Virus genome (UHGV): UHGV-0134778
DNA: 64,000 nt
Source of the DNA: a virus
Direction: 5' to 3' (one strand)
The notes below the pieces were generated by a model. It did no database searches. It had not been told where the DNA came from and saw only the letters and a list, made by a program, of their open reading frames with translations. Shown here one piece after another: positions 1 to 64,000 of this stretch. A program made the position numbers and the translations under genes. How positions within the stretch are numbered: the stretch's first letter is position 1; the number at the start of each line of letters is the position of its first letter.

Positions 1-135
1 GATGTTCTTGAGCTGGCTGATATCATCATTGATGGCAAGTATGTAAAAGATTTACCAACAAAGAAACCATTCCGAGGCAGCGATAACCAAAGAATGTTTA
101 AAAAGGTAGCAGGCGGTTGGGTTCAGGTTGACTAG
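1..135 (+). CDS. nrdG: 3' end of an anaerobic ribonucleotide reductase activating protein (NrdG-like); 5' part lies outside the window
   Basis: Frame 1 is open from base 1 to TAG at 133-135. Translation ...LADIIIDGKYVKDLPTKKPFRGSDNQRMFKK matches the recalled NrdG C-terminal motif VDGKFxxDL...RGSxNQ. Confidence 0.5.
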   Translation, partial: DVLELADIIIDGKYVKDLPTKKPFRGSDNQRMFKKVAGGWVQVD

Positions 136-138
136 TCG

Positions 139-168
139 TTGACAAAGCTTTGGTAAGTTGGTTATAAT
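139..168 (+). promoter_or_regulatory. sigma70-type promoter
   Basis: TTGACA (139-144), 17-nt spacer, TTATAAT (162-168). Confidence 0.6.
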
Positions 169-197
169 TATCGTAATGAAAGCAGAGGAGGTGCCAA

Positions 198-311
198 ATG
201 GCTAAAAAAGCCTTGAAGAAGGCGTACAAGAAAGAGATTGCGCTTGAGCTTAAGAAAAAACACAAGCGTGAAAAGAAATGTCATGAAGATGAAGAGGGGG
301 TGCAACAGTGA
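198..311 (+). CDS. small lysine-rich protein (37 aa)
   Basis: ATG 198 lies 6 nt after GAGGAGG and downstream of the promoter at 139-168. Stop TGA overlaps the GTG start of the next gene (GTGA). Below the ORF-track size cutoff. Confidence 0.35.
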   Translation: MAKKALKKAYKKEIALELKKKHKREKKCHEDEEGVQQ

Positions 312-658
312 CACAAGAGCGTATTGATTTAGCCAGTAAGTTTGTAGATCTCATTTTGCCACGGTTGGTTACTCAACATGCAGACGCTATTTCTACCAAT
401 CTTGATGGCTTACGCCTAATGCTGAACCGAACAGATGATCCACGTATTCGGGCCGATTTAGAGGCCTCTGCCAACAAACTGGAAAAGTTCTTGCAAGTAG
501 ATACGCAAGAAGCCTTGCACAAGATTATGGTGGAAGGTTTCTCTAAAGAATTCACCGTTAAAGAGCTTAAGGAGCTGATCCGCCAAGAAGAGATGAATAT
601 CCGAGTTCAGGCTGTTGCAAGCAGCATGGAAGCGGCTATTGAAAAACTGTTGCAGTAG
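308..658 (+). CDS. hypothetical protein
   Basis: 116-aa ORF in the co-directional array; no recognisable motif. Confidence 0.5.
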   Translation: MTQERIDLASKFVDLILPRLVTQHADAISTNLDGLRLMLNRTDDPRIRADLEASANKLEKFLQVDTQEALHKIMVEGFSKEFTVKELKELIRQEEMNIRVQAVASSMEAAIEKLLQ

Positions 659-696
659 AAGTTCTTGACACATCTCAATCTGAAAGGAGTCCCAAC

Positions 697-1485
697 ATGG
701 GTCGAGCTAAAGAAACAAAACGCATGCGTGATGAAGCCAAAGAGGCTCGCAAATCTGATCGTCTGCGTAAGGCTGCTGAGAAATTTGCTGACGAACGAGA
801 GCACACAGCTCCAGCTCTCAGACCAATGAACAAAAAGCAGCAAAAGTATCTTGATTATCTAGGATCGCGTAAGATTATTATTGTAAACGGTGTGTTTGGA
901 TCCGGTAAGACATTCATGGCATCCGCATATGCAGGTGATCTTTTGCGTAAGAACGAGATTGATAAGATCATTGTTGCACGCCCTTACGTTCAGACAGGAA
1001 AGACTTCAGGGTTTAAACCTGGAAACGCAATGCAGAAACTGTGGCCCTATCTCCGAAGCATGATGGACACGATTTGTCGTCGTGTTGGCAAAGGTGCTTT
1101 TGCCGCAATGCTGGGAGATGGTCAGAACAGTCGTATCGAGATCTGTGAAGTTGAAAGCATTCGTGGTCGTAGTTTCGATGAGCGGTGCTTTGTCCTAATT
1201 GACGAGGCACAGCAAACTAACCCTGAAGAAATGTTATCAATTATCACAAGGATCTCTGATCAGGCCACACTTGTAATCATGGGTGATAATAGCCAACGTG
1301 ACATCCCTGGTAAGTCTGGGCTTGCATGGGTAACGGATTTCTTTACTCGTCATCCAGATCCTGAGGTTGGGATGATTAGCTTTGATAGTCCAGACGATGT
1401 CGTTCGTTCTGGGTTGGGTCGTCAGATCGCACTCAATCTTATTGAGGATCGTGCAAATCATATTTGGACCCCTGTTTCCGAGTAA
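697..1485 (+). CDS. phoH: PhoH-like ATPase
   Basis: Walker A GVFGSGKTF, Walker B-like FVLIDEAQQ and overall PhoH pattern. RBS AAAGGAG upstream; intrinsic terminator follows at 1493-1517. Confidence 0.85.
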   Translation: MGRAKETKRMRDEAKEARKSDRLRKAAEKFADEREHTAPALRPMNKKQQKYLDYLGSRKIIIVNGVFGSGKTFMASAYAGDLLRKNEIDKIIVARPYVQTGKTSGFKPGNAMQKLWPYLRSMMDTICRRVGKGAFAAMLGDGQNSRIEICEVESIRGRSFDERCFVLIDEAQQTNPEEMLSIITRISDQATLVIMGDNSQRDIPGKSGLAWVTDFFTRHPDPEVGMISFDSPDDVVRSGLGRQIALNLIEDRANHIWTPVSE

Positions 1486-1492
1486 TACAGAA

Positions 1493-1517
1493 GGGTGGTT
1501 ATTCCACCCTTAAATAT
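1493..1517 (+). terminator. intrinsic terminator after phoH
   Basis: GGGTGG-TTATTC-CACCC followed by TTAAATATCT. Confidence 0.5.
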
Positions 1518-1529
1518 CTAAAACAGTTG

Positions 1530-1558
1530 TTGACAAATAGGTAAGCTTTAGATATTAT
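1530..1558 (+). promoter_or_regulatory. sigma70-type promoter
   Basis: TTGACA (1530-1535), 17-nt spacer, TATTAT (1553-1558); shares GGTAAG/AGCTTT spacer words with the promoter at 139. Confidence 0.6.
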
Positions 1559-1586
1559 TATCGGACAAAACAGAGAGAAGGACAGT

Positions 1587-1898
1587 ATGGCTACAATACA
1601 AGAGAAACTGAATAAAATATACTGCCTGTTTGTCTATAACGGCGAGACAATTTTGGCAAATAAGGGATCCAAGAATGTGTGGACCAAGGACAGCGGTGGT
1701 AATATAATTAACTTAGCGTTGCTACGTGAGCGCCGACACAGATTCTTTATCGAGTCTCGAATTATTGAAAGCAGCACTTGCTACAGAACAGGCGATAAAG
1801 TAATTGTTGACAATGATACGTGGTATGTGGTAGACTGGCAATCATTGAGCTGTGATGCTTCTGACAATCGTAAGTATTCCATAGTGATTGCTAAATAA
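1587..1898 (+). CDS. hypothetical protein
   Basis: 103-aa ORF preceded by promoter 1530-1558 and RBS GAGAAGGA. Confidence 0.5.
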   Translation: MATIQEKLNKIYCLFVYNGETILANKGSKNVWTKDSGGNIINLALLRERRHRFFIESRIIESSTCYRTGDKVIVDNDTWYVVDWQSLSCDASDNRKYSIVIAK

Positions 1899-1958
1899 AG
1901 GTAAATGTGAATCAGGTTTAAATAAATAGCTTTCAACTTCCAATATTAAGGATTTCTC

Positions 1959-3008
1959 ATGAATTTAACACCTCGCAGAACCATGGTACACGGCATGAAA
2001 GAAAAACAGAACGGTTTCGAACCTATGAGTAATAAAATGTTTGGTATGCCGGGCGGTATCATGGAAACATACAGCTACCCAACACCTGTTGTTGACCACG
2101 TTCTTTATATCGACGATTTGGAAGACTTACAAGACCATATGTCTCGTCTGCAGACGATCCGTATGGCTCAGCCGGAAGAAAGCATTCGGGTGATCATCAA
2201 TAGCCCTGGGGGTTGCGTGCACATTGCAATGGCTTATCTGCAGGCATTCCGAGAGTCTCAGGCAAGCGTTGTCGTACACGCTGAAGGGATGTGCTGCTCA
2301 GCAGGAACAATCTTATGGCTGGGTTGCAAAGAACGCACTGTGGCTCCGGACACAGAATTTATGTTCCACTACTATCAAGGTGGCACTTATGGTAACGGTG
2401 TGAACATGAATACTCAGGTCAGCTACTGGAAAAAACGTTTTGAACGCCTGATTGAAAAATACTACGGTGGGGTGCTGACAGAAGATGAGATCGCATCCAT
2501 CACAGCTGGCGGTGAAGTGTGGTTGGATGGAGAAGAGCTGGCATCTAGAACTGGTGCTATCATCTTGGACGATGAAAACATTCAGCGCATTCAGAATGGA
2601 CAGAAACCGAAAAAGCTTTTGGCAAAAAGAGATGAAGAAGGTGTGTTAGGTGAGGCAGGCCTTCCAGAGATTCACCAATGCACATCTTTGGACGAGCTGG
2701 TTCATGCTGTTGAGTCTGCAAAAGAAAATGGTATGAAAGGTGATGTTCACACTGTGTTCCTGAATCTACAGATGGAGAGTGGTGAGACCGTTAAGATTGC
2801 ACTAGGTGAGATTACCTCGGAAGATCTGCAGCGATTCTCTGTGGTAGAGCTTCAGGACATTTTGTCCCAATTGAAAACTACCCTGAACGGAGGTGAAGAA
2901 GTTCAGGTGAAAGATAAGACTCGCAAGCGTCTGGTGGACAATATTATTAAAACAGCAAAAGAGCTTAATGAAAAAATCCTGGGCGCAGGAATTGTCGAAG
3001 AAGCTTAA
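1959..3008 (+). CDS. ClpP-like (S14 family) serine peptidase with C-terminal extension
   Basis: INSPGG...GMCCSAGT...MFHYY aligns with the ClpP motifs INSPGG / GxAASMG / MIHQP (Ser and His in place). RBS AAGGA; terminator at 3022-3046. Confidence 0.7.
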   Translation: MNLTPRRTMVHGMKEKQNGFEPMSNKMFGMPGGIMETYSYPTPVVDHVLYIDDLEDLQDHMSRLQTIRMAQPEESIRVIINSPGGCVHIAMAYLQAFRESQASVVVHAEGMCCSAGTILWLGCKERTVAPDTEFMFHYYQGGTYGNGVNMNTQVSYWKKRFERLIEKYYGGVLTEDEIASITAGGEVWLDGEELASRTGAIILDDENIQRIQNGQKPKKLLAKRDEEGVLGEAGLPEIHQCTSLDELVHAVESAKENGMKGDVHTVFLNLQMESGETVKIALGEITSEDLQRFSVVELQDILSQLKTTLNGGEEVQVKDKTRKRLVDNIIKTAKELNEKILGAGIVEEA

Positions 3009-3021
3009 ACATTAATTCTAA

Positions 3022-3046
3022 AGCCCTCTTCGGAGGGCTTTTATGA
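3022..3046 (+). terminator. intrinsic terminator after the ClpP-like gene
   Basis: AGCCCTC-TTCG-GAGGGCT followed by TTTTAT. Confidence 0.7.
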
Positions 3047-3059
3047 TCTGGAGATTTGC

Positions 3060-3593
3060 ATGACTTGTGCTAGAAAACCTGACGAACAACGTAACGCCTA
3101 TGATGAATATGTGACACCAGAGTGGTGTGCAGAAGGGTTGTATGACCTCATTCCGTTCCCAGAAGATTGGACCTATTTGGAGCCTTGCAGGAATAGCGCC
3201 TCAGGTGTGTTCTACTCCCGTATGCCGTTAGGATCTGCATGGGGAGAAATCCAAGAAGGTGTTGACTATCTGAATACAGAATACAACCATGTTGACTGTA
3301 TTATCACCAACCCGCCGTACAGCCTGGCTCGTGAGTTTGTGGACAAGGCGTTGAAAGATGCCGACGTAGTTATTATGCTTTTGCGTCTTAATTTTCTGGA
3401 AAGCAAGGCCAGATTTGAATGGTGGCTTGATAATGCCCCTACCACTGTGATCACAATATCTAAGCGTCCATCATTCCAATCGAATGGCAGAACTGACGGG
3501 CAAGCATATGCATATTTTGTGTGGGACAAGAAGAACCGTTTAGACCTACCGCCATTTATGTGGTTGGCACCTCCGGAGGCAGACTTGAAATGA
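3060..3593 (+). CDS. phage Dam-family N6-adenine DNA methyltransferase
   Basis: DEYVTPEW near the N-terminus, EPCRNSA and catalytic ITNPPYS are typical of the small phage Dam-type (NPPY) methyltransferases. Confidence 0.6.
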   Translation: MTCARKPDEQRNAYDEYVTPEWCAEGLYDLIPFPEDWTYLEPCRNSASGVFYSRMPLGSAWGEIQEGVDYLNTEYNHVDCIITNPPYSLAREFVDKALKDADVVIMLLRLNFLESKARFEWWLDNAPTTVITISKRPSFQSNGRTDGQAYAYFVWDKKNRLDLPPFMWLAPPEADLK

Positions 3594-3874
3594 AAATGAG
3601 TGCTAAGGACAAGTTGCACCAGTTAGCGCTAAAACGTCCTGTAACTCTCCCTGACGAGCTTAACTCCATTTATGATGCGATTGTAGGGGAGATACAAAAT
3701 AAGGCGTTAGCAGGCTTTCTGGGATGCGGATTTTCGATAAATCTTCCATCACACCTCTCAGACTACTTACCACACATCGTTGGGGATTTGAGGGCAGGAG
3801 GTCTGCAGGTGGATGTTGTTGGCATCTCCCCGGAGAAAAATAACACAGTTGCCTACTTGACAGTGACCTGGTAG
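3590..3874 (+). CDS. hypothetical protein
   Basis: In-frame ATG at 3590 overlaps the upstream stop (ATGA coupling). The track ORF begins at 3521 but that part overlaps the methyltransferase gene. Confidence 0.45.
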   Translation: MKMSAKDKLHQLALKRPVTLPDELNSIYDAIVGEIQNKALAGFLGCGFSINLPSHLSDYLPHIVGDLRAGGLQVDVVGISPEKNNTVAYLTVTW

Positions 3875-3909
3875 TAGTGTATTTTGTTTTCAACAAGAGG
3901 GGGTCATCT

Positions 3910-4149
3910 ATGTATAAGTCATTTTCAATCTACTCAAGACAGACAAAACACTACACAGAGATTCTGATCACTCAGAAAAAATCTGTGGAAGGTGAGTGGG
4001 AATATCATCATAAAATGTTGCGTCCAGACTGGGTTTTTGACAGGCTTATTGCTATGATCCCTCTTGGAGAAGTATACCCTCTGACAGGTCATAGGGATGC
4101 TTGGGATTTAATTGACTATATAGATTCATTTAAGGAGCCTAGATTATGA
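3910..4149 (+). CDS. hypothetical protein
   Basis: ATG 3910 preceded by AGAGGGGG RBS; the longer track ORF starts at 3877. Confidence 0.4.
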   Translation: MYKSFSIYSRQTKHYTEILITQKKSVEGEWEYHHKMLRPDWVFDRLIAMIPLGEVYPLTGHRDAWDLIDYIDSFKEPRL

Positions 4150-4544
4150 AGATTGAGATTACTGAAGAAGGTAAGAAAGTCTCTGGTAACTATGCAACAG
4201 TTATCCGTGATGTAATGTTCGAAGTCACTAAGATTGGCACATCCAAGGTTGGTCAAACGGTGAGTGTGCAAGGTAATATCACCTCAGGAGAGAAGATATT
4301 CATCGTAATAAAAGGCCAGGACCCTGTAGAAGGGACAGTTGGACGTGGCGGATACCTGTGTATCTCTGAAGAGCCTCGCATGCTAGTTGCTGATAACTCT
4401 ACAGGTAAAAAGCGGGTATGTAACACGGACGAGGTGATGATTATCTATCCAGTCAACCCGGATGATCCGGCAACATGGATTGTGGGAAATGAAATCTTCT
4501 CTTTAGAAGAGTTATCCTTCCCAGCTCCGCGATCTGTTCAGTAA
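4146..4544 (+). CDS. hypothetical protein
   Basis: 132-aa ORF; start overlaps the upstream stop (ATGA); RBS AAGGAG. Confidence 0.5.
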   Translation: MKIEITEEGKKVSGNYATVIRDVMFEVTKIGTSKVGQTVSVQGNITSGEKIFIVIKGQDPVEGTVGRGGYLCISEEPRMLVADNSTGKKRVCNTDEVMIIYPVNPDDPATWIVGNEIFSLEELSFPAPRSVQ

Positions 4545-4583
4545 TAATTTATCTTACCAGGGACGGTAAAAGTAGGAGGTAGC

Positions 4584-4817
4584 ATGAAAGTTAAATTTCT
4601 TACAGATTTAGGGTACCCTTCCTTGGTTGACTGTGTTGGTAAAATTGTGGAAGCAAAACGGCTATCTGCAAACGATAATGTTGTCATGGTTAAGGGAAAA
4701 GATTTACTAGCTGCAGGTGCAGAGTCTGGCAGGATCTCTCCTGACTATACGTATTACCTGTCTTTAAGTAATCTACCAGAACGAGGCGGCAAAGGCCTTG
4801 AAGTTGTGGAGGAGTGA
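4584..4817 (+). CDS. small acidic protein, EVVEE-tail paralogue family
   Basis: MKVKFL... and C-terminal ...LEVVEE; shares the KG.DL.AAGA core with 8142 and 8359. RBS GGAGG. Confidence 0.5.
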   Translation: MKVKFLTDLGYPSLVDCVGKIVEAKRLSANDNVVMVKGKDLLAAGAESGRISPDYTYYLSLSNLPERGGKGLEVVEE

Positions 4818-4822
4818 CAGGT

Positions 4823-5359
4823 ATGCTTCTGATTAACTGGGAAGACCTCTATGGGGACAAAGACCCTGTTGCGTTTGTTGATCGTAGGTGGAGGTACACT
4901 GAAGAACAACTGGCTGCAAAAAATTTAACTGCAAAACGCAGAAAGATCATCCAGTGCAAGTACAAATACGCACAGTTTGCTGCAAAAGTGTCTCCACAAA
5001 TCGAGAGTTTTGTACTTAAATTGTATGACGAGTACCTCAAATTCAAATTGGATTTTGTACAGGTATACCGTGCACAGGTACGTCCAGATACCAACATCTG
5101 TAGATGGAAGGTTGTTTGTGATGGTAAAGATTTGCCGCTCAGTTTGACAATTGAGTGGCGTTGGGGGTATCATGAGTGCGGTTTGTATGATATTTGGGAT
5201 GTCATTGTAGATCCTGCTAAGTACCTGAACACAGAGGAGCTGGAATATATCAATAAGGTTATTCTAGATATGTTTTTCAGCTACACCCATGAAAACTCTG
5301 AGAAAGAACGGGATAATTTTCTTGACACCCTCGGCAACCACCTGCAGTGTACAATTTAA
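4823..5359 (+). CDS. hypothetical protein
   Basis: ATG 4823 after GGAGGAG; the track alternative is GTG 4814. Confidence 0.5.
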   Translation: MLLINWEDLYGDKDPVAFVDRRWRYTEEQLAAKNLTAKRRKIIQCKYKYAQFAAKVSPQIESFVLKLYDEYLKFKLDFVQVYRAQVRPDTNICRWKVVCDGKDLPLSLTIEWRWGYHECGLYDIWDVIVDPAKYLNTEELEYINKVILDMFFSYTHENSEKERDNFLDTLGNHLQCTI

Positions 5360-5377
5360 CCTACAAAGGAGGAGCCA

Positions 5378-5581
5378 ATGAGTATAGATGCTGTGCTGAT
5401 AGGTTACCTGGTAGTAGCTGTTATAACAGCAGTAATCTTGGCAGGTATATGCATCGTGTCTACCCGAAGGGTGAAGTTTGATGATTTTATCACCATCATC
5501 ACTGCTGCGCCCTTTTGGCCTGTTGTTATCTTCATCGTAATAATGTGCCTAGTTGATTACCACAAGAATATCCGTAAGTAG
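5378..5581 (+). CDS. small membrane protein
   Basis: 67 aa with two hydrophobic stretches (LVVAVITAVILAGICIV and WPVVIFIVIMCLV); RBS AAGGAGGAG. Confidence 0.5.
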   Translation: MSIDAVLIGYLVVAVITAVILAGICIVSTRRVKFDDFITIITAAPFWPVVIFIVIMCLVDYHKNIRK

Positions 5582-5597
5582 AAAAAGGAGAGTAGGG

Positions 5598-5750
5598 ATG
5601 GATACCGCACCTAAAACTGTTTATACTGTTCTTAAAGAGATTGCATTCTACGCAGATCTTAGCCGGGCACCTTTATGGGAAAAGAATATGTATTTAAAAT
5701 GGTGCGTGAAATTAGGGGGGCCTTCTAATGTTTCAAGCCATGTTTATTGA
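5598..5750 (+). CDS. hypothetical protein (50 aa)
   Basis: ATG 5598 after AAGGAGAG; the track ORF from 5553 would overlap the previous gene. Confidence 0.35.
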   Translation: MDTAPKTVYTVLKEIAFYADLSRAPLWEKNMYLKWCVKLGGPSNVSSHVY

Positions 5751-5833
5751 AATGCTCTCTGGGGTATTACTGCTGGTAGCCATTTTAGGTGGCGCGGCGC
5801 TGATGTATAATTATCTTGAAAAAGGGGACAGTA

Positions 5834-6019
5834 ATGACAAAAAATAAATCCTTAGAACAGGCTGAAAACCTTCTCCACGAGCTGGTAAAGGAGTGGAAAG
5901 TTGAATACTCAGATTTTAATGCAAGAGAGGGGGAAGATTATTGGCCTACGGAGCGCTCAGAGGGAGAGTGGTATCAAGATTTCATAGAATGGCTATATCA
6001 GACGTGCGATGAGGGGTGA
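5834..6019 (+). CDS. hypothetical protein
   Basis: ATG 5834 after AAGGGGAC; acidic, Trp-rich small protein. Confidence 0.45.
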   Translation: MTKNKSLEQAENLLHELVKEWKVEYSDFNAREGEDYWPTERSEGEWYQDFIEWLYQTCDEG

Positions 6020-6477
6020 CGATGTTTGTTAAATATGTAAAAACGTGCCTCAACAACCTTGGTAGAGAGCATTGGTACACACTGCTTGAAAAAGGAGAAA
6101 TTTTAACAAAATCTGGAAAGATAACTTTGATACCTTTGGACGATAAAGACCCGTCACTACTTGTCATAGATGATTACGTTACAGGTGTGTCGTACGAGGT
6201 ATCTGTGGAGAGGTTAATACGCAGATCTGGAGGTCCTTATGACCGAAGAGAGTATGTTTTCGATTCCGTTACAGAGAAGGAAGATCCGTCTCTAATGTTT
6301 AGGATGGTAATCAGGGATATGAAATCATCTATAAATAGGATCGTAAAGGACATTAAGGAGCCTTTTAGGGTAAAAGTTAAGAAGTTTTTTGATTCTAAGA
6401 TCAACATACTTGCAGTTGTGCTAGGCGTAATTCAACTTCTGTTAATTTTGCACTATTTTGAACTGTTGTTTAAGTAA
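6016..6477 (+). CDS. hypothetical protein with C-terminal hydrophobic segment
   Basis: 153 aa; start overlaps upstream stop; C-terminal ILAVVLGVIQLLLILHYF is hydrophobic. Confidence 0.5.
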   Translation: MTMFVKYVKTCLNNLGREHWYTLLEKGEILTKSGKITLIPLDDKDPSLLVIDDYVTGVSYEVSVERLIRRSGGPYDRREYVFDSVTEKEDPSLMFRMVIRDMKSSINRIVKDIKEPFRVKVKKFFDSKINILAVVLGVIQLLLILHYFELLFK

Positions 6478-6537
6478 TGTGCATTATGGCACAAAGGATG
6501 TGCCATAACTAAATAAACTAAGAAAGAGGTAGAGAGA

Positions 6538-6885
6538 ATGTCAAAGATTAAATCGATATTAATGTGGGTGGCTGTTGTAGCTTTTGTAGGATACTGGACT
6601 TGGGAAACTGAATTAAAAGATATTGGGTATACCAGTCTTGAGAGTAAGGCGTGCATTGGCATAACCGATGCATTCAGGCAGAATGCTATGGATCACGAAT
6701 GTGTCGATGCAGATATAGATGAGAAACTGTCTAAGGACAAAGATTTTTACCATGGTCATGCCTTGCTTGATAGTGGTGATACTGTAGAATTCTGGTCGTG
6801 GTTCCGTGAAGATGGGACAATAAAGACAGCAGTAAAGATTTCCAACAAAGAGTTGATGCTGTTGCAGCAGAAGGAGGTGCAATGA
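6538..6885 (+). CDS. hypothetical secreted or membrane-anchored protein
   Basis: N-terminal signal/anchor-like LMWVAVVAFVGYWTW; RBS AAGAGG. Confidence 0.5.
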   Translation: MSKIKSILMWVAVVAFVGYWTWETELKDIGYTSLESKACIGITDAFRQNAMDHECVDADIDEKLSKDKDFYHGHALLDSGDTVEFWSWFREDGTIKTAVKISNKELMLLQQKEVQ

Positions 6886-7151
6886 TCTGGATATCCTACG
6901 CTGATGGCACCATGCTGTATACTGCAGGTACTAGATATGAAGTTAAGGAGGACGATAAAAAATTTATCGTAAAAACATTTGACAAGGACGACAACCTTTT
7001 GCTAGAATTGACTTACAAGGTTGGGGATGTATCTAGCATCCAATTGGATTGCGGTCATAAAGATAACCCGCTCAAGAAACCTGGGGTAGGTAAAGCTTCA
7101 GAAGAACGCCTGTCTCGTATTGCAGAAAGCGTTTCTGCACAAAAAATCTAA
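6882..7151 (+). CDS. hypothetical protein
   Basis: 89 aa; ATGA overlap with the upstream gene. Confidence 0.5.
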   Translation: MIWISYADGTMLYTAGTRYEVKEDDKKFIVKTFDKDDNLLLELTYKVGDVSSIQLDCGHKDNPLKKPGVGKASEERLSRIAESVSAQKI

Positions 7152-7166
7152 AAAGGGGACTAGAAA

Positions 7167-7361
7167 ATGAAAAACTTACATTTTAACACTTATTACTACA
7201 ACACTTTGAATGATTTGTATTATATTGTTCGAAGTAAAAATCCTGAAACAGTCCTATTCTGCCGCGAACCTTTCAAAGGAGAGGAAGTGGAGTCTGAGAT
7301 GAATGTTAGCCAGATTACCTCTTTGTTGCTCTCAGGTGCAATGGAAGAAGCAATATTCTAA
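7167..7361 (+). CDS. hypothetical protein
   Basis: 64 aa; RBS AAGGGGA. Confidence 0.45.
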   Translation: MKNLHFNTYYYNTLNDLYYIVRSKNPETVLFCREPFKGEEVESEMNVSQITSLLLSGAMEEAIF

Positions 7362-7379
7362 ACCAGGCGGGAGGGTTTT

Positions 7380-7568
7380 ATGAAGCACTATTGTCTGTCT
7401 GGTAGGATGGGGGTGGATTGTGATTGGGTTTTCTTAAAACTTGTCAGCGTTCGAGAGTCCATCCCAGAGGAAGAGCAAGAAAGCGAGCTGATGTCATGGA
7501 TCAACCATTACGGTAACACTTTTCGGCATGTTAAGGTAGAAGAGTTGCCAAGCGAGGCTGAATTATGA
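7380..7568 (+). CDS. hypothetical protein
   Basis: 62 aa; RBS GGGAGGG. Confidence 0.4.
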   Translation: MKHYCLSGRMGVDCDWVFLKLVSVRESIPEEEQESELMSWINHYGNTFRHVKVEELPSEAEL

Positions 7569-7861
7569 AACTTTTTGAGTGGTTTAAAAAGTTTAAATAT
7601 AAAGCTGTAGCCATCGTGCCGTGGTCCATTCAGTGGGTTGATGAAGGTGGTCTACCGATACCTGGTGACAAAGATACTGGGTACTGGATTATGATGGAGA
7701 ACGGGTTTGGAAAGCGAAAGTATACGTGCACAAACTCTACTCGATCTGCACTTAATAGAGTGCCTGGTTACAAACTTATGGTTGTGTGGAAAATGTCAGG
7801 CGTGCCTCCAGCCAATGCTCAATTTCTTACTGACAATCCGACCACGGTAGAGGGAGATTGA
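7565..7861 (+). CDS. hypothetical protein
   Basis: 98 aa; ATGA overlap. Confidence 0.5.
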   Translation: MKLFEWFKKFKYKAVAIVPWSIQWVDEGGLPIPGDKDTGYWIMMENGFGKRKYTCTNSTRSALNRVPGYKLMVVWKMSGVPPANAQFLTDNPTTVEGD

Positions 7862-8145
7862 TAATGAAAAAGATTAACAGTAGTGAAGTAGAGTTTAAAC
7901 TTGTCGGAAAAGGCACTTACTGGGAAGTTCGTCAAAAGGTATATTTGTTCGGTCTTATTCCCTACTGGTCTAAATTCTACTGGGGAGCTAACGAGTTGGG
8001 AAGATACGCCACCAAATCAATGGCACTTATTGGTATAGCAGAGTACATTGCAGCCCGAGACAGGGTTGGAACCACTTATTACTACACTGCTGACGATATT
8101 CGTAACAGTGTTTACGTCCCACAACCACCTGATGGAGACCGTTGA
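7858..8145 (+). CDS. hypothetical protein
   Basis: 95 aa; overlapping start/stop. Confidence 0.5.
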   Translation: MIMKKINSSEVEFKLVGKGTYWEVRQKVYLFGLIPYWSKFYWGANELGRYATKSMALIGIAEYIAARDRVGTTYYYTADDIRNSVYVPQPPDGDR

Positions 8146-8369
8146 TGAAAGTTAAAGTTTTAGATTCAAGCTTCTATATTGGTCAGGAGCCTTTAGTAGG
8201 AAAAGTGTTTACTGCTGTCCCTAACGAAGATTACCCTGACCTTTTAAAAATAAAAGGAGCAGATCTTATTGCCGCTGGTGCATCTCAGGAATGCTTTGAC
8301 AGTCAGTGGACCTATAACTTTGCCCTAGGTGAGGATGTAGAGGTAGTGGAGGACGATCATGAAGGTTAA
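8142..8369 (+). CDS. small acidic protein, EVVEE-tail paralogue family
   Basis: MMKVKVLD...KGADLIAAGA...VEVVED; paralogue of 4584 and 8359. Confidence 0.5.
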   Translation: MMKVKVLDSSFYIGQEPLVGKVFTAVPNEDYPDLLKIKGADLIAAGASQECFDSQWTYNFALGEDVEVVEDDHEG

Positions 8370-8613
8370 AATTCTTGATTCTAACGTCTACTTGGGACAA
8401 TCCTTCCTGAATGGAAAGGTCGTTCCTGCGGTATACTTTGAAGGGTTGCCGTGGGATGATCCTGTGCGGCAACATCACAGTTATGTAGGCCACAACGTGG
8501 TGTTTATCTTGGGATCAGACCTGATCACCGCTGGTGCACCTGAATATTATTTCGGGGAAGAGTCCTACTATGCCTTTGGGGTAGGGTCAGATGCAGATAT
8601 TGTAGAGCTGTGA
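8359..8613 (+). CDS. small acidic protein, EVVEE-tail paralogue family
   Basis: MKVKILD...GSDLITAGA...; tandem paralogue of 8142. Confidence 0.5.
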   Translation: MKVKILDSNVYLGQSFLNGKVVPAVYFEGLPWDDPVRQHHSYVGHNVVFILGSDLITAGAPEYYFGEESYYAFGVGSDADIVEL

Positions 8614-8625
8614 TGGGTAACCGTT

Positions 8626-9024
8626 GTGAAAAATAAACTGTTTAAAGTTACAATGAAAATTCGCGGAGCTTGGAGCGTAAAGCAAGGGCGCATCCCAGAG
8701 TTTGAGAAAGACTTCTACGTAGTCTCCACCTCTGAAGAGGCTGCATGCTGGCAGGCTGGATATGCCTATGCAAGAACCTGGTACGAAGGATACCAGACTG
8801 GAGGCTATGACGGAGAAATTGTCAGCAAGGGTGTGGAAGAAATTAATGTGTTGACAAGTGAAAAAGTTTTTGTTATAGTGCATCCTGATTCTAGAGTGAA
8901 GCATTACTGGAATGCCAGAACAAAAACCTGGACACCGTTTGCAGATTCTGCTACACCGCTTTTAAACCAGAAAGCTCTTGACTCTGCCCCAAGCTATGGG
9001 GTTGTTGAAGAAAAGATAAGCTGA
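8626..9024 (+). CDS. hypothetical protein, paralogue of 10833..11228
   Basis: HPDSRVKHYWNARTKTWTP matches HPHSNIAYYWDVLNNEWTP in 10833..11228; start is GTG. Confidence 0.5.
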   Translation: MKNKLFKVTMKIRGAWSVKQGRIPEFEKDFYVVSTSEEAACWQAGYAYARTWYEGYQTGGYDGEIVSKGVEEINVLTSEKVFVIVHPDSRVKHYWNARTKTWTPFADSATPLLNQKALDSAPSYGVVEEKIS

Positions 9025-9041
9025 AATAGTGGGGTACTTAC

Positions 9042-9332
9042 ATGATGGATTTAGTTTTGGACACTGATAACACCGAATCGTTTAAAAAAGATGGTGTAAT
9101 AAGCATGGACCAACCCTGCCATGCCAAGATTGACTCAAAATGGACCTACAAGTTTGACGGTGAGATCTTCGCAAATGATGAGAAGGTCGTGGATGCTGTA
9201 GCCATTTTAAACGCTTTAGGGTATGACCCTGTGAACTCATTGATCAAGGATCCTGTTGAGTTTGCAGAGTATGTTCGTAAAATGGCAGATCTTGCAGTAG
9301 ATATTTTAAAAACTATCGACGACAAGCTGTAA
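9042..9332 (+). CDS. hypothetical protein
   Basis: 96-aa ORF. Confidence 0.5.
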   Translation: MMDLVLDTDNTESFKKDGVISMDQPCHAKIDSKWTYKFDGEIFANDEKVVDAVAILNALGYDPVNSLIKDPVEFAEYVRKMADLAVDILKTIDDKL

Positions 9333-9338
9333 AAACTG

Positions 9339-9400
9339 TTGACACAACACTTGATCTTTAGTATCATTATTTTCAAAGAGGGTTTGGTTCCCTCTTCTTT
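9339..9400 (+). promoter_or_regulatory. sigma70-type promoter with hairpin at the predicted transcript 5' end (hpf leader)
   Basis: TTGACA (9339-9344), 17 nt, TATCAT (9362-9367); hairpin AGAGGG-TTTGGTT-CCCTCT at 9377-9395 followed by TCTTT, then RBS AAGGAG. Confidence 0.55.
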
Positions 9401-9414
9401 AAAAGGAGCACGTT

Positions 9415-9732
9415 ATGCAGATTGAAATCACTGGCAACGTAGAGATCACTGAAGGTATGGTGTCTTTCATTTCCCACAAAATGTCCAAACTGGAGCGTTT
9501 GCACCCATCTGCCAACTATGCACGTGTGAGTGTAAAAGTTGAAAATGATCACCAGGAAGTTATGGCTTTTATTTTTGACAATTCTGGGAAAGAAGTTATC
9601 GCCAAAGCTAAAGGTAGCGATGCTTACGAGGCAACTGACCGTATGGTGGATGTTGCAGCACGCCAGTTGGCTAAATGCGGTGGAAAGAAAGGTAAGGGAA
9701 AAGGTAAAGTAAAGATTGACTTTTTAGATTAA
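9415..9732 (+). CDS. hpf: ribosome hibernation promoting factor / RaiA (YfiA) family homologue
   Basis: MQIEITGNVEITEGM...VSVKVEN...AKGSDAYEATDRMVDVAARQLAK tracks the recalled E. coli HPF MQLNITGNNVEITEAL...VVLKVEK...AEGQDMYAAIDGLIDKLARQLTK. Lys/Gly-rich tail. Own promoter 9339-9367 and RBS AAGGAG. Confidence 0.7.
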   Translation: MQIEITGNVEITEGMVSFISHKMSKLERLHPSANYARVSVKVENDHQEVMAFIFDNSGKEVIAKAKGSDAYEATDRMVDVAARQLAKCGGKKGKGKGKVKIDFLD

Positions 9733-9741
9733 GGTGCTACA

Positions 9742-9843
9742 ATGGGCATGATTAAGAAATTAGTCCCAAATGTAGAGATTGCATGCTTTGAAATTATGTT
9801 TGCAATCGCAGTTGTAGTTAATGTGTTAGGTTACGGCTATTAA
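9742..9843 (+). CDS. micro-protein, hydrophobic (33 aa)
   Basis: ATG 9742 after AAGGTG; sequence IACFEIMFAIAVVVNVLGY is transmembrane-like. Below the track cutoff. Confidence 0.3.
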   Translation: MGMIKKLVPNVEIACFEIMFAIAVVVNVLGYGY

Positions 9844-9870
9844 TTATCAAATAATTGAGGAGACCTCTAA

Positions 9871-10140
9871 ATGAAAATTAAATTATTCAAAACTGAGCTG
9901 GCAGACAAAAACTGCGGACTGGTTGAAGGCATGATCGTTGAAGCACAACCAGTTGACTACATGAAGGTGGTTCGTGATGCCCTGGGTGAAGGTTTTGATC
10001 TGATGGAGCCAGCTCTGCGAGAAGATGTCATCGAGATGGCTAAAAAGCACACACCGGAAGGTTTGGTAGTGTTTGTTGCACCAGGTAACGGGGAAGAGTT
10101 GATTGTAACTCCGGATGTGTATGAGGTTGTAGAAGAGTAA
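9871..10140 (+). CDS. small acidic protein, EVVEE-tail paralogue family
   Basis: MKIKLFK... ending ...YEVVEE; RBS GAGGAG. Confidence 0.5.
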   Translation: MKIKLFKTELADKNCGLVEGMIVEAQPVDYMKVVRDALGEGFDLMEPALREDVIEMAKKHTPEGLVVFVAPGNGEELIVTPDVYEVVEE

Positions 10141-10232
10141 TCCTGCTTGGGTTGGAATACTTTCCTCGACAAGAAAGGTTTATAATTATTTGTGGGAAAG
10201 GAATCCCCATCTCTTACCAGAGGTGATACTAT

Positions 10233-10496
10233 ATGATTGTTTATTTTAAAACTTCAGGTGGATACCCTGATTCTCAAAGCTTGATTGGAAAAACGTGCAC
10301 AGCATACTCACCTCTTGATGAGGAGGTAAGTGGTATCCTACGAGATATGTATCGGATTGATCCACAAGAAGCTTTTGATCAAAACCTTGTATTTGTCAAG
10401 GGATCAGACATAAAGTCTTTGGGGGCATTCCCTGAAGCAGATGATGATGCTGTTTATTCGTTTATGACACCTTTTGAAGCTATGGTTGTGGGGTAA
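10233..10496 (+). CDS. small acidic protein related to the EVVEE family
   Basis: ...LVFVKGSDIKSLGA... core resembles 8142 and 8359. Confidence 0.5.
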   Translation: MIVYFKTSGGYPDSQSLIGKTCTAYSPLDEEVSGILRDMYRIDPQEAFDQNLVFVKGSDIKSLGAFPEADDDAVYSFMTPFEAMVVG

Positions 10497-10500
10497 GAAT

Positions 10501-10833
10501 ATGAAAGTACGCTTTATTGGTGAAACAATTCCTGTGCATCTCCGGTCTCCTGAAGACTCTGCAGATCTTGCATCTCAAAAGGCGAGAGGGTATGATAAGA
10601 AAGTGATCTCAAGCAATGTAGAGCTTGAGGCCACCAGTCTGCCTGACCCAGCTGCATTCTTCAATCATTATGGCTACTATTTTAGCAATCTGATGAATAT
10701 TGGTGAGCTTGTGTTTATTAGTGGTGGAGAGATAGTTAGCAAGCTTGGTGGAGATCCGGATATCTTTCATGAAACCTGTCCTTTTGCATTTGTGGTGGGT
10801 TCAGATGTGGAAGTTATTGAGGAGGTTCGGTAA
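10501..10833 (+). CDS. small acidic protein, EVVEE-tail paralogue family
   Basis: MKVRFIG... with LVFISGGEIVSKLG core and C-terminal VGSDVEVIEEVR. The track ORF from 10474 overlaps the previous gene. Confidence 0.5.
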   Translation: MKVRFIGETIPVHLRSPEDSADLASQKARGYDKKVISSNVELEATSLPDPAAFFNHYGYYFSNLMNIGELVFISGGEIVSKLGGDPDIFHETCPFAFVVGSDVEVIEEVR

Positions 10834-11228
10834 TGGTAAGTCTATACCGTGTTGAGTATAGCTCGGATACTGTATACAACGTAAGAAGCAAAGATCGCAG
10901 TGATAGAGTGCAAGAAATGTATGTTCTTGCAGATAGTCCGTTATCTGCAGCGTTCAAGGCAGGAGCTCTTGCATCTCGTTGGAAATTTGAGGGTGGATCT
11001 TTCTATGAAGAAACCCTCGAAGATTCTGTTGTTATTTCTTCTGTAGAGGTTTCAACCGACTACGAAGGGAAAAAGTTCGTAATGCGGCACCCACACAGCA
11101 ACATTGCGTACTACTGGGATGTTCTGAACAATGAGTGGACACCTGATCTTCAGAAGGCCACTGTTCTAACCCCATTCCTGGCAGATAAGTTCCCACCAGA
11201 AGGTAATTTATCTGCACTGTTTCAGTAA
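10833..11228 (+). CDS. hypothetical protein, paralogue of 8626..9024
   Basis: 131 aa; shares the HP..YW....WTP block with 8626..9024. Confidence 0.5.
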   Translation: MVSLYRVEYSSDTVYNVRSKDRSDRVQEMYVLADSPLSAAFKAGALASRWKFEGGSFYEETLEDSVVISSVEVSTDYEGKKFVMRHPHSNIAYYWDVLNNEWTPDLQKATVLTPFLADKFPPEGNLSALFQ

Positions 11229-11239
11229 TTTTATGCCAC

Positions 11240-11275
11240 ACAGGTGTTGACAACACCAACCCTGTGTGCAATAAT
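11240..11275 (+). promoter_or_regulatory. sigma70-type promoter overlapped by nested palindromes (candidate operator)
   Basis: TTGACA (11247-11252), 17 nt, AATAAT (11270-11275). CACAGG/CCTGTG and GGTGTT/AACACC inverted repeats are centred on the -35. Confidence 0.5.
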
Positions 11276-11304
11276 ACCTTCATCTTAACAAGATAGGAGA
11301 CCGA

Positions 11305-11565
11305 TTGATGAAGATTAAATTGAAAAACCTTGAAACGGCAGAGATTCAGGAAGGTGTTGATTTCCGTTCTAAAGATGGAGACATCCTAGAGGCGAATGTC
11401 CCGACATATAAGTTGATTAAAGGTTTTGGCAACGTTCCGGAGGAGGATATTACAGACATTCTTATGATGTTGATCCTTGACGGGACTGTGTTTGTAGGTG
11501 AAGGTGAGAACGCTATTGCAATCCCGAGCCATTTTTATGAAGTAGTTGACGAAGAGGTGCTGTAA
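11305..11565 (+). CDS. small acidic protein, EVVEE-tail paralogue family
   Basis: MMKIKLKNL... ending ...YEVVDEEVL; preceded by the palindromic promoter at 11240-11275. Confidence 0.5.
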   Translation: MMKIKLKNLETAEIQEGVDFRSKDGDILEANVPTYKLIKGFGNVPEEDITDILMMLILDGTVFVGEGENAIAIPSHFYEVVDEEVL

Positions 11566-11916
11566 ATGAAAGTAGAGATCACAGGTTTTGATATGAATGC
11601 GGTTCCGGAAGATATTTTAGCTAAACTCCCGGAAGGTTTTGGTAACGGTGTTGTGGTTGATGCTGTTCCTCCTACCAAAGACATCCTGCTGCAGTATGGT
11701 GTGGCAGAGGAAGATGTTGATAAAGTTCTTACAATGATGGCAATCGACCGTGTTGTCGTTGTTAAAGGTCTTGAAGGTTTTGATAACGATCCTCTGATTA
11801 TTCGTGGTGATGACTATCGTATCATCGACAACGAAGGTCAGGGGTTCTACGAACCTTCTGCTGAAGATGTTCTTAACTTACTACTGGAAGCAGGTACCGT
11901 AGAGGAGGCAGAATAA
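11566..11916 (+). CDS. small acidic protein related to the EVVEE family
   Basis: MKVEITGF... ending ...GTVEEAE; start adjacent to upstream stop. Confidence 0.5.
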   Translation: MKVEITGFDMNAVPEDILAKLPEGFGNGVVVDAVPPTKDILLQYGVAEEDVDKVLTMMAIDRVVVVKGLEGFDNDPLIIRGDDYRIIDNEGQGFYEPSAEDVLNLLLEAGTVEEAE

Positions 11917-12245
11917 TGAAAATTGATCCGTTACTGAAGGCTCGTGCAGAAAAAGCATACACTATTAAGCTGACCTCTCTGGTTCCTACTTGTCATCCAG
12001 ATGTAGGTTGGCCTGAAGGTCTGGTAGAGGGGACTGTAACAGCCGCATATCTCCCTAACATCAAATACCTCATGGAGATCTTGGAGATGGATGAGGAAAC
12101 GGCAGAACAGTTCCAGTTAGACATGAAGCAAAGTGGGACTCTGGTTATTCACGGGTGGTATAATACTAAAGATGCAGAAGATCCCCTGGTAACTTCTAAT
12201 CTGGCATATGAGATCTTAGGGCCTTTGAACTTGGGGGAAGACTAA
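11916..12245 (+). CDS. hypothetical protein
   Basis: 109 aa; ATGA coupling. Confidence 0.5.
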   Translation: MKIDPLLKARAEKAYTIKLTSLVPTCHPDVGWPEGLVEGTVTAAYLPNIKYLMEILEMDEETAEQFQLDMKQSGTLVIHGWYNTKDAEDPLVTSNLAYEILGPLNLGED

Positions 12246-12532
12246 TGAAAGATTTGGTTAAGATCAAGATTAAAGACACCAATGGAGAACTCAGCCATTT
12301 TGGAATTAACGATGGTGACGAGCTGATCGCCCACCTGCCTACCAAGGAAGTTGTAAGCAAAGCGGTTGCCGGAGAAGAAGATGCAATGCAGGCTGCAGGT
12401 GTGGATGAAAACTATGTAGCAATGTGTATGTGCCGAGATCAGGTTGTTCTGTATAAAGCGTATCGACCAAATGGAGCACCTGAGTGGCTTGTTTTCCGAC
12501 CCGAAGGATATGAAATTTTAGAGACGCTATGA
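12245..12532 (+). CDS. hypothetical protein
   Basis: 95 aa; ATGA coupling. Confidence 0.5.
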   Translation: MKDLVKIKIKDTNGELSHFGINDGDELIAHLPTKEVVSKAVAGEEDAMQAAGVDENYVAMCMCRDQVVLYKAYRPNGAPEWLVFRPEGYEILETL

Positions 12533-12612
12533 TAAATCTTGCCAAGGTTGCAACGGCACTGTTAATTATTTGCTGGATAGTGACCTTGGCACTATGTCTT
12601 GTATTTCATTAA
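12529..12612 (+). CDS. micro-protein, hydrophobic (27 aa)
   Basis: ATG overlaps the upstream stop; ALLIICWIVTLALCLVF is one transmembrane-length segment. Confidence 0.25.
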   Translation: MINLAKVATALLIICWIVTLALCLVFH

Positions 12613-12621
12613 GGGGGCTGT

Positions 12622-12885
12622 ATGAACATCTTGGTGTGGGTTGTAGCAGTAGCGTTTGTTGCGTGCCTCTCTTGTTGGGTTGCTGTGAGGATTTCTATAG
12701 CCACTCTTCGGAAATTAGGGTTCTCAGAGTGGGATATTAATATCCTTTCTTTTCGCAATGAGACAATCTCAGCCGCCCTGCTGTGTAAGAAGTTTAAGTG
12801 GGAACCTTGTGAGGTCATGAACTATCTAAGAACAGGAGATATTCCTGAGAGATTTAAAAAAGTTCTTGACGGCAAAGACAAATGA
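12622..12885 (+). CDS. membrane-anchored hypothetical protein
   Basis: N-terminal ILVWVVAVAFVACLSCWVAV; RBS AAGGGGG. Confidence 0.45.
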   Translation: MNILVWVVAVAFVACLSCWVAVRISIATLRKLGFSEWDINILSFRNETISAALLCKKFKWEPCEVMNYLRTGDIPERFKKVLDGKDK

Positions 12886-12913
12886 TAGTATAGTGACTAA
12901 CAAGAGGTGAGGA

Positions 12914-13054
12914 ATGACTGATTTTACTGAAGCTTTAATGATGGCCTTATCTGTTTTAGCGCTATCGGTGTGTTTTGGGGCGTTATTCACATCTCTGGTT
13001 AAAGTTTTACATACCATATTCTCACCCAAGGAGCACAGTAATGACGAAGATTGA
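12914..13054 (+). CDS. micro-protein, hydrophobic (46 aa)
   Basis: ATG 12914 after AGAGGTGAGG; MMALSVLALSVCFGALF is a membrane segment. Confidence 0.3.
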   Translation: MTDFTEALMMALSVLALSVCFGALFTSLVKVLHTIFSPKEHSNDED

Positions 13055-13292
13055 CTTAAATGCTGGCGACCATGTTGTTGTCAAATGCATCGGGGATTAT
13101 CTTGGATTCACAATCGGCAATACTTACGAGGCAGTGGTGGCGAAGGTTTATCATGATAAAGTCCTTAGCCTTGTATTTGACTGTGATGATGACGGAGATG
13201 ACCGCTACGTCTGTGAGGTGCTGGCACGTGACGATAGTGAAGACCAGAAATTCCTGGTTATCGAACTGAACGGTATTTTTGTAGAACGTTAA
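13041..13292 (+). CDS. hypothetical acidic protein
   Basis: ATG 13041 after AAGGAG. The track ORF from 12975 has no RBS and overlaps the micro-ORF. Confidence 0.45.
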   Translation: MTKIDLNAGDHVVVKCIGDYLGFTIGNTYEAVVAKVYHDKVLSLVFDCDDDGDDRYVCEVLARDDSEDQKFLVIELNGIFVER

Positions 13293-13320
13293 TTTAAAAC
13301 AATATAAGGAGACTCTTACT

Positions 13321-13626
13321 ATGGCTAAATCTAAAGTTGAACTGTTCACCTCTCTGCCTTCTGACACTGCAGAGCGTGATCGCCTCCGTAAAACAATTGA
13401 AGAGCTGGTGGAACTTCAGCTTCAGATTAAAGATCTGAAAGACGCTATCAAGGATATTATTCTTGTAGAGAAACAGGATCACCTGTATTCTCCTAAGTTT
13501 ATCAAGTCATTGGTGGCTACCGAATTCGATATCCGCTATGAAGCTGAAAAACGTCGAGCTAAAATCGAAGAAGAGGTTGAGCACATGTCTGAAGCAGACA
13601 TTCTGTTCAAACGCTCTGCAGAATAA
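13321..13626 (+). CDS. hypothetical coiled-coil protein
   Basis: 101 aa, charged heptad-like sequence; RBS AAGGAGA; strong terminator follows at 13633-13660. Confidence 0.5.
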   Translation: MAKSKVELFTSLPSDTAERDRLRKTIEELVELQLQIKDLKDAIKDIILVEKQDHLYSPKFIKSLVATEFDIRYEAEKRRAKIEEEVEHMSEADILFKRSAE

Positions 13627-13632
13627 CAACGA

Positions 13633-13660
13633 AGAGGGGTCTTGGCCCCTCTTTTTTACT
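13633..13660 (+). terminator. intrinsic terminator
   Basis: AGAGGGG-TCTTGG-CCCCTCT followed by TTTTTT. Confidence 0.7.
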
Positions 13661-13680
13661 ATCTATGAAGGAGATTAGAG

Positions 13681-14007
13681 ATGCTAATGCCGATTACTGT
13701 AAAAGAACTAAATGAACGTGATGCAGGAGGCCTGTGGCCTGCACGGAAAATACGCTGCGTTTATATGAAAGAGAATCTTGAACACCTTGATCAACAGATT
13801 GCGGTTGGCGATATTTTCGAAGTTCTCTATTCTAATCGTCGCAACTGGGAAACCATTCAACCTTCCGGTTTTGTTCTTGCCAGACTTGATACCGGAGAAG
13901 TGATTATCCCTGGGCTGGATATTGTCTTCGAAATTATCCAGGAGTGGGATCCTGATAAGATTAAATATGAAGAGTTATTCGGTGAAGGTATTATCAGGCC
14001 TGTATGA
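13681..14007 (+). CDS. hypothetical protein
   Basis: 108 aa; RBS GAAGGAG. Confidence 0.5.
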   Translation: MLMPITVKELNERDAGGLWPARKIRCVYMKENLEHLDQQIAVGDIFEVLYSNRRNWETIQPSGFVLARLDTGEVIIPGLDIVFEIIQEWDPDKIKYEELFGEGIIRPV

Positions 14008-14315
14008 GGTGGATTATGTCTACAACGACAGCTAAATACTCCTATATGCCAGCAACCTCGGCAGAAATAGACTTCAGTTTTGATGTGTTTCCATTGTTTG
14101 AGGTGGTTCTGGCATACCCAACAATACTATCTACTCCTGAATCCCTTGTACCTGTTAAGTTGCAGAACGCTATGCATTCCATGCATTACAACAATAAATG
14201 TAGGCACAGATGGTGTCAAGACGAGGAAAAAGATCTGGAGAGTTTGAAAGATTTTGACAGTCACCTTTTGACACCTTTTAGTTACTCAAACCTAGACAAG
14301 CCTTCATGGGTATAG
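14004..14315 (+). CDS. hypothetical protein
   Basis: 103 aa; ATGA overlap; terminator at 14340-14368 follows. Confidence 0.5.
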   Translation: MRWIMSTTTAKYSYMPATSAEIDFSFDVFPLFEVVLAYPTILSTPESLVPVKLQNAMHSMHYNNKCRHRWCQDEEKDLESLKDFDSHLLTPFSYSNLDKPSWV

Positions 14316-14339
14316 CAAAATATCAAATTTAAGGCACAT

Positions 14340-14368
14340 AGGACGCTATGTGGCGTCCTTTTCTTTAT
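14340..14368 (+). terminator. intrinsic terminator
   Basis: AGGACGC-TATGTG-GCGTCCT followed by TTTCTTTAT. Confidence 0.65.
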
Positions 14369-14528
14369 CTGGTGCACGATTCCATACCTTAAGCAGTTAA
14401 TCTCATTACAGAGCGTTTAAAGGCGGCTTACAAGCAACTCTCTATTTCGAGCGTAGCGAGAACGCACGTCCGTTTTGACCCAAATCACCATACGCTCGGA
14501 TTTTAACCAAACCCTCGCGGCGTTTCTG

Positions 14529-14557
14529 TTGACACATTACCGCTCCAGTGATAATAT
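14529..14557 (+). promoter_or_regulatory. sigma70-type promoter
   Basis: TTGACA (14529-14534), 17 nt, TAATAT (14552-14557). Confidence 0.5.
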
Positions 14558-14577
14558 CCACACATCATTTGGAGAAT

Positions 14578-14679
14578 ATGGGATACACAATGAAAACATT
14601 GTCAGAGGTTTTGGTGGTGATCCTGATGATCATTACGTCCATAGTGGCTGTTGCCGGAATACTCACGGGTGGAACATGA
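14578..14679 (+). CDS. micro-protein, hydrophobic (33 aa)
   Basis: ATG 14578 is 21 nt after the -10 of promoter 14529-14557 and preceded by GGAG; VLVVILMIITSIVAVAGIL is transmembrane-like. Confidence 0.3.
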   Translation: MGYTMKTLSEVLVVILMIITSIVAVAGILTGGT

Positions 14680-15009
14680 TAAACACACATGCATCTGAAG
14701 AGACATCCAAAGGAGTGACTATATGTCCCTTGGCTGAGCCAGTGAAAGAGGAAAACTTAGATTCTGAAGATTCTCCATCTTCGCTCCAGGTAGATCCTGA
14801 GGCTGATGACCTAACGTGGGAAGACATCGTAGACATCTGGTTCTCCATTATGCCTGAGCACGAAGAGTTCAGAGGTGGCAGACTATGAAGCACCGAGCCC
14901 ACACAGGTTCCTCATGCTAAAGCATGGCCTGAAGAGGCAAACGTGCATAATTCCTGTGCATTGGAACGTATAAAACCCTGTTCACACTCTCATTTCTAGA
15001 GGAGATTTC

Positions 15010-15225
15010 ATGAAGATAGAAATATTTGGTGGAGCTGACAACACTTGTGGCCTGATTTACCTCGAATTCGATGAATCGTACCTGCCAGAAGTGTTAAACA
15101 TGGATTCTGTTGCTGAGGCTTTGGGAGTAAGTCCTAAAGATCTCTACTCTGGTGCTGAGATTGATGGTTGGGAGGAGACCATGAACATCGATTTCAGTGA
15201 AGTAGGTGATGAACCGCTGGACTGA
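15010..15225 (+). CDS. small acidic protein
   Basis: 71 aa, MKIEIFGG...; RBS AGGAG. Last gene of the rightward block. Confidence 0.5.
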   Translation: MKIEIFGGADNTCGLIYLEFDESYLPEVLNMDSVAEALGVSPKDLYSGAEIDGWEETMNIDFSEVGDEPLD

Positions 15226-15350
15226 CACACAATTAGTTGCCCGGCTAAAGTGCTGGAAGCACCCATAACATCTTCCAACTAAATTTCCTACCAACACAGT
15301 TACTTACCCACCACACATGACTGTTTGCTTGTTTAGTGAGCAGTCATCCC

Positions 15351-15378
15351 TTGACATTCTTGCCTATCTTGATAAAAT
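15351..15378 (+). promoter_or_regulatory. sigma70-type promoter reading into non-coding DNA
   Basis: TTGACA (15351-15356), 16 nt, TAAAAT (15373-15378); no ORF with an RBS in the next ~300 nt. Confidence 0.45.
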
Positions 15379-16671
15379 TAAGTTCTTCTCTTTTCTTTTA
15401 CCGAGTAATTCGGGTTTTCTGTTCTCTTCGGTTTGAAGGGGTATGGAGATACACCTGAGTGAACAGGGTGAACAACCGAACCTTTAGCTATGGCATTAGC
15501 ATGGCGAAGCGGACGGGTGACGAAAGAGGGGCCGGAGGACACCAGTCACTGCCATATAGTATATGGGTGATAACCTGAAGAGTCTGAATAAGTGTTTAAG
15601 TACCAGTCAGAGGAAAAGGTGAATGGTAGCCGAAGGGGGAGGGGGGTTTCTTATATCTTTAATTTGTATACTTTATATACACTTGTAAACCAATTCAATT
15701 AGGATCTGTTTACCACACAAAGTGGATGGAGACAAATATCACCTATTAAACTTGAATTATTTATAGAAAATACCACAACACTACTTAAGTCTTTGATTTT
15801 ACACACAAATCCTACAGATACTCACCCTCCATATTTAACATACTTGTAACATATCCCATACTCTACCTGTCTGATCAATTTACCCAACTACATCCCCATA
15901 TTTTTCCTGTCTGTACTACCCCTGCCCCGCCGGGAGTCCCGTCATATCTGGCTTCCCAGCAAATATCACACCCACAAATATCATTGCCTGAAGAGGGTTT
16001 CATCCCATAATACACACCTTGCCTGAAGAGCGATTCATACACCAACTAAATTTTTTAATTGACCCCTCCCCGCCGCCGGAGAGGTTGGCTTTTCCCACAC
16101 AGGCCTGAAGAGTCAGCCAGAAATATCTGAACAGGCCCAGTTATACCACGATTTTGACATGACCGACAGGAGTGCTACCCTGTCAGGAGCCGGTAGCGAC
16201 TGGAGTGCTGCCAGGCGGACGAAATGGGAATACTTCTCATTCTTATAACAATTCTCAAATATCGAGGCAGTGAGGCAAATTAATAGGTGAGGCCGTTCAC
16301 ACAGTGGCACAACATTTGCAACCTATCTTGTGGGGTGAATGAGAATACCTATCATTGTGAGAATAGTTATCATTACGGGCAATTTAACATAATACCCATT
16401 ATGCGCACCACTGGCGATACATACAGGGATTGATAACATGGGTTACTGTTTACGCACATAACAATTATATTTCTTACTATTTGTGCGGGATATAGTTAGC
16501 AACCAATAGATTAGATATTGACCTGCGGACTTCTGACCGTCCAGACGTCTAAACGCCCACACAACAAGGGTTATACATACATTCCTGAATGTAAACAGGG
16601 CCGCAAAAATGCTACCATACCAGTTTGTAAATTTTTCATGCAGCACTTGACAAAGAGGAGAAAAACTTGTC

Positions 16672-16720
16672 TGACACTTTTGCCACTTTTGACACTTTTA
16701 CCTTTGACACAATATGACAC
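16672..16720. repeat. cluster of four TGACAC boxes
   Basis: TGACAC at 16672, 16690, 16705 and 16715, embedded in repeated CACTTTTGACAC words. Confidence 0.5.
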
Positions 16721-16750
16721 AATAACGGCTGTTACTATTCCATATCTCAC

Positions 16751-16805
16751 TGTTTACGCATAGACTGTTTACGCCTGAATAGTTTACGCCCAAACTGTTT
16801 ACACA
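16751..16805. repeat. four iteron-like direct repeats (C/A)TGTTTAC(G/A)C at 14-16 bp spacing
   Basis: TGTTTACGC at 16751 and 16767, AGTTTACGC at 16781, TGTTTACAC at 16797. Further copies of CTGTTTACG at 16446 and 17267, and inverted at about 16590. Confidence 0.6.
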
Positions 16806-16815
16806 GAGATGATGA

Positions 16816-17109
16816 GCCATGCCATTCGTTTGCATGAAAACAATTAACAAGATAACAATTAACAAGTTAATAATCTTTCGCTGGCTATGCCAGGTGACTA
16901 GGTCACCCCTTCGGGCGTTTATATGACATAATATAAAAGCAGGGCAACTATTAGAAGATCTATAGTTGCCTTGCTTGTTATGTCATGATTAACTAAATAC
17001 AAGGCAACTATGATCTGAGTAATAGATTGCAGAAAAACTATCACGGGGGTGATGGTTACTGCTTTTATATTATGTCGCGACTCCGTCGCGCCATGCCATT
17101 CGTTTGCAT
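16816..17109. repeat. 20-bp direct repeat pair flanking a nested inverted-repeat structure
   Basis: GCCATGCCATTCGTTTGCAT at 16816-16835 and 17090-17109. Inside: 18-bp perfect inverted repeat GACATAATATAAAAGCAG (16926-16943 / 17059-17076) and four copies of GGCAACTAT/ATAGTTGCC. Confidence 0.65.
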
Positions 17110-17722
17110 AGTTGCCTTATTGTTACAGGTAAAATAATTACATTATTAATTATTTCTTATCTTTCTCTTAGTCATCTAATGATTCCAGTCAGTATAGTAA
17201 TGTACAGTAAACATTAGACGACTAAAGATTTCTCTGTTTATGATAACTCATCGTGATAATTTCGGGCTGTTTACGAAAAATGTTGACACCTGAGCTGATT
17301 TATGTTATGCAGTCTACACGAATAATTATTTTATGCAGGTATTGACTATTCCGTTATTCTGTGGTTGGAATAAATACTTTGCAGGCTATAGAATGGCGTG
17401 CGTACGTGAATTCTGAGATCTGGCGGCTATAGTTATACTCGATTTTTCGCGTAGAACACGCTTTAGATGCTGTGTAAGTGTATGACTTATAAAGATTTTT
17501 AGTTGTTGACAAGATATTGGAGATGTGCATCAGGTTAAAATTTGTGCAATAGCGGCATTACGTGCACTTTTGGGAGAGAAAACGGGTAAAAATGGACTTG
17601 CTACCACACAATGAAAAATTATGCAATAGTTATTTTCCATGTATATTTGTACAGTATGTGGGATTGATGGCTAGTCAATTATTCCACTTGCCAGGTAGGG
17701 CCGTTTATGGTAGGAGAAGAGC

Positions 17723-17750
17723 AGACAAAAAGAAAGGGGCCTAAGCCCCT
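17723..17750 (-). terminator. intrinsic terminator closing the leftward gene block
   Basis: Minus strand AGGGGC-TTAG-GCCCCT followed by TTCTTTTTGTCT; lies 20 nt past the stop of 17770..18189. Confidence 0.7.
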
Positions 17751-17769
17751 TGATAATTCAGTTAAAAAA

Positions 17770-18189
17770 TTATAATGATTCGTATATTTCAAAAATCCGA
17801 TTTGCCAGGTCGTTACGGTAGCTGAATTTTTCCTCACGTTTGATCATAAGATCTTTATAGCCGTACTCTTTAAGCACTTCATTAACTTTATGGCGGCATA
17901 CTTTCATATTATCCTGCGCGTCACCAATAAATCTGTTGCTATGGTGCATGGCTTTAATTTCTTCTTCCAGGACCAGGGCAACTATGCGGACCGGATCAAG
18001 CTGATAGGCGGTAACATCCATGCGGCATTGTAAACGGCTTTTTACGTCTGCCACCGGATATACTGCAACCTCTTCCCCGTCAACATTGACAATAATTAGT
18101 TTACCATCGATTTCGAATCCTTTCGCCGCCGGACCGTGACAAAAAGCGTTATCAAAGCTATATGCCGGATTATTAGATTTAATGTTCAT
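17770..18189 (-). CDS. hypothetical protein
   Basis: 139 aa. First gene upstream of the minus-strand terminator at 17723-17750; promoter 18239-18267 and RBS AAGAGG upstream. Confidence 0.55.
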   Translation of the reverse strand: MNIKSNNPAYSFDNAFCHGPAAKGFEIDGKLIIVNVDGEEVAVYPVADVKSRLQCRMDVTAYQLDPVRIVALVLEEEIKAMHHSNRFIGDAQDNMKVCRHKVNEVLKEYGYKDLMIKREEKFSYRNDLANRIFEIYESL

Positions 18190-18238
18190 GGTGTTTTTAC
18201 CTCTTAGTTAATTTTCTTACAACTTCCCTTCAAAAAAG

Positions 18239-18267
18239 AATATAGCAAAACTGCCGATCCCTGTCAA
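18239..18267 (-). promoter_or_regulatory. sigma70-type promoter
   Basis: Minus strand TTGACA (plus 18262-18267), 17 nt, TATATT (plus 18239-18244). Confidence 0.55.
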
Positions 18268-18333
18268 CCAGGGATAGCGTAATTTTTATGTGATCAAGGG
18301 GCTTTATTGCCCCTGACCATGTAACTTGTTGTA

Positions 18334-18597
18334 TTATTTGTTGCTCATCCAGTTTTCCCAAGCTGCCTGATAATCTGCCTCACTACGGCGGATCTCTTCT
18401 TGCTCTTCAAGGCGGATCTCTTCTTCCAGGTACCCCAAGATGTCAGCCTTTTTAGTCTGGCGTAGCATCCAGTCATCTTTTTTGCGAGTGAAGATCTTAT
18501 AAGCTTTCTCGCAAACCTCTTTTTTGCTACCTTTCTGGACTTCAAGAACACGATAAGCCATATATTGAACTAATTTGAGCTGATCAAGACGTTTCAT
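18334..18597 (-). CDS. hypothetical protein
   Basis: 87 aa; leader contains hairpin GGGCCAAAAGGCCC and RBS AAAGAGG. Confidence 0.5.
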   Translation of the reverse strand: MKRLDQLKLVQYMAYRVLEVQKGSKKEVCEKAYKIFTRKKDDWMLRQTKKADILGYLEEEIRLEEQEEIRRSEADYQAAWENWMSNK

Positions 18598-18657
18598 GAT
18601 GTTTACCTCTTTGTGCGGTTCTGATTAGTGGGCCTTTTGGCCCGTGTCATTATCTTA

Positions 18658-18930
18658 TTACTTATGGCGGCAGAATTCAAGCGTTTTTAATTGATAATCT
18701 TCCTCAGCTTGGAGTACGACCGCCTCGATCATTTCGTTGGCATTGTTAAAGCCATAACCTTTAGCGAACTCATCCGCGCCACCTTCGTGATCATGTTCTG
18801 CGTTCATCGCTTCCACAAAATGGAATTCCAAATTGTTGAGGTAGGGGCTTGATGTTCCGTCCTCTTTTTCGATGAGATCCCAAATAGCATTAAAACGTGA
18901 TTCGACTTCTTGATTAATCCAGCTTGACAT
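18658..18930 (-). CDS. hypothetical acidic protein
   Basis: 90 aa; promoter 18985-19013, leader hairpin, RBS AGGAGAGAGG. Confidence 0.5.
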   Translation of the reverse strand: MSSWINQEVESRFNAIWDLIEKEDGTSSPYLNNLEFHFVEAMNAEHDHEGGADEFAKGYGFNNANEMIEAVVLQAEEDYQLKTLEFCRHK

Positions 18931-18984
18931 AGTGTTTTCCTCTCTCCTGGTTGTTGTGTGGGCACTTTTGCCCCTTCAAGATAA

Positions 18985-19013
18985 ATGTTACCTCACCCCA
19001 TGGCAGATGTCAA
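18985..19013 (-). promoter_or_regulatory. sigma70-type promoter
   Basis: Minus strand TTGACA (19008-19013), 17 nt, TAACAT (18985-18990). Confidence 0.45.
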
Positions 19014-19044
19014 CGGTTTTTATAGTTCTTATATGACAGGCAGG

Positions 19045-19061
19045 CCCGGTGATTGTCTCCC
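19045..19061 (-). repeat. 17-nt motif GGGAGACAA(C/T)CACCGGG, copy a (minus orientation)
   Basis: Plus strand reads CCCGGTGATTGTCTCCC; downstream of the minus-strand promoter 19090-19118. Confidence 0.5.
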
Positions 19062-19089
19062 CCTGTTCCCAAGTGCCGCCCGTTTAATA

Positions 19090-19118
19090 AGAATAGCAAA
19101 AGGGGCCGAACAAGTCAA
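19090..19118 (-). promoter_or_regulatory. sigma70-type promoter followed by the 17-nt motif
   Basis: Minus strand TTGACT (19113-19118), 17 nt, TATTCT (19090-19095); motif copy at 19045-19061 lies 28 nt downstream of the -10. Confidence 0.45.
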
Positions 19119-19147
19119 CCCCAAAATCAGTACCAAAACACTTTTAT

Positions 19148-19459
19148 TTATACGGTCCGATCATTGGCCTTTGTCCAGGACCTGGCGATCCGTTTCCCGG
19201 TCACCTGGAACGGAGGCTGCATTGTGTGTAATGAGTCCAGAGTAAGGGAGGACCGTTTACGGCGTATCTTCAGGATCGCTAACGTATTGTCCATCTCACG
19301 GCCAGGTCCTGGGCGGTATGGTGTGCCTCCAGCGTTAAGGTTGATGATCTCATGTATTGAGATCCGGCGTTGTTTTGCTTCCGCATCTTTGAAGATAGCC
19401 AGCGGAGGCGCTATGCGTTGCCGATACCAATCTAAAACGGTTGGCGTAATAGCGATCAT
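19148..19459 (-). CDS. hypothetical protein
   Basis: 103 aa; co-directional with neighbours and coupled to 19456..19647; preferred over the opposite-strand ORF 19053..19508. Confidence 0.4.
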   Translation of the reverse strand: MIAITPTVLDWYRQRIAPPLAIFKDAEAKQRRISIHEIINLNAGGTPYRPGPGREMDNTLAILKIRRKRSSLTLDSLHTMQPPFQVTGKRIARSWTKANDRTV

Positions 19460-19647
19460 ATTTTACCCCCTATGTAGTCCGGTCGGTTTTTCTCTGTCAT
19501 ACGCTTAAGCAATTCTTGCATGTTGCTTATGGCTTGTAGTGTATCCTCTTCAAGGGATGAATCAAGATAATCAGGATCATTCTTCACCTTGCAATGATTA
19601 TGATAACGCAGCACCGCCAGTACTTTTTTAACTTCTTCTGCTGTCAT
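19456..19647 (-). CDS. hypothetical protein
   Basis: 63 aa. Confidence 0.45.
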   Translation of the reverse strand: MTAEEVKKVLAVLRYHNHCKVKNDPDYLDSSLEEDTLQAISNMQELLKRMTEKNRPDYIGGKI

Positions 19648-19655
19648 TATTCCAC

Positions 19656-19790
19656 CTAAAACAATGAGTTAATATATAACATTAGATCGCTGACCACCAG
19701 GACAACACTGATCAGCACATGCCTAACCATAAAGGGAAAGATCGCCAACATTGCCACCACGATCCCCATGGTAATAATTATCTTTCTCAT
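19656..19790 (-). CDS. micro-protein, hydrophobic (44 aa)
   Basis: ATG immediately after the stop of 19793..20077; sequence is almost entirely hydrophobic. Confidence 0.3.
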   Translation of the reverse strand: MRKIIITMGIVVAMLAIFPFMVRHVLISVVLVVSDLMLYINSLF

Positions 19791-19792
19791 GG

Positions 19793-20077
19793 TTAACGGT
19801 TCACGTAAGTTTTCCCGTTTACGGTTATCGGCAGATCCTCCAGGTCTGGATCTTCTTTAAGGTCGCGAGCAAGTTCACCGCACCGGACGCCCTCGAATCC
19901 GTAGTACTCTGTCGTTCCGTCCTTAAAAGTTTTTGCGGCAAGGCATAAGCGATAAGTAACACCGATTTGATTGACGGCATGGATATCAGTTAGATCTACC
20001 TCTTTTGCCAGCTCTTTGGCCATTACAGGCGCATTAAGTCCAATAACCAAGGCAACCACTGCGATCATCTTTTTCAT
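19793..20077 (-). CDS. secreted/periplasmic hypothetical protein
   Basis: N-terminal signal-peptide-like MKKMIAVVALVIGLNAPVMA; RBS AGAGAATAG-like. Confidence 0.5.
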   Translation of the reverse strand: MKKMIAVVALVIGLNAPVMAKELAKEVDLTDIHAVNQIGVTYRLCLAAKTFKDGTTEYYGFEGVRCGELARDLKEDPDLEDLPITVNGKTYVNR

Positions 20078-20166
20078 GTTTTCTATTCTCTTTCTGTTGC
20101 GTTTAAGGCGGCGACAACCGCCTGTTTATGCTTTGTCGGTTAATAGGGCGTACGGTATAGATTAAA

Positions 20167-20391
20167 CTATGCTGTACGCTCAACTATGACAACGGCTTGA
20201 GGGATCTCACCTTCCACCACTATCAAGGCTTTTTTCTGCGTAATAGATATCTTTACCCGCTTCAGCGTGGCGGTAAAGTCTTTCATTTCGTCACGTGGTG
20301 TTTTAGTGCAATGCCAGATCTCAGGCTTACCTATTTGCAAGCCGCGTAAAAATTCCGTTTTTCCTGTTTTGTTCGTGATCATTTGTTTCAC
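20167..20391 (-). CDS. hypothetical protein
   Basis: 74-aa ORF. Confidence 0.45.
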   Translation of the reverse strand: MKQMITNKTGKTEFLRGLQIGKPEIWHCTKTPRDEMKDFTATLKRVKISITQKKALIVVEGEIPQAVVIVERTA

Positions 20392-20392
20392 C

Positions 20393-20497
20393 TTACCCGA
20401 TACCGTTGGAAGACAAGATCATATTAGCCATGGTTGCAATCAGGCCAATACCCAGGGCAATAACCAGGATCACCGCATCAATTAATTTCTGTTTCAT
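20393..20497 (-). CDS. micro-protein, hydrophobic (34 aa)
   Basis: RBS AAGAGGA 7 nt upstream; VILVIALGIGLIATMANMIL is a membrane segment. Confidence 0.3.
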   Translation of the reverse strand: MKQKLIDAVILVIALGIGLIATMANMILSSNGIG

Positions 20498-20587
20498 CTT
20501 GTTTTCCTCTTCTTGTTCCAGGTGGCGGACCATTCCGCCGCCTTATGTATTATGCTTTGTTAGATGGTTGTTTGTTGTCAAACTGTT

Positions 20588-20767
20588 TTAACGATAATCA
20601 TCGTACGCTTTATTAACCTGGCGAATATAACATTCAAAAGCCAGATCAATAGATTTATATTCACGGATATATTCACCATAGGAAACTACATACATTTCTA
20701 TAGCCTCCTCATATGCGAGGAGAATAGAATCCAAGCCTACGATCTCAGTCTTTGCAATAATAGCCAT
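20588..20767 (-). CDS. hypothetical protein (59 aa)
   Basis: Read manually; promoter 20817-20847, leader hairpin GGGGCAACAAGCCCC and RBS AAAGAGGA precede the ATG. Below the track cutoff. Confidence 0.4.
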   Translation of the reverse strand: MAIIAKTEIVGLDSILLAYEEAIEMYVVSYGEYIREYKSIDLAFECYIRQVNKAYDDYR

Positions 20768-20816
20768 GATTTTTTATCCTCTTTGTGGTTGGTGGGGCTT
20801 GTTGCCCCCTTTGATT

Positions 20817-20847
20817 TATATACTACAGTCTTATAGGGTCATGTCAA
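20817..20847 (-). promoter_or_regulatory. sigma70-type promoter
   Basis: Minus strand TTGACA (20842-20847) overlapping the upstream stop codon, 16-19 nt, TAGTAT/TATATA. Confidence 0.5.
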
Positions 20848-21077
20848 CTATTTTCAAAAAATTTTTCTGCTGTGATATTTTTCCCGGTAGGGTTCGCTAC
20901 TTTTAAAATTCTATCATGCACCGGACGCCCGAAAGAATAAGATCCGTATACAGTAAACCAATAATCACCGTCAGGCTGTACTATTACCGCCGCATATGGT
21001 ACGCCTTTTTCATTATTGCTCACAAAATAGATCACATTGCCATTAATAGCCTCAGCGCGTTTAATTTGTTCCATCAT
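20844..21077 (-). CDS. hypothetical protein
   Basis: 77 aa; RBS AAGAGAGG. Confidence 0.5.
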   Translation of the reverse strand: MMEQIKRAEAINGNVIYFVSNNEKGVPYAAVIVQPDGDYWFTVYGSYSFGRPVHDRILKVANPTGKNITAEKFFENS

Positions 21078-21133
21078 GATGATTTGCCTCTCTTTATTTT
21101 CATAATTGGGGGGCCTTTTCGGCCCCGCCAGGT

Positions 21134-21418
21134 TTATTTATTGATAGCGTGCAGCGGGAAAGGTACGCCAGGTTGATAGATAACTTTTACAACCTCATCA
21201 GGACAAAAGAAGTTGCAGAACTCACCGCAATAGGCCTCATCCTCTTTCAACTCTTCATCAACATACTCAAAAAAGTAGTCGATGCTTGGATAATCCTGGC
21301 CGGGATTATAGTCGACCATCGTTAATAGTAACTCTTGATCATTCCGTAGGATATGCATACCCGCTTTTAAGTATTTTGCTTCCATTTCTACTACATCGCC
21401 AACGGTAACAATAGCCAT
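21134..21418 (-). CDS. hypothetical acidic protein
   Basis: 94 aa; RBS GGAG. Confidence 0.5.
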   Translation of the reverse strand: MAIVTVGDVVEMEAKYLKAGMHILRNDQELLLTMVDYNPGQDYPSIDYFFEYVDEELKEDEAYCGEFCNFFCPDEVVKVIYQPGVPFPLHAINK

Positions 21419-21642
21419 GGTTTTAACTCCTATCTATCCGGTTAATGATTGGGGGCCGCCCCCCTGATACGTCCTATTATCCATATTGTAGGGCTTGATG
21501 CAAGTACTTCTTTAAATTTTTTTAAGCGCCTTGGGGGCCGCTGTAACGCTAAAATAATAAAGGCCATGCAACCGCATAGCCTTTATGTGATTATATCGCT
21601 TCAGGCCCTGCTAGGGGCCTTATTTTGCATCATTTGCCGGAA

Positions 21643-21948
21643 TTATTCAGAGAAAACATCGTTCACAATAGCGATCACAATGCCGCCCACCTTGTCACGG
21701 TCAACAATGCACAAATCACCATAGATCATGTGGTAGTCTGGATGATCTTTCACGGAATAGTCAATGAGCGTTTTCTTGTCGTCCAGCTTTGTAACTTCCA
21801 TTCTCATAACGATACGAGAATCATCAAAGGCATTATTCCGAAAAGTCATAGCCTGACCACCAGGGCACCCAGTGATCTCCACTTCCACGCCGTCTACGAT
21901 CTGACCATCAAAGAAATAAAGATTATTGGCGGGTATAAACATGATCAT
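21643..21948 (-). CDS. hypothetical protein
   Basis: Start taken at an ATG (21948 or 21942) after AAAAGGAG rather than the track GTG at 21963; lies downstream of 45-bp element copy 1. Confidence 0.5.
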   Translation of the reverse strand: MIMFIPANNLYFFDGQIVDGVEVEITGCPGGQAMTFRNNAFDDSRIVMRMEVTKLDDKKTLIDYSVKDHPDYHMIYGDLCIVDRDKVGGIVIAIVNDVFSE

Positions 21949-21986
21949 TGCTCCTTTTTGCACTGATTATTTTAACAGGGTTTAAA

Positions 21987-22031
21987 TTTACTTTATTGAT
22001 GGCCCTGGAGTCAAGGCCATCTAAAAATAAA
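21987..22031 (-). promoter_or_regulatory. 45-bp conserved promoter/operator element, copy 1
   Basis: TTTACTTTATTGATGGCCCTGGAGTCAAGGCCATCTAAAAATAAA, identical in all three copies. Minus strand reads TTGACT-N18-TAAATT; palindrome GATGGCC/GGCCATC flanks the -35. Confidence 0.5.
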
Positions 22032-22033
22032 TT

Positions 22034-22234
22034 TTACAGATCTACAATCTCTTTAATTCGTTTTACTGCTGCCTCAGCGCCTTGAGGGTAGAAATTATGA
22101 TAACCAATCACGCGGGTAATACTGATCGCCGCTTGGTGGTCCTCGTAGTCGCCTTTGAATATTTCTTGACCATCAACCAGCACAGCAATTTTTTCTTCTT
22201 TTTTGAAGTTAATAACGCGGATATTGTTGCTCAT
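22034..22234 (-). CDS. hypothetical protein
   Basis: 66 aa; leader has hairpin GGGGAGACACTCCCC and RBS AAAGGGGA. Confidence 0.5.
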   Translation of the reverse strand: MSNNIRVINFKKEEKIAVLVDGQEIFKGDYEDHQAAISITRVIGYHNFYPQGAEAAVKRIKEIVDL

Positions 22235-22337
22235 TTTGTTTCCCCTTTTGGAACTTTGTCTGTGTGGTGGGGAGTGTCTCCCCGTTGATTGTTATTATCC
22301 ATATTCTGGACCGGATTGCAACACTCAGGAAGAAAAA

Positions 22338-22375
22338 TTTTTTGAAAAAAGTTAGGCCCCCAGGGATCGGGGGCC
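22338..22375 (-). terminator. intrinsic terminator (minus strand)
   Basis: Minus strand GGCCCCC-GATCCCT-GGGGGCC followed by TAACTTTTTTCAAAAAA. Confidence 0.55.
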
Positions 22376-22379
22376 GTTA

Positions 22380-22499
22380 TCAGTTGCTTACAGCGATAAA
22401 ATACATCCCTACGCCTAACAATATTTCAAGGGCGATGATCTCCAGCCATACCATAACACGGCGCGCCTTATCGGTGCGGGGCTTATCCTTGGGTGTCAT
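22380..22499 (-). CDS. micro-protein with hydrophobic C-terminus (39 aa)
   Basis: Read manually; followed directly by the minus-strand terminator at 22338-22375. Confidence 0.3.
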   Translation of the reverse strand: MTPKDKPRTDKARRVMVWLEIIALEILLGVGMYFIAVSN

Positions 22500-22718
22500 C
22501 GTCTCCCTCTTTCCTCCTGTTAGTAGTGACGTGGTTTACAATGGTCCCCAGGAGTACTATCGCCACGCACATTACGAGAAAAATTATTTCTTCCGTTGTT
22601 CGGTCCATTGTTATAAAACCTCTCAAGATCAGGCCTAAAAGTAAATCTTTCGTTATTGAATCCGTCACGCCAGGCGGCTGGCTTCAAATCTTCACTAAAT
22701 GGATTAATTAACGTGGCA

Positions 22719-23090
22719 TTATTTAAACGGTTGGCCCACATATTTTCTATTCCTCTCAAATAGGCGATCCGCCTCAGTTAAACATATCTCATGGGCGTGA
22801 TCTCTGGTTTTAGCTTCATCAAAAACCTGTTGTGCAAGGCTGCAACGTAGGGAGACTGGAAGATCACTATAATAGGCGTTGACAAACGTTTGAGCGTCGT
22901 ACAGGTCTGAAAATACTTTACCCTTTCTATTATTCCCCTTGTCAACAATTGCAAGGATAACCAATACAATAGTTGCAACCACCCCCAGGAAAATAGATAT
23001 AATAAACCATAAAAAGGCGGATCTTCCCATCTTGCCAGCGATCCAGGCGTTAAACAAGGCAACCAATATAGCCAAAATAATAAATTCCAT
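22719..23090 (-). CDS. membrane protein
   Basis: Two to three transmembrane segments in the first 60 aa (IILAILVALFNAWIA, FLWFIISIFLGVVATIVLVILAIV). Confidence 0.5.
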   Translation of the reverse strand: MEFIILAILVALFNAWIAGKMGRSAFLWFIISIFLGVVATIVLVILAIVDKGNNRKGKVFSDLYDAQTFVNAYYSDLPVSLRCSLAQQVFDEAKTRDHAHEICLTEADRLFERNRKYVGQPFK

Positions 23091-23156
23091 TCTATGTACC
23101 CTCTTACAATTCTGCGTAGCAATAAGGCGGCAAATATGCCGCCGCCTGTTACCTGA

Positions 23157-23573
23157 TTAAAAATTATCGCCGTAAATCTTTCCGCTTTCTACCCATACCA
23201 CCACGCGAGGCATACTATCCCACACGTCTTGTTTTAGATTGAGCGCGTGCAATTCTTCGGTGGTGCTCATACCAGGCACGGGCTGATTGTATACTGCAAA
23301 ACGACCACCTGCATAATCATAGGCCAGAGTTAAATCACACTGGATCATCTTTTTGATCATGGCGTTAAGCATAGCGTTAGCCGCATATTGGTCACGTTTT
23401 AAAGGCAACTCTTTGATTAGTTTGCGATAGTTTTCGATATGGTCGCACACTGTTTCACGTGGAAGATCTTTCATATCTTCACGGAATGTAACCAGGTTAA
23501 ACATAACGGTGTCAATAGCCTTGGTGGTGTTTTTCATGATGTTTTCCTCTTTGTTTTGTGTGGGGCAAGTCAT
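23157..23573 (-). CDS. hypothetical protein
   Basis: 138 aa; TTGCAA-N16-TATATT promoter, leader hairpin and RBS AAAGAGGA upstream. Confidence 0.5.
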   Translation of the reverse strand: MTCPTQNKEENIMKNTTKAIDTVMFNLVTFREDMKDLPRETVCDHIENYRKLIKELPLKRDQYAANAMLNAMIKKMIQCDLTLAYDYAGGRFAVYNQPVPGMSTTEELHALNLKQDVWDSMPRVVVWVESGKIYGDNF

Positions 23574-23627
23574 CTCGCCCCCTTGATTTTTAATATAGCA
23601 GGTTTTTAGATTATTGCAACACTTTTC

Positions 23628-24251
23628 TTATGAAAAACTCATCTCACCATATTCATCTACATCAAACCGCCAGTCGTTGGCCTGGATGAGGTCGATCAAG
23701 GTCTCGACTGCAAATTGTTCGTCGTAGGCATTCTCCAGATCTACGTAAACCTTGCGAGAAATTTCTCTGACCGTCTCAGTGATCAACTCTTCCAGCTCTT
23801 CAACCTTGCTTTCTTGCTTGGCGGTCAGATTCAGCCAAGTAGTATCAATGTATCCGCTTACAGTGTTTTCGTGACTATGGCGGCTATATGGATCACGCTC
23901 AACACTTGCAGATAGCTCGCCATCGTGCATTGTGCCGAACAAGTGACGAATTGAGCGGAATTTAGTCAGAGATTTGACTTTACGCAAGAATTTTTCTAAA
24001 TCAACGTTTTCAGCACTGATTGACGCGCCGTCACCCTGGCACCAAAAGCCGGACCAATGTACTTCGGTATCTTCAAGGCCATACTCTGGAAAAACATATT
24101 CTTTATAGTATTCAATCACGCTTTCTGCAAAAAAGTTATCCCCGCTGTGTTCTTCTCTTTCGCGGACCATTTCAACGGCTTTTTCTTTTTGTTCGTCGGT
24201 CAGCACGTCGAAAGATAAGTTGTAACCTGTGGTAATGTTAACGGTGGTCAT
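23628..24251 (-). CDS. hypothetical acidic protein
   Basis: 207 aa; promoter 24309-24336, leader hairpin 24280-24298, RBS AGGAG. Confidence 0.55.
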   Translation of the reverse strand: MTTVNITTGYNLSFDVLTDEQKEKAVEMVREREEHSGDNFFAESVIEYYKEYVFPEYGLEDTEVHWSGFWCQGDGASISAENVDLEKFLRKVKSLTKFRSIRHLFGTMHDGELSASVERDPYSRHSHENTVSGYIDTTWLNLTAKQESKVEELEELITETVREISRKVYVDLENAYDEQFAVETLIDLIQANDWRFDVDEYGEMSFS

Positions 24252-24279
24252 GATATTTTCTCCTGTTTTCTTTATTAGT

Positions 24280-24298
24280 GGCGGGAAGTTTTCCCGCC
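24280..24298 (-). promoter_or_regulatory. leader hairpin, GGCGGGAA...TTCCCGCC family
   Basis: Perfect 8-bp stem with 3-nt loop between promoter 24309-24336 and the RBS of 23628..24251. Related hairpins at 26144-26160 and 26825-26843. Confidence 0.45.
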
Positions 24299-24308
24299 TG
24301 TGTGTTTA

Positions 24309-24336
24309 ATTATACTTATTGAGATTTACTTGTCAA
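24309..24336 (-). promoter_or_regulatory. sigma70-type promoter (consensus hexamers)
   Basis: Minus strand TTGACA (24331-24336), 16 nt, TATAAT (24309-24314). Confidence 0.65.
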
Positions 24337-24586
24337 CACTATTTTTTAAATTATTGTGGCGTAAAATGTTCAAGATCTCTTCAACGTCATCAACACGGCG
24401 GCAATTTTTAAACGCTACCAATTGCCCCATGATTTTAATCACTGGGCGGCCTTGCCAGTGCCCCTGGAGAAAGCGCGCCTTGACTTTATCGGTGGAGCTA
24501 TCACGCCACCAAATGGCCTTGTTGTTGCAGTAGTAAAAATTATTCAGGACAACATCAACCTTATCAAAATTTTTTAATTTACGCAT
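24326..24586 (-). CDS. hypothetical protein
   Basis: 86 aa; promoter 24619-24646 and RBS AAAGGAG upstream. Confidence 0.5.
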   Translation of the reverse strand: MRKLKNFDKVDVVLNNFYYCNNKAIWWRDSSTDKVKARFLQGHWQGRPVIKIMGQLVAFKNCRRVDDVEEILNILRHNNLKNSVDK

Positions 24587-24618
24587 GGCGTTTACTCCTT
24601 TCTCTCTTTGATGTGGTT

Positions 24619-24646
24619 AGTATAGCTAACCTGTTTAAGATGTCAA
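24619..24646 (-). promoter_or_regulatory. sigma70-type promoter
   Basis: Minus strand TTGACA (24641-24646), 16 nt, TATACT (24619-24624). Confidence 0.55.
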
Positions 24647-24790
24647 GCTTTAAATAAAATCACTGTCAATAATATTTTTAACGCCATAAAACGGCCCTGG
24701 GCGATGTTTTCAGGTTAAGAAAGGGGATTGCATAGGTGGGGGCCTTTTTGGCGCTTATAGGGCCAACCAGGGGCGCTATTCGTAGGATAG

Positions 24791-24818
24791 AAATAAAAAG
24801 CCCCGCACAATGGCGGGG
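24791..24818 (-). terminator. intrinsic terminator (minus strand)
   Basis: Minus strand CCCCGC-CATTGT-GCGGGG followed by CTTTTTATTT. Confidence 0.55.
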
Positions 24819-24827
24819 CGTTGGTTG

Positions 24828-25025
24828 TTATTTGTCTTTATGGCGGTATCGTTCTGCCTGTCGTTCACGTTCCAAAAGTAGGCCAGGCAATTTACGATCA
24901 TAATGATTTCGCCAGATCTTTCCAAATCTTTTTGGCTTATTCAGTTTATTGTTACGCTGGCGGCGTTCCGGCAACTCTTCGGAATCATGAGGACGCTTTA
25001 CAATTTTTTCGAAATTAATTTTCAT
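24828..25025 (-). CDS. small basic protein
   Basis: Arg/Lys-rich; start taken at the ATG after AAGGGGGAAG. Terminator 24791-24818 follows. Confidence 0.4.
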   Translation of the reverse strand: MKINFEKIVKRPHDSEELPERRQRNNKLNKPKRFGKIWRNHYDRKLPGLLLERERQAERYRHKDK

Positions 25026-25386
25026 AGCTTCCCCCTTTACTGATTTCAATATTTGCCTGAATCGCCCGGATACGGCGTTTTATAACCTCCTGATCCGTGC
25101 AATCATATCCCCAAAAGTCTACAATTTTTGCGCCCCCAGCTTTTAAGCGGTATAGTGTTTCTTGCATCTTGTAAGCTGGGATCGGTCGTGGTGTTACCTG
25201 GTCGCCTTTCTCATCCTTGTACTTGATAATATAATCTTCATTGTCGTTGAATACCCAAAATGGGTATTCTGTAAGGGCGTTGCTCTCTTTTTCGTTTTTG
25301 GATTGGATCTTGTTTACAATTAAAGCCGTAGCAATAGCGCCAATGATAAAACTTGCACCGCTGATCATGTTACTTTCTCCTTTCAT
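25015..25386 (-). CDS. membrane-anchored hypothetical protein
   Basis: N-terminal ISGASFIIGAIATALIV; RBS AAAGGAGA. Confidence 0.5.
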   Translation of the reverse strand: MKGESNMISGASFIIGAIATALIVNKIQSKNEKESNALTEYPFWVFNDNEDYIIKYKDEKGDQVTPRPIPAYKMQETLYRLKAGGAKIVDFWGYDCTDQEVIKRRIRAIQANIEISKGGSYEN

Positions 25387-25443
25387 GGTGTTAATAAATT
25401 ATCTTTATAGATGGCCCTGCAGCCAGGACCACCGAAAAAATAA

Positions 25444-25689
25444 CTATTTCACAATGCCTACAAAACAGATCCCGCCTTCCCCGACGTAGGCAATATCGGT
25501 CACTTTATAGTCGGTTAAGATCTGTTTATTCAGATCATTAATAAAATCGGTCATTGCGTTGGTGTAGTTGTCTTCCATATCTAAGGCATAATCCCAGGTG
25601 TAAACCTTTTTACGTCCGAAGCCTTTTACCATGATACGGGCGCTTTTGGTGTTGGTAGGCGCATAATATTTGGTGATTAGTGCTGCCAT
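25444..25689 (-). CDS. hypothetical protein
   Basis: 81 aa; downstream of 45-bp element copy 2; RBS AGAGGAG. Confidence 0.5.
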   Translation of the reverse strand: MAALITKYYAPTNTKSARIMVKGFGRKKVYTWDYALDMEDNYTNAMTDFINDLNKQILTDYKVTDIAYVGEGGICFVGIVK

Positions 25690-25732
25690 GGTTTTAACTC
25701 CTCTGTATTAGTTCAGTGTTAACAGTGTAAAG

Positions 25733-25777
25733 TTTACTTTATTGATGGCCCTGGAGTCAAGGCCATCTAAAAATAAA
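25733..25777 (-). promoter_or_regulatory. 45-bp conserved promoter/operator element, copy 2
   Basis: Identical 45-mer; the candidate -10 here is TAAACT because the flank differs. Confidence 0.5.
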
Positions 25778-25778
25778 T

Positions 25779-26120
25779 TTACTCGTTTTCTTCCAGTTCT
25801 GCAAGCTCTTCTTTTGCTTCTTCCAACTCTGTCTGTAATTCCTGGTATTCTTCATCGTCCTCAATATCCAGGCTGTCGATGTAGTCGCTAAATCCGCAGC
25901 GGTAAGCGATAGGATCTAGCTCCTTGAGGATACGCGACGGAAGAAAAGAAATGTTTCCGATCATGATTTCGCCGTAGACCTCGTCTAACCATTCATCATA
26001 GTTTTCGTCGTACTTGTCCTCGTCGATTTCAAAGTTATCGATCTTGTTCTCAAGGTCTGCGATCTGTTTTTTCAGTGCGGCAACCTGAATAGCTTTTTCT
26101 GCGGTGGTCATAGTAGTCAT
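25779..26120 (-). CDS. hypothetical acidic coiled-coil protein
   Basis: 113 aa; promoter 26172-26199, hairpin 26144-26160, RBS AAAAGGAGA. Confidence 0.5.
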   Translation of the reverse strand: MTTMTTAEKAIQVAALKKQIADLENKIDNFEIDEDKYDENYDEWLDEVYGEIMIGNISFLPSRILKELDPIAYRCGFSDYIDSLDIEDDEEYQELQTELEEAKEELAELEENE

Positions 26121-26171
26121 GGCGTTTTCTCCTTTTGTGTGTTCTGGGAAGTTTTCCCGTTTACGTGTTTA

Positions 26172-26199
26172 AGTATACCGATTCAGATTAGCTTGTCAA
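26172..26199 (-). promoter_or_regulatory. sigma70-type promoter
   Basis: Minus strand TTGACA (26194-26199), 16 nt, TATACT (26172-26177). Confidence 0.55.
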
Positions 26200-26319
26200 T
26201 TAAAAATTTAAGAAAAATTTTGCAAAACTGTTAGCGCTACTCATTAACATTTGCGCCAGGATGTACCCGACAACGCAAACGATAATAGTTACCTTTGTGT
26301 ATTGGCGTGTAGTGCTCAT
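26200..26319 (-). CDS. micro-protein, hydrophobic (39 aa)
   Basis: ATG after AAGGGGGC; lies in the leader of the transcript from 45-bp element copy 3; VTIIVCVVGYILAQML is a membrane segment. Confidence 0.35.
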   Translation of the reverse strand: MSTTRQYTKVTIIVCVVGYILAQMLMSSANSFAKFFLNF

Positions 26320-26354
26320 CTTAAAGCCCCCTTTTTTCGCTTAACTGAGATTAA

Positions 26355-26399
26355 TTTACTTTATTGATGGCCCTGGAGTCAAGGCCATCTAAAAATAAA
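26355..26399 (-). promoter_or_regulatory. 45-bp conserved promoter/operator element, copy 3
   Basis: Identical 45-mer immediately after the stop of 26401..26805 and upstream of micro-ORF 26200..26319. Confidence 0.5.
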
Positions 26400-26400
26400 C

Positions 26401-26805
26401 TTAGTAAGTTTTCAGTACTTTCCCGTCCAACCTGTCAAGCTGAATCTCGATAGCTGCAGAAAACCTATTGTACACCACGTCGCCCATGGAATCCAACCAG
26501 TCTATGACGTTATATACTTGCTCTTTGTTCTTGCAGGTCCGGATCCGTTTCATGATGTAAGCCGGATCAATATTGGTACTTTCGTTAGTGTTCCCCTGTA
26601 CCTGATTTGCCGTATTAGTTACATCTTTAATGGCCTTTACCACCACCTGGAAGGGCTTTAAGGTGCCTTTTGCGTTCATCTCACGCGCTTTTGCGGCGCG
26701 GTTGTTATATGTTACACAACGGCGGCAAATGTTCACCAAATGCATGTCAATAATTTTTTCATCGTTTGCCAGTTCGTTCATGATGCGGCGTACGTTCTTA
26801 TTCAT
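26401..26805 (-). CDS. hypothetical protein
   Basis: 134 aa; leader hairpin 26825-26843; RBS AAAGGAAAAAG. Confidence 0.5.
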   Translation of the reverse strand: MNKNVRRIMNELANDEKIIDMHLVNICRRCVTYNNRAAKAREMNAKGTLKPFQVVVKAIKDVTNTANQVQGNTNESTNIDPAYIMKRIRTCKNKEQVYNVIDWLDSMGDVVYNRFSAAIEIQLDRLDGKVLKTY

Positions 26806-26887
26806 GATCTTTTTCCTTTGTGTTGGCGGGAAACATTCCCGCCTTTTGTGACTAGTTTACTTGAATTTTGCAGCGTGTCAACAATTT

Positions 26888-27286
26888 TTATTCGTGGGCG
26901 CATGTTACAATGTGCTTTTTATAGCCCAGGTGGTTAGCAAGTGCCGACAAAAACTCTTCTTCATAGATCCAGCCGTTGGCAGTGATCCCCATAGCATTTA
27001 ATGCGCTCTCAAGTGCTGCATTAGCTTTATCGTAGCCGTGACCGCTCGCCTTCCCGCCAGTATAACCGTACTTATTGTTCTTGTTGTCGTGAATCCAAAA
27101 AACGCAGTATTGAGTGTTCCCGCTGGCGGCGGCATAATACCGGATCTCAGCTACTTCGTGCAAATTATTGTCATCGTCCAGGCCCACCAGATTATAAGCC
27201 TTGTAAAATCCACGATCACGGCGGCAGTTCTTGACATCAGAAAAAGAAAAGTCCGCATTATCAAAATTAAAGGTAGTGGTTTTCAT
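26888..27286 (-). CDS. hypothetical protein
   Basis: 132 aa; promoter 27319-27347 and RBS AAGAGGA. Confidence 0.5.
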   Translation of the reverse strand: MKTTTFNFDNADFSFSDVKNCRRDRGFYKAYNLVGLDDDNNLHEVAEIRYYAAASGNTQYCVFWIHDNKNNKYGYTGGKASGHGYDKANAALESALNAMGITANGWIYEEEFLSALANHLGYKKHIVTCAHE

Positions 27287-27318
27287 GATTTTATCCTCTT
27301 AGTGTCTTTTGTGCTTTT

Positions 27319-27347
27319 AGTGTATTTGGTGTCGGACTATATGTCAA
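27319..27347 (-). promoter_or_regulatory. sigma70-type promoter
   Basis: Minus strand TTGACA (27342-27347), 17 nt, TACACT (27319-27324). Confidence 0.5.
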
Positions 27348-27350
27348 TAC

Positions 27351-27548
27351 TTATTTTTTATTAAACCAGTGGTTGATCTGTCCTTTTGTCAGGGCGCAAC
27401 GATTAAGCTGTTGCCGGGTATAGCTCTGACCGCGACGGAATTTATAAAGGCCTTGCCCGTTGTTGATGGTTACGTCCACCTGGCAAATCATTTGATCGGT
27501 GACGGCCTGGCGAGTGTTGCGACGTACTTTAATTCCGTAGGCGTTCAT
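27351..27548 (-). CDS. hypothetical protein
   Basis: 65 aa; RBS AGAGAGGA. Confidence 0.45.
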   Translation of the reverse strand: MNAYGIKVRRNTRQAVTDQMICQVDVTINNGQGLYKFRRGQSYTRQQLNRCALTKGQINHWFNKK

Positions 27549-27966
27549 GATTTTTATCCTCTCTGTTAATTAGTGTGGTGTTGTTCACCTTGCGAGGATA
27601 AGAATAACAGAACTATCCGAGCTGTCAACCGTTAGTTAGAATTATTTTTTGGGCAGAATTCTCCAGCCGCCGCCACTGCCAGGTTAACCATCATTTTTTC
27701 GTACTCTTCTTTATGTTCCAACGCTCCCGCCATAGCCTTTTCAACCAGGGTGATAGCCTCAGCGTCATTAATCGCTACATTTCCAGGGGATCAAATTACC
27801 TTTCATTTTTGTACCTCCTCTTCAATTGTTACCTGCCCTGTAGCATAGGCCTACCAGGTTTGCAAGTTTTCACTCTCTCCTACCTGGTCAGTCAGGTCCT
27901 GCCAGGCTGGCCCCGCCAGGTTGCAGCGGTTGGTGCATTATGTTAGAAAAAATTTTTGAAGAAGTG

Positions 27967-27995
27967 TTGACAGCGGCCCCGCCAGGTGGCACAAT
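27967..27995 (+). promoter_or_regulatory. promoter-like element on the opposite strand to the flanking genes
   Basis: Perfect TTGACA (27967-27972), 17 nt, weak -10 CACAAT; followed ~35 nt later by the 17-nt motif at 28031-28047. Confidence 0.35.
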
Positions 27996-28030
27996 ATACC
28001 TATCGAAAGGACGGCAGGCACCGGTGACGG

Positions 28031-28047
28031 GGGAGACAACCACCGGG
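28031..28047 (+). repeat. 17-nt motif GGGAGACAA(C/T)CACCGGG, copy b
   Basis: Matches 28165-28181 and, in reverse complement, 19045-19061; each copy is 23-35 nt downstream of a promoter -10. Confidence 0.5.
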
Positions 28048-28110
28048 GATAGGCGCTGCATAAAATGAGAACGGTTATCATTATCATTTAAAAATTTATG
28101 CAAAAAATCC

Positions 28111-28141
28111 TTGCTTTCTTTGTCCTGTGTGATACTATAAT
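28111..28141 (+). promoter_or_regulatory. promoter-like element on the opposite strand to the flanking genes
   Basis: TTGCTT, then perfect TATAAT at 28136-28141 (19-nt spacer; alternative extended -10 TGATACTAT); followed 23 nt later by the 17-nt motif at 28165-28181. Confidence 0.35.
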
Positions 28142-28164
28142 AACAAGCCGGGGCAACAGGGGCC

Positions 28165-28181
28165 GGGAGACAATCACCGGG
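28165..28181 (+). repeat. 17-nt motif GGGAGACAA(C/T)CACCGGG, copy c
   Basis: GGGAGACAATCACCGGG; followed by GAGAATGATTATCATT, similar to the GAGAACGGTTATCATT after copy b. Confidence 0.5.
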
Positions 28182-28428
28182 GGTGCCCGTTATTCTGCAA
28201 ACGAGAATGATTATCATTCAAAATTCTAAATGAGAACTCCTCGCATTTAATAAATTTAATTAGCATGCTAATTACCCTCCGTAACAATTTCCTATAAAAC
28301 AATATCTCATAAAATATTCCCATATATAAATTTTAAAAATCCATTTCTGAAAACGAAAAATCGATTTCGTCCCCAAAAATTTTAGGTCGAGCGCCGGAAC
28401 GATTTCCAGAAAATCTGATTCAGAAAAC

Positions 28429-28511
28429 GAAAAACAGATCGAGTACTAAGAAATTTATCGAGAAAAATTTTCAGAAAATCAGGTATTTGAAATGAAAAAC
28501 AGATCGAGTAC
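28429..28511. repeat. tandem ~65-bp imperfect duplication containing an 18-bp perfect repeat
   Basis: GAAAAACAGATCGAGTAC at 28429-28446 and 28494-28511; units begin TTCCAGAAAATC (28404) and TTCAGAAAATC (28470); degenerate third copy near 28346. Confidence 0.55.
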
Positions 28512-28633
28512 CGAGAGAGATGTGCCGAAACTTTCTGATAGGTAATGGACTTATTGTTATAAAAGGTCAGAGGTAAGCTGGGAAAGTTCTGGTAGAAGGG
28601 TGAGAGTATGTGCGGAAAATCTGGAATAGTGAC

Positions 28634-28822
28634 TTAAAGTACGGTGCGAACGATAGAATGAGCAGCACAGCTTATCGTGCCTGTCTTGAAAAAATCCATT
28701 TTAGTTTTCGATCCATTTTCTGATTTTCTAAGAATTTTAAAATATCCGGCCAGGTGAAATATCAAAAGGAGGAAATCCATTTTAGAAATCCTCCTTATGT
28801 TTGATGTGCCAGGGATTTTCAA
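28634..28822 (-). CDS. questionable small ORF in a repeat-rich island
   Basis: 62-aa ORF with an internal AAGGAGG + ATG at 28779-28781 that would give a shorter product; overlaps direct repeats and a hairpin, so coding status is uncertain. Confidence 0.25.
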   Translation of the reverse strand: MKIPGTSNIRRISKMDFLLLIFHLAGYFKILRKSENGSKTKMDFFKTGTISCAAHSIVRTVL

Positions 28823-28825
28823 GTA

Positions 28826-29155
28826 TCAACTATCTTTGTTTTTAGGCTTGTACATGCGTAGAGGTATAGTCTTTGTAACATTCCATCTCCCCAACCCTTC
28901 CCAGTTCCAATTGTGAGCGTGATACCCGGTTATGCATGCACTGCTGGCGTGATCATAAGCATAAGAGAACGCTATGCGAACCAGGTGGGGCCAGTCTTTC
29001 CACGGCTGTGGCCCGTAAGCCTTTCTCCAACACCGACACAAACTAAATGTCTCAAGAATAGGCAGGATAACAAATCCATACACCACCACCAAGATGATCA
29101 GCGCAATGATTGTCAGGAATACATACCCTGCAGTTGAAATAATGATCTCTGTCAT
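28826..29155 (-). CDS. membrane protein
   Basis: N-terminal transmembrane segments (VFLTIIALIILVVVYGFVILPIL). Confidence 0.5.
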   Translation of the reverse strand: MTEIIISTAGYVFLTIIALIILVVVYGFVILPILETFSLCRCWRKAYGPQPWKDWPHLVRIAFSYAYDHASSACITGYHAHNWNWEGLGRWNVTKTIPLRMYKPKNKDS

Positions 29156-29355
29156 TTGTCATCCCCTTTCTTACGGATATAGATGTGAGAGCCTGCTTGT
29201 ACATAAATTTCCCGACCATCTTCTGCAAAGATGTGGAATACACGGTCGCCTTCGTATTCAATACGGGATATCTTCATAACGGTCTTCCCACCCGGGATGC
29301 GGATCTCATCACCAACAGCAATGTTCCATGCAGATTTAAGCTTAAACATCTGCAC
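29152..29355 (-). CDS. hypothetical protein
   Basis: 67 aa; ATGA overlap. Confidence 0.45.
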   Translation of the reverse strand: MQMFKLKSAWNIAVGDEIRIPGGKTVMKISRIEYEGDRVFHIFAEDGREIYVQAGSHIYIRKKGDDK

Positions 29356-29587
29356 CCTCCTTTGGGAGCTCTAACTCTGGCATAGCCATATACGCCACAA
29401 CAGGGTTGTAATCAAAGTAGAAATGACCGTTAATTATCCCAGTTTTGTGGGCATAGTCACCAGATCCCGCAAGAACAATTTCGCAAACTCCGAAATCCAC
29501 CTTGCCACTCTCATCTGCCATGGCTACAATATACTTTCCTAGAGGCATGTTTTTAACGCCGTCTACAAATGTCCACCCTTTGTTCAT
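29342..29587 (-). CDS. hypothetical protein
   Basis: 81-aa ORF. Confidence 0.5.
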   Translation of the reverse strand: MNKGWTFVDGVKNMPLGKYIVAMADESGKVDFGVCEIVLAGSGDYAHKTGIINGHFYFDYNPVVAYMAMPELELPKEGADV

Positions 29588-29607
29588 ACTTTATCTCCTG
29601 CACTTTC

Positions 29608-29940
29608 TTAAGGTAACCAGTAAACAATCTCGCCCTTCAGCTTCATGTCGTTTCCAACATAGATTTCCCAGCCATCCATCTTAGCAACTGTAGGCCCAAA
29701 GTCATCCGCACCCCTTACCTCTTTCCAGGCTCCGTAGTCAGGTTGCCAGATATAGAATCCACCTTCTTTGTCCCATGCTCCGTACACTACGTTTAACAGG
29801 TTTCCCATTGCAACAATGGTGGGCCGTGGGAATAATACATCTACAGATGCGCCACAATTTCGGGTATCTTTTAAGTTGCAATCCCAAAAGATGTCTGCCA
29901 GTGTGGCGGCGATAGCTTTACGTCTTTCTAATGTTACCAT
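29608..29940 (-). CDS. hypothetical protein
   Basis: 110-aa ORF. Confidence 0.5.
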   Translation of the reverse strand: MVTLERRKAIAATLADIFWDCNLKDTRNCGASVDVLFPRPTIVAMGNLLNVVYGAWDKEGGFYIWQPDYGAWKEVRGADDFGPTVAKMDGWEIYVGNDMKLKGEIVYWLP

Positions 29941-29950
29941 AGCACAATAC

Positions 29951-30142
29951 TCACTTGTTGTTAAGAAGTTCTAATGCTTTCTGTTTTACTTTATCAAGAT
30001 CTGTTGATTCAAAAACTGTGCGATATCCCCAACTTTGCCCATAGGAGTAACTGCAATCTCCGTAACACCATTGCTCAATTTGATAGTATTCAAGGAATGG
30101 GTGCTGTCTAACTATGATACCGTCTCGATTAAAAATTACCAT
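29951..30142 (-). CDS. hypothetical protein
   Basis: 63-aa ORF. Confidence 0.45.
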   Translation of the reverse strand: MVIFNRDGIIVRQHPFLEYYQIEQWCYGDCSYSYGQSWGYRTVFESTDLDKVKQKALELLNNK

Positions 30143-30205
30143 AATGTATCCCTCTCTGCTGGTTTATGTTTGTATTATACACCGCAGTTTTCAGATGTCA
30201 ATCTT

Positions 30206-30400
30206 TTACAGGTTACTCCAGTATAATCGGCATTTACATTTTGGGCAATGAGGTTCTTTTATGTAATAGCCGTCAGTCTTTGGAACACTTTTTGGTGCAG
30301 TTTTAAGATTGTACCGAGTAAAACACCGGAAGCATGTTACCTCTCCGACCTGTTGATCGTTGATCCACTCACCAGAGTAAAGCTCTTTCTTGTTTCTCAT
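30206..30400 (-). CDS. small zinc-ribbon-like protein
   Basis: CxxC...CxxC pattern (CFRCF...CPKCKC); start at the ATG after GGAGAG. Confidence 0.4.
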   Translation of the reverse strand: MRNKKELYSGEWINDQQVGEVTCFRCFTRYNLKTAPKSVPKTDGYYIKEPHCPKCKCRLYWSNL

Positions 30401-30402
30401 AA

Positions 30403-30597
30403 TTATCTCTCCAATCCTCTGCAATCTTCTACCAGAATCTCCAGCCAGAAAGCACACGGGAACACTTTGAGGATTGAATCTTTACTCGGTTCGGAAGTTC
30501 TTTTTCCATAGGGCAGGTAGAAATACCCTCCTGCAGATTCAAACATGGCTCCTTCTGTTGTATCTATCACAGCTAGAATTAAGATTTTAGTCTCCAT
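30403..30597 (-). CDS. hypothetical protein
   Basis: 64 aa; promoter 30627-30655 and RBS AGGGGAAC. Confidence 0.45.
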   Translation of the reverse strand: METKILILAVIDTTEGAMFESAGGYFYLPYGKRTSEPSKDSILKVFPCAFWLEILVEDCRGLER

Positions 30598-30626
30598 AGT
30601 GTTCCCCTGTCTTAGTCATTGTGGTG

Positions 30627-30655
30627 ACTATACCACCTCAAACTCCGGCTGTCAA
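30627..30655 (-). promoter_or_regulatory. sigma70-type promoter
   Basis: Minus strand TTGACA (30650-30655), 17 nt, TATAGT (30627-30632). Confidence 0.55.
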
Positions 30656-31110
30656 CACTCTTTGTACTCCACCACGATAATATCTATATCAAAAGTGGCA
30701 AGGTTAATAACGTCCTCCACGTGTCCCCACTTCAAGCCGCCTATGCCGCACCCAATCTTAGGTATGTAGAATGGTAAAGTCGATCTCTTGAATATCTCAT
30801 TTACTCGCTCAAAGCCTTTCAGAATTGAGAAATACTCAGCATTAGGTCCTGGGTAGAACTGAGTGTATAGATTGATTCCGTATACAATACCTTTCGGAGA
30901 TAAGTGCTCCCACCGAGAGAACGCTCCTAGCTTACTTAGGCAACCGTAGGTAGTCGTTTTGTCAGCCGCCAATGCTTGAGGGAACTCACGGGAAATTTGT
31001 TTTGCTACACCCTTACCCATTGTGTGGAAGCAGTTACAACCGTGGATCAGGTGACCAGCACCGCTCTTAAAAAGGGAGATTAGATCTCCCTCTACAGTAT
31101 CAATAATCAC
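30652..31110 (-). CDS. Macro-domain (ADP-ribose binding/processing) protein
   Basis: IVIIDTVEGDL..LIHGCNCF..GKGVAKQI...IPKIGCGIGG follows the Macro-domain motif order (GDIT-like strand, NAAN-like, GGGV-like, G[IV][FY]G-like). Start is uncertain: GTG at 31108-31110, ATG at 31189-31191 or track start 31209. Confidence 0.55.
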   Translation of the reverse strand: MIIDTVEGDLISLFKSGAGHLIHGCNCFHTMGKGVAKQISREFPQALAADKTTTYGCLSKLGAFSRWEHLSPKGIVYGINLYTQFYPGPNAEYFSILKGFERVNEIFKRSTLPFYIPKIGCGIGGLKWGHVEDVINLATFDIDIIVVEYKEC

Positions 31111-31525
31111 GATATGCCAGCTCCTCTTCCACAATTTCAAAAAACTCAGTCCAGCACTGTGGCATATTAGAGTTACCGAAGTGGCTTTCATAGTAAAGGT
31201 TCTCACCACTCGGAAGATAGAAATCTGTTACCTCGTAGAATCCACAATCGTCGCACTCACCTTCTTCAAACTTGGCCTCAACCTTAATACCGAGGAAGGT
31301 GAAAAGTTTATGAATATCTTCAGTTTCGAACTCCCAGTGAATGTTGTTTTCCGCATCGGTGTAGAACTGGATCAGCAGACCATTGTCCAGTTTACCAAAA
31401 TACTCTGTGAAGTAACTCCCTTCCCAGAAATCTTTATGACAAATAATATCCATGCGTTTGCCCATAATAATGGTGTGAGCGTTTTGGGCATCGTCACGAA
31501 TCAGTTTTGGCATTTCATAGATCAT
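31100..31525 (-). CDS. hypothetical acidic protein
   Basis: 141-aa ORF. Confidence 0.5.
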   Translation of the reverse strand: MIYEMPKLIRDDAQNAHTIIMGKRMDIICHKDFWEGSYFTEYFGKLDNGLLIQFYTDAENNIHWEFETEDIHKLFTFLGIKVEAKFEEGECDDCGFYEVTDFYLPSGENLYYESHFGNSNMPQCWTEFFEIVEEELAYRDY

Positions 31526-31593
31526 CTTAGTTCTCCGGGTTCAACAGGTGGTGGCGCTATAGGAAGATCATAAAACATGGCGATCACATTCTC

Positions 31594-31791
31594 TTACGCA
31601 GGAATTGCTTCAAACAGGCCGTTATCGATACCATCCTTCAAGTAAAGATTATACTCTATGTCAGTATCTGTGTAAAGGGCAGCATCTAGCATTCTATCTG
31701 TGAGTCCATCCATTGGGTGGAGAAACCACCACCCACGCCAGTCAAAGTAACAACCTGGTGCATCTTCTCTCACACGGATTCGATAAATCAT
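31594..31791 (-). CDS. hypothetical protein
   Basis: 65 aa; promoter 31863-31891 and RBS AGGAGG. Confidence 0.45.
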   Translation of the reverse strand: MIYRIRVREDAPGCYFDWRGWWFLHPMDGLTDRMLDAALYTDTDIEYNLYLKDGIDNGLFEAIPA

Positions 31792-31862
31792 GGGCAGTGG
31801 CCTCCTGTTAGTTACACATCCCAGTTTTCTTCGTTCATCACATCCTCCAGCTCTACAAGGTT

Positions 31863-31891
31863 ATAATTGCACACCTTCCAACCAGTGTCAA
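31863..31891 (-). promoter_or_regulatory. sigma70-type promoter
   Basis: Minus strand TTGACA (31886-31891), 17 nt, AATTAT (31863-31868). Confidence 0.45.
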
Positions 31892-32304
31892 CAGAAAACT
31901 TCAACAAATTCTTCCACAGTTTTAATGTCGTGGGAAAAAGGTTTGCGGCTATAACGGGCAATAGCACTGTCAACCACCTCCCGGTACTCCAAATCTCCAG
32001 AATATTTCATGAAGCATTGCAGAGTCTCCGGACAGATAGCCAGATAGCTCCACCACCCCTCTTCGGATTGGTAGTCAAATCCCATGCTCTCCAGCCACGA
32101 AGCGTATACACCTGCACCTTCCAGCCAGTGAGTATTTTCATCAAGGAACTTGTTAACAGTCATGTGAGCTTCTAAGCATTTATCCAGCTCTTTTCCGTTA
32201 ACCAGCCACGCACTGACAGTGGCACATCCAAGGTCCACAGATTGAGTTGATAAATTGTATTGATCATAGTTCTCAGGTTTAACAATGATATCTTCTAATG
32301 TCAT
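31888..32304 (-). CDS. hypothetical protein
   Basis: 138-aa ORF. Confidence 0.5.
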   Translation of the reverse strand: MTLEDIIVKPENYDQYNLSTQSVDLGCATVSAWLVNGKELDKCLEAHMTVNKFLDENTHWLEGAGVYASWLESMGFDYQSEEGWWSYLAICPETLQCFMKYSGDLEYREVVDSAIARYSRKPFSHDIKTVEEFVEVFC

Positions 32305-32366
32305 TTTTCAGGCCTCTTTATACAAAAATGCCCCACCCTTTCGGGCAGGGCTATGTTAACTAGATG

Positions 32367-33593
32367 TTAAAAAGGGATGTCATCATCAAAGGTGTACTGT
32401 GCCGGATTCTGATCCATCGGGTCGTCTTCCCCATCATCTACAGGAGGAGCGTCTACAGTGTTTTGCTGTGGAGAGGCTTCCTGTTTGGCAGCTTGAGGTT
32501 CTTGATGGTCAGTGGTCCCAGCACCGTTCTTGATCCAATCATACAACGGTTCAGCAAGATTAGTCAAGACATCTTTTGCCTCTGCAGTAATTGCTACTGC
32601 AAAATCATCAACTTTCGTTTTCTTGTCAATACGGCGACAAGCGTTCAATACCGCATTACCAACACTGGCACCTACTTCATCTTCAGTTCGGTTGGTGGCT
32701 TGAGCGTACTCTTTCTTAAGCTCGATGGTGACCACGTGCAGTGTTTTAGCCACATCTAAAGGGCTGTCAATCTTAAACCCGCGATCCAGGATGATCTGCA
32801 ATGCATTGATACTGTGCCCTGTCTCTACACCGATGGGGTCGTAAGAGGATTTACGCTTACCACCAGAACCTTGTGTACCGTTCTCTGCTTTAGGCGGGTA
32901 GGCCTTGAAGCCGCTGATAATATTCCCGGTATCTTTGTCAACAATAGCCGCAACACGACCGCCAACCACCAGGTCTTTAAGCTGCTCATCGGAGACAACC
33001 ATAGCACCTTCGCCAATCTTGTGGTCATTGACAGTAACCACGTTACCAACAATCTGAGTCACATCACCATAGATGCGTAAAACGTCCTGATTGGCATTCT
33101 GCTGAGGTTTCTGCTTCTGGCCTTGTGATTGTGTGCCTTGTTGCTGTTTTTGTTGCTGTGGAGCTGCTGGAGCCTCTCCTGCCCCCAGCTTAACCATTTT
33201 AGCCAATGAGCCTTTGTAGTAGGTCTTACCGTTATGCTCATTTGCCTTTAAAGGGATATTTACGATCCATCCTGGCGTTACTGTTTCCCACTTGTCATCA
33301 ATTTTAACAGAGACGGAATCTTGATGACCTGGTTTGAGCAATTTATCACCCATGCTGATCCAAACTTCTTCACCACCTTGGAGTAGGTTATCAGAAGAAT
33401 CCAGCTCAGAAATCAGTAAAGAGATGGTGTGGCTGGACTCAATTTTCTTACCTTGCCACACAGTGGTTTTAATACCTGTTGTGGGATCAGCACCTTTGAT
33501 TGGCTTGATGCTGACACGTTTAATCATACCGTGAGCCAGTAAAACAGTTTCACGAGGATTCATCGGGTTGGCAAATTGTTGAATAACGCTCAT
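32367..33593 (-). CDS. SSB-like single-stranded DNA-binding protein with canonical acidic C-terminal tail
   Basis: Ends ...DDGEDDPMDQNPAQYTFDDDIPF; DDDIPF is identical to the E. coli SSB C-terminal hexapeptide. Gln-rich linker; start at the ATG coupled to the upstream stop (TAATG). Sits next to the replication genes. Confidence 0.55.
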   Translation of the reverse strand: MSVIQQFANPMNPRETVLLAHGMIKRVSIKPIKGADPTTGIKTTVWQGKKIESSHTISLLISELDSSDNLLQGGEEVWISMGDKLLKPGHQDSVSVKIDDKWETVTPGWIVNIPLKANEHNGKTYYKGSLAKMVKLGAGEAPAAPQQQKQQQGTQSQGQKQKPQQNANQDVLRIYGDVTQIVGNVVTVNDHKIGEGAMVVSDEQLKDLVVGGRVAAIVDKDTGNIISGFKAYPPKAENGTQGSGGKRKSSYDPIGVETGHSINALQIILDRGFKIDSPLDVAKTLHVVTIELKKEYAQATNRTEDEVGASVGNAVLNACRRIDKKTKVDDFAVAITAEAKDVLTNLAEPLYDWIKNGAGTTDHQEPQAAKQEASPQQNTVDAPPVDDGEDDPMDQNPAQYTFDDDIPF

Positions 33594-33958
33594 TATTTGT
33601 CTCCTTGTTCTTCGTTGGTGTTTGCTGTGTGTGCAAACCCTGCTTGAATTAATTTGTCCTGCACTTGAGCCAACAGGCCCATTGCAAAACTTGTCGTCCC
33701 AGAAAGGGCCATTAGCATATCTCGTTGCTGAGCTACCCAACCTAAGGCATAATCCAAACGACGATATTTTTCTTCTTCGCGCAGAGCCTGGAATAACTGT
33801 TCAGCCTCTGGTTGTTGTGTGAGCTCCTGAAGTCTCCCCATGAAAGAAGAAAGTACCAGCAGAAGAGACACTTGATCTTTGCTTAACCCTAAGAAAAATT
33901 CTTGAGGTTGTTCTTGCTCGTTCATCGCAACCGACGTTTGATCGTTCATTTGTTCCAT
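33593..33958 (-). CDS. hypothetical protein
   Basis: Start at the ATG after GGAG (MEQMNDQ...); the track ORF is longer. Confidence 0.45.
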   Translation of the reverse strand: MEQMNDQTSVAMNEQEQPQEFFLGLSKDQVSLLLVLSSFMGRLQELTQQPEAEQLFQALREEEKYRRLDYALGWVAQQRDMLMALSGTTSFAMGLLAQVQDKLIQAGFAHTANTNEEQGDK

Positions 33959-34040
33959 TGTGGAATCTCCGATTTTATTTGAACAACATAAAGGAGACAC
34001 CATTTTAGCATCTCCTTCTGTAAATTACAACAGGTATTTG

Positions 34041-34286
34041 TTAGCCAATTACTTCGAAAGTACCCCAACTCCCGTTCAGCAGGCAGGTGATCGGATCACC
34101 ATCATCGTCAATTATTTCAAAGTTTTCAACATCCAGAATATGGTCATCGAACACAATACTTTCGTCACCACCACCAGAAACAACAGTGTATTCCTTACCT
34201 TGAGTCAAGTTTTGACACCCTTTGCCACCAAAACCTACTTCAACACAACGTACTTTCTGTCCTGCGCGAGCAACTACTTCAGCCAT
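34041..34286 (-). CDS. hypothetical acidic protein
   Basis: 81-aa ORF. Confidence 0.45.
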   Translation of the reverse strand: MAEVVARAGQKVRCVEVGFGGKGCQNLTQGKEYTVVSGGGDESIVFDDHILDVENFEIIDDDGDPITCLLNGSWGTFEVIG

Positions 34287-34303
34287 CTTAAGGTCTCCTG
34301 ATA

Positions 34304-34606
34304 TTAATCGTCAAGTTCAAAATAGATTTTAACAGCTTCATCAAAGATTGGAATCCCGATGTTGTTGATAAGCTGCCAAACTACCATATCTTTTCCTGGA
34401 TCTGGGAGAATGTCAACCTTTCTCCATGCGCTGTATATCCAGTTCGGACCGCCTTCTGCACTAACTGGTAGATTTTCACCAGCTTCCTGTAGATACTTAT
34501 ACAGCAAAAGATATTCTGGGTACTCTAGAACACTATCTTCTGTAGTATACAGCAGTTCACGGTATACTTTCAAGAATCCTGTTGGGTTGATGTTTTCAGT
34601 CTTCAT
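34304..34606 (-). CDS. hypothetical protein
   Basis: Start at the ATG after AGGAG; track alternative 34624. Confidence 0.45.
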   Translation of the reverse strand: MKTENINPTGFLKVYRELLYTTEDSVLEYPEYLLLYKYLQEAGENLPVSAEGGPNWIYSAWRKVDILPDPGKDMVVWQLINNIGIPIFDEAVKIYFELDD

Positions 34607-34997
34607 TTGCTGCTTCTCCTGCATTCATCAGATCTGCCATAGCGTCACCAACGAAGAGGACAACCACGTCGTTGACAGCGTCAGCATCATCTTTATTGAT
34701 GTTGCTGAATTTGGGGCACACTGCAATGACCATATAGACCCCGTTGCCCAACTGAACAGTGCGTGTAGTGCACATCAGTGTGGTGCTTGTGCCTTCTTTA
34801 AAGGCAAATCCTTGCAGACGTTCTTCCAGAGAGTCACCTGTTGATTTCAACAAGGCAAGATCTCCCAATGCGTAGGTAGTGTCCTCATAGGTAAGTCCAG
34901 AGGTCAATGTTACCTTTCCATCAGAGACTATAATAACTCCATCGGCACCGTCAAGCTCAGAGGCTTCAAAGATATTAATATCCCAAATGTTTTTCAT
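34596..34997 (-). CDS. hypothetical protein
   Basis: Start at the ATG after GAGGAAG; track alternative 35015. Confidence 0.45.
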   Translation of the reverse strand: MKNIWDINIFEASELDGADGVIIVSDGKVTLTSGLTYEDTTYALGDLALLKSTGDSLEERLQGFAFKEGTSTTLMCTTRTVQLGNGVYMVIAVCPKFSNINKDDADAVNDVVVLFVGDAMADLMNAGEAANED

Positions 34998-35259
34998 CAC
35001 GCGCTTCCTCGTCATCTAATGAGTTGAAGATTTCACCGAAGTATTCTAAGACTTCCAGCTCACGGGTGGTGCAGAAAACACAGTCCCCGTTGTCATCTTC
35101 GATAACGGCCTCTTTGCCAAGAACATCCACTTCAAATTCATCGTTTAACAGAACGGAACCTGTGTAAACTTTATCTGCCGTGCAGTCCCGAAAAGCAGAG
35201 TCCTTCTCCAAGTAGTCTGGCTTAACCTTGGCTTTAATTCGTTGATATTGTTTGGTCAT
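34975..35259 (-). CDS. hypothetical protein, paralogue of 35323..35577
   Basis: SAFRDCTADKVY and DDNGDCVFCT align with AFKDCTIGTVY and DDEGDSVWCT of the neighbour; promoter 35291-35319 and RBS AAAGGGGA. Confidence 0.45.
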   Translation of the reverse strand: MTKQYQRIKAKVKPDYLEKDSAFRDCTADKVYTGSVLLNDEFEVDVLGKEAVIEDDNGDCVFCTTRELEVLEYFGEIFNSLDDEEARDEKHLGY

Positions 35260-35290
35260 TGCTGTGGTCCCCTTTCGTTTTGATAGGGCC

Positions 35291-35319
35291 ATCATATTAG
35301 GCCCTATCGCTGTTGTCAA
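35291..35319 (-). promoter_or_regulatory. sigma70-type promoter overlapped by a 9-bp-arm palindrome
   Basis: Minus strand TTGACA (35314-35319), 17 nt, TATGAT (35291-35296); GATAGGGCC...GGCCCTATC spans the spacer and -10. Confidence 0.5.
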
Positions 35320-35322
35320 GTA

Positions 35323-35577
35323 TTAATGCTCAGGTTTTACAAAAACTACTTCGTTAACAGTGCACCAGACAGAATCTCCTTCATCATCTTTAAAGGTAAG
35401 ACACTGGGCTGAGTTTTCCAGCTCATCAAGTTCTTCTTGTGATAAATAGGTCCCTTCTTCCAGAAGGGCTTTTACCAGAGGGTTCTCACAAAACTCTGCT
35501 TCATAAACTGTACCGATTGTGCAATCTTTAAAAGCTCGGTCATTTGCAACGCATTCTGGCTTCAAAGTAATTTTCAT
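35323..35577 (-). CDS. hypothetical protein, paralogue of 34975..35259
   Basis: 84 aa; promoter 35628-35656 and RBS AAGGAGAC. Confidence 0.5.
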   Translation of the reverse strand: MKITLKPECVANDRAFKDCTIGTVYEAEFCENPLVKALLEEGTYLSQEELDELENSAQCLTFKDDEGDSVWCTVNEVVFVKPEH

Positions 35578-35627
35578 CTTGGCGGTCTCCTTAATTATTT
35601 AAAATCAACGCTCTGTCTGTGTGGGGT

Positions 35628-35656
35628 ATCTTACATCTACCCCAACTTGTTGTCAA
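35628..35656 (-). promoter_or_regulatory. sigma70-type promoter
   Basis: Minus strand TTGACA (35651-35656), 17 nt, TAAGAT (35628-35633). Confidence 0.55.
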
Positions 35657-36051
35657 CGACTATTTTCAATCATCCACCAAGGATCGAGATAAGTTTGTTG
35701 ACTTTTTGCCCACTGGCAAACTTCATTGTACATCTGGATCTCTTTGTCCGTCAGTTCACGAATAGGCTCATCTATACCCTCATTTTTGTGGTAATCCCAG
35801 TCGGCATCGATTTCCCACAACCATGACTTACGATCTTCACGCTTACGCACACAGAAGTCCCCAGGACGGCCTGCCAGTGCATTTAAGAACTCGTTCTCCG
35901 CTCTCTCCTGGAGAATACTGAGGAGCAAAACGTTGGAGCACGACCGTAAGATATGCTTCAGCTCACAATCATCGATCTCAACTTCAATACGTTGCTTGAC
36001 TGTGTGGGTACCTTTTACTAACATTCTACCTCCTCTAGACGAACTCTGCAA
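35653..36051 (-). CDS. hypothetical protein
   Basis: 132-aa ORF. Confidence 0.5.
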   Translation of the reverse strand: MQSSSRGGRMLVKGTHTVKQRIEVEIDDCELKHILRSCSNVLLLSILQERAENEFLNALAGRPGDFCVRKREDRKSWLWEIDADWDYHKNEGIDEPIRELTDKEIQMYNEVCQWAKSQQTYLDPWWMIENSR

Positions 36052-36229
36052 GGGTTGTGTTGTTCACTGCACCGCAGTAGATGGAGTATCCCAACCCGTT
36101 AGGGTGTAGAAACCACGGCACACCTTGATCATCCTTCACGTATACATCTCCATTTTCCGTAAAGGGCCAATACTCTTCTCCAAGGGTAAAATACCTACTC
36201 ATACCTTCAGCCAGATACTTTACTTTCAT
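36035..36229 (-). CDS. small protein, tandem paralogue set (36035/36226/36450)
   Basis: Shared ...D..G..W[FY][LI]...G pattern across the three adjacent genes. Confidence 0.45.
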   Translation of the reverse strand: MKVKYLAEGMSRYFTLGEEYWPFTENGDVYVKDDQGVPWFLHPNGLGYSIYCGAVNNTTLAEFV

Positions 36230-36453
36230 AGATCCTCTTCAACAGCTACAAACTTGGCAAGTAGGGTGGTTCCATAGATATGATACTCACCGTTTGCCAG
36301 ATGGGAGATATACCAGGAGATACCGTCCTCGTCTTCGATCATATTGTTTCTGCGATCCTTATCGTAATACACCTTGTAGGTCTTTCCTTCTTTAAAGAAT
36401 GACAAGCCTGTCATCTTTTCTTCTACAAACGTAGCTTTAACCAAAGTTGTCAT
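36226..36453 (-). CDS. small protein, tandem paralogue set
   Basis: DEDGISWYISHLANG pattern; ATGA coupling. Confidence 0.45.
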   Translation of the reverse strand: MTTLVKATFVEEKMTGLSFFKEGKTYKVYYDKDRRNNMIEDEDGISWYISHLANGEYHIYGTTLLAKFVAVEEDL

Positions 36454-36734
36454 TGATCTGCCTCCTTCTTGTTGAGCCGGAACACTGCAATAATGACATT
36501 TCCAAGATGCAGTGTCAAATCATTTCCCAGATACCACAGCATCCCACGGTCATCTTTAATGAAAGGGTAACAATCTGGTGCCTTCCAGACATTGTACACT
36601 TTCCCAACCTGAAAGAAATCAGGCCCTGTTGGGATTTTGGTGCCAGGCCACACTTGAGATACCTGAACACACTCCACCTGCATAATAACAGGAATAGTCA
36701 TGGATGTAAATGTTTTTGTCGGTTCTACTACCAT
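36450..36734 (-). CDS. small protein, tandem paralogue set
   Basis: DDRGMLWYLGNDL pattern; start at the ATG after GAGAGGAG (the track start 36824 would overlap the polymerase gene by 41 nt). Confidence 0.4.
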   Translation of the reverse strand: MVVEPTKTFTSMTIPVIMQVECVQVSQVWPGTKIPTGPDFFQVGKVYNVWKAPDCYPFIKDDRGMLWYLGNDLTLHLGNVIIAVFRLNKKEADQ

Positions 36735-36783
36735 AAAAGTCTCCTCTCTGTCTAACAACACTTCCGTGTGTTGATAGTTTACA

Positions 36784-39561
36784 TTAGTGACAATCACCCC
36801 AGTTACGACCACACAAGTATTCACCTGTGATCTGGAACGGAACGCCCATCATTTTAGAAGCTTGCCAGAAGCAATGTACCACCATTTCGCCCACAGGGCT
36901 CCAGATAAGTTCAAGCTTTCCGTCATCGTTCAAGATAGGATCGTATACCGTATTTCCATCCCTGTCAACTACTTCGTTTCCTTCTTCATCCTTGCGTGCC
37001 TTTTTGTACTTATGACCGTCGAACACATGAAGTTTAGCCTCCTGCTGGGACTTAAATGTTTCCAGCTCTTCAATTGTGTCGAAGGTGTATACAGTTTTAT
37101 ACTTAGGTGTGTCAGGGACTTGAAGTTGATATTCGTCATGGTAATAAATAATACGACGAACACCCTCATCATACCATCCACGCTTCACCATCTGGTGGTG
37201 CATGAGTATCCCAACTAAGTCACACAATGATGCACCGCCATTTTGCTGATATGCATTAAGCAAAGAGTGTTTAGATCGGGTCCAAATGGCATGACCGTCA
37301 AAAGAGTAGATAAATTTCTTACCTGTTGCTTCCCAGAATTTCTCCAGATCCTCTTTACGACCCTTAAGACCTGGGTTGGCATCCCAGAGAGCGTCAATTA
37401 CTCTCTGTCCCAGTTCTGGAGAGATATCTAGCATATCTGCAACTTTATCTTTTTGTGCCCCGTACATAACCCCATACGTGACAGGCTTACCATCGTTACG
37501 AGACACCTCCCTGCCTGCTACTTTTGTATATGCCTCAGCATTGTTTTGGTGCGCATCTCCGTTACTTACAACATCATAATACAGACCGTTGTCAAACTCA
37601 AAGGCACCCCAGGCCCCGATGAGCTGCTCTAAGTTGGACCCGTCAATACCGATCTCAAAGTATCCTGGAGGAACACCCCACAGACTACGCATCTCTTTAC
37701 CCATAACCACTTTAGGAGATGGTTTAGGCATGTTTGCACAAATGCTGTGTTTCTGTCTGGAAGTGTTTGTTAATCCAGAACTTTTAGCAGGAAGCTTATG
37801 GTCAATCTTCAAACGTGGATGATTAAGAAGACCAGTATCAACCTTATCCTCCTTGATTGGATCAAGGACCGATCTACGGTTTCGCAAGGATAACCACAAG
37901 ACGATATCTTTAGCCATCTCTCCGTTCAACTTTTCAAGATTCGGACATAGGTGTCCAAACGTATCTTTCAGTTGCGGAGAAGTAATAAGCGCTCTGGCTT
38001 TTCTACGTATCTTCCCAAACACTTCCTTTTTAATCCTTTCTGAGTTAGGGAAGCTTCGGAACTTGTGCACGGTTGTCTGAAACTTAGCATCAGTTTTGTT
38101 CCAGAAGTTGATAATTAGGTCACAATACTCTGACTCTAAAAGCTCGTCCATATATGCATATACTCGTGCATCAACATCAGCATCAGGCAGAGCTTTCTTC
38201 TTGCTGTCCTTGGTTACATCTTTAGTTCTCCACATTGTTGGGAGCCAACCAGCGCTGATCAAATATCGCTTAATATCGTCCTGGTTGCTGATCTTCATAG
38301 GTATCTTGCAGTCAGGCATCCGCTTCTGCTGCAGATCACTTATTGCCTGATCCATTAGTTCTTTAGGTAAAGGATGTGGTGTAGAGGTTCCTTTGATATA
38401 CCCCCTCAAGAAATCAGCCATCTTATCTGGGTCTTTACAGCCCATCTCTTCACACCATTTTATCCCCATTTTGCTGACATCCCCTGTGGAGGTAAATGCT
38501 CGCTTAGGAGGAGCTTTGAACTCTAAAGCGCTCATGTCCACAGGATAGCCAAGCTTGTCTTTTAACCATTTCCAACCATTATTGGAGATTGTCCCATCCT
38601 GGTTAAACGGCTTTTCAGGGAACTTAGGCCGCTGAGACATTGATAACTCTTTTAAAGGAAGTTGTGGTTCAACACGATCAGCGATCTCCTTCATCCACGC
38701 ATCGCAGCGGTCACGTAAAGCAATAGCTCCATCTATGTCGAAATACACACCCTGTCGAGCCTGCAGCTCCATCAGGAAATGCTGCAGCATGCCTCGGCGT
38801 AATGCATTCTTCCAGGTAATCTTCTTGAATCCTTTAGGCTTCTCTTTGGCAGGGTCATACATAAAGTTCTGCATGTCAGATTTGCCGTAGAATACACCTT
38901 TTGATTCCGCTACCAACTCTTTCCAGAGCAACTCCTGGATGATAACGTCCTCGAACACACGATCCACATATTTCCACAGCGGAAGCTCACGCCAGTCATC
39001 GATTTGAACTTTCTGGTTACCAAGGGCATAGCCCCATGCCATAAGGCCATGAGGTCCAACAGGCTGCATTTTCTTGGTAACTGGATTGAATACTGCGTCC
39101 GGACAACCTTTTGGCAAAGGGCGGTCAGGCCACAAGATTCGACTCATCGCTAACGTATCAAACAGATTAACCTGGTGGTCGTTGATAGTTCCCATGCATT
39201 TAGGATCACGGAACATATCAAAATGAATACCGGATAATCTTTCCATCAGCATAAAGTCGTAACTGTAGCAGTTATGGCAGTTCAAAGCCGTAGGTGACCA
39301 GTCTGAATTGCCTGTAAGCCAGCCTTCCAACTCTGAAAAATCTGCTATGCGAGCCTCAAAATCTGTATAAAGGGTCTTCTTTGCCAGAATGAAGTTCTTA
39401 GCTTTCTCCACATCCTCTTCAGAGTAGTGTGTGCGGTCATTTAGAGGAAGGAACAGCATAAAACGGTTCTTATTCAGCTCTTTAAACAAACCGCAGTGAT
39501 AATAAAGATCTGGGTCTTCCAGCAAGCCAGAGGCCTCAAAATCGAACGACCACATGCTCAT
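36784..39561 (-). CDS. family A DNA polymerase with 3'-5' exonuclease domain
   Basis: N-terminal Exo I-like FDFEASGL, polymerase motif B-like DGKPVTYGVMYGAQ and motif C IIYYHDEYQ; 925 aa. Confidence 0.9.
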   Translation of the reverse strand: MSMWSFDFEASGLLEDPDLYYHCGLFKELNKNRFMLFLPLNDRTHYSEEDVEKAKNFILAKKTLYTDFEARIADFSELEGWLTGNSDWSPTALNCHNCYSYDFMLMERLSGIHFDMFRDPKCMGTINDHQVNLFDTLAMSRILWPDRPLPKGCPDAVFNPVTKKMQPVGPHGLMAWGYALGNQKVQIDDWRELPLWKYVDRVFEDVIIQELLWKELVAESKGVFYGKSDMQNFMYDPAKEKPKGFKKITWKNALRRGMLQHFLMELQARQGVYFDIDGAIALRDRCDAWMKEIADRVEPQLPLKELSMSQRPKFPEKPFNQDGTISNNGWKWLKDKLGYPVDMSALEFKAPPKRAFTSTGDVSKMGIKWCEEMGCKDPDKMADFLRGYIKGTSTPHPLPKELMDQAISDLQQKRMPDCKIPMKISNQDDIKRYLISAGWLPTMWRTKDVTKDSKKKALPDADVDARVYAYMDELLESEYCDLIINFWNKTDAKFQTTVHKFRSFPNSERIKKEVFGKIRRKARALITSPQLKDTFGHLCPNLEKLNGEMAKDIVLWLSLRNRRSVLDPIKEDKVDTGLLNHPRLKIDHKLPAKSSGLTNTSRQKHSICANMPKPSPKVVMGKEMRSLWGVPPGYFEIGIDGSNLEQLIGAWGAFEFDNGLYYDVVSNGDAHQNNAEAYTKVAGREVSRNDGKPVTYGVMYGAQKDKVADMLDISPELGQRVIDALWDANPGLKGRKEDLEKFWEATGKKFIYSFDGHAIWTRSKHSLLNAYQQNGGASLCDLVGILMHHQMVKRGWYDEGVRRIIYYHDEYQLQVPDTPKYKTVYTFDTIEELETFKSQQEAKLHVFDGHKYKKARKDEEGNEVVDRDGNTVYDPILNDDGKLELIWSPVGEMVVHCFWQASKMMGVPFQITGEYLCGRNWGDCH

Positions 39562-39619
39562 ATACAGTTCTCCTTAAAGGGGAGGCGGTTGTACTACCCC
39601 TCCCACTCTTGGTTAAACA

Positions 39620-41698
39620 TTAAAAAGGTGTTTCGTCGTCTTCAAAACCGGGGACGTGGTTAGAGGACGGATCATCATACTGAGGATCTTCCTGTGTGTC
39701 AACTGGGGTAACAGTAGGAGTTACAACCTTATCAGCCACAACCTTGCCCACAGGTGTTTCCACAACTGCATGATCTTGATCCTCAAACATAGCCTGAGGT
39801 CTCCAAACAACCTCCCCACCTTCTCCGTCTGTAAACATTTGCATTTCTTTATCCCAGTACCAATTGCTGGCATCGTGGAACTTGCCTGTGTGAGGATCCA
39901 TAACTAAAGTGTCCGCAATACCTAGGGTTTTTGCTGGGCGGTTTTTAAGACTTACCAGTCGGACACGTCCACGGGAACGATCCACCATCTCTTCTGCTTC
40001 TACCCCAACAACTACCCAGCTGAGTTGCTCCAATCCGGCACTACCTCGAAGGTTCTCTTTTCGTACAGGGTACCAGAAAGGCAACGGATTCCCATCCTTA
40101 TCCTTAGGAGGTACAATCTCTGTACGTTTCAGGTGAGCAATCACCAGGATAAACACATTAAACTGCTTACAGAACGCGGCTAGTTGAGTCATAGCCATGT
40201 CAAGTTCTTTGCGCTCATCCTTAACATTAAGCCCTGAAATCACCATAGACAAGTGATCCAGCACAATGTAACGGCAGTGATACAGGCACACCATTTGTTT
40301 AAGCTTAGTGATCAGCTCATCCACAGGGATGGAGCCGAAATGCTTGAACACTTTGATTTTTCCGGTCTTGGCCCAAGATTGATGAATCTCAGCGTGCTCC
40401 TGGTCGGTCAGGAACTGACTGGGGTCTTCAACAAACTCTTTAACATCAAACCCCAGCTGGTTAGCGTACAGAGAGTTGATTGCTTCCTCAGGATCCTCTT
40501 CAAGGTGAATCAGACACAGGCGATCATCCTCTTCATAATCATCAGCTTTAGGGCATGTTGGATCCATCAAGTATCTTGCAATGCAGTGTTCCAGCTTCTT
40601 GGCTATAGTTGTTTTACCACCGCCAGATGGGCCTGTTAGCATCATCAAGGTGCCTTTGTGGAGCCCTTTCAGCATCTTCTGCAATTTAGGGAACTCCGCA
40701 CTGATATCCACGCCATTGGAAGTCTTCTTACGAAGAGATTCAATGGAGAAGTCTTCTAAATCAGATACAGCATCAGGCACATATTTGACTGGGTGACGGA
40801 ACATGTTGACAATATCTTCCAGCTTTTTAGCCTTCAGCATGTCACGAATATCTTTTACACCATCGGGATCGTTTACCTCTCCTGGGTATTCCACGTGGTA
40901 AACGTTGTCAGCCATTAAAAATGCTGCGATATTATGTGTGGCTTCAACACCTTTGATAACGTGTTTTTGCTTCTCTACCTCGTTAGCTGCATCGTTGTCC
41001 ATTGCAAGGACCACTGTTCCATAGCTACGGATAAATTTCTCATTGTTCGCAAAAGTGTCTACGGCGTTTGCACACCCGCAGTTAATTCCAACAAAAGGCA
41101 GGCAGGGTTTTCCTGCCAGGTCTCCGCCGTTGATAACTGCATCAATCCCATCTTGAACTTCTTTAGCCCACTGCTTCACCTTCGCTGGGGCTTTAGCATT
41201 GGTGAGAATGCCCTTCACTTGTATCTGATATGCAGCTTGCCATGCTGCAATAACATCACCCTCCCCCTCGCAGACGTTAATCTGTTTACGGTTGTTGGAG
41301 GATGCACACAGCTTTTGACCAAACATCTGAGAGTTGGCCTTTACTATGCCAACAACTGAGAAATGGCCTCTTTGCTCTTTAGGGATTGTCCAGTCACGCT
41401 TTTTAAAGCCGGATAGATTACCGTAGCGGTCGTAATATGGGAAATATGTTGCGGTGACCGTTACCCCGTCTTCCTGAGACAATGCTGATCGCACACCAAA
41501 ATATTGTGCAGCCATCAGTCCGATATTTTGTTGTGGAACAGGGACAATTTTAGTATTTTCTAAAACAGTCTCTACAGTTTCAACCTCTTTTTCATCACGA
41601 TAGTCTCGTTTCACACTTCCCCCACTTTTATACTTAGTTGCTTTCGGGTTTGGCTCACCGAAACGGTTGTATGCAGATGCCATGAATTTACTGCCCAT
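39620..41698 (-). CDS. bifunctional primase-helicase (T7 gp4-like) with acidic C-terminal tail
   Basis: Toprim-like VVLAMDNDAANE, Walker A LTGPSGGGKTT, DnaB-type helicase region; C-terminus ...GFEDDETPF. Confidence 0.85.
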   Translation of the reverse strand: MGSKFMASAYNRFGEPNPKATKYKSGGSVKRDYRDEKEVETVETVLENTKIVPVPQQNIGLMAAQYFGVRSALSQEDGVTVTATYFPYYDRYGNLSGFKKRDWTIPKEQRGHFSVVGIVKANSQMFGQKLCASSNNRKQINVCEGEGDVIAAWQAAYQIQVKGILTNAKAPAKVKQWAKEVQDGIDAVINGGDLAGKPCLPFVGINCGCANAVDTFANNEKFIRSYGTVVLAMDNDAANEVEKQKHVIKGVEATHNIAAFLMADNVYHVEYPGEVNDPDGVKDIRDMLKAKKLEDIVNMFRHPVKYVPDAVSDLEDFSIESLRKKTSNGVDISAEFPKLQKMLKGLHKGTLMMLTGPSGGGKTTIAKKLEHCIARYLMDPTCPKADDYEEDDRLCLIHLEEDPEEAINSLYANQLGFDVKEFVEDPSQFLTDQEHAEIHQSWAKTGKIKVFKHFGSIPVDELITKLKQMVCLYHCRYIVLDHLSMVISGLNVKDERKELDMAMTQLAAFCKQFNVFILVIAHLKRTEIVPPKDKDGNPLPFWYPVRKENLRGSAGLEQLSWVVVGVEAEEMVDRSRGRVRLVSLKNRPAKTLGIADTLVMDPHTGKFHDASNWYWDKEMQMFTDGEGGEVVWRPQAMFEDQDHAVVETPVGKVVADKVVTPTVTPVDTQEDPQYDDPSSNHVPGFEDDETPF

Positions 41699-42482
41699 TA
41701 ATTCTGCTCCTTACTGCAGGCTCGTTTGCTAAGAATACAGCTTTAGCCCAGCCACGTGGTGTGAGGCTTCGAATCATCTTCGTCCTTGCACTCTTTCCAC
41801 CTAGCTTAGCGTGTTGCATAGAATAACCGCTAACCGCATCCACTATTTGCGGGACAGGTTTTGTGGCTGGGATTATAAATCCATTGCCTATCCAACCGCA
41901 AGTTATTTTTGGGTAGGCATCACGTGGAGCTATAAATTCAGGAAACCATGGGTTTACATCATCTTCTGGTAAATAACCGCCATAATCTGAAGGATGAAAA
42001 CGATAATCAGGTTTTCGCCACAGTGTGGACATAACCCCCACAGGGTTCTCTACATGCCACGGGCAATCGTAAATCTCTCCCAACTCTTCTGCAACCCGAG
42101 CATCTTTTACAGCATTAATTTGAATCAGAGGGTCCTTAGCCAGCTTTTTCTTAAAATGTGCAGCGCCTGATACTGCTAGATGCGTGCACGGAGGAAATGC
42201 AAGAATAAAGTCTGGAGCTGGGTACATGCAAAAAGTTTCTTGAGGGAACCACGGGTCAATCCAATAATCCACGTAGTGAATGTTTGGATGATCTGTTATC
42301 ACCTCTGCATAACTGCCATGGTCAGCGCCTTCTGCGTTAAAGCACAGGCACAGATATCCAGCTTTTGCCCAGTCAATGACTGCACCGCCAGATCCGTCAA
42401 ATAGACTCCACACAACACCTTTGTGGTGGTGTTCTTTATAGATAAATTTCAATTTGCTGTCTCCTAATGCAAAAAGCCCCAC
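41688..42482 (-). CDS. small C5-cytosine DNA methyltransferase-like protein
   Basis: Motif I-like LFDGSGG, motif IV-like FPPCTHLAVSG (PC catalytic dipeptide), motif VI-like HVENPVG (ENV). Only 264 aa, so activity and specificity are uncertain. Confidence 0.5.
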   Translation of the reverse strand: MGLFALGDSKLKFIYKEHHHKGVVWSLFDGSGGAVIDWAKAGYLCLCFNAEGADHGSYAEVITDHPNIHYVDYWIDPWFPQETFCMYPAPDFILAFPPCTHLAVSGAAHFKKKLAKDPLIQINAVKDARVAEELGEIYDCPWHVENPVGVMSTLWRKPDYRFHPSDYGGYLPEDDVNPWFPEFIAPRDAYPKITCGWIGNGFIIPATKPVPQIVDAVSGYSMQHAKLGGKSARTKMIRSLTPRGWAKAVFLANEPAVRSRINGQ

Positions 42483-42503
42483 CCTTTCGGGCAGGGCCTA
42501 GTG

Positions 42504-42986
42504 TTAAACCCGGATACCTATTGTATACTCGGTGGATACCAATGTCAAATCTAAATTTAAAATTTCTTGCATCTCATAGTATGCATCCAGGGTGAGATAC
42601 ATTTCCCCATCCTTTTCTACATACTTGTCCAAGTGCTTGAGGCATTTCGGATAACTATCAAGGGCAGCCTTTAGGCACTCAAACTCTGTGCTGTTGATGA
42701 GTCCTTCCATCTTGGCTACCCGTTCTGGGGTAACGATAGCACTGTAGTGAGATTTAGCTTCCTGGATGCAATGGGTCCAAGCATCAACTTTCTCTTCGAA
42801 AAGTCCGAAGAACTTCTTTTTGGTGAGCTTCAGATTCTTTAAGTGCTTAAGCACTCGGTTACCGATCACGGCCACATCACGAAACTTAAGGATCACTTTG
42901 TCGATATCCTCGCGGCCTATTTTCACAAAGCAAGCCTCACACATTTCAGGAGCTGCGTAACCTACTTTCCACATAAAATCTGACAT
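42504..42986 (-). CDS. hypothetical protein
   Basis: 160-aa ORF. Confidence 0.5.
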   Translation of the reverse strand: MSDFMWKVGYAAPEMCEACFVKIGREDIDKVILKFRDVAVIGNRVLKHLKNLKLTKKKFFGLFEEKVDAWTHCIQEAKSHYSAIVTPERVAKMEGLINSTEFECLKAALDSYPKCLKHLDKYVEKDGEMYLTLDAYYEMQEILNLDLTLVSTEYTIGIRV

Positions 42987-42998
42987 AACACTATCCCC

Positions 42999-43397
42999 TT
43001 ATTCTTCCTGAAAAGCAACGATATCATATGAACTTGCAGACGATCCTGGTGAAGAATGACTCCAGTCTAGGTCATCAGAGTAGTCAGCGTACTGTGCACC
43101 ACTACGTAGTTTATATTTTACCCACTTACCTGGTGCAGGGTTTTCACCACCTTCCCATACTTCCCAGCCTTCTGGCAGGCCGTCCTGGGGACAGTCATCC
43201 ACCTCACTAATAATCTTAGGGTTTGGCACCAAGATCCCTGCAGGCTCTTCCTTCCGGATAAGTGTCCACACAACGTAGGTGTCTGAGCAGGCGCATGATA
43301 GCAAAGTATATCCACTATTCAGAACTTCTGCAAGCTCTTTTTCAGCATCTTCCAATTTGGTTAAGTGGTATTGGATAACCTTCACACCTGTAATCAT
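42999..43397 (-). CDS. hypothetical protein
   Basis: 132-aa ORF. Confidence 0.5.
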   Translation of the reverse strand: MITGVKVIQYHLTKLEDAEKELAEVLNSGYTLLSCACSDTYVVWTLIRKEEPAGILVPNPKIISEVDDCPQDGLPEGWEVWEGGENPAPGKWVKYKLRSGAQYADYSDDLDWSHSSPGSSASSYDIVAFQEE

Positions 43398-43741
43398 CAG
43401 AAACCTCCCACTTCTTCAGCAAATGCAGCTGCTGTCGTCGCTGCATCCAGATAGGACTCTAGTTCACGGGCTGCACGTTTGTAAATTGAGTGGCGCATAT
43501 CGTTTGGCAGTTTGTGGAAGTCCACCTCTTCACCGTTGTGGTAAACATGCACATCGGTAATTTGTCTAAATCCGTAATAGTCAACATCAGAATCACGGCA
43601 CTCTGGGTCTGGCAACTGGACAACTGCCTGAGCTTCCACAGTGAACATCTCGTCAAGTTCGAAATCGATTTCAAAAGTGTATGGTTTATAACGTTTCATC
43701 ATTTGATTGTACTCTTTATTGGTCAGACTTATCTTTCGCAA
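43397..43741 (-). CDS. hypothetical protein
   Basis: 114 aa; coupled to the upstream gene. Confidence 0.5.
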   Translation of the reverse strand: MRKISLTNKEYNQMMKRYKPYTFEIDFELDEMFTVEAQAVVQLPDPECRDSDVDYYGFRQITDVHVYHNGEEVDFHKLPNDMRHSIYKRAARELESYLDAATTAAAFAEEVGGF

Positions 43742-45041
43742 TTAAGGTCGGGGTAAGTTTGTAATAACGGAAGCCACCACCACCTTCCCAGTTTACAGAC
43801 TTAGAAATACCACCTTGATCTTCACCATCGATCACTTTTTCCAAGCGCGGAATAATATGGGTATGACAATGATCACCTAGCTCGATTGAGATCCAACGTC
43901 TTTTCATCTTGTGAGCTACAGCAGCAGTAGTTCCCGAACCACCGAATGAATCCAATACCAAATCGCCTTCTCGCGTACACATTTCGAAAATCCGCTTCAA
44001 AAGCGCTTCTGGTTTTTTCCCATTTTTGAAACTAACGCCGCCTTCATTTGCTATTCCATTCCAACTAATGTCTGTCCAAACATCAGTTATTAGTTCCGCA
44101 GGTTGCATCTCACCGTCAATTTCCAAAAGCCTGTTGGAGTAAAAGACCATTTGCCTACCATTTGCGATATAAAATCCTTCAACATCTTCATTTGGATGTA
44201 CATAAACCTTATCCCTGTCTTTCTTTGACTTCTCGATAGTTTCTTTTCTCTTTATTTTAGCTCCACCGCCAATTGCAACAGATTGAAATACACGTTCTGC
44301 ATTATCAATTGCGAATTGTGCTAATTCATCATCGAATGTATCAGGCAGTTTTTTCTTGGCTTCTTTTGCATCTTTATAGCCATTGGCCTTTGCAAACGCA
44401 TCGGCAATACCGCACCACGTCCAATTTTTATAATGGTCATCCGGGTTTAATAGGTATTTGTTATATCCTGTATCATACCCTTTAGGTATATAGATTTTGT
44501 TAAGCGGTTTCTTGGTGCGATCTTTTGCATATACAAGCAAAAAGTTTGCTGTGGAGAAAACTGTGGCTCCTGTTGCCTTAAATCCCGAAGGAGAATTTGT
44601 GGTCATCGATATGGTATTTAACTGATTTGCACGACCAAAAATCTCGTCCATCAAAACTTTTAAATATGCCATTTCGCAATCATCTAAGTGAACGAATATT
44701 ACCCCATCATCACTTAGAAGATTACGAATTATTTCTAACCTATCCCTCATTAAGCCCAGCCAAATGGAATGCTCCAGGCTATCATCGTAGTGCTCAAAAG
44801 CCCTCCCGGTATTGAATGGTGGGTCTATGTAAACACACTTCACTTTGCCTGCATACTCTTGCTCTATCGCCTTCAATGCTAATAAGTTATCTCCAAAAAT
44901 CAGTTTATTATCAAAAATATCGTTTTCGGTCACTTTCTGGCTGTGGTAAGATTTGCTAGAATCTTCTAACAAAATGTACGGCTCTAACTTTTTGCGCTCG
45001 TTTTTACCTATCCAGGTAAGTTCTAATTTGGTTTTACTCAT
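43716..45041 (-). CDS. beta-class N6-adenine/N4-cytosine DNA methyltransferase (orphan, Type III Mod-like)
   Basis: N-terminal LTWIGK, catalytic motif IV VYIDPPFN ahead of AdoMet motif I VLDSFGGSGTT (beta-class order). No restriction subunit nearby. Confidence 0.8.
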   Translation of the reverse strand: MSKTKLELTWIGKNERKKLEPYILLEDSSKSYHSQKVTENDIFDNKLIFGDNLLALKAIEQEYAGKVKCVYIDPPFNTGRAFEHYDDSLEHSIWLGLMRDRLEIIRNLLSDDGVIFVHLDDCEMAYLKVLMDEIFGRANQLNTISMTTNSPSGFKATGATVFSTANFLLVYAKDRTKKPLNKIYIPKGYDTGYNKYLLNPDDHYKNWTWCGIADAFAKANGYKDAKEAKKKLPDTFDDELAQFAIDNAERVFQSVAIGGGAKIKRKETIEKSKKDRDKVYVHPNEDVEGFYIANGRQMVFYSNRLLEIDGEMQPAELITDVWTDISWNGIANEGGVSFKNGKKPEALLKRIFEMCTREGDLVLDSFGGSGTTAAVAHKMKRRWISIELGDHCHTHIIPRLEKVIDGEDQGGISKSVNWEGGGGFRYYKLTPTLIAKDKSDQ

Positions 45042-45102
45042 CGTTTGGTGCTCTCCTTAGTTTTTGTGGGGAGGGGTGCCTCCCCTTTATACTCACATCT
45101 TA

Positions 45103-45444
45103 CTACTCAAGGTCTTCAGAGTCAAGCTCAAAAAGAATCAAACTGTGCATGCCTGCAGAGAGATTAACACACCCTGCAACAATAAGGGTTTGATAGTAAG
45201 GTTCAGCACCCTCAATATCTTCGTTAAAATCCACAACAAGGTAGTCACCTTTGTTAAAGGTGTATTTGTCCGATGTAAACGCAAAACCTGCCCAGTCCCC
45301 TACTGCAGGATCTTTATCAGTCACCTTTGTTAGCAGTAGATCTTTTTCACGAGATCTTTTAGTAAAATCGTGAATCACAACATCCTTCTCTTCAGAAGTC
45401 GGATTGCCACACACGTAGTTAACGATATTTCTCCACAAACTCAT
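45103..45444 (-). CDS. hypothetical protein
   Basis: 113-aa ORF. Confidence 0.5.
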   Translation of the reverse strand: MSLWRNIVNYVCGNPTSEEKDVVIHDFTKRSREKDLLLTKVTDKDPAVGDWAGFAFTSDKYTFNKGDYLVVDFNEDIEGAEPYYQTLIVAGCVNLSAGMHSLILFELDSEDLE

Positions 45445-46811
45445 ACGTCCCCCTTTTCTGCTCTAGTTTCAAAATCTTTCCTGACTTTCTCGTCTAAGCC
45501 AGGGAAAGTTGTATTATAAAACTCTACGACTCTCGGGTCAACAATAATATCCACCTCTCTTAATGGACGCAACAAGTTTATTCCTTGTATCGTCTTAACC
45601 CGACTCAAGGCAACATACGTCATTCCGGGAGAGAAAGCTCCGTTCTTTCCGAGGTCTAGGTTGTAACAATCTAACGTAAGTCCTTGACTTTTATGCGATG
45701 TTACTGCGTACCCAGATTTCAAAGGAAGTTGCTCATAAGACCCGATCACAACCCTCTCTATGAACTTCTCCATCTTCCTTTCGGCAATATTGTACCTCTG
45801 GGAAGGTTTGTACTCGTTATTCTCCCACAATCTTGGCTCAATTTCAACCTGTGTTCCGTCTTCTAGCTCAACTACTACGGATTTGGTCTTGAATTTTACC
45901 ACTGTGGCACGTGTCCCGTTAACATAATACGGAACTTTGTGAGTAGGGTCAACATCGTTTGAGGTTATCATAACCTTCATCCCTATCTTCAGCCTCATTT
46001 CCTGCTCCACAGGTAGTGTGGAAGGGAACTTACCTTTCATTTTACCAATGTAGGTCTTCTCTGGGGCCTTGATGGCATCATAGAAACGTCTGTTCACCTC
46101 CTCTGCTTGCTTATTGGTGGCACAGATGGTCAAGGCATCTGTTGGGACACCACCATGATAGCAACGAGTGTTAAGCTCTGCTACAACCTCTTTTATGCGA
46201 CGACCTTCACGAACACAGTTCAACATTGTGGCGAAGCGAACAGATTCCTGACGGAACTGGTCTACTAAGGCTATGTTGTGAAGATTAAGATCCTCCCAAG
46301 ATTCTGTATAGCAACACAGGTCTGTGTGGTAGAAGTTGAAGTAGGCTTCTTTCTCCATAGAAGAGACAACTGGAGGTGCTTGGTAGAAATCTCCAAACAA
46401 TAACACCTGAATGCCTCCGAAAGGTTTGTCATTTTTCCGAAGAAAGCGGAGTTTTCTATCCATCTCTATGAACTTGTCAGCACGGATCATAGAGATTTCA
46501 TCGATAATCAGGATGGTAAATGCCTTGCTTTTCAGAGGCTTTGCTGTTTTTGCCCTTATTGCTGTCCAGTCTGACTCCATGCTCACACCTGCGGCAAGAT
46601 CGAAAGTTCGGTGCGCTGTTGCTCCATTAACGTTTAAAGCGGCTACCCCTGTCGGGGCAACCGTTATGCAAGAGTCTCCATACATGGACTGGATCATGTT
46701 GATAAGATATGTCTTCCCGGTTCCACCAGGTCCACTTACGAAGACATTCTCACCGCTCATGATTGCAACAAGGGCAGCATCTGTGCCTACATCGTACTGC
46801 CCTTTTTCCAT
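45441..46811 (-). CDS. Dda/RecD/Pif1-like superfamily 1 DNA helicase
   Basis: Walker A VSGPGGTGKTY, Walker B ILIIDEISM and C-terminal SF1 helicase motifs; 456 aa, similar in size to T4 Dda. Confidence 0.8.
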   Translation of the reverse strand: MEKGQYDVGTDAALVAIMSGENVFVSGPGGTGKTYLINMIQSMYGDSCITVAPTGVAALNVNGATAHRTFDLAAGVSMESDWTAIRAKTAKPLKSKAFTILIIDEISMIRADKFIEMDRKLRFLRKNDKPFGGIQVLLFGDFYQAPPVVSSMEKEAYFNFYHTDLCCYTESWEDLNLHNIALVDQFRQESVRFATMLNCVREGRRIKEVVAELNTRCYHGGVPTDALTICATNKQAEEVNRRFYDAIKAPEKTYIGKMKGKFPSTLPVEQEMRLKIGMKVMITSNDVDPTHKVPYYVNGTRATVVKFKTKSVVVELEDGTQVEIEPRLWENNEYKPSQRYNIAERKMEKFIERVVIGSYEQLPLKSGYAVTSHKSQGLTLDCYNLDLGKNGAFSPGMTYVALSRVKTIQGINLLRPLREVDIIVDPRVVEFYNTTFPGLDEKVRKDFETRAEKGDV

Positions 46812-48052
46812 TACGCCTCCTCGTAGATAATGTCGATAGTATTACCGTCGCGGTCAACCACGTACTCAATTGGGTCGCCATCTTTGCGCGATTCTGGAGC
46901 TACTACGATTTCGTAGCGGCATGCACGGCACTTGGCGCTGTTGTGTTGGTAAGGTACACTAACTACATCGGCAGGGTCAACCATAACCGTCATCACAGTT
47001 CCGTAGCTCTTTGCATACTCTTTGCTGGCACAGTGCAGGCCATAAGAGCATGCAGCTTCCGGATCATCCTCTACAAAGTTACGAGGCATGGATACAAAAG
47101 CCCCCTGGTATTGTGGGACTTTACCACTGTGCCAATCCACCCACTTGTCGCCGTTAAACTGAACCCCTTTGTAGCAAATGATTCGACCATCTTCTGCAAT
47201 CTGAATGTCGTTTGCCTGCATAAAATCGTAGAGCATGTTTACAGATTTTGCAGAAGGATTGCGTAGCAGGCGAACGAGGAATTTCACATAGCGGTCATCC
47301 AGTGTTCCGTCTGCATAATCTTTCTCAATTTTCTTTGCAATGGTGGATCGCATCTCTACACCGTAGTAGTAGAGCTTACCATCTTTCATGATCAGGTTGT
47401 CTGCAAGTGTGGTGAACTCATTCTTGCGTTCCAGCCAGACAAGGATTTCACCAATTGCCTCGTCATATTCCTGAACAGAGATATGGTCGAAGACTTTCTG
47501 GTAAACTTCCTCACTTTCACTGCGGCGAATTTCAAAAATACCTTCGTTGCAGGTGATCTGGAGGAGTTCCCCGCAAATAACCACCAAAGGCTCGATGCTT
47601 CGGGTCTGTTGCTGAGACACACTGCTCACCACCTCCAGCACCGGGTCTTTTACTTCTACTAAAGGTTCTTCTGACTTGATTGCTACCCCAGTGAACCCTA
47701 CACCGTGAACAACACACAGTGGATATACCACACCCCAACGTTTAACGGAACCTTCTCCTAAATCTAAGATCATGGCGTACTTACCGTTATCTTCCAGCCC
47801 ATATCGAAATAAACGGGCCTCTTCACGGGTTTCAAAATCCTCACGGGTGTAGCAGACGCTGTCACGGTCAGGATCGAACAACTCTGGGGCACCTACTGCC
47901 AGTGTCCAGGTTGTGTTACCTTTCTCAATAGCGCATGTGAAACCCTTCTTCTCAAGCTCTGCACGGCGGTCACGTGCTTCTTTACGAGTTTTGAAATGTT
48001 CGTAGATGAAAATCATCTTGGTCTCCTTATTTGATGTTATTCTTTGTATCAA
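46811..48052 (-). CDS. rIIB: rIIB-like protein
   Basis: C-terminal block FLVRLLRNPSAKSVNMLYDFMQANDIQIAEDG...HSGK...MPRNFVEDD...YGLHCASKEY...VVSVPYQHNSAKCRACRYE resembles my recollection of T4 rIIB; lies directly downstream of rIIA on the same strand. Confidence 0.65.
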   Translation of the reverse strand: MIQRITSNKETKMIFIYEHFKTRKEARDRRAELEKKGFTCAIEKGNTTWTLAVGAPELFDPDRDSVCYTREDFETREEARLFRYGLEDNGKYAMILDLGEGSVKRWGVVYPLCVVHGVGFTGVAIKSEEPLVEVKDPVLEVVSSVSQQQTRSIEPLVVICGELLQITCNEGIFEIRRSESEEVYQKVFDHISVQEYDEAIGEILVWLERKNEFTTLADNLIMKDGKLYYYGVEMRSTIAKKIEKDYADGTLDDRYVKFLVRLLRNPSAKSVNMLYDFMQANDIQIAEDGRIICYKGVQFNGDKWVDWHSGKVPQYQGAFVSMPRNFVEDDPEAACSYGLHCASKEYAKSYGTVMTVMVDPADVVSVPYQHNSAKCRACRYEIVVAPESRKDGDPIEYVVDRDGNTIDIIYEEA

Positions 48053-50009
48053 TCAGTTCACGGTATTCAATCATAGCAGGAGTGTCCCAATATTTCAAGC
48101 CTACATGCTTCAAAAGTGGATATTTCTTTTCCAATCTTGCAATATAGGCCTTCCCGCACTTAACCCGGTTGGCGATTAAGATTTTGGCACGATGATTTAG
48201 CTCACCGTACTTCCACGTGGTGCTACCTTCCCACTTGTGGAAATGTGGCCGATAACTTCCAAAATCCTGCATGGGGATAATTTTACCTAACTGTCTGTAC
48301 AGGCTGTCATATGAAGTTTCATTTGCTGCGCGAGTTAGTAAGAATTTCCAAGCATCCTCTTTCAACAAATGTTCCACATTCTTCTCTGTAACATATTGGC
48401 AATCAGGATCAGTCCAAAGCAGACGAGATTCCGACACCAGGTACAGATCTTCCCCTTCAGGAATCTGGAGTGCCGCACGCACACGGTCATAATCTTGCTG
48501 GTAGATGTTGCTCATCTGCCCTAGCCAACAACTTCCGCGTTGGATATCCCCCTCATACGGTATGCAGTGCTTAATCTTCCTGAACTCTGCCTTAGTAATA
48601 CGCTCACGCCGGAAGTAACCATCCTTCTCAAGTTTTTTAACCCAATAGCCTGGTTCGTAACGGGTTTTGGTTTCACCTTTCTTCGTAGGTCGGCGTGGAA
48701 GCTCCGATAACAATTTGACCGTATCTGCAAAAAACGGATGGTGTGCCGCCTCTTTAAACTCTTTCACCAGATCCGTGTTACGGCAATAGAAAACGTTGCG
48801 TCCGGTAATCTCGCTTAAGTAGTTACACTTATTCCGGTTATATTTGCCGTCTCCGTCGTTAAATACTAAATAAACTCCCCGTAAGAATTCTACCTTTCCG
48901 TAGCAGGCGTAACCTATGCGGCCTTTATTTAAGCCGCCAGCGAAGATCTCGCAGTCCCCCAAATTTCCTAGCCCTGTTTCTTCCCAGCGGTCATACATAA
49001 AATTCTTACCGAAGATGTGCCCGAACACTCCACTGTTCTTCATCATCTCGCGTGCTTCTGAGGATGTTTTTGCTGTCTCCAGTTCTGCAACAACTTCTGC
49101 TCCACGAAGGCGAATGCCTTCTTTGACAAAAGCTTCCAAACGCTCTTGGAATCCACCATCGTCGTGACCTTCTATGGTCCATTCACGCCCTGGGTTAATA
49201 TTGCAATCTCCGATAGGGATCTCTACACAAATTGCAGGATAATCTATTAGTGTCTCCAGGAACTTAGAACGGTAAGGTTGGTGACCCATTACCACACGAC
49301 TCTCGTCAGAGCTGGTATAACCCTTCAGGATGGTCATCTTCCAACCATCTTTTTCATAATAATACTGCGCCTCTACTTTGTCTCCCTCCAGCATCTTGCT
49401 CGTCATCGGGTCGGTGACAGTGAACGGAAATTTTGCATAGCGCAGGCATGATGCAATAGCGGTGCGATATTTCAGAACATGCTCTTTCTTAACATGAAAC
49501 TGAACTTTTACCCCGTTGTGCTCTTCAGTCTTCCGCTCACGGATCTTGGTGACATTTGGGATACCCTGGTCCAAGAACAATAGGTATGTGCTTTCCACAC
49601 CGTTGTGCACACTGATTACATCGAAAGTGTCCACCATGCTGAACGGGGCCTTTGAACCAACACCTTTATTGCCTACCAGAGCGTTGCTGTTGCGCTTGGT
49701 CGACTCACCGAGGTTCATGAAAGTGTTACGGACCATCTCTTCTGACATGCCTAATCCAACGTCCTGCACAAAGAAGTATGGTTCAAGGTCTGTAGGAGAG
49801 TGAATGATGATCGGTACATCACCTCGTCCAGACTCAACATGTGAGTCCACAGCATTGAAGATCGGTTCACGGCAGCTTGCCAGTACCTTATCTTCATAAA
49901 TCCCTTTGATGATTAGCCCAAAAGTCTCTTTGTTCAGAGAAATTGATCCCCTGGTTACCTCCATATTCCCAGTTAGCACCGCTTTAGTTTCATTGCTGTT
50001 TACAATCAT
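48027..50009 (-). CDS. rIIA: rIIA-like protein (GHKL-type ATPase fold)
   Basis: LASCREPIFNAVDSH, FFVQDVGLGMS and VGNKGVGSKAPFSMVDTF correspond to the conserved N-terminal ATPase-like blocks recalled from T4 rIIA. Confidence 0.8.
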   Translation of the reverse strand: MIVNSNETKAVLTGNMEVTRGSISLNKETFGLIIKGIYEDKVLASCREPIFNAVDSHVESGRGDVPIIIHSPTDLEPYFFVQDVGLGMSEEMVRNTFMNLGESTKRNSNALVGNKGVGSKAPFSMVDTFDVISVHNGVESTYLLFLDQGIPNVTKIRERKTEEHNGVKVQFHVKKEHVLKYRTAIASCLRYAKFPFTVTDPMTSKMLEGDKVEAQYYYEKDGWKMTILKGYTSSDESRVVMGHQPYRSKFLETLIDYPAICVEIPIGDCNINPGREWTIEGHDDGGFQERLEAFVKEGIRLRGAEVVAELETAKTSSEAREMMKNSGVFGHIFGKNFMYDRWEETGLGNLGDCEIFAGGLNKGRIGYACYGKVEFLRGVYLVFNDGDGKYNRNKCNYLSEITGRNVFYCRNTDLVKEFKEAAHHPFFADTVKLLSELPRRPTKKGETKTRYEPGYWVKKLEKDGYFRRERITKAEFRKIKHCIPYEGDIQRGSCWLGQMSNIYQQDYDRVRAALQIPEGEDLYLVSESRLLWTDPDCQYVTEKNVEHLLKEDAWKFLLTRAANETSYDSLYRQLGKIIPMQDFGSYRPHFHKWEGSTTWKYGELNHRAKILIANRVKCGKAYIARLEKKYPLLKHVGLKYWDTPAMIEYRELIDTKNNIK

Positions 50010-50506
50010 TTATTGCGCTCCTTGTAGTAGATATGGCTCCCGAATTGAGCTGTCCTCTGCATCTTTTTTGCCCATTTCGGTCGTACTTTTGTTGTATGGT
50101 AGTGTGTTGCTCCGCCTGTTATATCCATAGCCATGTATGCAACATGGTTGTTATTATAGACCTTTAGAAGCATCTTTGCAAGACTTTTAGCGTGATCCCA
50201 TGAATCTTTTTCTGTCACCTTAAAAGTTTTGCCGTGGTTTGTCCACGAAAACTGGTTAGGTTGGTAGACAATCTTTCTTATAGTGTCTGGGTATTTGGGG
50301 TGAGATTTCCTGTTTAGTGTGGCAAATCCGGATGCCAGCATACCCATCGTGCCATCCCCTCTAGCCTCCCTGTAGATATTGCATGCTAGAATGTTTTCCT
50401 TAGTATCCGACGGCTTGCAAGTGTGATATACTTTTTGTTTTGGTGCTGCAACAACAGGCAGCGATAAAAATGCGCTCAAAATAATAGCAAAGATTTTAAT
50501 TTTCAC
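50006..50506 (-). CDS. secreted SleB-type cell wall hydrolase (candidate endolysin)
   Basis: Signal peptide MKIKIFAIILSAFLSLPVVAAP, then NIYREARGDG...LNR...IVYQPNQFSW as in the SleB/Hydrolase_2 family. Confidence 0.6.
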   Translation of the reverse strand: MKIKIFAIILSAFLSLPVVAAPKQKVYHTCKPSDTKENILACNIYREARGDGTMGMLASGFATLNRKSHPKYPDTIRKIVYQPNQFSWTNHGKTFKVTEKDSWDHAKSLAKMLLKVYNNNHVAYMAMDITGGATHYHTTKVRPKWAKKMQRTAQFGSHIYYKERNK

Positions 50507-50555
50507 AATAGCTCCAAATAGAAAATCCCCGCCGAAGCGGGGTGTGTCTTAGAAA

Positions 50556-50936
50556 TTAATCGTAGTGTGCCAAAATCTCTCCATCGTTGCAAGTCCCCTC
50601 TACGAAGTTGTGAAGATTCATGCATTCATCTTGATAGAAGAATTTACCGCTTTTCAGCCGTAGACCAAACAACTCCGCATCTCCACGATGGCAAGCCTCT
50701 ACAAGTTCATAGATTTCATACGGTAATTCCCCATCGTCATGGAAGAACCCCGCTTTATCGTTGACATAGATGAAGAAATAGTCACTGCTGTCGCAAGCGT
50801 CCAGTATTTTAAACCAGATTTCATCCACATCTTTTTCTCGGATATCGATCACACAAGCGGAGCTGCATTCGTACTCCTTCTCCGGCTCCTCGGTCAATAC
50901 CACCAAGTAGTTTCCCCGCTTACCTACTTTAGCCAT
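50556..50936 (-). CDS. hypothetical acidic protein
   Basis: 126-aa ORF. Confidence 0.5.
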   Translation of the reverse strand: MAKVGKRGNYLVVLTEEPEKEYECSSACVIDIREKDVDEIWFKILDACDSSDYFFIYVNDKAGFFHDDGELPYEIYELVEACHRGDAELFGLRLKSGKFFYQDECMNLHNFVEGTCNDGEILAHYD

Positions 50937-50945
50937 ACAACCTCC

Positions 50946-52130
50946 TCAAGCTTTAGCTAAAATGGCGCTAAACTCTTCACCAAACTCTTTTACAATCTTC
51001 ATCAGGTTTGGGTATGCTTTGATCAGCTGAGCAACGATCTTGTCCCTGCCTTTACCAATAAGTAAGGCATTTCCTAAGGCGTTAGGTTTCATCATCGCCA
51101 TAAAGACTGAGAATACAAAGTCTCGGTTCTCATCCTTGAAATTTTCCCAAAGGAAATCAAGGAAGTTTGCCACACAGCTGACGAGATCTTCGTCGGAGAT
51201 ACTTGCATTTTCCATCATATTACGAATAGCGATACAACCTTCAGACCCCAGAATCCACAAGATGTCTGGCTGCTTAGGACCTACATATTCTTTGCAGCCT
51301 CCTGCCATAATCCGACCGATTTCTGGCAAGTTTCGTTTCTTGGTGTGGTAGGTCCAAATTTCTACCGCTGCAGTGTGACCAATTGCACCTTGTAGAAGGA
51401 CACGGGCCATAGCGTCAGAAATAATACCGCTGTCAAAATCGTGCAGGATGTCAGATGCAGCAACCCAAGATCGCGGTGTAGCAAAAGATGGACAATTAAT
51501 CTCAGCCATGGCCTCATAATTATCGATGGCTGATGGGACTCTTTTCAGATATCCAATTACCGAGGAGTGCACCCCATTAAGGAATGCATAGTCCTCAATA
51601 AACACCTCTGCACTGCTTGTAACTTCTACAATGATAAAGCGGTTAGCTAGAGGAGCTTCGAGCGCCGAAAGAACAGCACCGTCTGTAGCACGGTTACCTG
51701 CAGCTACAAAAACAGAGCCCTTAGGAAATGCATAGGTGCCGCACTTGTGGTCGAGCATAATTTGCATTGCAACCTTCTGCAGGTAGTTATCTGCATGAGT
51801 AAGCTCATCTAGAAAGATAATTCCGCTCCAGTCCGGATCTGCAGGCCAAAATTCTGGAATTGCAAACACTGTGCGTGTAGTCCCATCCGACTCTACAGGG
51901 ATAGGTAGCCCAGATAAGTCAGCAGGATCTTTATCTGACAACCGCACGTCAACCAGGTTGTCATCTCGCTCGCCGAACATATTATCAGCAATCTGCTTCA
52001 TCACCTGGCTCTTCCCCACGCCCATCGGTCCTAAAATCAGGACAGATCGGTTATGACGCTGGGCAAATTGAATAATAGCTGGCAACTCGCGGACAGTGAT
52101 TTGACCACTTTCGAATACGTTTCTTGACAT
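50946..52130 (-). CDS. MoxR-like AAA+ ATPase (AAA_5 type)
   Basis: Walker A ILGPMGVGKSQV, Walker B IIFLDELTHAD and overall MoxR/CobS-like layout; 394 aa. Confidence 0.8.
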   Translation of the reverse strand: MSRNVFESGQITVRELPAIIQFAQRHNRSVLILGPMGVGKSQVMKQIADNMFGERDDNLVDVRLSDKDPADLSGLPIPVESDGTTRTVFAIPEFWPADPDWSGIIFLDELTHADNYLQKVAMQIMLDHKCGTYAFPKGSVFVAAGNRATDGAVLSALEAPLANRFIIVEVTSSAEVFIEDYAFLNGVHSSVIGYLKRVPSAIDNYEAMAEINCPSFATPRSWVAASDILHDFDSGIISDAMARVLLQGAIGHTAAVEIWTYHTKKRNLPEIGRIMAGGCKEYVGPKQPDILWILGSEGCIAIRNMMENASISDEDLVSCVANFLDFLWENFKDENRDFVFSVFMAMMKPNALGNALLIGKGRDKIVAQLIKAYPNLMKIVKEFGEEFSAILAKA

Positions 52131-52399
52131 TAGTAAAAGTCCTCTACTTGTGTGTAAGTGTTTTCAAAGTTTTCCAAAACAGACATCACATCGGATCTGT
52201 CAATATCATACGCAACTCTCCAGCCATATGCAACCCTTTCTGCTGTTGCCTCTTCTGGCGCTAGTCGTCTGCTGGCATAAAAGAGTGTTGGAGTACACTT
52301 TCTTGCTTGCCCTCTAACTTTCCCATAATAATATCTGTGAATATCTTTGTCAAAATTTAATTCTTTTTCTGCACGAAGTTCGTACTGCTGGTATAACAT
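52130..52399 (-). CDS. hypothetical protein
   Basis: 89 aa; coupled to the ATPase gene. Confidence 0.5.
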   Translation of the reverse strand: MLYQQYELRAEKELNFDKDIHRYYYGKVRGQARKCTPTLFYASRRLAPEEATAERVAYGWRVAYDIDRSDVMSVLENFENTYTQVEDFY

Positions 52400-52443
52400 C
52401 TCTACTGCTCCTTAAGCAGCATCCTTGCCGCCATCCCTACCCA

Positions 52444-52824
52444 CTAAAATGCAGTCCGAATCCAGACAAGGTTCTTATCTGCCCAATCATAGAGGCAAGT
52501 CATTGCACTATTGAATTGCTCACACGGAGGATAATCTTCTTCCATCTTGCGCATAGCAGAGCCTTGTGGGTAAAGCTCCCGTGCTGCAAACCACGCGTCG
52601 TAGTCATCAACGGTATCGAAGTAGTATACAACATCCTCCAACTCAGGATCGAACTTTGAACTATCAGGATCCAGCTGTTCAGGGAACTTGGAGCGTAACT
52701 TGCCAGCCACAATACTTGCCAACTCGCTAACATGTTTGTTGTCCCACTCTACCAGTTTCCCGTCTTCAGTTATGCGTCCTAACCACTGATCATGAAGGTC
52801 AACTGTTGTCTTCCACTGGGCCAT
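52444..52824 (-). CDS. hypothetical protein
   Basis: 126-aa ORF. Confidence 0.5.
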   Translation of the reverse strand: MAQWKTTVDLHDQWLGRITEDGKLVEWDNKHVSELASIVAGKLRSKFPEQLDPDSSKFDPELEDVVYYFDTVDDYDAWFAARELYPQGSAMRKMEEDYPPCEQFNSAMTCLYDWADKNLVWIRTAF

Positions 52825-52826
52825 TA

Positions 52827-53084
52827 TCAGTCTACCTCTTCTTCTCGTTGCAGTTCAAGATACCCATAGGTCTGGATATCTTCAAAGGTGTGGAACTCTC
52901 CATCTGCCGCTAAGGCACGGACAACCTGGCATAGAGTTTTATAAGGTACTTTCTCCAAACCCATATTCAGCGCAGGAAAAACCTTATCTAAGTCAACAAA
53001 ATATACAAACTGTAGCTCACCAGTTTCAAAAGGCGTATCTTCGATAAACATCTTCTCGGCATTAGTTAAGATTTGCACTTTCAT
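52827..53084 (-). CDS. hypothetical protein
   Basis: 85-aa ORF. Confidence 0.5.
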   Translation of the reverse strand: MKVQILTNAEKMFIEDTPFETGELQFVYFVDLDKVFPALNMGLEKVPYKTLCQVVRALAADGEFHTFEDIQTYGYLELQREEEVD

Positions 53085-53440
53085 TATTCTGCCTCCTCTT
53101 CTTTTTCTTCAGCATTAGTTTCAGTACCACCCCACTCTGGAGTTTCCACCTCGACAGTAAACTCACGCACTACACGGTAATTGCCCATGAAGCGCTCCAC
53201 TTCTTCAAGGCTTATGGAGAGGCCATTGGCAACCAAGTCTGCAGCACCCTTCTCTACCAGGTAGTCCAGATTGGCTTCCAAGGCTTCAGGCTCAAACCCT
53301 GTCAATGCAATCATATAACCTTCCCCTTCATCAGGGAGGGCAATACAGCCCAACTGATTTTCTTTAAAAAAGCAGTGACCATCACTATTGATTGGTTGCT
53401 CATTGCAGTAAATAGCTGCACGATAAGTAACTTTAGACAT
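53084..53440 (-). CDS. hypothetical acidic protein
   Basis: 118-aa ORF. Confidence 0.5.
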   Translation of the reverse strand: MSKVTYRAAIYCNEQPINSDGHCFFKENQLGCIALPDEGEGYMIALTGFEPEALEANLDYLVEKGAADLVANGLSISLEEVERFMGNYRVVREFTVEVETPEWGGTETNAEEKEEEAE

Positions 53441-53452
53441 TGATAGGCCTCC

Positions 53453-53731
53453 TTAGGCAACTGTCATTTTACATTCTTGAAATTTTAGCACAAGACGGTG
53501 ATTGTGTCTAGTGTCTAAAAAGATTTTTTCAACCATCAGGCACACGGTATAACCGTCTGTCTTGTTGACAACAAAATCCCCAGGGTGAGGGAGAATGTCC
53601 CCAGGATTGGGGAAACATAACCCGCTCAAGAAGGCATCATCGGTGGTGGACTTAATGGATTTCCACACACTATCTGCCTGAACATTCTCACCAACATAAT
53701 ATACACTACCACATGACTTCATCATAGTCAA
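53453..53731 (-). CDS. hypothetical protein
   Basis: 92-aa ORF. Confidence 0.5.
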   Translation of the reverse strand: MTMMKSCGSVYYVGENVQADSVWKSIKSTTDDAFLSGLCFPNPGDILPHPGDFVVNKTDGYTVCLMVEKIFLDTRHNHRLVLKFQECKMTVA

Positions 53732-54627
53732 ATCTCCGCGTAAATTAAACTGGAATCAGTATACTTCTTTAGTGGGTAAATATCCTGTCCATAGATGCCG
53801 TCATTAAACACCTCATCTACCCAAAGGCTACACTTATATCCCATCATCTCTAAAACACCCATCTCTTCTTCGGTAAACTTATCACCGCTCTTGCAAGATG
53901 TCAACACCTCATTCTGTACTCTTGCTACCTCGAAGCGATTATTGGCAATATCGCTATTGGCGATCAAATACTCACCTAAAGGGTGTGCGGCATTAAAGAT
54001 GCACAGTGGGCGGTTGACGTAATAGTCTCCCGGTGTATAAAAATTGTTGAGATCCTTCACCAGAACATTCTTATCAGTCACTTCATTTATAACATCATGC
54101 ATATCACACATCTTTATATGTTTGAGGATTCCATCCCCCATCACAAAATAAAAACTTGCTGAGACACTCTCGGCATAGATCTTACTAGATCCGTTGTAGT
54201 TGTATTTTACGCGAATGCTTACAGGGGTTTTGCCTGTCGCGTTAGCCATCATCCAAAGGAACGGAAGTTCAAACTTCTCCTCTGAGGAAACAAAAGGTGA
54301 AGTTGCCAGAGATCGGAAACCACCAGAGAAGTTGAAAGTTACAGAGCCGCTCCGGCGATATGATACCGCATATTCTACTTTTATATCGACATAGCCGTTG
54401 GAGTAAGTGTGGCCTCCATTATCCAGATATGTCCATTTATCAGATCCGGATACCAGCCTACGCTCAATAACCTTCATTACTATAGGAATTAGCGGGTTGG
54501 TACAAACCGATTTTGAAGTAGCTTTATCATCCAAAGCCTCGTAAATTGCAGAAAGGATATCACCTGCTGAGAGATTGGTTGTGATATCTTGTTTCCACCT
54601 GGTGCTAAAACTGTTAAGATTTGCCAT
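53728..54627 (-). CDS. hypothetical protein
   Basis: 299 aa; first gene of the leftward block; promoter 54668-54696 and RBS AGGAGCAC. Confidence 0.5.
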   Translation of the reverse strand: MANLNSFSTRWKQDITTNLSAGDILSAIYEALDDKATSKSVCTNPLIPIVMKVIERRLVSGSDKWTYLDNGGHTYSNGYVDIKVEYAVSYRRSGSVTFNFSGGFRSLATSPFVSSEEKFELPFLWMMANATGKTPVSIRVKYNYNGSSKIYAESVSASFYFVMGDGILKHIKMCDMHDVINEVTDKNVLVKDLNNFYTPGDYYVNRPLCIFNAAHPLGEYLIANSDIANNRFEVARVQNEVLTSCKSGDKFTEEEMGVLEMMGYKCSLWVDEVFNDGIYGQDIYPLKKYTDSSLIYAEI

Positions 54628-54667
54628 GCGTAAGTGCTCCTATGTTAGTTTTCTTTTGAATGGGTGC

Positions 54668-54696
54668 ACTATATCGTGGATTTAGAGTAAAGTCAA
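54668..54696 (-). promoter_or_regulatory. sigma70-type promoter (leftward arm of a divergent pair)
   Basis: Minus strand TTGACT (54691-54696), 17 nt, TATAGT (54668-54673). Confidence 0.55.
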
Positions 54697-54709
54697 CACG
54701 TTTTTCAGG

Positions 54710-54738
54710 TTGACATCTTCTCAGGCACTTGGTAAGAT
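54710..54738 (+). promoter_or_regulatory. sigma70-type promoter (rightward arm of a divergent pair)
   Basis: TTGACA (54710-54715), 17 nt, TAAGAT (54733-54738). Confidence 0.55.
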
Positions 54739-54769
54739 TTCTCCACCCACAGAGAACAAGAGACAACTC

Positions 54770-55759
54770 ATGAATCTTGAAAAATATTATACACCAGAAG
54801 AGTTAGAGCGCTTGCTCAAAAAATACAGACGCAAACAGAATAACGCACGGAAACGGGATATAGAGTTCAACCTGTCATGGGAAGAATATCTCCTATTTGG
54901 TAAAAAACTTTTAGGAGAGGGAGTATGCGACTATACCCTTATACCTTTCGACATGCACACAGATGAAAACGGACTGGGAAATCCTTTCTACCCATCTCTG
55001 GAGCGGATAGATGATGAAGGTCCTTATGCGGTTGATAATTGTTGTGTGGTGGGATTGAGATGCAACTCCCTAAAGGACTGCCTGGTAGATAAAAAGACCG
55101 CAGTCTTGATTAAAGACAAAACTGATCGAAAAATTGTCCAGCAGATGATGCTCCACCTGAGCGAAGAGCGTATGGAGAAATTGAAAGGTGATTACACTTT
55201 TGAAGATTTCATCTTGCAATATGGAACGGAAGAAGATAAACTAGCACTCTTTGACGAAGAATGGGAGGAAGATATGTCACCAATGCAGGATTTTAAAAAC
55301 TTCATGGCTAATCGTGGAGCCAACAAGCACATTTCTGACATTATAAACGAGCCTGCAGTAGAGGAGATTGAAGAGATGACGCAAAAGGCTTACGAAGAGG
55401 AAAAAGAGCCTCAAGTGGTCGAAGAAGAGCTTACAGAAGAGGTTCCTGCACTGCCTGACGATGTTGAGATTGCCAAAGCTTACACTTTCTATTGCCAGAC
55501 GTTCTACGATGCAGGTATGAAAGTTGATCTGTCATTCAGCCAGTTTAAGAGCACATACATTCGAAAATGTTGTGCTTTAACTGGTGAACGTCTCGGTGCC
55601 GGACTTAAACCCCTATTAGTTACCGACTGGAACAAAGGTTTCACCAAAGGTAACTTCATGGTAGTATCTCCAATCATGGAGAAGGCTATGACAGACCTTA
55701 TGAAGACCACTCGCATGACAATGACCGAGTTGGCTGGTATTTTCAAGCACGTTAAATAA
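54770..55759 (+). CDS. hypothetical protein with an internally duplicated module
   Basis: ATG 54770 lies downstream of promoter 54710-54738. Two related segments (DIEFNLSWEEYLLFGKKLLGEG and KVDLSFSQFKSTYIRKCCALTGERL). Confidence 0.5.
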   Translation: MNLEKYYTPEELERLLKKYRRKQNNARKRDIEFNLSWEEYLLFGKKLLGEGVCDYTLIPFDMHTDENGLGNPFYPSLERIDDEGPYAVDNCCVVGLRCNSLKDCLVDKKTAVLIKDKTDRKIVQQMMLHLSEERMEKLKGDYTFEDFILQYGTEEDKLALFDEEWEEDMSPMQDFKNFMANRGANKHISDIINEPAVEEIEEMTQKAYEEEKEPQVVEEELTEEVPALPDDVEIAKAYTFYCQTFYDAGMKVDLSFSQFKSTYIRKCCALTGERLGAGLKPLLVTDWNKGFTKGNFMVVSPIMEKAMTDLMKTTRMTMTELAGIFKHVK

Positions 55760-55792
55760 TGACAGGGGCCAATGGCCCCTTCTGGAGTTTTA

Positions 55793-57253
55793 ATGGATAG
55801 CAGAAGTTCAGAAATCATTACCGCACAAAAAGATGATGCCTTGCGAATGCTGCAGGCCGCTCGCATGTACCTTCTTGAAAAGCTGCCGTTTTATGGCACA
55901 CTGTTGTCAGGGTTGCAGTTCGTAGAAAACCACACATGGTGCTCCACTATGGCAACAGACCATAAACGCATCTACTACAGCCCTGAGTTCATTATGGGGT
56001 TGGCAGATGAGCGTAAAACCATTCTTAAAGCATCTCTGACTGACAAGCAGTTTGAGATGGCTGAGGTTTTCTATTCCCCAAAATCTGTGAAAGAGGTGGC
56101 CTTCCTTCTGTCACATGAGGTGGGGCATATTATCTGTGATCATCTGGTCCGTGGTAAAAGCTTTGAGCCGGAACTGTTCAATATTGCTTGTGATCACGTT
56201 ATCAACACAGGTCTTGTGGTTGACTTTAGCAAGCCTCCTTGTGTTTTCTTCCCGAAGGGGAAAAGCACTGAGTTCGTAAAAGGTAAGCCTTTTGGCTTCT
56301 TAGCTAATTGCTACTGCGACATGAAGTTTCATGGATGGATTGCTGAGAACGTCTATGCAGTTCTTGATAAACAAAGAGATCAGAATAGCGGTAAAAGTAA
56401 GAACGGTAAAGGCGAGAACTCCCAAGGAGATAAACGACAAACCGATGATCACATGAGCGGGAACGGTGGCACTAGTGATGATCTTGGAAAGGCTATGGGG
56501 TATGATCAGCCGCAACCAGTAATCAGTCAATCTGATAAAGATCAGGCCATGCAGGACTCTGGTGACATGTTGGAAGCAGCAATGCAAGCTTCAGGAGGTC
56601 GTTGCCCTGAGGCGGTGCGCGAGTTTGTCAAAAACAGAGGCAAGCCTGTAATCAACTATATAGATATTATTAAGCAACGTATGTTGTCTAAACGAAAGGC
56701 CGAGCTAACCTACAGAAAACCTGGTCGCCGATCTGGGTCTTTGACCACCACAATGCGAAAAGTTGGAGCTATAAACAAGAATCAACACATTATTGTTCCT
56801 GGTCGTAATCCGGAAAACACCATAGATATTGTAGTGGCTTTGGACGTTTCTGGATCGATCTCGCAAAGAACTTTAAAGAAAATGTTCAATGAGATCACCG
56901 GGTTGTGCAATTTGTATAAAGAGTTTAAGGTTACGATGTTCTGTTGGTCAACCGAGGTTGGAGAGGTTAAAGTATACACTCGCGGTAACATCGATGAGAT
57001 GATCAACTATGAGGTCCACTCAACATGGGGCACAACAGCCGCCTGCGTGTTCGAGTATCTGGATGCTAACATACCGAATGCAAAAGATGTCATCGTCCTT
57101 ACCGACCTCTACTTTGAGCATAACTTTGAACAAAAGGCTGTTGACAACAAGTGGAAAAAGTACGATACTTTATGGGTTCTCACCGAAGGGTATAATAAAA
57201 ATTATATCCCGAGCTTTGGGAAAACTGTGGAATTAATCGAGTATGCTAAGTAA
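55793..57253 (+). CDS. putative metallopeptidase (HExxH) plus von Willebrand factor A domain protein, DUF2201-like
   Basis: N-terminal LLSHEVGHIICDH...NIACDHVIN; C-terminal VWA with MIDAS-like DVSGSIS. Start taken at ATG 55793 after GGAG; alternative 55772. Confidence 0.65.
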   Translation: MDSRSSEIITAQKDDALRMLQAARMYLLEKLPFYGTLLSGLQFVENHTWCSTMATDHKRIYYSPEFIMGLADERKTILKASLTDKQFEMAEVFYSPKSVKEVAFLLSHEVGHIICDHLVRGKSFEPELFNIACDHVINTGLVVDFSKPPCVFFPKGKSTEFVKGKPFGFLANCYCDMKFHGWIAENVYAVLDKQRDQNSGKSKNGKGENSQGDKRQTDDHMSGNGGTSDDLGKAMGYDQPQPVISQSDKDQAMQDSGDMLEAAMQASGGRCPEAVREFVKNRGKPVINYIDIIKQRMLSKRKAELTYRKPGRRSGSLTTTMRKVGAINKNQHIIVPGRNPENTIDIVVALDVSGSISQRTLKKMFNEITGLCNLYKEFKVTMFCWSTEVGEVKVYTRGNIDEMINYEVHSTWGTTAACVFEYLDANIPNAKDVIVLTDLYFEHNFEQKAVDNKWKKYDTLWVLTEGYNKNYIPSFGKTVELIEYAK

Positions 57254-57259
57254 GAGAGG

Positions 57260-57526
57260 ATGGTATTTATGGCAACAGAGGTAGTAATTAAAGCTGAACG
57301 CCCAGTTAAAAAAGCTATCAACACGTTCCCTGTAGGAACCATTGTGAGCATGATTACAGAGTCAGGCCGTGTATCTACACTGCTAATCGTGAAATCTGCA
57401 TGCTCATCTTGTGTGTGGGCATACGATCTTGACGAGAAAGAACTGAAAGATTTTGTCGGGGAGCTGAAAGCAACAGAGCTTGACGCTCGTATCGAAGTAT
57501 TTGGTGAAACTATGGAGGAAGAGTAA
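57260..57526 (+). CDS. hypothetical protein, paralogue set (57260/57526/57791)
   Basis: Similar size and pattern to the next two genes; RBS AGAGAGGA. Confidence 0.45.
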   Translation: MVFMATEVVIKAERPVKKAINTFPVGTIVSMITESGRVSTLLIVKSACSSCVWAYDLDEKELKDFVGELKATELDARIEVFGETMEEE

Positions 57527-57789
57527 TGACTACAAAAATCACCATTGCAGAACCAAAAGCTAACACGCAACCTATCGAAAAGTTTAAATGCGGTGAGGTG
57601 GTAACATTCACACCAGATAATGAAGATGCCAAGATTTTTGCCATGGTCACAGCCGAGTGGATGTGTGACAATACCACACAGGTGCTGCGTTTTGACACCT
57701 ATCTTACAGATGAAATCAGGAACGACAAGATCGTGACTGGTGTGGATACTGAGATTATTTTCTACAAGAGCTTTTTAGAGGGTTTCTGA
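57526..57789 (+). CDS. hypothetical protein, paralogue set
   Basis: 87 aa; ATGA coupling. Confidence 0.45.
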   Translation: MTTKITIAEPKANTQPIEKFKCGEVVTFTPDNEDAKIFAMVTAEWMCDNTTQVLRFDTYLTDEIRNDKIVTGVDTEIIFYKSFLEGF

Positions 57790-57790
57790 T

Positions 57791-58024
57791 ATGGCAAAAA
57801 TTCGTAAATTATCCAGCAATCAGGTTGTGAAAGACTTTGAATCTGGAGAGATCTTGTATGTCCGTGATGCAGATGATGAATGTGAAGATCTTGTTATGCT
57901 GGTAGGGCACGCTGAAGACGGATGCATCCAGGCTGTTTTTCTTGAAACAGCGATGGTGCACTGGATAGAGCTGGACCTGAAAGCACGAAAACCTAAAGCA
58001 GAAATCATTATTTACGAAGATTAA
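57791..58024 (+). CDS. hypothetical protein, paralogue set
   Basis: 77-aa ORF. Confidence 0.45.
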   Translation: MAKIRKLSSNQVVKDFESGEILYVRDADDECEDLVMLVGHAEDGCIQAVFLETAMVHWIELDLKARKPKAEIIIYED

Positions 58025-58040
58025 CAAGAAGGAGAGAGCC

Positions 58041-58490
58041 GTGTTGAGCAAACGTGAATGCGACAGCATTAGCCTGAATTCTTATAAGAAACAATGGTTT
58101 GGGGTAGAAGTTTGCCGACTACGGCTGGGCTCCTACTTGAACTTCGTCCATTATGAGAGTGACAGTCGTATCGTTTCTTATGAAGTGTTCTACACTAAGA
58201 ATACATTCGAGCTGAGACGTAAGGTGGATGGCGGGAGATCTACCGCCCAGAATAATTGGGAAACTATTCTGCCTCCAGATGTTATAGGAAGTCCCCTGAA
58301 TGTATCTGAAGATGAAAATCTTATGGTTCATGCTATGATGGGACTTGACAGCTTAGAGCTGGCGATCTATGATATGTCCATCGAAGCAGTTAAGTTGGAC
58401 TACATCGAAAACACTTTAGAGGAAGGTATCAAGAAGTTTCTCGGTGAGAAATTGAAAGCCCACTTTCATAAGGAGCTATATCTGTTATGA
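58041..58490 (+). CDS. hypothetical protein
   Basis: 149 aa; RBS AAGGAGAGAG. Confidence 0.5.
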   Translation: MLSKRECDSISLNSYKKQWFGVEVCRLRLGSYLNFVHYESDSRIVSYEVFYTKNTFELRRKVDGGRSTAQNNWETILPPDVIGSPLNVSEDENLMVHAMMGLDSLELAIYDMSIEAVKLDYIENTLEEGIKKFLGEKLKAHFHKELYLL

Positions 58491-58732
58491 AGACCCGTAA
58501 AGAACGTAACAAGATTTTACCTGGCGCTCTCGAACACATGATGAAGTGCAGATCTATCTGGCACTCTGCCAAGGAGGGCCAGCATGTGGTCGTGGTTAGT
58601 GATAATGTCAACCCGTTCGGTGATTATGTCACCATGATGACTCCATACATCCGCGACGGTGTTGTGGAAGTGGTTCCTTATAACGGTCTGCATGAGAGGC
58701 ATTTTGAGAGCACTTTGCTAGTGGAGCTATAA
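58487..58732 (+). CDS. hypothetical protein
   Basis: 81 aa; ATGA coupling. Confidence 0.5.
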   Translation: MKTRKERNKILPGALEHMMKCRSIWHSAKEGQHVVVVSDNVNPFGDYVTMMTPYIRDGVVEVVPYNGLHERHFESTLLVEL

Positions 58733-58734
58733 TT

Positions 58735-59301
58735 ATGGCGGTCAATGTGGCTTACAACACAGGAAAGCTTGACAGAGACATTGGGTGTCTTGTCCTTTCA
58801 GATACAGAGGAGTATTGGGGTTATGGGTTGCTGTCAGACCCACACCCGAGCAACCTTGTATCAACGGTGCTCTATCGCTACGACCCTGTACCAACGGTGC
58901 ACGACAAAGATATTCACGACCTTCGGATCAAGTGTCTGGAAGATCTTCTGAACAATGGCTGCAACGATCTGCAGGTAGCCAAGGAGAAGCTTACAAACAT
59001 CCACAAAGAGGAAGTGATGAGCACTCTCAGTAAGAGGTCAGTGCACAAAAAGATGATGCTGAACTTTGCAATGGGTATCTACATGGATGGGTATAAGGGT
59101 GGGGATCCGATCCTCAAGCTTCGCTGCCCAACACTGTGGGAAAGAGTGGTTGACAGTAAGGACGGTACTGCCCTGCTAGAACTCCACACTGCAGGTTGGA
59201 TTTGGCGGTATGTAGACGGATACCCTCTGTGGGCATGTGGGCCGGGTGAGTTTGTTGACAGACCTAGCGCGGTGGTGGACTTGCTATTGCAGTTTGAATA
59301 A
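58735..59301 (+). CDS. hypothetical protein
   Basis: 188-aa ORF. Confidence 0.5.
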   Translation: MAVNVAYNTGKLDRDIGCLVLSDTEEYWGYGLLSDPHPSNLVSTVLYRYDPVPTVHDKDIHDLRIKCLEDLLNNGCNDLQVAKEKLTNIHKEEVMSTLSKRSVHKKMMLNFAMGIYMDGYKGGDPILKLRCPTLWERVVDSKDGTALLELHTAGWIWRYVDGYPLWACGPGEFVDRPSAVVDLLLQFE

Positions 59302-59356
59302 AAGGTGAGTTATAAGGCACTCATACACCTATCAACAATAAACAGGAGAGACTGAG

Positions 59357-59632
59357 ATGACGAAGGAAGAGGCAGACGTATTAGACTTTGCATTAGAAGC
59401 TACGCAGGAGGCTTTGGTGTTAGCTTGGAAAATGAACCAGCGTGCTGCAGAATGCAACCGCCGCATCAATGAGATTCTAGGCATGTCTATGTATGATTTC
59501 ACCATGCATGCTGGAGAGATTCCTGAATTAACTGCTGAGATGAATGATCTTGACAATAAAATTAATATCATTCTGAAGACAGCAGAAACAACTCACCAAA
59601 CCGCCCGTAAATTTATCAACGAGAAGGTGTGA
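59357..59632 (+). CDS. hypothetical protein
   Basis: 91 aa; RBS AGGAGAG. Confidence 0.5.
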   Translation: MTKEEADVLDFALEATQEALVLAWKMNQRAAECNRRINEILGMSMYDFTMHAGEIPELTAEMNDLDNKINIILKTAETTHQTARKFINEKV

Positions 59633-60108
59633 ATATGGACTACAGCTACTGCGGAGAAGAAGTACCTTTCAACTACAGCAATCTCACCACGAGCAATCCA
59701 TATGAGACTCGTCACGGCACCCACATCATTGCTATCGACTTTGATGGAACGTTTAATGCGAGCCCTTTCATCTTCTCCCGCCTTATTAAGGACCTGAAGA
59801 AGGAAGGGTGGACAGTCTATCTTGTGACTTTCCGATTCATCACTCAAGACAACGTGGACATCGAATACTGGCGCAAGGAGTTAGATGTTGGAGTGTTTTA
59901 TACTGGAGGCGTTCAGAAGGCCGCTTATCTGGCGCAGTTTGATATCTACCCAGACATCTGGGTTGATGATTCTCCAGCTTGCATTCTGGCTAAGAATCAG
60001 TTAGAGTTTGCAATGAAGGAGATTGAGTATAAGTCTGACGCTAAGCGTAACGGATGGCCCTTTATTATTGGAGATTATCCAGATCCTGAACCGGAGAAAG
60101 AACCATGA
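59629..60108 (+). CDS. HAD-superfamily hydrolase (nucleotidase/phosphatase-like)
   Basis: Motif I IIAIDFDGTF (DxDGT) and a later VWVDDSP acidic motif. Confidence 0.5.
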   Translation: MNMDYSYCGEEVPFNYSNLTTSNPYETRHGTHIIAIDFDGTFNASPFIFSRLIKDLKKEGWTVYLVTFRFITQDNVDIEYWRKELDVGVFYTGGVQKAAYLAQFDIYPDIWVDDSPACILAKNQLEFAMKEIEYKSDAKRNGWPFIIGDYPDPEPEKEP

Positions 60109-60275
60109 AACGAAGATACCATTACGTGATGTGGAAGTTATATCATGGTGCTGCTAAGGCTTATCGAGCCGTGTTTGGTAATGACAATCACTGCATTATG
60201 TTACACCTTACATCCATTGAGCATCACAATGAGTGGATTCGTGCAATCGTAATAGGTGACAAAGACTTTAAGTAA
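60105..60275 (+). CDS. small protein (56 aa)
   Basis: ATG overlaps the upstream stop (ATGA) with GGAGAAAG ahead; His/Tyr-rich. Confidence 0.3.
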   Translation: MKRRYHYVMWKLYHGAAKAYRAVFGNDNHCIMLHLTSIEHHNEWIRAIVIGDKDFK

Positions 60276-60305
60276 AATATGGCTTTCTAGATGGAGACTA
60301 ACTAA

Positions 60306-60689
60306 ATGTGCAAGTGTAAATCTTATAATTGGAAAGTGAAAGGTGCCAAGCATCCAAATGTTATCGTTGATGTGCCTAAAAAGCTCCGTGACGGCAAAAA
60401 ACGTGTGTGCCTTGATAAGTGCATGGCTAAACCTATCATGAGCCTATGGGCGGCAGGATTGAAGACCTTAAACTGCTGCTGTGGTCATAACAAACGCCCA
60501 CCAAGCATTATCATACCGGAGAATGCAGATCCTAAAGCATATGCCAAGATACTGACCCGCTACTACAGCACCTTCTTGATTGGAAAATGGTGCCACGATG
60601 AACTCCAGTGGTGGATAGCGTATGGCGGTCTTGGTGCTGCTTTAGGTTTCCCAGCTTTATCAGATAAATCTGTCAAGGTATCGTCGTAA
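60306..60689 (+). CDS. cysteine-rich hypothetical protein
   Basis: 127 aa with many Cys (CKCK, CLDKC, CCCGH); RBS GGAGA. Confidence 0.5.
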   Translation: MCKCKSYNWKVKGAKHPNVIVDVPKKLRDGKKRVCLDKCMAKPIMSLWAAGLKTLNCCCGHNKRPPSIIIPENADPKAYAKILTRYYSTFLIGKWCHDELQWWIAYGGLGAALGFPALSDKSVKVSS

Positions 60690-60793
60690 CCTATTTTAAG
60701 GCCTCAAACGAGGCCTATGCCTTCATAAACTACCTGCCTCTGTGTGATTACCCTTCTAAATAAAATACCCTCTCAAATTGCTTAAAATTAAGC

Positions 60794-60822
60794 TTGACAT
60801 CAACACCAGATTTATATATGAT
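60794..60822 (+). promoter_or_regulatory. sigma70-type promoter
   Basis: TTGACA (60794-60799), 17 nt, TATGAT (60817-60822). Confidence 0.5.
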
Positions 60823-60852
60823 TATCTCATCAACCAAGCAGAGGAGATTGTC

Positions 60853-61260
60853 ATGGATAATCTTGCAAGTGTGAACGTCGAAATTGTTAAACTAAAGTTC
60901 TTGGGCTTTCGAGACCCTAATTCTCTAACAGCTATACTGATGGATACCCACTTCACACCTGGGAAGGAGTACACTGCCTTCCGTTATATTTGTGGAGATC
61001 ACGAATCGGCCTATAGTGTGAATACAAACCTCGGCGAGGGGTATTTCATCAAAGATATCACAGATCACTTGTGGGGTATGTGGGAATTGGTGGAAGAAGA
61101 GAATAAATCCCTTCCCAAAGAGATTTGGGTGCACACCTTCCACACAGGTAAGTTCGGAGGTACGGCACATAAGTCTATCCACTATGAAGAAGAAAGTGCC
61201 ATCAAGCAACAAGCTGTGCTTGGTGGATCTGTAGAAAAATTTGTTAAATGCGAGGACTGA
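60853..61260 (+). CDS. hypothetical protein
   Basis: Start at ATG 60853 after GAGGAG, downstream of promoter 60794-60822; the track ORF from 60778 would contain that promoter. Confidence 0.5.
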   Translation: MDNLASVNVEIVKLKFLGFRDPNSLTAILMDTHFTPGKEYTAFRYICGDHESAYSVNTNLGEGYFIKDITDHLWGMWELVEEENKSLPKEIWVHTFHTGKFGGTAHKSIHYEEESAIKQQAVLGGSVEKFVKCED

Positions 61261-61263
61261 GAA

Positions 61264-61464
61264 ATGGCTGATTTTTGTAAAGATTGCTCTGAAGAGTTGT
61301 TTGGCTTTGACTGCAAAGATTTGGAAGGTCTGATCACTGAGGATCAGTGGAAGGAAGGCTATGCAGCACCTGTTATTTGTGAAGGTTGTGGCTATACCTA
61401 TGTTGACCATAAAGGTAAGCGCGTCAAGCCGTCTGAAGATGGGGCATGTTGGGAGTATTACTAA
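61264..61464 (+). CDS. small zinc-ribbon-like protein
   Basis: CKDCSEE...CEGCGY gives two CxxC pairs; followed by the bidirectional terminator. Confidence 0.5.
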   Translation: MADFCKDCSEELFGFDCKDLEGLITEDQWKEGYAAPVICEGCGYTYVDHKGKRVKPSEDGACWEYY

Positions 61465-61477
61465 CTATAAAAAGAAA

Positions 61478-61502
61478 GGGGCCAAACGGCCCCCTTTTTT
61501 AT
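61478..61502. terminator. bidirectional intrinsic terminator between convergent genes
   Basis: GGGGCC-AAAC-GGCCCC flanked by AAAAAGAAA on one side and CTTTTTTATTT on the other. Confidence 0.75.
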
Positions 61503-61513
61503 TTACCCCCTTG

Positions 61514-64000
61514 TTAACGAGAAAAGGTTGCGTAGGCTTCTAGACGATACTGCTGGTCACCAGGGAACATAACACCTATAGAGGCTGTCCCTAGAATCCT
61601 GCCTTCCTTTCCAGACTCCATTCTAAACCCTACCCATCCTGAACTCCTTGCAGCCTCGATGTTGTCGCTATACCCGAAAGTGGCAAGATCGTCAACACCA
61701 GCCCCAAACAGCAACTGAAGCTGACTTCTCGGAAGCCCTATAATTTCAGGAATATACGCACCAAAGTACACCATCTGCCCTACCTTAGGACCGCTGCCGT
61801 ACTCCATCGGTTTGCTTGTAGAGAAAGTCTTCATACCAGAAGTACCTGCCGGATTAGGGTATGCCCCGTTTGTTGCTGTACCTATCCACATTCTCCACTG
61901 AGGTGCCATCTGTCTGACAGTAAACGATGTTGAAGACGTTTTGCGGCCTGCATCATCTGTAACTACAAACTTTATGGTGACATTCCCAGTAGCTTTAAAT
62001 GTTACCAGTCCTGTGGTGGCATCTACTGTTGCAATGTTGGTATTACTACTTTCCCAAGTCTTTCTAATCCCGGCTACGTTGGAAGGGGTAATAGAAGGTT
62101 CCTGCATCTGCAGTTTACCACCAACAATCCCTATGCCGTTGCCCGGATTATACAGCGCACCAACCTCGTCTATAATGTTCCCTGCTTTGAGACTATACTT
62201 CCTTGAGAAGTTGTAGGTTCCGTTATAAGCGTGTGTCCCTGAGAAGGTGACATCTGCCTTCCCGTAAGAGATGCAAACCAAAGCATACTTCCTGTCAGGC
62301 AACGTTTCTCCAGTTTCTGGGTGAGTTTTACCTACCTGGAACACACTCGGGTCAGTGGAGTCGTGGCTATCACTGACGGAGCTTGGACCACCCATCAGCT
62401 GTGACAAGCAATTCCTTACCCATGTCCAGTTATTATCACTGGAGAAGTCCACAGTCAAATCAAACACAACCCACTCATTCGGCTTCCACACAGGTGTTGC
62501 AATGGACTTGCCTACACCACCTCCTTGGAGGGTTGCCGACTGTTCGGTGATCAGGGCCGCATAGGCCAGAGTTCCTAAACTCAGAGTCTGGCTTGCTGTC
62601 CTCACTACCTTAGAATCAGCATCTGTGAAGTTGTTGATGATCTGGAATGTGCCATAAGTGTTTTTACAGGTAATTCTGGCGTTCAGTGTGTCAATCTTCC
62701 TCACATCTGCCATAGCAGTGTTAGACACAGAGAAGTCAGAAGCTTTAGCTGAGTTTGCCGCAACAGCAGGATCAACGTTAAGAGTTGCGTTGAACTGGCA
62801 GGCAGGGGTAACCAGCAGCTTGTTATCGCCTATTTGCTTCCATGAAACACTTTGAACAGGGAGATTCCATTTAATACCTGAGAAAACCTTAGCAACCCTT
62901 GGACCCAAAGCTCCAGTCCTGTTGTCTTTACAGCACATAGACATGGTGATCGTTGACGGAGTGGCCTGACCAAATAATTGCTGTGCTTTTGCAGAGGACA
63001 TAGTGTAGAAATTGTCCTTGACAAACTCATCAGCGGCTAAAGATCCATCAGCCCTCCACCACTGAACCTGATACCCTGTTTTGTCCCAACCACCGACCTG
63101 CTTCAAGTCCTCCCAGGAGATTTCTAGATCCCCAGTGGTAGGGTTGATTGCAGCAGTTCCCGGTGTTCCGGGTGACCACAATGGAATATCAAACCACGCT
63201 GGTTTAGCCGACTGCACTGCGTTAGGTCCTATTGCAGCAGCAAGTTGTCGACCCATCAATACGCGGGTATCTTTCACAAAACCCCACTCGATCATAGACC
63301 CAGAGTAACCTTCTTTCTTGTAGGCAGGAGATCCGTTCAAATGGATAAGTCGGCTTGTGCCAAAGTTATATGCCCCGCCACCGTTATCATCTGCAAAATT
63401 GTATATGATTCTATCCCTAATATCTTTCCATGCCCTACCGCCAATCTCGTAGTCATGGTCATAGCATCTTTGCAGCGTTGTCCAGCAAATGATTGCCATC
63501 CTTCTACCATTGCTGAAGCCGAAAGCCTGATCGTTAAGCTCTCTCCACAAATAGCAGTTTGTGGTCCACATAGCTCTGTGGATGTTGAACCAGTTTATAG
63601 ACCTGGCCGCGTTGTTATAGTCAGTGCCTTCTAGAGTAGGCCACACTGCATTAACCAGCATGTCCTCTGTCCCTGCATCTATCAAGAATCCTCTAACTTT
63701 CTTACCCATTCCTACTCTGTCCTTGGCAATCCATGTGCCAAATAGTTTCAGTTTAGGACCGATTACTGCATCCTCTGGATGCTCAAGAGAGACATACTTC
63801 AAGTATATTGTAGGATCACCGTAGGTGCCATCACAAACAGCTTTGTGCATGTTCTCACCAAGGTCCAGACGGATACCTGTAAGAGTTTTGGTAGTATCCG
63901 TGAGCTTATCTGTCAAATCAAACTCGTACCACCACCATCCGGCCCCAAGTAAAACTTTCTTGCAGCGCTTAGAGTCTGTGTCAGAGATTCTTTTATCTCT
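61514..64000 (-). CDS. large structural-type protein with bacterial Ig-like domain (candidate tail fibre or virion decoration); 5' end outside the window
   Basis: The reading frame stays open from the track TTG start at 63916 to the window edge, so the gene is 5'-truncated. A segment near the C-terminus (...TWESSNTNIATVDATTGLVTFKATGNVTIKFVVTD...) resembles Big_2 Ig-like domains. Confidence 0.45.
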   Translation of the reverse strand, partial: RDKRISDTDSKRCKKVLLGAGWWWYEFDLTDKLTDTTKTLTGIRLDLGENMHKAVCDGTYGDPTIYLKYVSLEHPEDAVIGPKLKLFGTWIAKDRVGMGKKVRGFLIDAGTEDMLVNAVWPTLEGTDYNNAARSINWFNIHRAMWTTNCYLWRELNDQAFGFSNGRRMAIICWTTLQRCYDHDYEIGGRAWKDIRDRIIYNFADDNGGGAYNFGTSRLIHLNGSPAYKKEGYSGSMIEWGFVKDTRVLMGRQLAAAIGPNAVQSAKPAWFDIPLWSPGTPGTAAINPTTGDLEISWEDLKQVGGWDKTGYQVQWWRADGSLAADEFVKDNFYTMSSAKAQQLFGQATPSTITMSMCCKDNRTGALGPRVAKVFSGIKWNLPVQSVSWKQIGDNKLLVTPACQFNATLNVDPAVAANSAKASDFSVSNTAMADVRKIDTLNARITCKNTYGTFQIINNFTDADSKVVRTASQTLSLGTLAYAALITEQSATLQGGGVGKSIATPVWKPNEWVVFDLTVDFSSDNNWTWVRNCLSQLMGGPSSVSDSHDSTDPSVFQVGKTHPETGETLPDRKYALVCISYGKADVTFSGTHAYNGTYNFSRKYSLKAGNIIDEVGALYNPGNGIGIVGGKLQMQEPSITPSNVAGIRKTWESSNTNIATVDATTGLVTFKATGNVTIKFVVTDDAGRKTSSTSFTVRQMAPQWRMWIGTATNGAYPNPAGTSGMKTFSTSKPMEYGSGPKVGQMVYFGAYIPEIIGLPRSQLQLLFGAGVDDLATFGYSDNIEAARSSGWVGFRMESGKEGRILGTASIGVMFPGDQQYRLEAYATFSR

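Follow-up and report, generated by a model that had tools for sequence, protein, structure and literature searches.

A 64,000-nucleotide stretch of the virus genome UHGV-0134778, hereafter the window, comes from an rV5/FV3-like Vequintavirus. In the explanation that we consider probable as a whole, the window has three orphan methyltransferase genes that look functional and whose histories differ. The genes themselves (p1, p2 and p3) were annotated previously; what is new is that p3 is a shortened version of a host methylase, captured recently. This account is built on gene structure, folds, motifs, homology, junctions, distribution and purifying selection, each of which was observed directly.

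Three methyltransferase genes in a Vequintavirus

The window shows ~96% identity to deposited E. coli phages, and comparison with B9-1, S127 BCL3 and ECP26 gave 96% identity across 9 kb and across 4.5 kb. In GenBank relatives p1, p2 and p3 already carry a methyltransferase annotation. The three open reading frames reported in an earlier note on this DNA were recovered with the same coordinates and strands, and each matched a PHROG family named DNA methyltransferase (p1, phrog_799, 5e-67; p2, phrog_757, 4e-87; p3, phrog_67, 2e-63). They are the sole real ORFs in the 64 kb window that bear (D/N/S)PP(Y/F) or PC catalytic motifs, and, as the note had proposed, they represent different classes, namely a gamma-order amino-methyltransferase, a C5-methyltransferase and a beta-class Mod-like amino-methyltransferase (Table 1). 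Its claim that no restriction endonuclease adjoins them was also borne out, as no neighbor, small or large, has a nuclease signature. The small neighboring ORFs have no Pfam or PHROG function, and the large ones encode a family-A DNA polymerase, a DnaB-like primase-helicase, a PIF1/RecD-like helicase, rIIA/rIIB and a ClpP-like protease. The replication module includes both p2 and p3. No methylome or biochemical data for any Vequintavirus were found in the literature searched.

Table 1. Positions of the methyltransferase genes and associated features in the window.
Feature	Position	Strand	Description
p1	3060..3593	+	177 aa; gamma-order (M.TaqI-like) amino-methyltransferase catalytic domain, no separate recognition domain
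p2	41688..42452	-	254 aa; short 'Dcm-like' C5-cytosine methyltransferase; start most likely TTG 42452
Terminator-like hairpin	42474..42499	-	separates the upstream 160-aa ORF from p2; encloses GTG 42482; 11-pair stem with 7 GC pairs, then TTTTTG
Downstream phage gene	43397..43702	-	101 aa; phrog_4240 (no known function), 1.3e-32
3' junction of captured segment	43703..43726	-	from pairwise alignment, translation in three frames and a comparison of seven phages with two E. coli copies
p3	43716..45041	-	441 aa; beta-class N6-adenine methyltransferase; Type III Mod NTD, MTase and TRD, no C-terminal domain (CTD)
Host-derived segment	43727..45054	-	corresponds without a break, at 94.6% nt identity, to the 5'-terminal 1.33 kb of an E. 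coli chromosomal Type III mod (pairwise blastn bounds)
GC-rich hairpin GGGGAGG..CCTCCCC	45068..45085	+	immediately 5' of the p3 ribosome-binding site; terminator-like

The core genes p1 and p2

The best match of p1, both by sequence and by fold, is M.TaqI. The YxTP sequence (aa 17-20; motif X), EPCRNSASG (motif I) and TNPPY (aa 83-87; motif IV) are contiguous and insert-free in aa 17-87, and the order X-I-IV with NPPY is that of the gamma class. The M.TaqI catalytic domain aligns to 144 of the 177 aa of p1, which leaves nothing over for a recognition domain; identity to M.TaqI and the gamma-class N6-adenine DNA methyltransferases is ~20%, and p1 lacks the C-terminal DNA-recognition domain that these enzymes have. 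The earlier note had placed p1 in the Dam family, an assignment that did not hold. No match to PF02086 (the alpha-class GATC family) was obtained even at E<=1, and the alpha-class order (motif I, recognition domain, DPPY) is not found in p1, which has no insert between its motifs. Scores for the phage 'Dam' family PF05869 (19.2 bits) and for TIGR01712 phage_N6A_met (~16 bits) fell below the respective cut-offs of 28.1 and 97 bits, and the match to PF13651 was likewise sub-threshold (20.1 versus 26.4 bits). A precomputed PF05869 match is borne by P0203, a distant homolog of p1.

p1 is an old core gene of the entire phage lineage, present in the Vequintavirinae and their relatives and kept regardless of host. 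Its product most likely makes N6-methyladenine in a putative target motif on a putative DNA substrate. An RNA (rRNA or tRNA) or protein amino-methyltransferase acting on the host translation apparatus or on phage RNAs would be a different reading of the same gene, which we regard as rather unlikely: the M.TaqI match includes an aligned DNA-methyltransferase motif X (YxTP), the weak matches of p1 are to the EcoRI-methylase, Eco57I and phage Dam families, and PHROG and most depositors name it a DNA methyltransferase, these names being unverified.

For p2, the earlier description as C5-cytosine methyltransferase-like was upheld, and its length of 264 aa was most likely overestimated. The maximal ORF of 264 aa starts at GTG 42482; the true start is most likely the TTG in Table 1, because it has an AGGAG ribosome-binding site, 254 aa are annotated in relatives, and GTG 42482 lies inside a hairpin. 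In the 264-aa numbering, p2 contains FDGSG (FxGxG of motif I), PPC with the catalytic Cys99 (Pro-Cys of motif IV), ENP with Glu145 (corresponding to ENV of motif VI) and YPK with Lys192, together with the catalytic fold of C5 enzymes. The p2 query gave no Pfam match, PF00145 included, and a precomputed PF00145 match was present in 3 of the 120 p2 homologs listed. In the search of p2 for a canonical C5 recognition domain with motifs IX and X, no sequence match to the canonical motifs emerged, and the span from ENP to the conserved C-terminal 'TK.IRSLTPRG.A.AV' is only ~85 aa.

The Dcm-like enzyme of phage KarlJaspers (bas06_0055) aligns with p2 over the full length at 54% identity (2e-86). K42 Dcm, a close ortholog of the KarlJaspers enzyme, has proven 5mC activity at CCWGG, and these Drexlerviridae enzymes trigger retron Ec86 and have a fold closest to DNMT3 (bioRxiv 10.1101/2023.08.16.553469). 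p2 is of the same size class, its fold is also closest to DNMT3, and the K42 catalytic residues C82, E128 and K175 are conserved in it. However, the second lysine of the K42 'KK' pair (Lys176) is an Ile in p2, and the variable segment between the YPK and GGKS motifs (aa 205-225) is of a 'GYSxQH' subtype instead of the 'DNPGW' of the characterized enzyme. p2, which is a core gene of the genus conserved regardless of host, most likely puts 5mC on phage DNA, and its motif could be CCWGG or another, since this small variable segment is unlike that of the characterized enzyme.

p3 is a captured and shortened host mod gene

p3 contains DPPF (aa 73-76) and DSFGGSG (motif I, ~aa 364-370), has all catalytic motifs intact, and matches PF01555 at 2.6e-42, with a TRD that separates motif IV from motif I, as in Type III Mod proteins. 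Its best solved relatives are H. pylori Mod (6k0w, 3.8e-28) and EcoP15I Mod (4zcf, 4.7e-24). The earlier note had described p3 as a 441-aa beta-class DPPF methyltransferase with a Mod-like N-terminus; length and class stood, but the likeness is not limited to the N-terminus. p3 is Mod-like throughout, sharing the beta-class motif order and the NTD/MTase/TRD architecture with EcoP15I, with the PADLOC MTase_III profile PDLC03636 and with an E. coli Mod encoded beside tRNA-Sec, and only the Mod CTD is absent. Accordingly, PDLC03636 matched p3 (8.5e-204) over profile positions 2-444 of 575 only, versus 1-572 for the E. coli homolog, and the C-terminus of p3 aligns to EcoP15I Mod residues ~521-525, ahead of the CTD. 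In EcoP15I Mod the MTase domain ends at residue 516 and the CTD spans 539-644; extensive contacts with Res are made by the ModA CTD only, and dimerization occurs through the NTD and the MTase domain (PMC4490356). That a Mod without CTD would form an active dimer is extrapolated from this single EcoP15I structure, which is only distantly related to p3. No res gene lies beside p3, the neighbors of which are small ORFs of no assigned function and the PIF1/RecD-like SF1 helicase.

Over its first 441 codons, a 568-aa E. coli Type III Mod matches p3 with 96% (aa) and 94.6% (nt) identity. The E. coli protein P0243 (567 aa) also shows 96% aa identity, and nearly all bacterial homologs among those listed are 570-600 aa long. 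Identity to the E. coli Mod reaches 99% in the TRD (aa 178-318) and 95-96% in the NTD and MTase domains; in distant p3 homologs TRD identity is 35-70%. The host-derived segment extends from 13 nt upstream of the p3 ATG to codon ~438. At the 3' junction, an 11-nt deletion relative to E. coli causes a frameshift that leads to the TAA stop at 43716..43718, and beyond the deletion 15 nt (43707..43721) are identical to E. coli and represent a remnant of the codons I-N-K-E-Y-N. The captured segment is joined to the next phage gene at an AAATG microhomology. In p3-less relatives the insertion point is exactly the RBS and ATG of the phrog_4240 gene (empty site read in MaxTheCat). The hairpin upstream of p3 is phage sequence: occupied and empty sites have it in identical form, and it is an annotated terminator in phage Alma.

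Among phages, p3 at >=90% identity was detected only in 87 Vequintavirus records, the next best phage match being 42%. Coverage of the p3 locus was below 80% in 31 of 117 records, most of those listed showing a clean gap of ~1346 bp; p3 is an accessory cassette that roughly one in four members of the genus lacks. In 5426 complete E. coli genomes, megablast matched p3 at 90-95% in 24 and at 80-90% in 5, always on the chromosome. The E. coli mod gene (WP_213054361 / WP_024226319) is followed by a gene matching PADLOC REase_III at 8.8e-191, and this mod-res island adjoins tRNA-Sec and an integrase; its SNF2-Mod-Res core occurs also in Acinetobacter and in an alphaproteobacterium. The E. coli source is a Type III(-like) system on a mobile island found in ~0.5% of complete genomes. 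From the Mod of this island p3 differs in lacking the ~125-aa CTD, in having no res and in residing in a phage replication module.

p3 is truncated, ends in a frameshift produced by a deletion and is missing from many relatives, as would suit a decaying, functionless pseudogene fragment of the host gene. This is highly improbable given a dN/dS of 0.08-0.10 over 436 codons in three comparisons and the intact catalytic motifs. In addition, p3 uses a good phage ribosome-binding site, and the two p3 allele classes found in phages, both without CTD, are open frames that end at the same domain boundary.

Candidate roles and restriction of the phage

For all three genes, enzymatic activity, specificity and protective effect are what we infer from sequence. 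We propose that the phage captured a host mod gene, keeping its NTD dimerization, catalytic and recognition domains, losing the CTD and never acquiring res. p3 made during replication would methylate progeny DNA at the recognition site of the host system, so that virions would reach cells carrying that Type III system already protected, and without the docking domain p3 should not recruit the host Res. Because p3 is almost identical to a host Type III methylase, self-protection against restriction is its best-supported role, and the evidence fits a narrow protection, against one system or specificity. For p2 self-protection is plausible, by analogy with the family member whose 5mC activity at CCWGG is proven. 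p3 may be of little selective value, or its value may lie elsewhere, since the cognate system is rare (24 to 29 of the 5426 genomes) and roughly one genus member in four lacks the gene. Murphy et al. 2013 has reportedly been named for phage orphan methyltransferases as anti-restriction functions.

A role of p3 as a subunit poison, in which heterodimers with host Mod lower the amount of restriction-competent Mod2Res during infection, is very unlikely. The 95-96% identity of the NTD and MTase domains to E. coli Mod, the dimerization of EcoP15I through these domains with only the ModA CTD touching Res, and the missing CTD in both phage allele classes would all agree with it. However, such a poison would come late, as restriction hits incoming DNA ahead of phage protein synthesis, and the strong purifying selection on the catalytic motifs and the TRD (99% identity, dN/dS 0.09) would be needless for a pure decoy. 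Moreover, microhomology at the junction (CAGAAATG repeats) can explain the truncation point.

Orphan methyltransferases on mobile elements are a recognized 'Trojan horse' anti-restriction strategy, many may regulate viral replication cycles, and P1 requires Dam methylation at pac (PMC12707154). The phage-internal reading, in which the methyltransferases would mark DNA for packaging or replication or allow escape from mismatch repair and would not act against restriction, is quite unlikely. It draws on these precedents, on the core status of p1 and p2 whatever the host and on the position of p2 and p3 inside the replication module, but p3 can be missing, as it is in around a quarter of the phages of this genus, its nearest relative is the Mod of a restriction system that shares its TRD, and no data point that way. 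The methyltransferases of the window resemble the Trojan-horse orphans (T4 Dam, P1 Dmt and the multispecific C5 methyltransferases of Bacillus phages) in being nuclease-less, in their presence in a virulent phage and in the presumed pre-methylation of progeny. The orphans in the review are mostly of Type II origin, whereas p3 is a Type III Mod that lost a domain and still shares ~95% identity with a host system existing today.

The earlier note had also proposed that the three enzymes jointly give broad protection and possibly control the phage's promoters epigenetically. Self-protection as such survives for p3 and, as a plausible role, for p2, but its breadth is contradicted by published plating phenotypes obtained with or without p3; for epigenetic control we found nothing for or against. 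Maffei et al. described the Vequintavirinae as exceptionally susceptible to RM systems and without effective protection, and in the published plating data each of the Type II and Type III systems tested, namely EcoRI, EcoRV and a pair of Type III systems, strongly restricted Vequintavirus phages. The raw data show an EOP of ~1e-3 with EcoRI and values below detection with EcoRV and EcoCFT_II, and this applies both to the p3-positive DrSchubert and to a p3-negative phage (read as AlexBoehm). Joint broad protection, which three different chemistries within one genome and the Trojan-horse precedent would suggest, is largely refuted already for the six RM systems tested in BASEL, and overall we hold it to be improbable. 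Site usage points both ways: the window shows no avoidance of GATC or CCWGG, as broad protection would allow, but the window instead strongly avoids GC-rich 6-bp palindromes, with an O/E below 0.5 for 24% of 6-bp palindromes versus 0.7% of non-palindromic 6-mers. Given this strong palindrome avoidance, the general anti-Type II strategy of the phage looks like site avoidance and not methylation.

The three methyltransferase genes and their neighbours

The 3 open reading frames (ORFs) proposed by the earlier note as methyltransferase genes, here p1, p2, and p3, were all present, and each matched a PHROG methyltransferase family (E ≤ 5e-63). A six-frame motif scan of the window found the (D/N/S)PP(Y/F) or Pro-Cys catalytic motifs in no other real ORF. 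We scanned 10 small neighbouring ORFs against Pfam and PHROGs and 10 large ones against Pfam. The small ORFs had no Pfam domain and matched only PHROGs of unknown function, and the large ones encode a family-A polymerase, a DnaB-like primase-helicase, a PIF1/RecD-like helicase, rIIB, rIIA, and a ClpP-like protease. No nuclease signature was detected in either set, and the idea of hidden nucleases beside the 3 genes was rejected on these scans. Because the ORFs are real and none has a nuclease neighbour, their description as orphans was confirmed.

Coordinates of the features in the window
Feature	Position	Strand	Description
p1	3060..3593	+	177 aa
ORF overlapping the p1 stop codon	3590..3874		94 aa
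Protease gene and p1	1959..3593		ClpP-like protease gene linked to p1
p2	41688..42452	-	254 aa, most likely TTG start at 42452
Terminator-like hairpin	42499..42474	-	strong; holds the GTG start of a 264-aa ORF
Promoter-like site	42520..42548	-	sigma-70-like, near-consensus (TTGACA, 17 nt, TACAAT; 11/12 matches)
Gene downstream of p3	43397..43702	-	101 aa, phrog_4240, function not assigned
p3	43716..45041	-	441 aa
E. coli-matching segment	43727..45054		match to a chromosomal mod gene
Presence/absence polymorphism	43703..45054		p3 locus, variable in the genus

The 2 stretches around these genes were 96% identical to rV5/FV3-like coliphages of the genus Vequintavirus (B9-1, S127 BCL3, ECP26, NHEP1) and were covered at ≥90% identity by more than 110 phage records. 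In these relatives, the genes carry the labels "DNA methyltransferase", "DNA cytosine methyltransferase", "adenine methyltransferase", and [quoted passage not shown]. The occurrence of 3 methyltransferases is thus real but ordinary: over 100 GenBank entries for rV5-like phages carry this annotation already, and the protective role proposed for the enzymes is the textbook one. What the present analysis adds to the known annotation is the origin and the domain structure of p3. Eleven records 93–97% identical to the window are named "Campylobacter phage" with C. jejuni as host (MG065635, MG065644, MG065646, MG065647, MG065654, MG065659, MG065661, MG065662, MG065672, MG065674, and MG065682); they are probably mislabelled or derived from contaminating coliphages.

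p3 and a host Type III system

The p3 protein matched PF01555 (2.6e-42), and its closest solved relatives are methylation (Mod) subunits of Type III systems. A 567-aa E. coli protein (P0243) was 96% identical across the whole of p3; the other homologs listed were 60–76% identical, came from several phyla, and nearly all had 570–600 aa. At the DNA level, the matching segment was 94.6% identical to a chromosomal gene in 24 of the 5426 complete E. coli genomes, and 5 further genomes matched it at 80–90%. APEC E16002 and SMN152SH1 are examples of E. coli strains with this Mod at 568 aa. On its 3' side this gene is followed by one for a 912-aa protein that matches the PADLOC REase_III model (8.8e-191), and on its 5' side lie AbiU/AIPR-like, AbiD-like, DrmD-like SNF2 (PADLOC, 9e-209), and mad1-like HTH genes. 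The locus belongs to an island that in one strain adjoins tRNA-Sec and an integrase. Comparison of SNF2-Mod-Res loci from E. coli and other bacteria (L004, L017, L016, L008, and L010; Res, restriction subunit) showed that this core recurs in Acinetobacter, with other cargo inserted (AAA_21 and DUF4276), and in an alphaproteobacterium. The E. coli locus itself (L004, 8855..19400) is a composite island in which HTH, SNF2, and Abi-like genes are followed by those for Mod and Res, and in other phyla the inserted cargo is different or absent. The mad1-like HTH and DrmD-like SNF2 genes made ARMADA II and MADS candidate parent systems. We rejected both because the E. coli Mod and Res fit PADLOC models of Type III systems (7e-285 and 9e-191, respectively); the components in the ARMADA paper also differ from those of the E. 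coli operon. In the E. coli HCP6S3_I2 allele, the DNA match to p3 is limited to the first ~425 nt (82% identity), and therefore its recognition region differs from that of p3. No published report of a host-Mod origin of p3 was found in the open-access literature searched.

The p3 protein spans positions 2–444 of the 575-position PADLOC profile and the E. coli Mod positions 1–572, and the end of p3 aligns to residues ~521–525 of the EcoP15I Mod. In the EcoP15I structure, the methyltransferase (MTase) domain ends at residue 516 and the C-terminal domain (CTD) occupies residues 539–644; the CTD of ModA makes extensive contacts with Res, and dimerisation occurs via the NTD and the MTase domain (PMC4490356). 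The end of p3 before the position of this CTD indicates that p3 is a Mod without the Res-docking domain. A 442-aa bacterial homolog (P0290) was considered as a second truncation of this type; since its locus is bacterial and interrupted by a TnsA-like gene, it does not represent an independent phage capture. Phage and E. coli share 99% identity in the recognition domain (TRD), for which distant homologs show 35–70%, and p3 very likely has the specificity of the host enzyme. Its dN/dS of 0.08–0.10 shows that the protein has been kept by selection. p3 might even be more than a borrowed methylase, namely a purpose-trimmed anti-defence Mod that assembles with the resident Mod of the host through the 95–96% identical dimer interface and so poisons the SNF2-Mod-Res complex while methylating phage DNA, and that is matched to the host by repeated exchange of alleles between phage and host. 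We regard this extended role as improbable; if true, p3 would show that deletion of a domain can lead to anti-restriction through the poisoning of a subunit.

Both junctions of the captured segment could be resolved. At the 3' junction, an 11-nt deletion relative to E. coli just past the KDK codons creates the stop codon, and it is followed by 15 more identical nucleotides, after which the next phage gene begins. The E. coli mod gene carries CAGAAATG twice, at the start codon and at codons ~455–457, and the phage empty site reads CTAAACGATG. These repeats and the empty-site sequence are consistent with a capture mediated by microhomology. Two p3 allele classes were found in phages, one of 441 aa ending in KDKSDQ and one of 447 aa ending in KDK(L/F)DSEEDLE. 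They share the 5' junction, and each is ~95% identical to E. coli and 92–93.6% identical to the other. In the 447-aa class, the sequence that separates the truncated mod from the following phage gene (~10700..10760 in L001, the S127 BCL3 locus; ~1745..1805 in L011, that of FV3) includes a copy of the 5' leader of E. coli mod (phage ACACAAGATAAGGAGAACACCGAATGATGA vs E. coli ACACAAGATAAGAGCACAGAAATGATGA). Imperfect direct repeats thus frame the cassette in this class, an arrangement to be expected if a host fragment integrated as a circle or if the cassette is lost by recombination between repeats.

Among phages, p3 was found at 90% identity or above in 87 records, all Vequintavirus, and the next best phage match was only 42% identical. 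Coverage of the p3 locus was below 80% in 31 of the 117 records, with a clean gap of ~1346 bp in most of those listed. At the empty site of MaxTheCat (Bas57; L020, ~1097..1158), the downstream gene stands directly behind the same ribosome-binding site. Within the BASEL collection, DrSchubert (Bas50), JeffSchatz (Bas55), RudolfGeigy, JohannBauhin, MaxBurger, and CarlMeissner carry p3, and AlexBoehm (Bas56) and MaxTheCat do not. This patchy presence and the E. coli match indicate that p3 is an accessory cassette derived from the host, whereas p1 and p2 are core genes. With ~95% nucleotide identity, a 99% identical recognition domain, clean loss of the Res-docking domain, resolved junctions, and natural presence or absence across BASEL members, p3 offers an uncommonly clear example, open to testing, of a methylase captured by a phage from a defence system that is alive in the host. 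Protection by the captured Mod against its parent system and the effect of losing the docking domain can both be addressed with an existing public phage collection. The gene downstream of p3 has a weak match (1.2e-5) to phrog_1573, a 138-position "DNA methyltransferase" family; its product is too small for a methyltransferase.

Scope of protection and site avoidance

The earlier note had read the 3 genes as broad self-protection with possible control of the phage's own promoters. A self-protective function of the anti-restriction kind fits the genes, but a broad scope does not: the published phenotypes of Vequintavirus argue against it, which is one of 2 points worth keeping, the other being the capture of p3. 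In the raw data of Maffei et al., obtained in K-12, a host that lacks the parent system, the only one against which p3 is predicted to be of benefit, the efficiency of plating was ~1e-3 under EcoRI and below detection under EcoRV and EcoCFT_II, both for DrSchubert, which has p3, and for a phage read as AlexBoehm, which lacks it. Therefore, GAATTC, GATATC, and the Type III site of EcoCFT_II are covered by none of p1, p2, and p3. The promoter-control idea is unsupported. No Vequintavirus methylome was found in the literature searched, and the rV5 genome paper nowhere mentions methylation or restriction.

The window (1..64000) strongly avoids GC-rich 6-bp palindromes. Of all palindromic 6-mers, 24% have an observed/expected ratio below 0.5, compared with 0.7% among the non-palindromic ones (p = 1.2e-6, Mann-Whitney). 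Eight palindromes have no site at all (CCGCGG, CGATCG, CGGCCG, CTCGAG, GCCGGC, GCTAGC, GGCGCC, and GGGCCC), and TGGCCA has 1 site vs 9.6 expected. No avoidance was observed for GATC (340 sites) or CCWGG. The general picture is one of site avoidance plus a few specific methylases, rather than broad methylation.

The core genes p2 and p1

The p2 product had been taken as a protein of 264 aa, a length that most likely does not hold: an AGGAG ribosome-binding site precedes the TTG codon 30 bases downstream of the GTG start of that ORF, the GTG lies inside the hairpin, and the relatives of p2 are annotated at 254 aa. The promoter-like site just upstream of this hairpin falls inside the end of a 160-aa ORF, and the number of such sites in the region does not exceed the shuffled expectation. 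For p2 and p1 alike, sequence-only searches against solved structures returned nothing useful, and profiles and predicted folds were needed.

No match to p2 was found in Pfam or NCBIfam. Its family comprises 3545 homologs at E ≤ 1e-3, mostly of 225–250 aa among the matches listed. Members are found in 1504 of 50,697 phage records, among them those of Drexlerviridae, Dhillonvirus, and Klebsiella siphoviruses. The motifs FDGSG, PPC, and ENP and a C-terminal TK.IRSLTPRG.A.AV do not vary within the family. The 711-bp "Dcm" gene of phage K42, which is 95% identical to the BASEL phage KarlJaspers, produces 5mC at CCWGG in the msDNA of retron Ec86 and thereby triggers the retron; the catalytic residues of its product are C82, E128, K175, and K176 (preprint 10.1101/2023.08.16.553469). 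The KarlJaspers gene bas06_0055 (711 bp) is 54% identical to p2 over its full length (2e-86), and p2 retains the catalytic Cys, Glu, and first Lys but has Ile in place of the second Lys. This identity and the conserved residues indicate that p2 belongs, by homology, to an experimentally validated C5 methyltransferase family. The motif of p2 may differ from that of K42 Dcm because the short variable segment (amino acids 205–225) is of a different subtype.

For p1, only matches below the cut-offs were obtained in Pfam and NCBIfam: EcoRI_methylase (20.1 vs 26.4 bits), the phage "Dam" family PF05869 (19.2 vs 28.1 bits), and TIGR01712 (16 vs 97). The true Dam family PF02086 did not match p1 in this search. 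An alignment of 34 homologs showed T19-P20, T83-N-P-P86, L107, R109, R118, R136, D146, Y150, and W155 to be invariant. Motif I is a canonical EPCxGxG in distant relatives and EPCR(NS)ASG in the rV5 clade, where it resembles the EPACAHG of M.TaqI. A sequence search with the p1 family profile reached M.TaqI (9.7e-5) and aligned motifs X, I, and IV. Together, the low Dam scores and the M.TaqI alignment indicate that p1 is a bare amino-methyltransferase catalytic domain of gamma order, which lacks a recognition domain, and not the Dam-family enzyme proposed before. Our best guess is that its substrate is DNA. RNA is a real alternative because rRNA m6A methyltransferases scored nearly equally in the structural comparison; no tRNA genes, as possible targets, were found within the window. 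The ORF overlapping the p1 stop codon was considered as a specificity partner and rejected, since neither Certrevirus CR3 nor Justusliebigvirus JohannJBalmer has a similar ORF downstream of its p1 homolog.

At 90% identity or above, p1 is present in 119 phage records, and homologs with 45–66% identity occur in Klebsiella Mydovirus, Certrevirus, Phapecoctavirus, and Justusliebigvirus. In CR3 and JohannJBalmer, the homolog adjoins or is near a gene for a ClpP-like protease or a "proteasome component". The linkage with the ClpP-like protease gene is conserved across genera (581..2016 in L021, a compared locus); in Cronobacter phage CR3 the 2 genes are translationally coupled, and in Justusliebigvirus the p1 homolog is near the "proteasome component" gene.

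What the first reader, a model, noticed from the sequence alone, without database searches (positions are those of the whole stretch)
9742..26319. Many micro-ORFs encoding single-helix hydrophobic peptides, missed by the 60-aa cutoff
Manual reading found at least eight short genes with plausible ribosome-binding sites and one transmembrane-length hydrophobic segment: 9742..9843, 12529..12612, 12914..13054, 14578..14679, 19656..19790, 20393..20497, 22380..22499 and 26200..26319. Several are translationally coupled to neighbours. Small membrane peptides in phages often act as membrane-depolarising toxins, holin or antiholin-like factors, or superinfection-exclusion proteins.
Basis: partly seen in the sequence, partly recalled or inferred. 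Interest (0 to 1): 0.45.

Follow-up and report, generated by a model that had tools for sequence, protein, structure and literature searches.

The report
Tiny membrane-protein genes in rV5-like phage
The eight short reading frames are real, conserved genes for 27–46-residue membrane-helix peptides in the early-gene region of an rV5-like coliphage, but seven are already annotated, six were published as membrane proteins in 2013, and their function is still unknown.

Summary
The window is an rV5-like coliphage (Vequintavirus). All eight ORFs exist exactly as stated, and each has one membrane-spanning-length hydrophobic helix.

They are genuine genes:
- They are intact in every relative that carries the segment. 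c1 and c2 are each intact in 118/118 phage records.
- Pooled dN/dS is about 0.28 (p≈1e-14), with third-codon-position bias. Spurious ORFs of the same size show neither.
- c5 and c6 persist under purifying selection in phAPEC8-like phages, a different subfamily.

They are mostly not new. The 2013 rV5 paper lists c1, c3, c5, c6, c7 and c8 as "membrane protein, 1 TMD". c4 is annotated in other relatives. Seven belong to PHROG families of unknown function. Only c2 (27 aa, 84 nt) has never been annotated; none of five variants is in a 15-billion-protein collection.

They sit in early operons with σ70-type promoters, outside any lysis cassette. Several are translationally coupled to neighbours.

Most likely they are early small inner-membrane proteins that bind host or incoming-phage membrane components. 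Depolarising-toxin and exclusion roles cannot be separated by computation. A holin role is disfavoured.

Interest is low. c2 is the one addition.

The parts
9742..9843 (+). c1: 33-aa membrane micro-protein MGMIKKLVPNVEIACFEIMFAIAVVVNVLGYGY (= rV5 ORF145/gp140, phrog_15151). It lies 9 nt after the HPF/RaiA-like gene. Core gene of the genus.
   Evidence: listed as 'membrane protein, 1 TMD'. Intact in 118/118 records. Few substitutions, so ω is not individually significant. The helix containing two Glu is invariant even in the divergent contig L018.
12529..12612 (+). c2: 27-aa membrane micro-protein MINLAKVATALLIICWIVTLALCLVFH. Its ATG overlaps the upstream stop (ATGA) and it has no SD. Never annotated. 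Core gene of the genus.
   Evidence: Full-length intact in 118/118 records. No PHROG or Pfam match. Five variants are absent from a 15-billion-protein collection. A 26-aa hydrophobic ortholog sits at the same junction in L018 at 53% nt identity, pN/pS 0.45; a neutral simulation keeps the ORF plus hydrophobicity in 0.55% of runs.
12914..13054 (+). c3: 46-aa membrane micro-protein (= rV5 ORF156/gp151, phrog_16755). Acidic N-terminus and charged C-tail. Strong SD. A σ70-like promoter lies at 12866-12894. Its end overlaps the next gene (13041) by 14 nt.
   Evidence: ω 0.21, p=2e-5. dN/dS 0.15 against L018.
14578..14679 (+). c4: 33-aa (or 29-aa from Met5 at 14590) membrane micro-protein (= RudolfGeigy bas52_0135, Murica gp132, phrog_34195). 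First gene behind a σ70-like promoter at 14529-14557. Its stop overlaps the next start (ATGA at 14676). Accessory: absent in NHEP1 and S127 BCL3.
   Evidence: Variable sites by codon position 1:4:13, ω 0.17, p=3e-4. This refutes the rival 137-aa TTG ORF 14475-14888 annotated in A51.2, JLBYU08 and rV5 gp157. Absences shown.
19656..19790 (-). c5: 44-aa hydrophobic micro-protein (= rV5 ORF170/gp165, phrog_16005). No SD; starts 2 nt after the upstream stop. Accessory, and shared with phAPEC8-like phages.
   Evidence: Intact orthologs in phAPEC8, phiWec179 and PD06 at 70–75% nt identity, dN/dS 0.18–0.31, and in IMG/VR contig L019 at 79% identity, dN/dS 0.54. AlphaFold predicts one continuous helix 2-43, pLDDT 94.6. 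Only a sub-threshold DUF7396 match. Absent in 4 loci.
20393..20497 (-). c6: 34-aa membrane micro-protein MKQKLIDAVILVIALGIGLIATMANMILSSNGIG (= rV5 ORF173/gp168 short form, phrog_14631). It ends 1 nt before the next gene. The N-terminal hydrophobic half varies, while the C-terminal ATMANMILSS[NH]GIG is invariant.
   Evidence: The long ATG at 20533 is not conserved and covers a hairpin at 20520-20543. Orthologs in four Stephanstirmvirinae phages at 62–65% nt identity with dN/dS 0.12–0.27, unannotated in those four records. 72/72 records intact.
22380..22499 (-). c7: 39-aa tail-anchored-type micro-protein (= rV5 ORF181/gp176, phrog_13629). Basic N-terminus (6 K/R), invariant helix WLEIIALEILLGVGMYFIAV with two Glu, strong SD. 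Last gene before the terminator at 22375-22355. Core gene of the genus.
   Evidence: ω 0.23, p=1e-3. The N-terminus diverges, with an in-frame insertion in L020, while the helix is invariant.
26200..26319 (-). c8: 39-aa membrane micro-protein (= rV5 ORF193/gp188, phrog_16391). Stand-alone with about 80-nt spacers on each side and a strong SD. The promoter TTGACA-16-TATACT begins right after its stop (26199-26172). The C-terminal tail MLM[SG]SAN..AKFFL[ND]F is conserved.
   Evidence: ω 0.16, p=2e-5. dN/dS 0.24 against L020.
5728..5847 (+). It lies two genes after the putative 2-TMD holin (rV5 gp129 homolog).
   Evidence: Synonymous:nonsynonymous 14:4 in three relatives. SD duplex −10.9 kcal/mol.

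Best explanation
The eight ORFs, plus a ninth at 5728-5847, are independent, mutually unrelated genes for very small (26–46 aa) single-helix inner-membrane proteins. They lie in the two convergent 'small-ORF' early arms of an rV5-like virulent coliphage.

Shown:
- They are conserved protein-coding genes under purifying selection, and the hydrophobic helix is preserved.
- They sit inside polycistronic units that carry σ70-type promoters.
- Six have their own Shine-Dalgarno site. c2 and c5 can only be translated by termination-reinitiation coupling to the upstream gene.
- c1, c2, c3 and c7 are core to the genus. c4, c5, c6 and c8 come and go between genomes. c5 and c6 are shared with phAPEC8-like phages.

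Inferred:
- They are made early by host RNA polymerase and host ribosomes.
- They insert into the inner membrane, mostly N-in/C-out, because K/R residues are at the N-terminus. c3 is probably the reverse.
- Each acts by helix-helix or short-tail contact with a specific membrane protein of the host or of an incoming phage. That would retune transport, energy or envelope functions, or exclude competitors. They are not parts of the lysis machinery.

What points to specific partners rather than bulk membrane damage: intramembrane Glu pairs are invariant in c1 and c7, and C-terminal tails are invariant in c6 and c8.
For: Identity of the genome.

Coding status:
- ORFs intact in all relatives.
- Codon-position bias 49:28:78.
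- Pooled ω 0.28, p=8e-15, against 0.43–1.13 in other frames.
- Spurious ORFs have ω≥1 or are broken.
- Distant orthologs of c5, c6 and c2 show dN/dS 0.12–0.54 at saturating dS.

Membrane helix:
- KD19 of 2.0–3.1 and K/R at the N-terminus.
- TMHMM and Phobius '1 TMD' for six of them in Kropinski 2013, Table S3.
- 'putative membrane protein' in record A51.2.

Early operon context:
- σ70-like promoters next to c3, c4 and c8, and a terminator after c7.
- rV5 annotated promoters P144–P195A.
- 33 host-type promoters in rV5.

Other points:
- Coupling.
- Enrichment: 8 of 8 micro-ORFs are hydrophobic, against 4 of 39 long neighbours with KD19≥1.6.
- Core versus accessory pattern.
- Precedent for small membrane proteins acting by binding partners: T4 Imm, a 9.3-kDa membrane protein that binds the tape-measure protein (bioRxiv 10.64898/2026.03.06.709160), and the review PMC12648545.
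Against: - There is no direct evidence of translation, membrane insertion or any partner.
- No homology to any characterised protein (Pfam, PHROG, profile search).
- Neighbouring genes are all of unknown function.
- c1 and c6 are not individually significant in the within-genus ω test because they have few substitutions.
- ω of 0.16–0.65 is looser than the long neighbours' median of 0.10.
- Early timing is inferred from promoter consensus only.
- A pore-forming or depolarising action would produce the same sequence features.
Confidence: 0.55

Rival explanations
1. Membrane-depolarising or pore-forming toxins of the type I-toxin kind. The peptides would oligomerise in the inner membrane, dissipate proton-motive force and help shut the host off. 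Alternatively, toxic early products would cause an abortive outcome when infection stalls.
For: - Size and architecture match type I toxins: under 60 aa, one helix and short extensions (review PMC12648545).
- Vequintaviruses were among the groups most sensitive to DNA-intercalating antiphage compounds, with an abortive-infection-like outcome. [quoted passage not shown]
Against: - Most are embedded in operons and translationally coupled rather than monocistronic with an antisense RNA.
- No convincing antisense promoter/terminator pairs were found.
- Invariant polar residues and tails suggest specific contacts.
- Nine different depolarisers in one genome would be redundant.
Confidence: 0.2
2. 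Superinfection-exclusion factors. These would be early inner-membrane peptides that block DNA entry of later-arriving phages, as T4 Imm does by binding the tape-measure protein.
For: - Early-operon location and membrane helix.
- The accessory, horizontally exchanged distribution of c4, c5, c6 and c8 is typical of inter-phage competition genes.
- Imm precedent.
Against: - All characterised exclusion proteins recalled (Imm 83 aa, Sp, SieA, HK97 gp15, Llp) are larger.
- No sequence similarity was found.
- c1, c2, c3 and c7 are invariant core genes.
Confidence: 0.15
3. Lysis-timing components: holin, pinholin or antiholin-like.
For: - c7 lies near a 123-aa 1–2-TMD protein that the RudolfGeigy record calls 'putative holin'.
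- The ninth micro-ORF (5728-5847) lies two genes after the 2-TMD putative holin proposed for rV5.
Against: - 27–46 aa with one helix is below known holin sizes.
- No charged C-terminal domain, except in c3.
- The lysin (rV5 gp89) lies outside the window.
- The genes are scattered over 17 kb in early-type operons.
Confidence: 0.06
4. The peptides themselves have no function. The frames would be kept open only to pass ribosomes to the next gene (coupling uORFs), or they are chance ORFs.
For: - c2 and c5 lack an SD and are wedged between genes.
- c1 and c6 lack individual within-genus significance.
Against: - Amino-acid-level constraint: pooled ω 0.28.
- c6 dN/dS 0.12–0.27 and c5 0.18–0.54 at saturated dS.
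- Hydrophobicity is retained at 53% nt identity for c2, with neutral expectation 0.55%.
- c7 and c8 are not followed by a coupled gene.
Confidence: 0.04

Closest known systems
rV5 ORFs 145, 156, 170, 173, 181 and 193 ('membrane protein, 1 TMD'; Kropinski et al. 2013, Virol J 10:76, Table S3) and their PHROG families 15151, 16755, 16005, 14631, 13629, 16391 (plus 34195 for c4)
   Same: Direct orthologs at 81–97% amino-acid identity, in the same positions and with the same neighbours.
   Different: - c2 has no counterpart in any annotation.
- rV5 annotates c6 with a 12-residue N-terminal extension that is not conserved.
- rV5 annotates a 101-aa ORF over c4 that has no coding signal there.
Type I toxins of E. 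coli (TisB, HokB, IbsC, ShoB, DinQ, ZorO)
   Same: Under 60 aa, one hydrophobic helix, short flanks, inner-membrane targeting expected.
   Different: - No sequence similarity.
- No antisense-RNA antitoxin detected.
- Embedded in phage early operons and often translationally coupled.
- Toxicity untested.
T4 Imm and other phage superinfection-exclusion membrane proteins
   Same: Small phage-encoded inner-membrane proteins made early. Imm acts by binding another membrane-active protein.
   Different: Imm is 83 aa (9.3 kDa), whereas these are 27–46 aa with one helix. No homology.
Bacterial small membrane-protein regulators (e.g. AcrZ, MgrB, MgtS, CydX; own knowledge and review PMC12648545)
   Same: Single-helix proteins under 50 aa that work by binding larger membrane proteins. 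Polar residues are conserved within the helix.
   Different: Those are host-encoded with known partners. Here the partners are unknown and the genes are viral.

Membership tests
Small single-pass membrane proteins (<50 aa) | Genuine protein-coding gene of fewer than 50 codons | tested here: met
   ORF integrity, codon-position bias and ω 0.28 pooled. Distant orthologs support c2, c5 and c6. Translation itself was not observed.
Small single-pass membrane proteins (<50 aa) | One hydrophobic helix of membrane-spanning length | tested here: met
   KD19 of 2.0–3.1 in all eight. TMHMM and Phobius give 1 TMD for six rV5 orthologs. The c5 model is one helix, residues 2-43.
Small single-pass membrane proteins (<50 aa) | Localisation in the inner membrane | not testable with these tools
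   Needs fractionation or imaging of tagged peptides.
PHROG families 15151/16755/34195/16005/14631/13629/16391 | Significant full-length HMM match | tested here: met
   E-values 1.7e-19 to 7e-35 for c1 and c3–c8. c2 has no family.
Holins / antiholins | One to three TMDs plus a charged hydrophilic C-terminal domain, typically 60 aa or more | tested here: not met
   27–46 aa, one helix, C-terminal flanks of 1–13 residues without charge clusters. The exception is c3, whose 21-residue tail is net acidic.
Holins / antiholins | Genetic linkage to the endolysin/spanin cassette, or late expression | tested here: not met
   The lysin is rV5 gp89, outside the window. The micro-ORFs are scattered in σ70-promoter units.
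Type I toxin-antitoxin toxins | Hydrophobic peptide under 60 aa with one helix | tested here: met
Type I toxin-antitoxin toxins | Cis-encoded antisense or divergent small-RNA antitoxin, and a usually monocistronic, processed mRNA | tested here: inconclusive
   Only weak consensus promoter hits on the opposite strand, no more than expected from shuffles. Most ORFs are inside operons and coupled. No Rfam family in the window.
Type I toxin-antitoxin toxins | Growth arrest or depolarisation on expression | not testable with these tools
   Experiment needed.
Superinfection-exclusion proteins (Imm/Sp/SieA type) | Homology to a characterised exclusion protein | tested here: not met
   No Pfam or annotated PHROG match.
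Superinfection-exclusion proteins (Imm/Sp/SieA type) | Blocks entry of secondary phage DNA | not testable with these tools
   Efficiency-of-plating assays needed.
Pfam DUF7396 (c5 only) | Score at or above the gathering threshold (27 bits) | tested here: not met
   13–17.7 bits, E 0.004–0.12, although the alignment is end-to-end. The profile search found only 3 clusters, all 44 aa.
Sec-type signal peptide / exported pro-peptide (c6, c8) | n-h-c regions with small residues at −3/−1, and cleavage | tested here: inconclusive
   c6 has MKQK + a hydrophobic core + TMA|N. c8 has R/K + a core + SSA|N. The tails are invariant. The hydrophobic cores of 15–17 residues are long for cleaved signals. No predictor was available. 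SignalP and Phobius found no signal peptides in related O177 phages (PMC10698182).

The most novel reading that the evidence does not exclude
c6, and perhaps c8, may not be a simple membrane anchor. Across two phage subfamilies the hydrophobic N-half of c6 drifts freely. The last 16 residues, ATMANMILSS[NH]GIG, are invariant and are preceded by a signal-peptidase-like T-M-A|N site. c8 shows a similar, weaker pattern within the genus: a largely conserved tail after S-S-A|N.

The active moiety could be a periplasm-exposed, possibly cleaved, peptide of about 10 residues. It would be a phage-made periplasmic ligand or inhibitor, or even an inter-cell signal, produced by a virulent coliphage.

Separately, c2 is a conserved 27-aa gene that no annotation or protein database contains.
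Probability: 0.07. Interest if true: 0.65.

Novelty: already known. Interest (0 to 1): 0.25.

Why it matters
Small membrane proteins are a large part of the unexplained gene content of phage early regions.

What this analysis adds:
- It gives a clean, evidence-ranked list of nine such genes in a phage group that infects E. coli K-12 (BASEL Bas48–59). Genetics, Ribo-seq and partner hunts are therefore straightforward.
- It corrects annotation. c4 replaces a spurious 101–137-aa ORF, and the short start of c6 is the conserved one.
- It adds one truly unannotated gene, c2. At 84 nt it is shorter than the 90-nt minimum I recall for Prodigal-type gene callers.

The existence and membrane nature of the others were already published in 2013, so the finding is confirmatory rather than new.

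Tried and rejected
- **Pfam** on all eight peptides and on ten neighbours: nothing above threshold.
- **PHROGs**: only 'unknown function' families.
- **Profile search of 1.84 billion proteins with the c5 alignment**: 3 clusters, no wider family. The UniRef label 'DUF3096' and the DUF7396 hint are unconfirmed.
- **IMG/VR scans with two neighbour proteins**: only 2–3 useful contigs.
- **The search for homologous proteins**: refuses queries under 40 aa.
- **Idea that c6 and the downstream 74-aa gene (phrog_5988) form an obligate pair**: rejected. That gene is in 263 phages, but Certrevirus and Seunavirus have an unrelated soluble gene upstream and no c6.
- **Paralogy among the eight**: only composition-level similarity, so they are not one family.
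- **Long form of c6 (start at 20533)**: not conserved.
- **137-aa ORF over c4 and 61-aa ORF 22483-22668**: ω of 0.54 and 0.84, so not the coding frames there.
- **Antisense 'shadow' ORFs with low ω**: recognised as artefacts of real genes on the other strand.
- **First whole-window gene map without strand constraint**: it masked gaps and was redone.
- **Literature search for expression or functional data on these genes in rV5-like phages**: none found.

Full report
**What the window is.**
- Window 9000–27000 matches 282 phage records. The rV5-like (Vequintavirus) ones match at about 92–96% identity; phAPEC8-like and other phages share only short segments at lower identity.
- The region corresponds to rV5 97.8–115.8 kb. 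The original paper describes this as part of a block of '88 mainly small ORFs', flanking a stretch with 'no observable ORFs' (PMC3606486).
- Genes run on the + strand up to about 15.2 kb and on the − strand from about 17.8 kb.

**Checking the observation.**
- All eight ORFs are present at the stated coordinates, on the local coding strand, with ATG starts.
- Each has a hydrophobic stretch with Kyte-Doolittle 19-residue mean of 2.0–3.1.
- Junctions:
  - c2 overlaps the upstream stop (ATGA).
  - c3 overlaps the next start by 14 nt.
  - c4's stop overlaps the next start (ATGA).
  - c5 starts 2 nt after the upstream stop and ends 8 nt before the next start.
  - c6 ends 1 nt before the next start.
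- Shine-Dalgarno pairing is strong for c3, c7 and c8, and moderate for c1, c4 and c6. It is absent for c2 and c5, which therefore depend on coupling.

**Are they genes?**
- In 16 fetched Vequintavirus loci plus IMG/VR contigs, every ortholog is intact.
- tblastn against all 50,697 phage records gives full-length, stop-free matches in 118/118 (c1), 118/118 (c2), 114/114 (c4) and 72/72 (c6) records.
- Variable sites fall 49:28:78 on codon positions 1:2:3 (p=5e-6).
- Counting changes against the consensus gives 80 synonymous to 75 nonsynonymous, with a 23% synonymous-site fraction. That is ω≈0.28 (p=8e-15).
- Individually significant: c3, c4, c7 and c8 (p≤1.3e-3). Weaker: c5 (0.03) and c2 (0.053). 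c1 and c6 have too few substitutions.
- The other five frames give ω of 0.43–1.13.

Controls:
- Wrong-frame sense ORFs have median pN/pS of 1.48; antisense ORFs, 1.11.
- ORFs in the gene-free 15.3–17.7 kb stretch show 100:101:101 by codon position.
- Among non-hydrophobic ORFs lying in gaps, only 20588-20767 (59 aa) is both intact and selected; it is an annotated real gene (rV5 ORF174). 19010-19099 shows a weak signal but is broken in 5 of 19 relatives. The rest are broken by indels or stops.
- Long neighbours have median ω of 0.10, so the micro-ORFs are constrained but less tightly.

More diverged comparisons settle the weak cases:
- c5 and c6 have intact orthologs in phAPEC8, phiWec179, PD06 and alia (Stephanstirmvirinae). 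For c6 these are 62–65% nt identical with dN/dS 0.12–0.27. For c5 (present in the first three) they are 70–75% identical with dN/dS 0.18–0.31; an IMG/VR contig at 79% identity gives 0.54. Synonymous sites are near saturation.
- c2 has a 26-aa hydrophobic ortholog at the same ATGA-type junction in a divergent IMG/VR contig. Identity inside the ORF is 53% nt and pN/pS is 0.45. Neutral simulation keeps an open, hydrophobic frame in 0.55% of trials.

**Annotation conflicts.**
- c4 lies inside a 137-aa TTG ORF (14475–14888) that some records annotate instead.
- Variation falls on c4's third codon positions (1:4:13), and a σ70-like promoter with an extended −10 sits inside the long ORF just upstream of c4.
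- The correct reading is therefore c4 plus a 70-aa gene starting at 14676.
- The longer ATG of c6 (20533, as in rV5 gp168) is not conserved and covers a hairpin.

**Is it new?** Mostly not.
- Table S3 of Kropinski et al. 2013 lists ORFs 145, 156, 170, 173, 181 and 193, which are c1, c3, c5, c6, c7 and c8, as 'membrane protein, 1 TMD' from TMHMM and Phobius.
- c4 is annotated as hypothetical in BASEL phages, JES2013 and Murica.
- Seven of the eight match PHROG families of unknown function at E of 1.7e-19 to 7e-35.
- A51.2 labels four of them 'putative membrane protein'.
- c2 is the exception:
  - It has no PHROG or Pfam match.
  - It is not annotated in any of seven annotated records inspected.
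  - None of five sequence variants is in a 15-billion-protein collection.
  - At 84 nt including the stop it is below the 90-nt minimum of Prodigal-type callers (my own knowledge).

**Context and anatomy.**
- σ70-type promoter matches lie directly upstream of c3 and c4, more weakly upstream of c8, and right after c8's stop. A strong intrinsic terminator follows c7.
- rV5 carries annotated σ70 promoters throughout this region.
- The rV5 lysin (gp89) lies outside the window. The authors' candidate holin is gp129, about 4 kb upstream of c1.
- Neighbours of the micro-ORFs are all of unknown function.
- The eight are not paralogs.
- K/R residues sit N-terminal to the helix in c1, c2, c5, c6, c7 and c8, which suggests N-in/C-out. 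c3 has an acidic N-terminus.

Conservation patterns differ between the peptides:
- c1 and c7 keep an invariant helix with two Glu, while their N-termini drift.
- c6 keeps an invariant C-terminal ATMANMILSS[NH]GIG, while its hydrophobic half drifts. c8 keeps a largely conserved C-terminal tail in the same way.

Distribution:
- c1, c2, c3 and c7 are present in every Vequintavirus locus covering the site.
- c4, c5, c6 and c8 are missing or replaced in some.

Hydrophobic segments occur in 8 of 8 micro-ORFs, against 4 of 39 long neighbours.

**Mechanism.**
- Homology gives no function.
- The best-supported reading: these are early-expressed small inner-membrane proteins that act through specific contacts with host or incoming-phage membrane proteins. 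Support is the operon context, the invariant polar positions and tails, and the accessory behaviour of half of them.
- T4 Imm binding the tape-measure protein and bacterial small membrane regulators are functional precedents.
- A type I-toxin-like depolarising role fits the architecture equally well. It fits the operon embedding and sequence specificity less well.
- A lysis role is the least compatible.
- The 'mere coupling uORF' idea is contradicted by amino-acid-level constraint.

**Beyond the stated range.**
- A scan of window 1–49 kb against three relatives found one more conserved hydrophobic micro-ORF at 5728–5847, which is rV5 ORF131. No others were found.
- So the phenomenon is confined to the 5.7–26.3 kb small-ORF region.

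**Verdict.** Novelty is low apart from c2 and the annotation corrections.

Noticed in passing
window 15230-17770: A gene-free stretch of about 2.5 kb between the two convergent gene blocks, the 'non-coding' box of rV5. It shows no codon periodicity, no Rfam family and no tRNA. It contains iteron-like GTTTAC repeats at 15-nt spacing (16752-16802), several direct and inverted copies of AGCAGGGCAACTAT (16934-17125), an 18-nt perfect inverted repeat (16925-16942 / 17059-17076), lower GC, and a GC-skew sign change. It looks like a replication-origin-like or other cis-acting region. Records NHEP1 and JLBYU08 fill it with tiny CDSs that are probably spurious.
   Followed up: partly
window 5377-5847: A cluster made of a 78-aa 2-TMD protein (the rV5 gp129 'putative holin' homolog), a 50-aa ORF, and a conserved 39-aa single-helix micro-ORF (5728-5847, rV5 ORF131) whose end overlaps the next gene. 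This is the only micro-ORF with a plausible link to lysis control.
   Followed up: partly
window 198-311 (+): A conserved, very basic 37-aa ORF (MAKKALKKAYKKEIALELKKKHKREKKCHEDEEGVQQ) with a good SD, intact in three relatives. It is a non-membrane micro-protein candidate.
   Followed up: no
window 17770-21080: This segment, including c5 and c6, is shared at 80–87% nt identity with phAPEC8-like phages (Phapecoctavirus and Justusliebigvirus, a different subfamily). This indicates horizontal exchange of early-gene modules. One Vequintavirus (A51.2) carries the phAPEC8-type c6 allele.
   Followed up: partly
window 14475-14888; 22483-22668; rV5 gp148/gp149: Annotation inconsistencies among public records. 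A 101–137-aa ORF is called over c4. A 61-aa ORF upstream of c7 has ω 0.84 and is spurious; the real gene is 22520-22741. rV5 splits the 95-aa gene upstream of c2 into two overlapping CDSs, probably because of a frameshift or sequencing error.
   Followed up: partly
window 19010-19099 (-): A 29-aa TTG ORF annotated in RudolfGeigy (bas52_0128). It lies between a terminator and promoter-like sites, has indels in 5 of 19 relatives and is not hydrophobic. It is more likely a regulatory spacer than a gene.
   Followed up: partly
GenBank MG0656xx records (L008, L009, L011-L014, L016): About two dozen records named 'Campylobacter phage' (UNVERIFIED) are ordinary rV5-like coliphage genomes 92–94% identical to this window. 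The host label is doubtful.
   Followed up: no

Follow-up and report, generated by a model that had tools for sequence, protein, structure and literature searches.

At the predicted early promoter P150 of an rV5-like phage genome, the -35 box sits at the tip of a conserved 12-bp hairpin, which describes the site better than a palindrome does. Our preferred reading, put forward tentatively, is that stem-loop and early promoter form a composite element similar to the promoter-early stem-loop (PeSL) cassettes of T4-like phages, and that the stem-loop would act on RNA reading through from upstream. All coordinates refer to the whole stretch of viral DNA analysed, 64,000 nt long and called the window throughout.

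Bases 10000-13000 of the window match 119 phage records at 92-99% identity, and all matching records with a taxonomy belong to Vequintavirus, the rV5-like myoviruses of E. coli. The closest of these records is ECP26, at 99.1% identity. Judged by these matches, the window is a Vequintavirus (rV5-like) genome. Around the site, small early genes of unknown function form a co-oriented run; the features of the site are as follows:

10833-11228, + strand: upstream gene, homologue of rV5 ORF149, 131 aa, no Pfam match
11237-11249, + strand: 5' arm of the stem, CACACAGG-t-GTTG, with T11245 bulged; its final three bases are the TTG of the -35 box
11243-11257, + strand: inner palindrome GGTGTTG-A-CAACACC, a perfect 15 nt (7-1-7) in the window, imperfect in Murica-type relatives and phiWec189
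11247-11252, + strand: predicted -35 hexamer TTGACA, 6/6 matches, invariant in all relatives
11250-11256, + strand: hairpin loop ACAACAC; its opening three bases are the ACA of the -35 box; A11255G in Murica-type relatives
11257-11268, + strand: 3' arm of the stem, CAAC-CCTGTGTG, within the promoter spacer; its final two bases are the TG of the extended -10
11270-11275, + strand: predicted -10 hexamer AATAAT, 5/6 matches with A2 and T6 present, preceded by TGc, invariant in all relatives
11295-11299, + strand: Shine-Dalgarno sequence AGGAG, 8 nt before ATG 11308; ribosome-binding site annotated in Murica
11308-11565, + strand: downstream gene, homologue of rV5 ORF150, 85 aa, pI 4.2, no Pfam match

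The ORF149 homologue ends in a TAA stop at 11226-11228, and the stem begins 9 nt later. The first-pass annotation had placed the downstream gene at 11305; relatives annotate its start at ATG 11308 rather than at TTG 11305. Both flanking genes encode hypothetical proteins restricted to the genus. The ORF150 homologue heads a run of small acidic-protein genes that extends to a terminator at ~13631, and the proteins encoded downstream of the promoter are acidic (pI 4-5), except for one basic predicted membrane protein. A Pfam scan of 11 flanking and downstream proteins found no domain other than S30AE/HPF in the ORF144 homologue. The upstream transcription unit consists of promoter P144, at 9339, followed by ORF144 to ORF149, and a scan listed no terminator-like sites between P144 and the P150 site. 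A search of Rfam yielded no family in 10800-11700 with E values of up to 1, nor anywhere in the window when the gathering score was applied. As a separate observation, the small acidic proteins encoded across 9871-12532 (pI 4.0-4.9, no Pfam match) have common N-terminal MKIKL/MKVEI motifs and C-terminal acidic tails such as YEVVEE, YEVVDEEVL and YEILETL, and are probably paralogues.

The prediction of a promoter at this site, made in the first-pass annotation, was borne out by the sequence. In the promoter scan, TTGACA (11247-11252) and AATAAT (11270-11275) together matched the consensus at 11 of 12 positions; they are separated by 17 nt, and an extended -10 TG is present at 11267-11268. The site thereby shows what is expected of a sigma-70 promoter, namely a -35 match, a -10 match at 17-nt spacing, and a position and orientation suited to a downstream gene, the promoter being located 26 nt upstream of the Shine-Dalgarno/ATG of a co-oriented gene. 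Judging from the promoter boxes, transcription would start at about A11282. The rV5 GenBank record labels the orthologous site 'Sigma70-type promoter; P150' (DQ832317.1, 100027-100055), and the record of phage Gotham likewise has a promoter annotated there. Promoters in rV5 were predicted by consensus search, without experiment (Kropinski et al. 2013, PMC3606486). From CACACAGG through AATAAT, the window is identical to rV5 P150 except for C11269A. The known annotation differs from the present description in being a consensus match only: neither the rV5 paper (PMC3606486) nor the GenBank record mentions an inverted repeat or regulation at P150. The literature search found no Vequintavirus transcriptome or transcript data. 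Taken together, the sequence predicts a strong, near-consensus sigma-70 early promoter with an extended -10, already annotated as P150.

The 30-mer CACAGGTGTTGACAACACCAACCCTGTGTG quoted in the first-pass annotation has a single exact match in the window, at 11239-11268 on the + strand; the interval of the first-pass annotation, 11240-11275, covers the element through the -10 box. That annotation described nested palindromes with a shared centre on the -35 box, with GGTGTT and AACACC as arms immediately around it. The observation is real and the arms are present, but two parts of the description do not hold. Firstly, the hexamer is not flanked by the arms: the perfect 15-nt palindrome contains TTGACA. 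Secondly, the centre is not shared, since the inner palindrome is centred on A11250 and the outer arms, CACACAGG (11237-11244) and CCTGTGTG (11261-11268), on 11252.5. The two dyads are thus offset by 2.5 bp rather than concentric, and both need G11243/G11244. The centres of the outer half-sites are 24 bp apart, which is 2.3 helical turns.

The best fold of the region combines parts of both repeats into one hairpin, CACACAGG-t-GTTG (ACAACAC) CAAC-CCTGTGTG, with 12 pairs, one bulge and a 7-nt loop. As RNA, this hairpin has a folding energy of -18.5 kcal/mol (z = -4.1), and none of 200 shuffled sequences was equally stable; as DNA, the corresponding values are -11.2 kcal/mol and z = -3.7. In our reading, the -35 box is at the tip because this is the most compact packing, and the stem occupies the positions upstream of the -35 box and in the spacer because those would be free of promoter constraint. 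The stem is followed by CAAUAAUACCUU / CAATAATACCTT, which has no U-tract and does not resemble a terminator tail. Because the stem runs into CAAUAAUACCUU, without a U-tract, the hairpin failed the canonical intrinsic-terminator criteria, and a terminator scan of the window did not list it.

Hairpins of this kind are seldom produced by chance. When TTGACA was kept fixed and its flanks were shuffled, a hairpin of -18.3 kcal/mol or lower tipped on the hexamer arose in about 1e-4 of the trials, for an expectation of ~0.004 such hairpins over the 36 promoter-like sites of the window. Three promoter-like sites carry a hairpin of -15.8 kcal/mol or lower, as compared to 0.025 expected from shuffled flanks. 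Among the 92 TTGACA sites of the window, the three most stable -35-centred hairpins are all found at promoter-like sites. The P150 hairpin ranks within the top ~0.3% when all 45-nt windows of both strands are compared, and no other + strand fold listed for such windows between 9.0 and 13.6 kb is as stable.

The counts against shuffled flanks and the ranking among TTGACA sites speak against the main rival explanation, according to which P150 is a plain strong promoter whose repeat arises from the self-complementarity of TTGACAA plus chance and has been carried along in a young, closely related genus. We regard this explanation as unlikely, but it has several observations in its favor. TTGACAA is itself a self-complementary 7-nt palindrome, so that some of the inner repeat needs no further explanation, and the form gTTGACAa is seen at many rV5 promoters. 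The absence of a U-tract also fits a promoter with nothing added. Compared to real non-promoter TTGACA sites, the excess of -35-tipped hairpins is marginal, with p ~0.03-0.3 depending on a post hoc cut-off. More specifically, at preset cut-offs promoter-like sites showed no hairpin excess over other TTGACA sites (p >= 0.28), and a post hoc cut-off gave 3/36 vs 0/56 in the window and 3/56 vs 0/123 in rV5 (p ~0.03-0.06). Hairpins are not generally enriched at the promoters of this genome: a hairpin with z < -2 is found at 4 of the 25 annotated rV5 promoters, which does not differ significantly from the 6.7% of background windows, and the best hairpin from -45 to +75 was no more stable at the 36 promoter-like sites than at 300 random sites (p = 0.29).

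Over the 54-nt region, identity to the 119 GenBank relatives is 90-100% throughout, and the relatives fall into a few discrete mismatch classes. For a comparison of individual positions, 14 of these records were fetched, which collapse to 10 haplotypes; a short-query blastn and pattern scans of IMG/VR and JGI metagenomes added no haplotype. The fold is retained in each of the 10 haplotypes, with energies between -14.6 and -19.6 kcal/mol. Variable columns make up 4 of 32 inside the element, as against 41% of third codon positions in the flanking genes, and the edges of conservation are sharp: 4 of the 8 columns directly upstream of the stem vary, and so does position 11269 directly after it. 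Stem and spacer positions outside the hexamers, which a plain promoter would leave free, vary in only 5 of 27 columns, again compared to 41% of synonymous positions and 4 of 8 columns directly upstream. Furthermore, 3 of the 4 stem substitutions preserve pairing, which likewise argues against a repeat carried along by chance. C11237T, C11241T and C11261T each result in a G·U pair on the sense strand, and G11246A (in phiWec189) breaks one pair. Because the single substitutions are wobble-compatible on the sense strand only, they point to RNA as the form in which the hairpin would act.

Other aspects of the comparison agree with a plain promoter. The neighbouring 5' UTR is as conserved as the element (4 of 32 columns variable), and the comparison set is one closely related genus with only 10 haplotypes. 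Among these there are no compensatory double changes at the P150 stem, 8 of the 12 pairs being invariant. Double changes number zero in the bulged-stem model and in the nested model of the first-pass annotation alike, so that the variation, with G·U pairs allowed, cannot separate the two. A tblastn search with ORF149 returned only the same 119 Vequintavirus records, all at >= 95% protein identity; the gene has no relatives outside the genus, and a deeper comparison is therefore impossible. The substitution A11255G, present in 4 of the 14 fetched relatives (the Murica-type haplotype and phiWec189), falls in the loop of the 12-bp hairpin, yet it breaks the inner palindrome as a DNA dyad.

Elsewhere in the window, two promoter-like sites likewise carry their -35 box on a hairpin tip, and their stems are unrelated to that of P150:

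18253-18278, - strand: P164 hairpin GCTATCCCTG-GTTGA-CAGGGATCGGC at the early promoter P164 of rV5, with the -35 box in the loop and a 7+3-bp stem
5134-5159, + strand: promoter-like hairpin GCCGCTCAGTT-TGAC-AATTGAGTGGC, inside the ORF128 homologue, with no promoter annotation in rV5

The second of these places TTGACA-18-TATCAT at the tip of an 11-bp hairpin of -16.3 kcal/mol. At P164, the stem reads CCTTG/CAAGG in rV5 and JES2013 vs CCCTG/CAGGG in the window, so that a T-A pair in the former corresponds to a C-G pair in the latter, which makes one fully compensated pair. The same stem has a wobble change in phage naam and a mismatch in Pr121LW, and the covariation count at P164 was not significant in a shuffle control. 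In phiWec181, a Phapecoctavirus and a member of a different subfamily, a re-registered 7+3-bp stem of -20.1 kcal/mol surrounds TTGACA. The P164 hairpin is followed by the T-rich AGTTTTGCTATATTCTTTTT, resembling a terminator tail, whereas the CAATAATACCTT of P150 does not. Some other promoters of the window bear GGCGGGAA..TTCCCGCC-type stems at +3 to +21. Hairpins that enclose the -10 box of strong promoters were also observed, at 35282-35308 (- strand) and at the promoters with a -35 box starting at 35656 and 24646 (both - strand); one example is GATAGGGCC-TAATATGAT-GGCCCTATC, at -17.6 kcal/mol.

The unrelated stems tipped by a -35 box at 18267 (- strand) and 5144 (+ strand) fit a nucleic-acid structure better than a sequence-specific protein. 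They bear on the view taken in the first-pass annotation, that symmetric sequence centred on a -35 box is the typical footprint of a dimeric repressor or activator. According to this explanation, a symmetric dimer, either a phage or a host regulator, would occupy the palindrome that covers the -35 box and either block RNA polymerase or recruit it. Repressor operators that overlap -35 boxes are well known, for example lambda OR/OL and LexA boxes, and both the size of the 7-1-7 palindrome and its position over the -35 box are typical of operators. P150 is similar to lambda OR/OL and LexA-type operators in having ~15 bp of dyad-symmetric DNA over the -35 box, perfect in the window; the element is conserved, and rV5 encodes at least one helix-turn-helix protein, ORF79, outside the window. 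This small protein matches HTH_36 and DUF6945 just below the Pfam cut-offs.

Against an operator, the element is present in a single copy. The first-pass annotation had suggested a search for the same palindrome elsewhere; no other copy was found in the window, and the rV5 genome, searched over its full 137,947 bp with as many as 7 of 30 positions allowed to mismatch, has only the one at P150. Half-site matches in the rV5 genome are at chance level. Neither recurrence at other promoters nor a regulator gene nearby was found, the proteins of the adjacent genes being acidic and without Pfam match, and the other promoters with a stem at the same position bear different sequences, one of them with the compensated pair. 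P150 further differs from lambda OR/OL and LexA-type operators in having two non-coincident dyads and in that common natural variants break its symmetry: the inner 7-1-7 repeat qualifies as a single dyad in the window and is broken by A11255G in the Murica-type haplotype and phiWec189, and the outer arms, with half-site centres 24 bp apart, are off its axis. None of the CRP, FNR, LexA, GalR, FadR and DeoR operators is known to fit the repeat in orientation or spacing. Nothing ties a regulator to the P150 site; the idea of a dimeric regulator is unsupported, and we consider it improbable. As an observation in its own right, the promoter of ORF79, the only annotated helix-turn-helix protein (L016 15693-15722; rV5 P76, outside the window), has its spacer filled by a perfect palindrome, AGCAGGGA-GTAA-TCCCTGCT, followed by ATTTT.

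The preferred reading, a composite of stem-loop and early promoter, draws on the PeSL cassettes described in the T4-like phages RB49/phi1, PST and nt-1 (Arbiol et al. 2010 PMC2839356; Comeau et al. 2014 PMC4122927). In these cassettes, a near-consensus TTGACA-N17-TATAAT promoter is combined with a stem-loop that may be located upstream or downstream of the promoter boxes, between them, or overlapping either the -35 or the -10 box (PMC2839356; PMC4122927), a stem-loop over the -35 box being one of the five subclasses described (PMC2839356). PeSLs lie between small orphan genes and were proposed to be sites of recombination and module exchange, linked to mini-circles; in a lacZ reporter, one PeSL stem-loop lowered expression to an extent comparable with a very strong terminator (PMC2839356). 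Similarly, P150 joins a predicted strong sigma-70-like early promoter to a stable stem-loop overlapping the -35 box. It, too, separates small orphan genes, with a stop codon close upstream and a Shine-Dalgarno/ATG downstream. As to the association of PeSLs with gene replacement, a single case was observed at P150. In phiWec189, the neighbouring gene is replaced by an ORF150 allele of 52% identity with boundaries at ~11276-11300 and ~11535, that is, with the left junction at the cassette, directly after the P150 -10 box, and the right one near the 3' end of the gene; the flanking DNA is ~80-100% identical, mostly above 90%.

A number of differences accompany these similarities. P150 occurs in another phage lineage (Vequintavirinae) rather than a T4-like myovirus; its stem is unique in the 137,947-bp rV5 genome instead of a repeated Gn-loop-Cn, only the promoter hexamers recurring; the AT-rich tract upstream of its -35 box is only ~10 nt; and hairpins show no overall enrichment at the promoters of this genome. 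P150 also has no U-tract, and any terminator activity or mini-circles at this site would be putative. Among the systems described, PeSL promoter/stem-loop cassettes are the closest to the P150 site, which by this analogy is best described as PeSL-like rather than as a proven member of the family. The other comparison class consists of intrinsic (rho-independent) terminators and intercistronic 3'-stabiliser hairpins. P150 resembles these in presenting a 12-bp G+C-containing stem-loop right after a stop codon on the sense strand of an operon, and differs in having no U-tract after the stem. The P150 hairpin would therefore be, at most, an attenuator, a pause site or a 3'-exonuclease barrier.

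Under the composite stem-loop and promoter reading, host RNA polymerase with sigma-70 would start at ~11282 from TTGACA-17-TGcAATAAT, and the transcript would cover ORF150 as well as the small acidic-protein genes that follow. The inverted repeat around the -35 box would be an RNA hairpin rather than a protein site, and the 12-bp hairpin would form in read-through RNA from the P144 unit (ORF144-ORF149). It may then pause or attenuate the read-through. Alternatively, after cleavage in the A/U-rich -10 region, the hairpin may cap and stabilise the 3' end of the upstream message. In either role, expression from ORF150 onward would depend mainly on P150. The analysis establishes the sequence, the fold and its rarity, its retention in relatives, the single copy and the parallel cases; promoter activity, an action of the hairpin in RNA and its effect there are inferred.

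Six early promoters of the window carry another kind of hairpin, a Gn-loop-Cn structure whose spacing is constant, the tip following the first base of the -35 box by 46-47 nt:

9376-9396, + strand: Gn-loop-Cn promoter hairpin
26825-26843, 26146-26158, 24280-24298, 20794-20808 and 18954-18979, - strand: Gn-loop-Cn promoter hairpins

These hairpins fall at the predicted 5' end of the transcript, and two of the six are near-identical (GGCGGGAAAACTTCCCGCC and GGCGGGAATGTTTCCCGCC). This six-promoter unit looks more like the classical RB49-type PeSLs than P150 does. In addition, the early orphan ORFs 167, 205, 206, 209, 210 and 231 of rV5 are annotated as similar to genes of RB49, the phage in which PeSLs were first described, which hints at early gene cassettes having been exchanged between the two lineages.

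At the level of DNA, the repeat could instead form a cruciform or single-stranded hairpin. It could then act as a switch that responds to supercoiling and abolishes the duplex -35 box, or it could be a hot spot of recombination at which modules are exchanged. We hold this explanation to be very unlikely. The DNA fold (-11.2 kcal/mol, z = -3.7) and the phiWec189 mosaic boundary directly after the promoter are consistent with it, but a 12-bp bulged arm with a 7-nt loop is short for cruciform extrusion, and there is only a single mosaic junction, gene-boundary mosaicism being common in phages. The unique stem sequence provides no homology with other sites, and the substitutions are wobble-compatible on the sense strand only. 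Its recombination variant would parallel the PeSLs, which were proposed as recombination sites and linked to mini-circles (PMC2839356). We give just as little credence to the idea that the -35-in-loop hairpins (P150, P164 and the 5144 site, with the P164 counterpart in Phapecoctavirus) constitute a distinct, protein-free promoter switch, in which the hairpin, extruded by read-through or by negative supercoiling, would do away with the duplex -35 box, so that upstream transcription silences or insulates the internal early promoter, the same cassettes being module exchange points across phage subfamilies.

If the stem-loop is functional, as the composite reading supposes, promoter/stem-loop cassettes, so far described in T4-like phages, would extend beyond these to rV5-like phages, many of which were isolated for biocontrol of O157 and other E. 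coli. A functional stem-loop would also explain in simple terms how small early genes, arranged in runs, come to be expressed as insulated units and exchanged among relatives. If only the promoter matters, the site is ordinary and already annotated. In neither case is a new regulator indicated.

At ~15400-17900 of the window (rV5 104013-106618), an ORF-free 'non-coding' block is found where the two transcription directions converge. No Rfam family was found in this block, which contains the strongest hairpins of the window, at 16933-16977 (-24.3 kcal/mol) and 16061-16105 (-19.5 kcal/mol).
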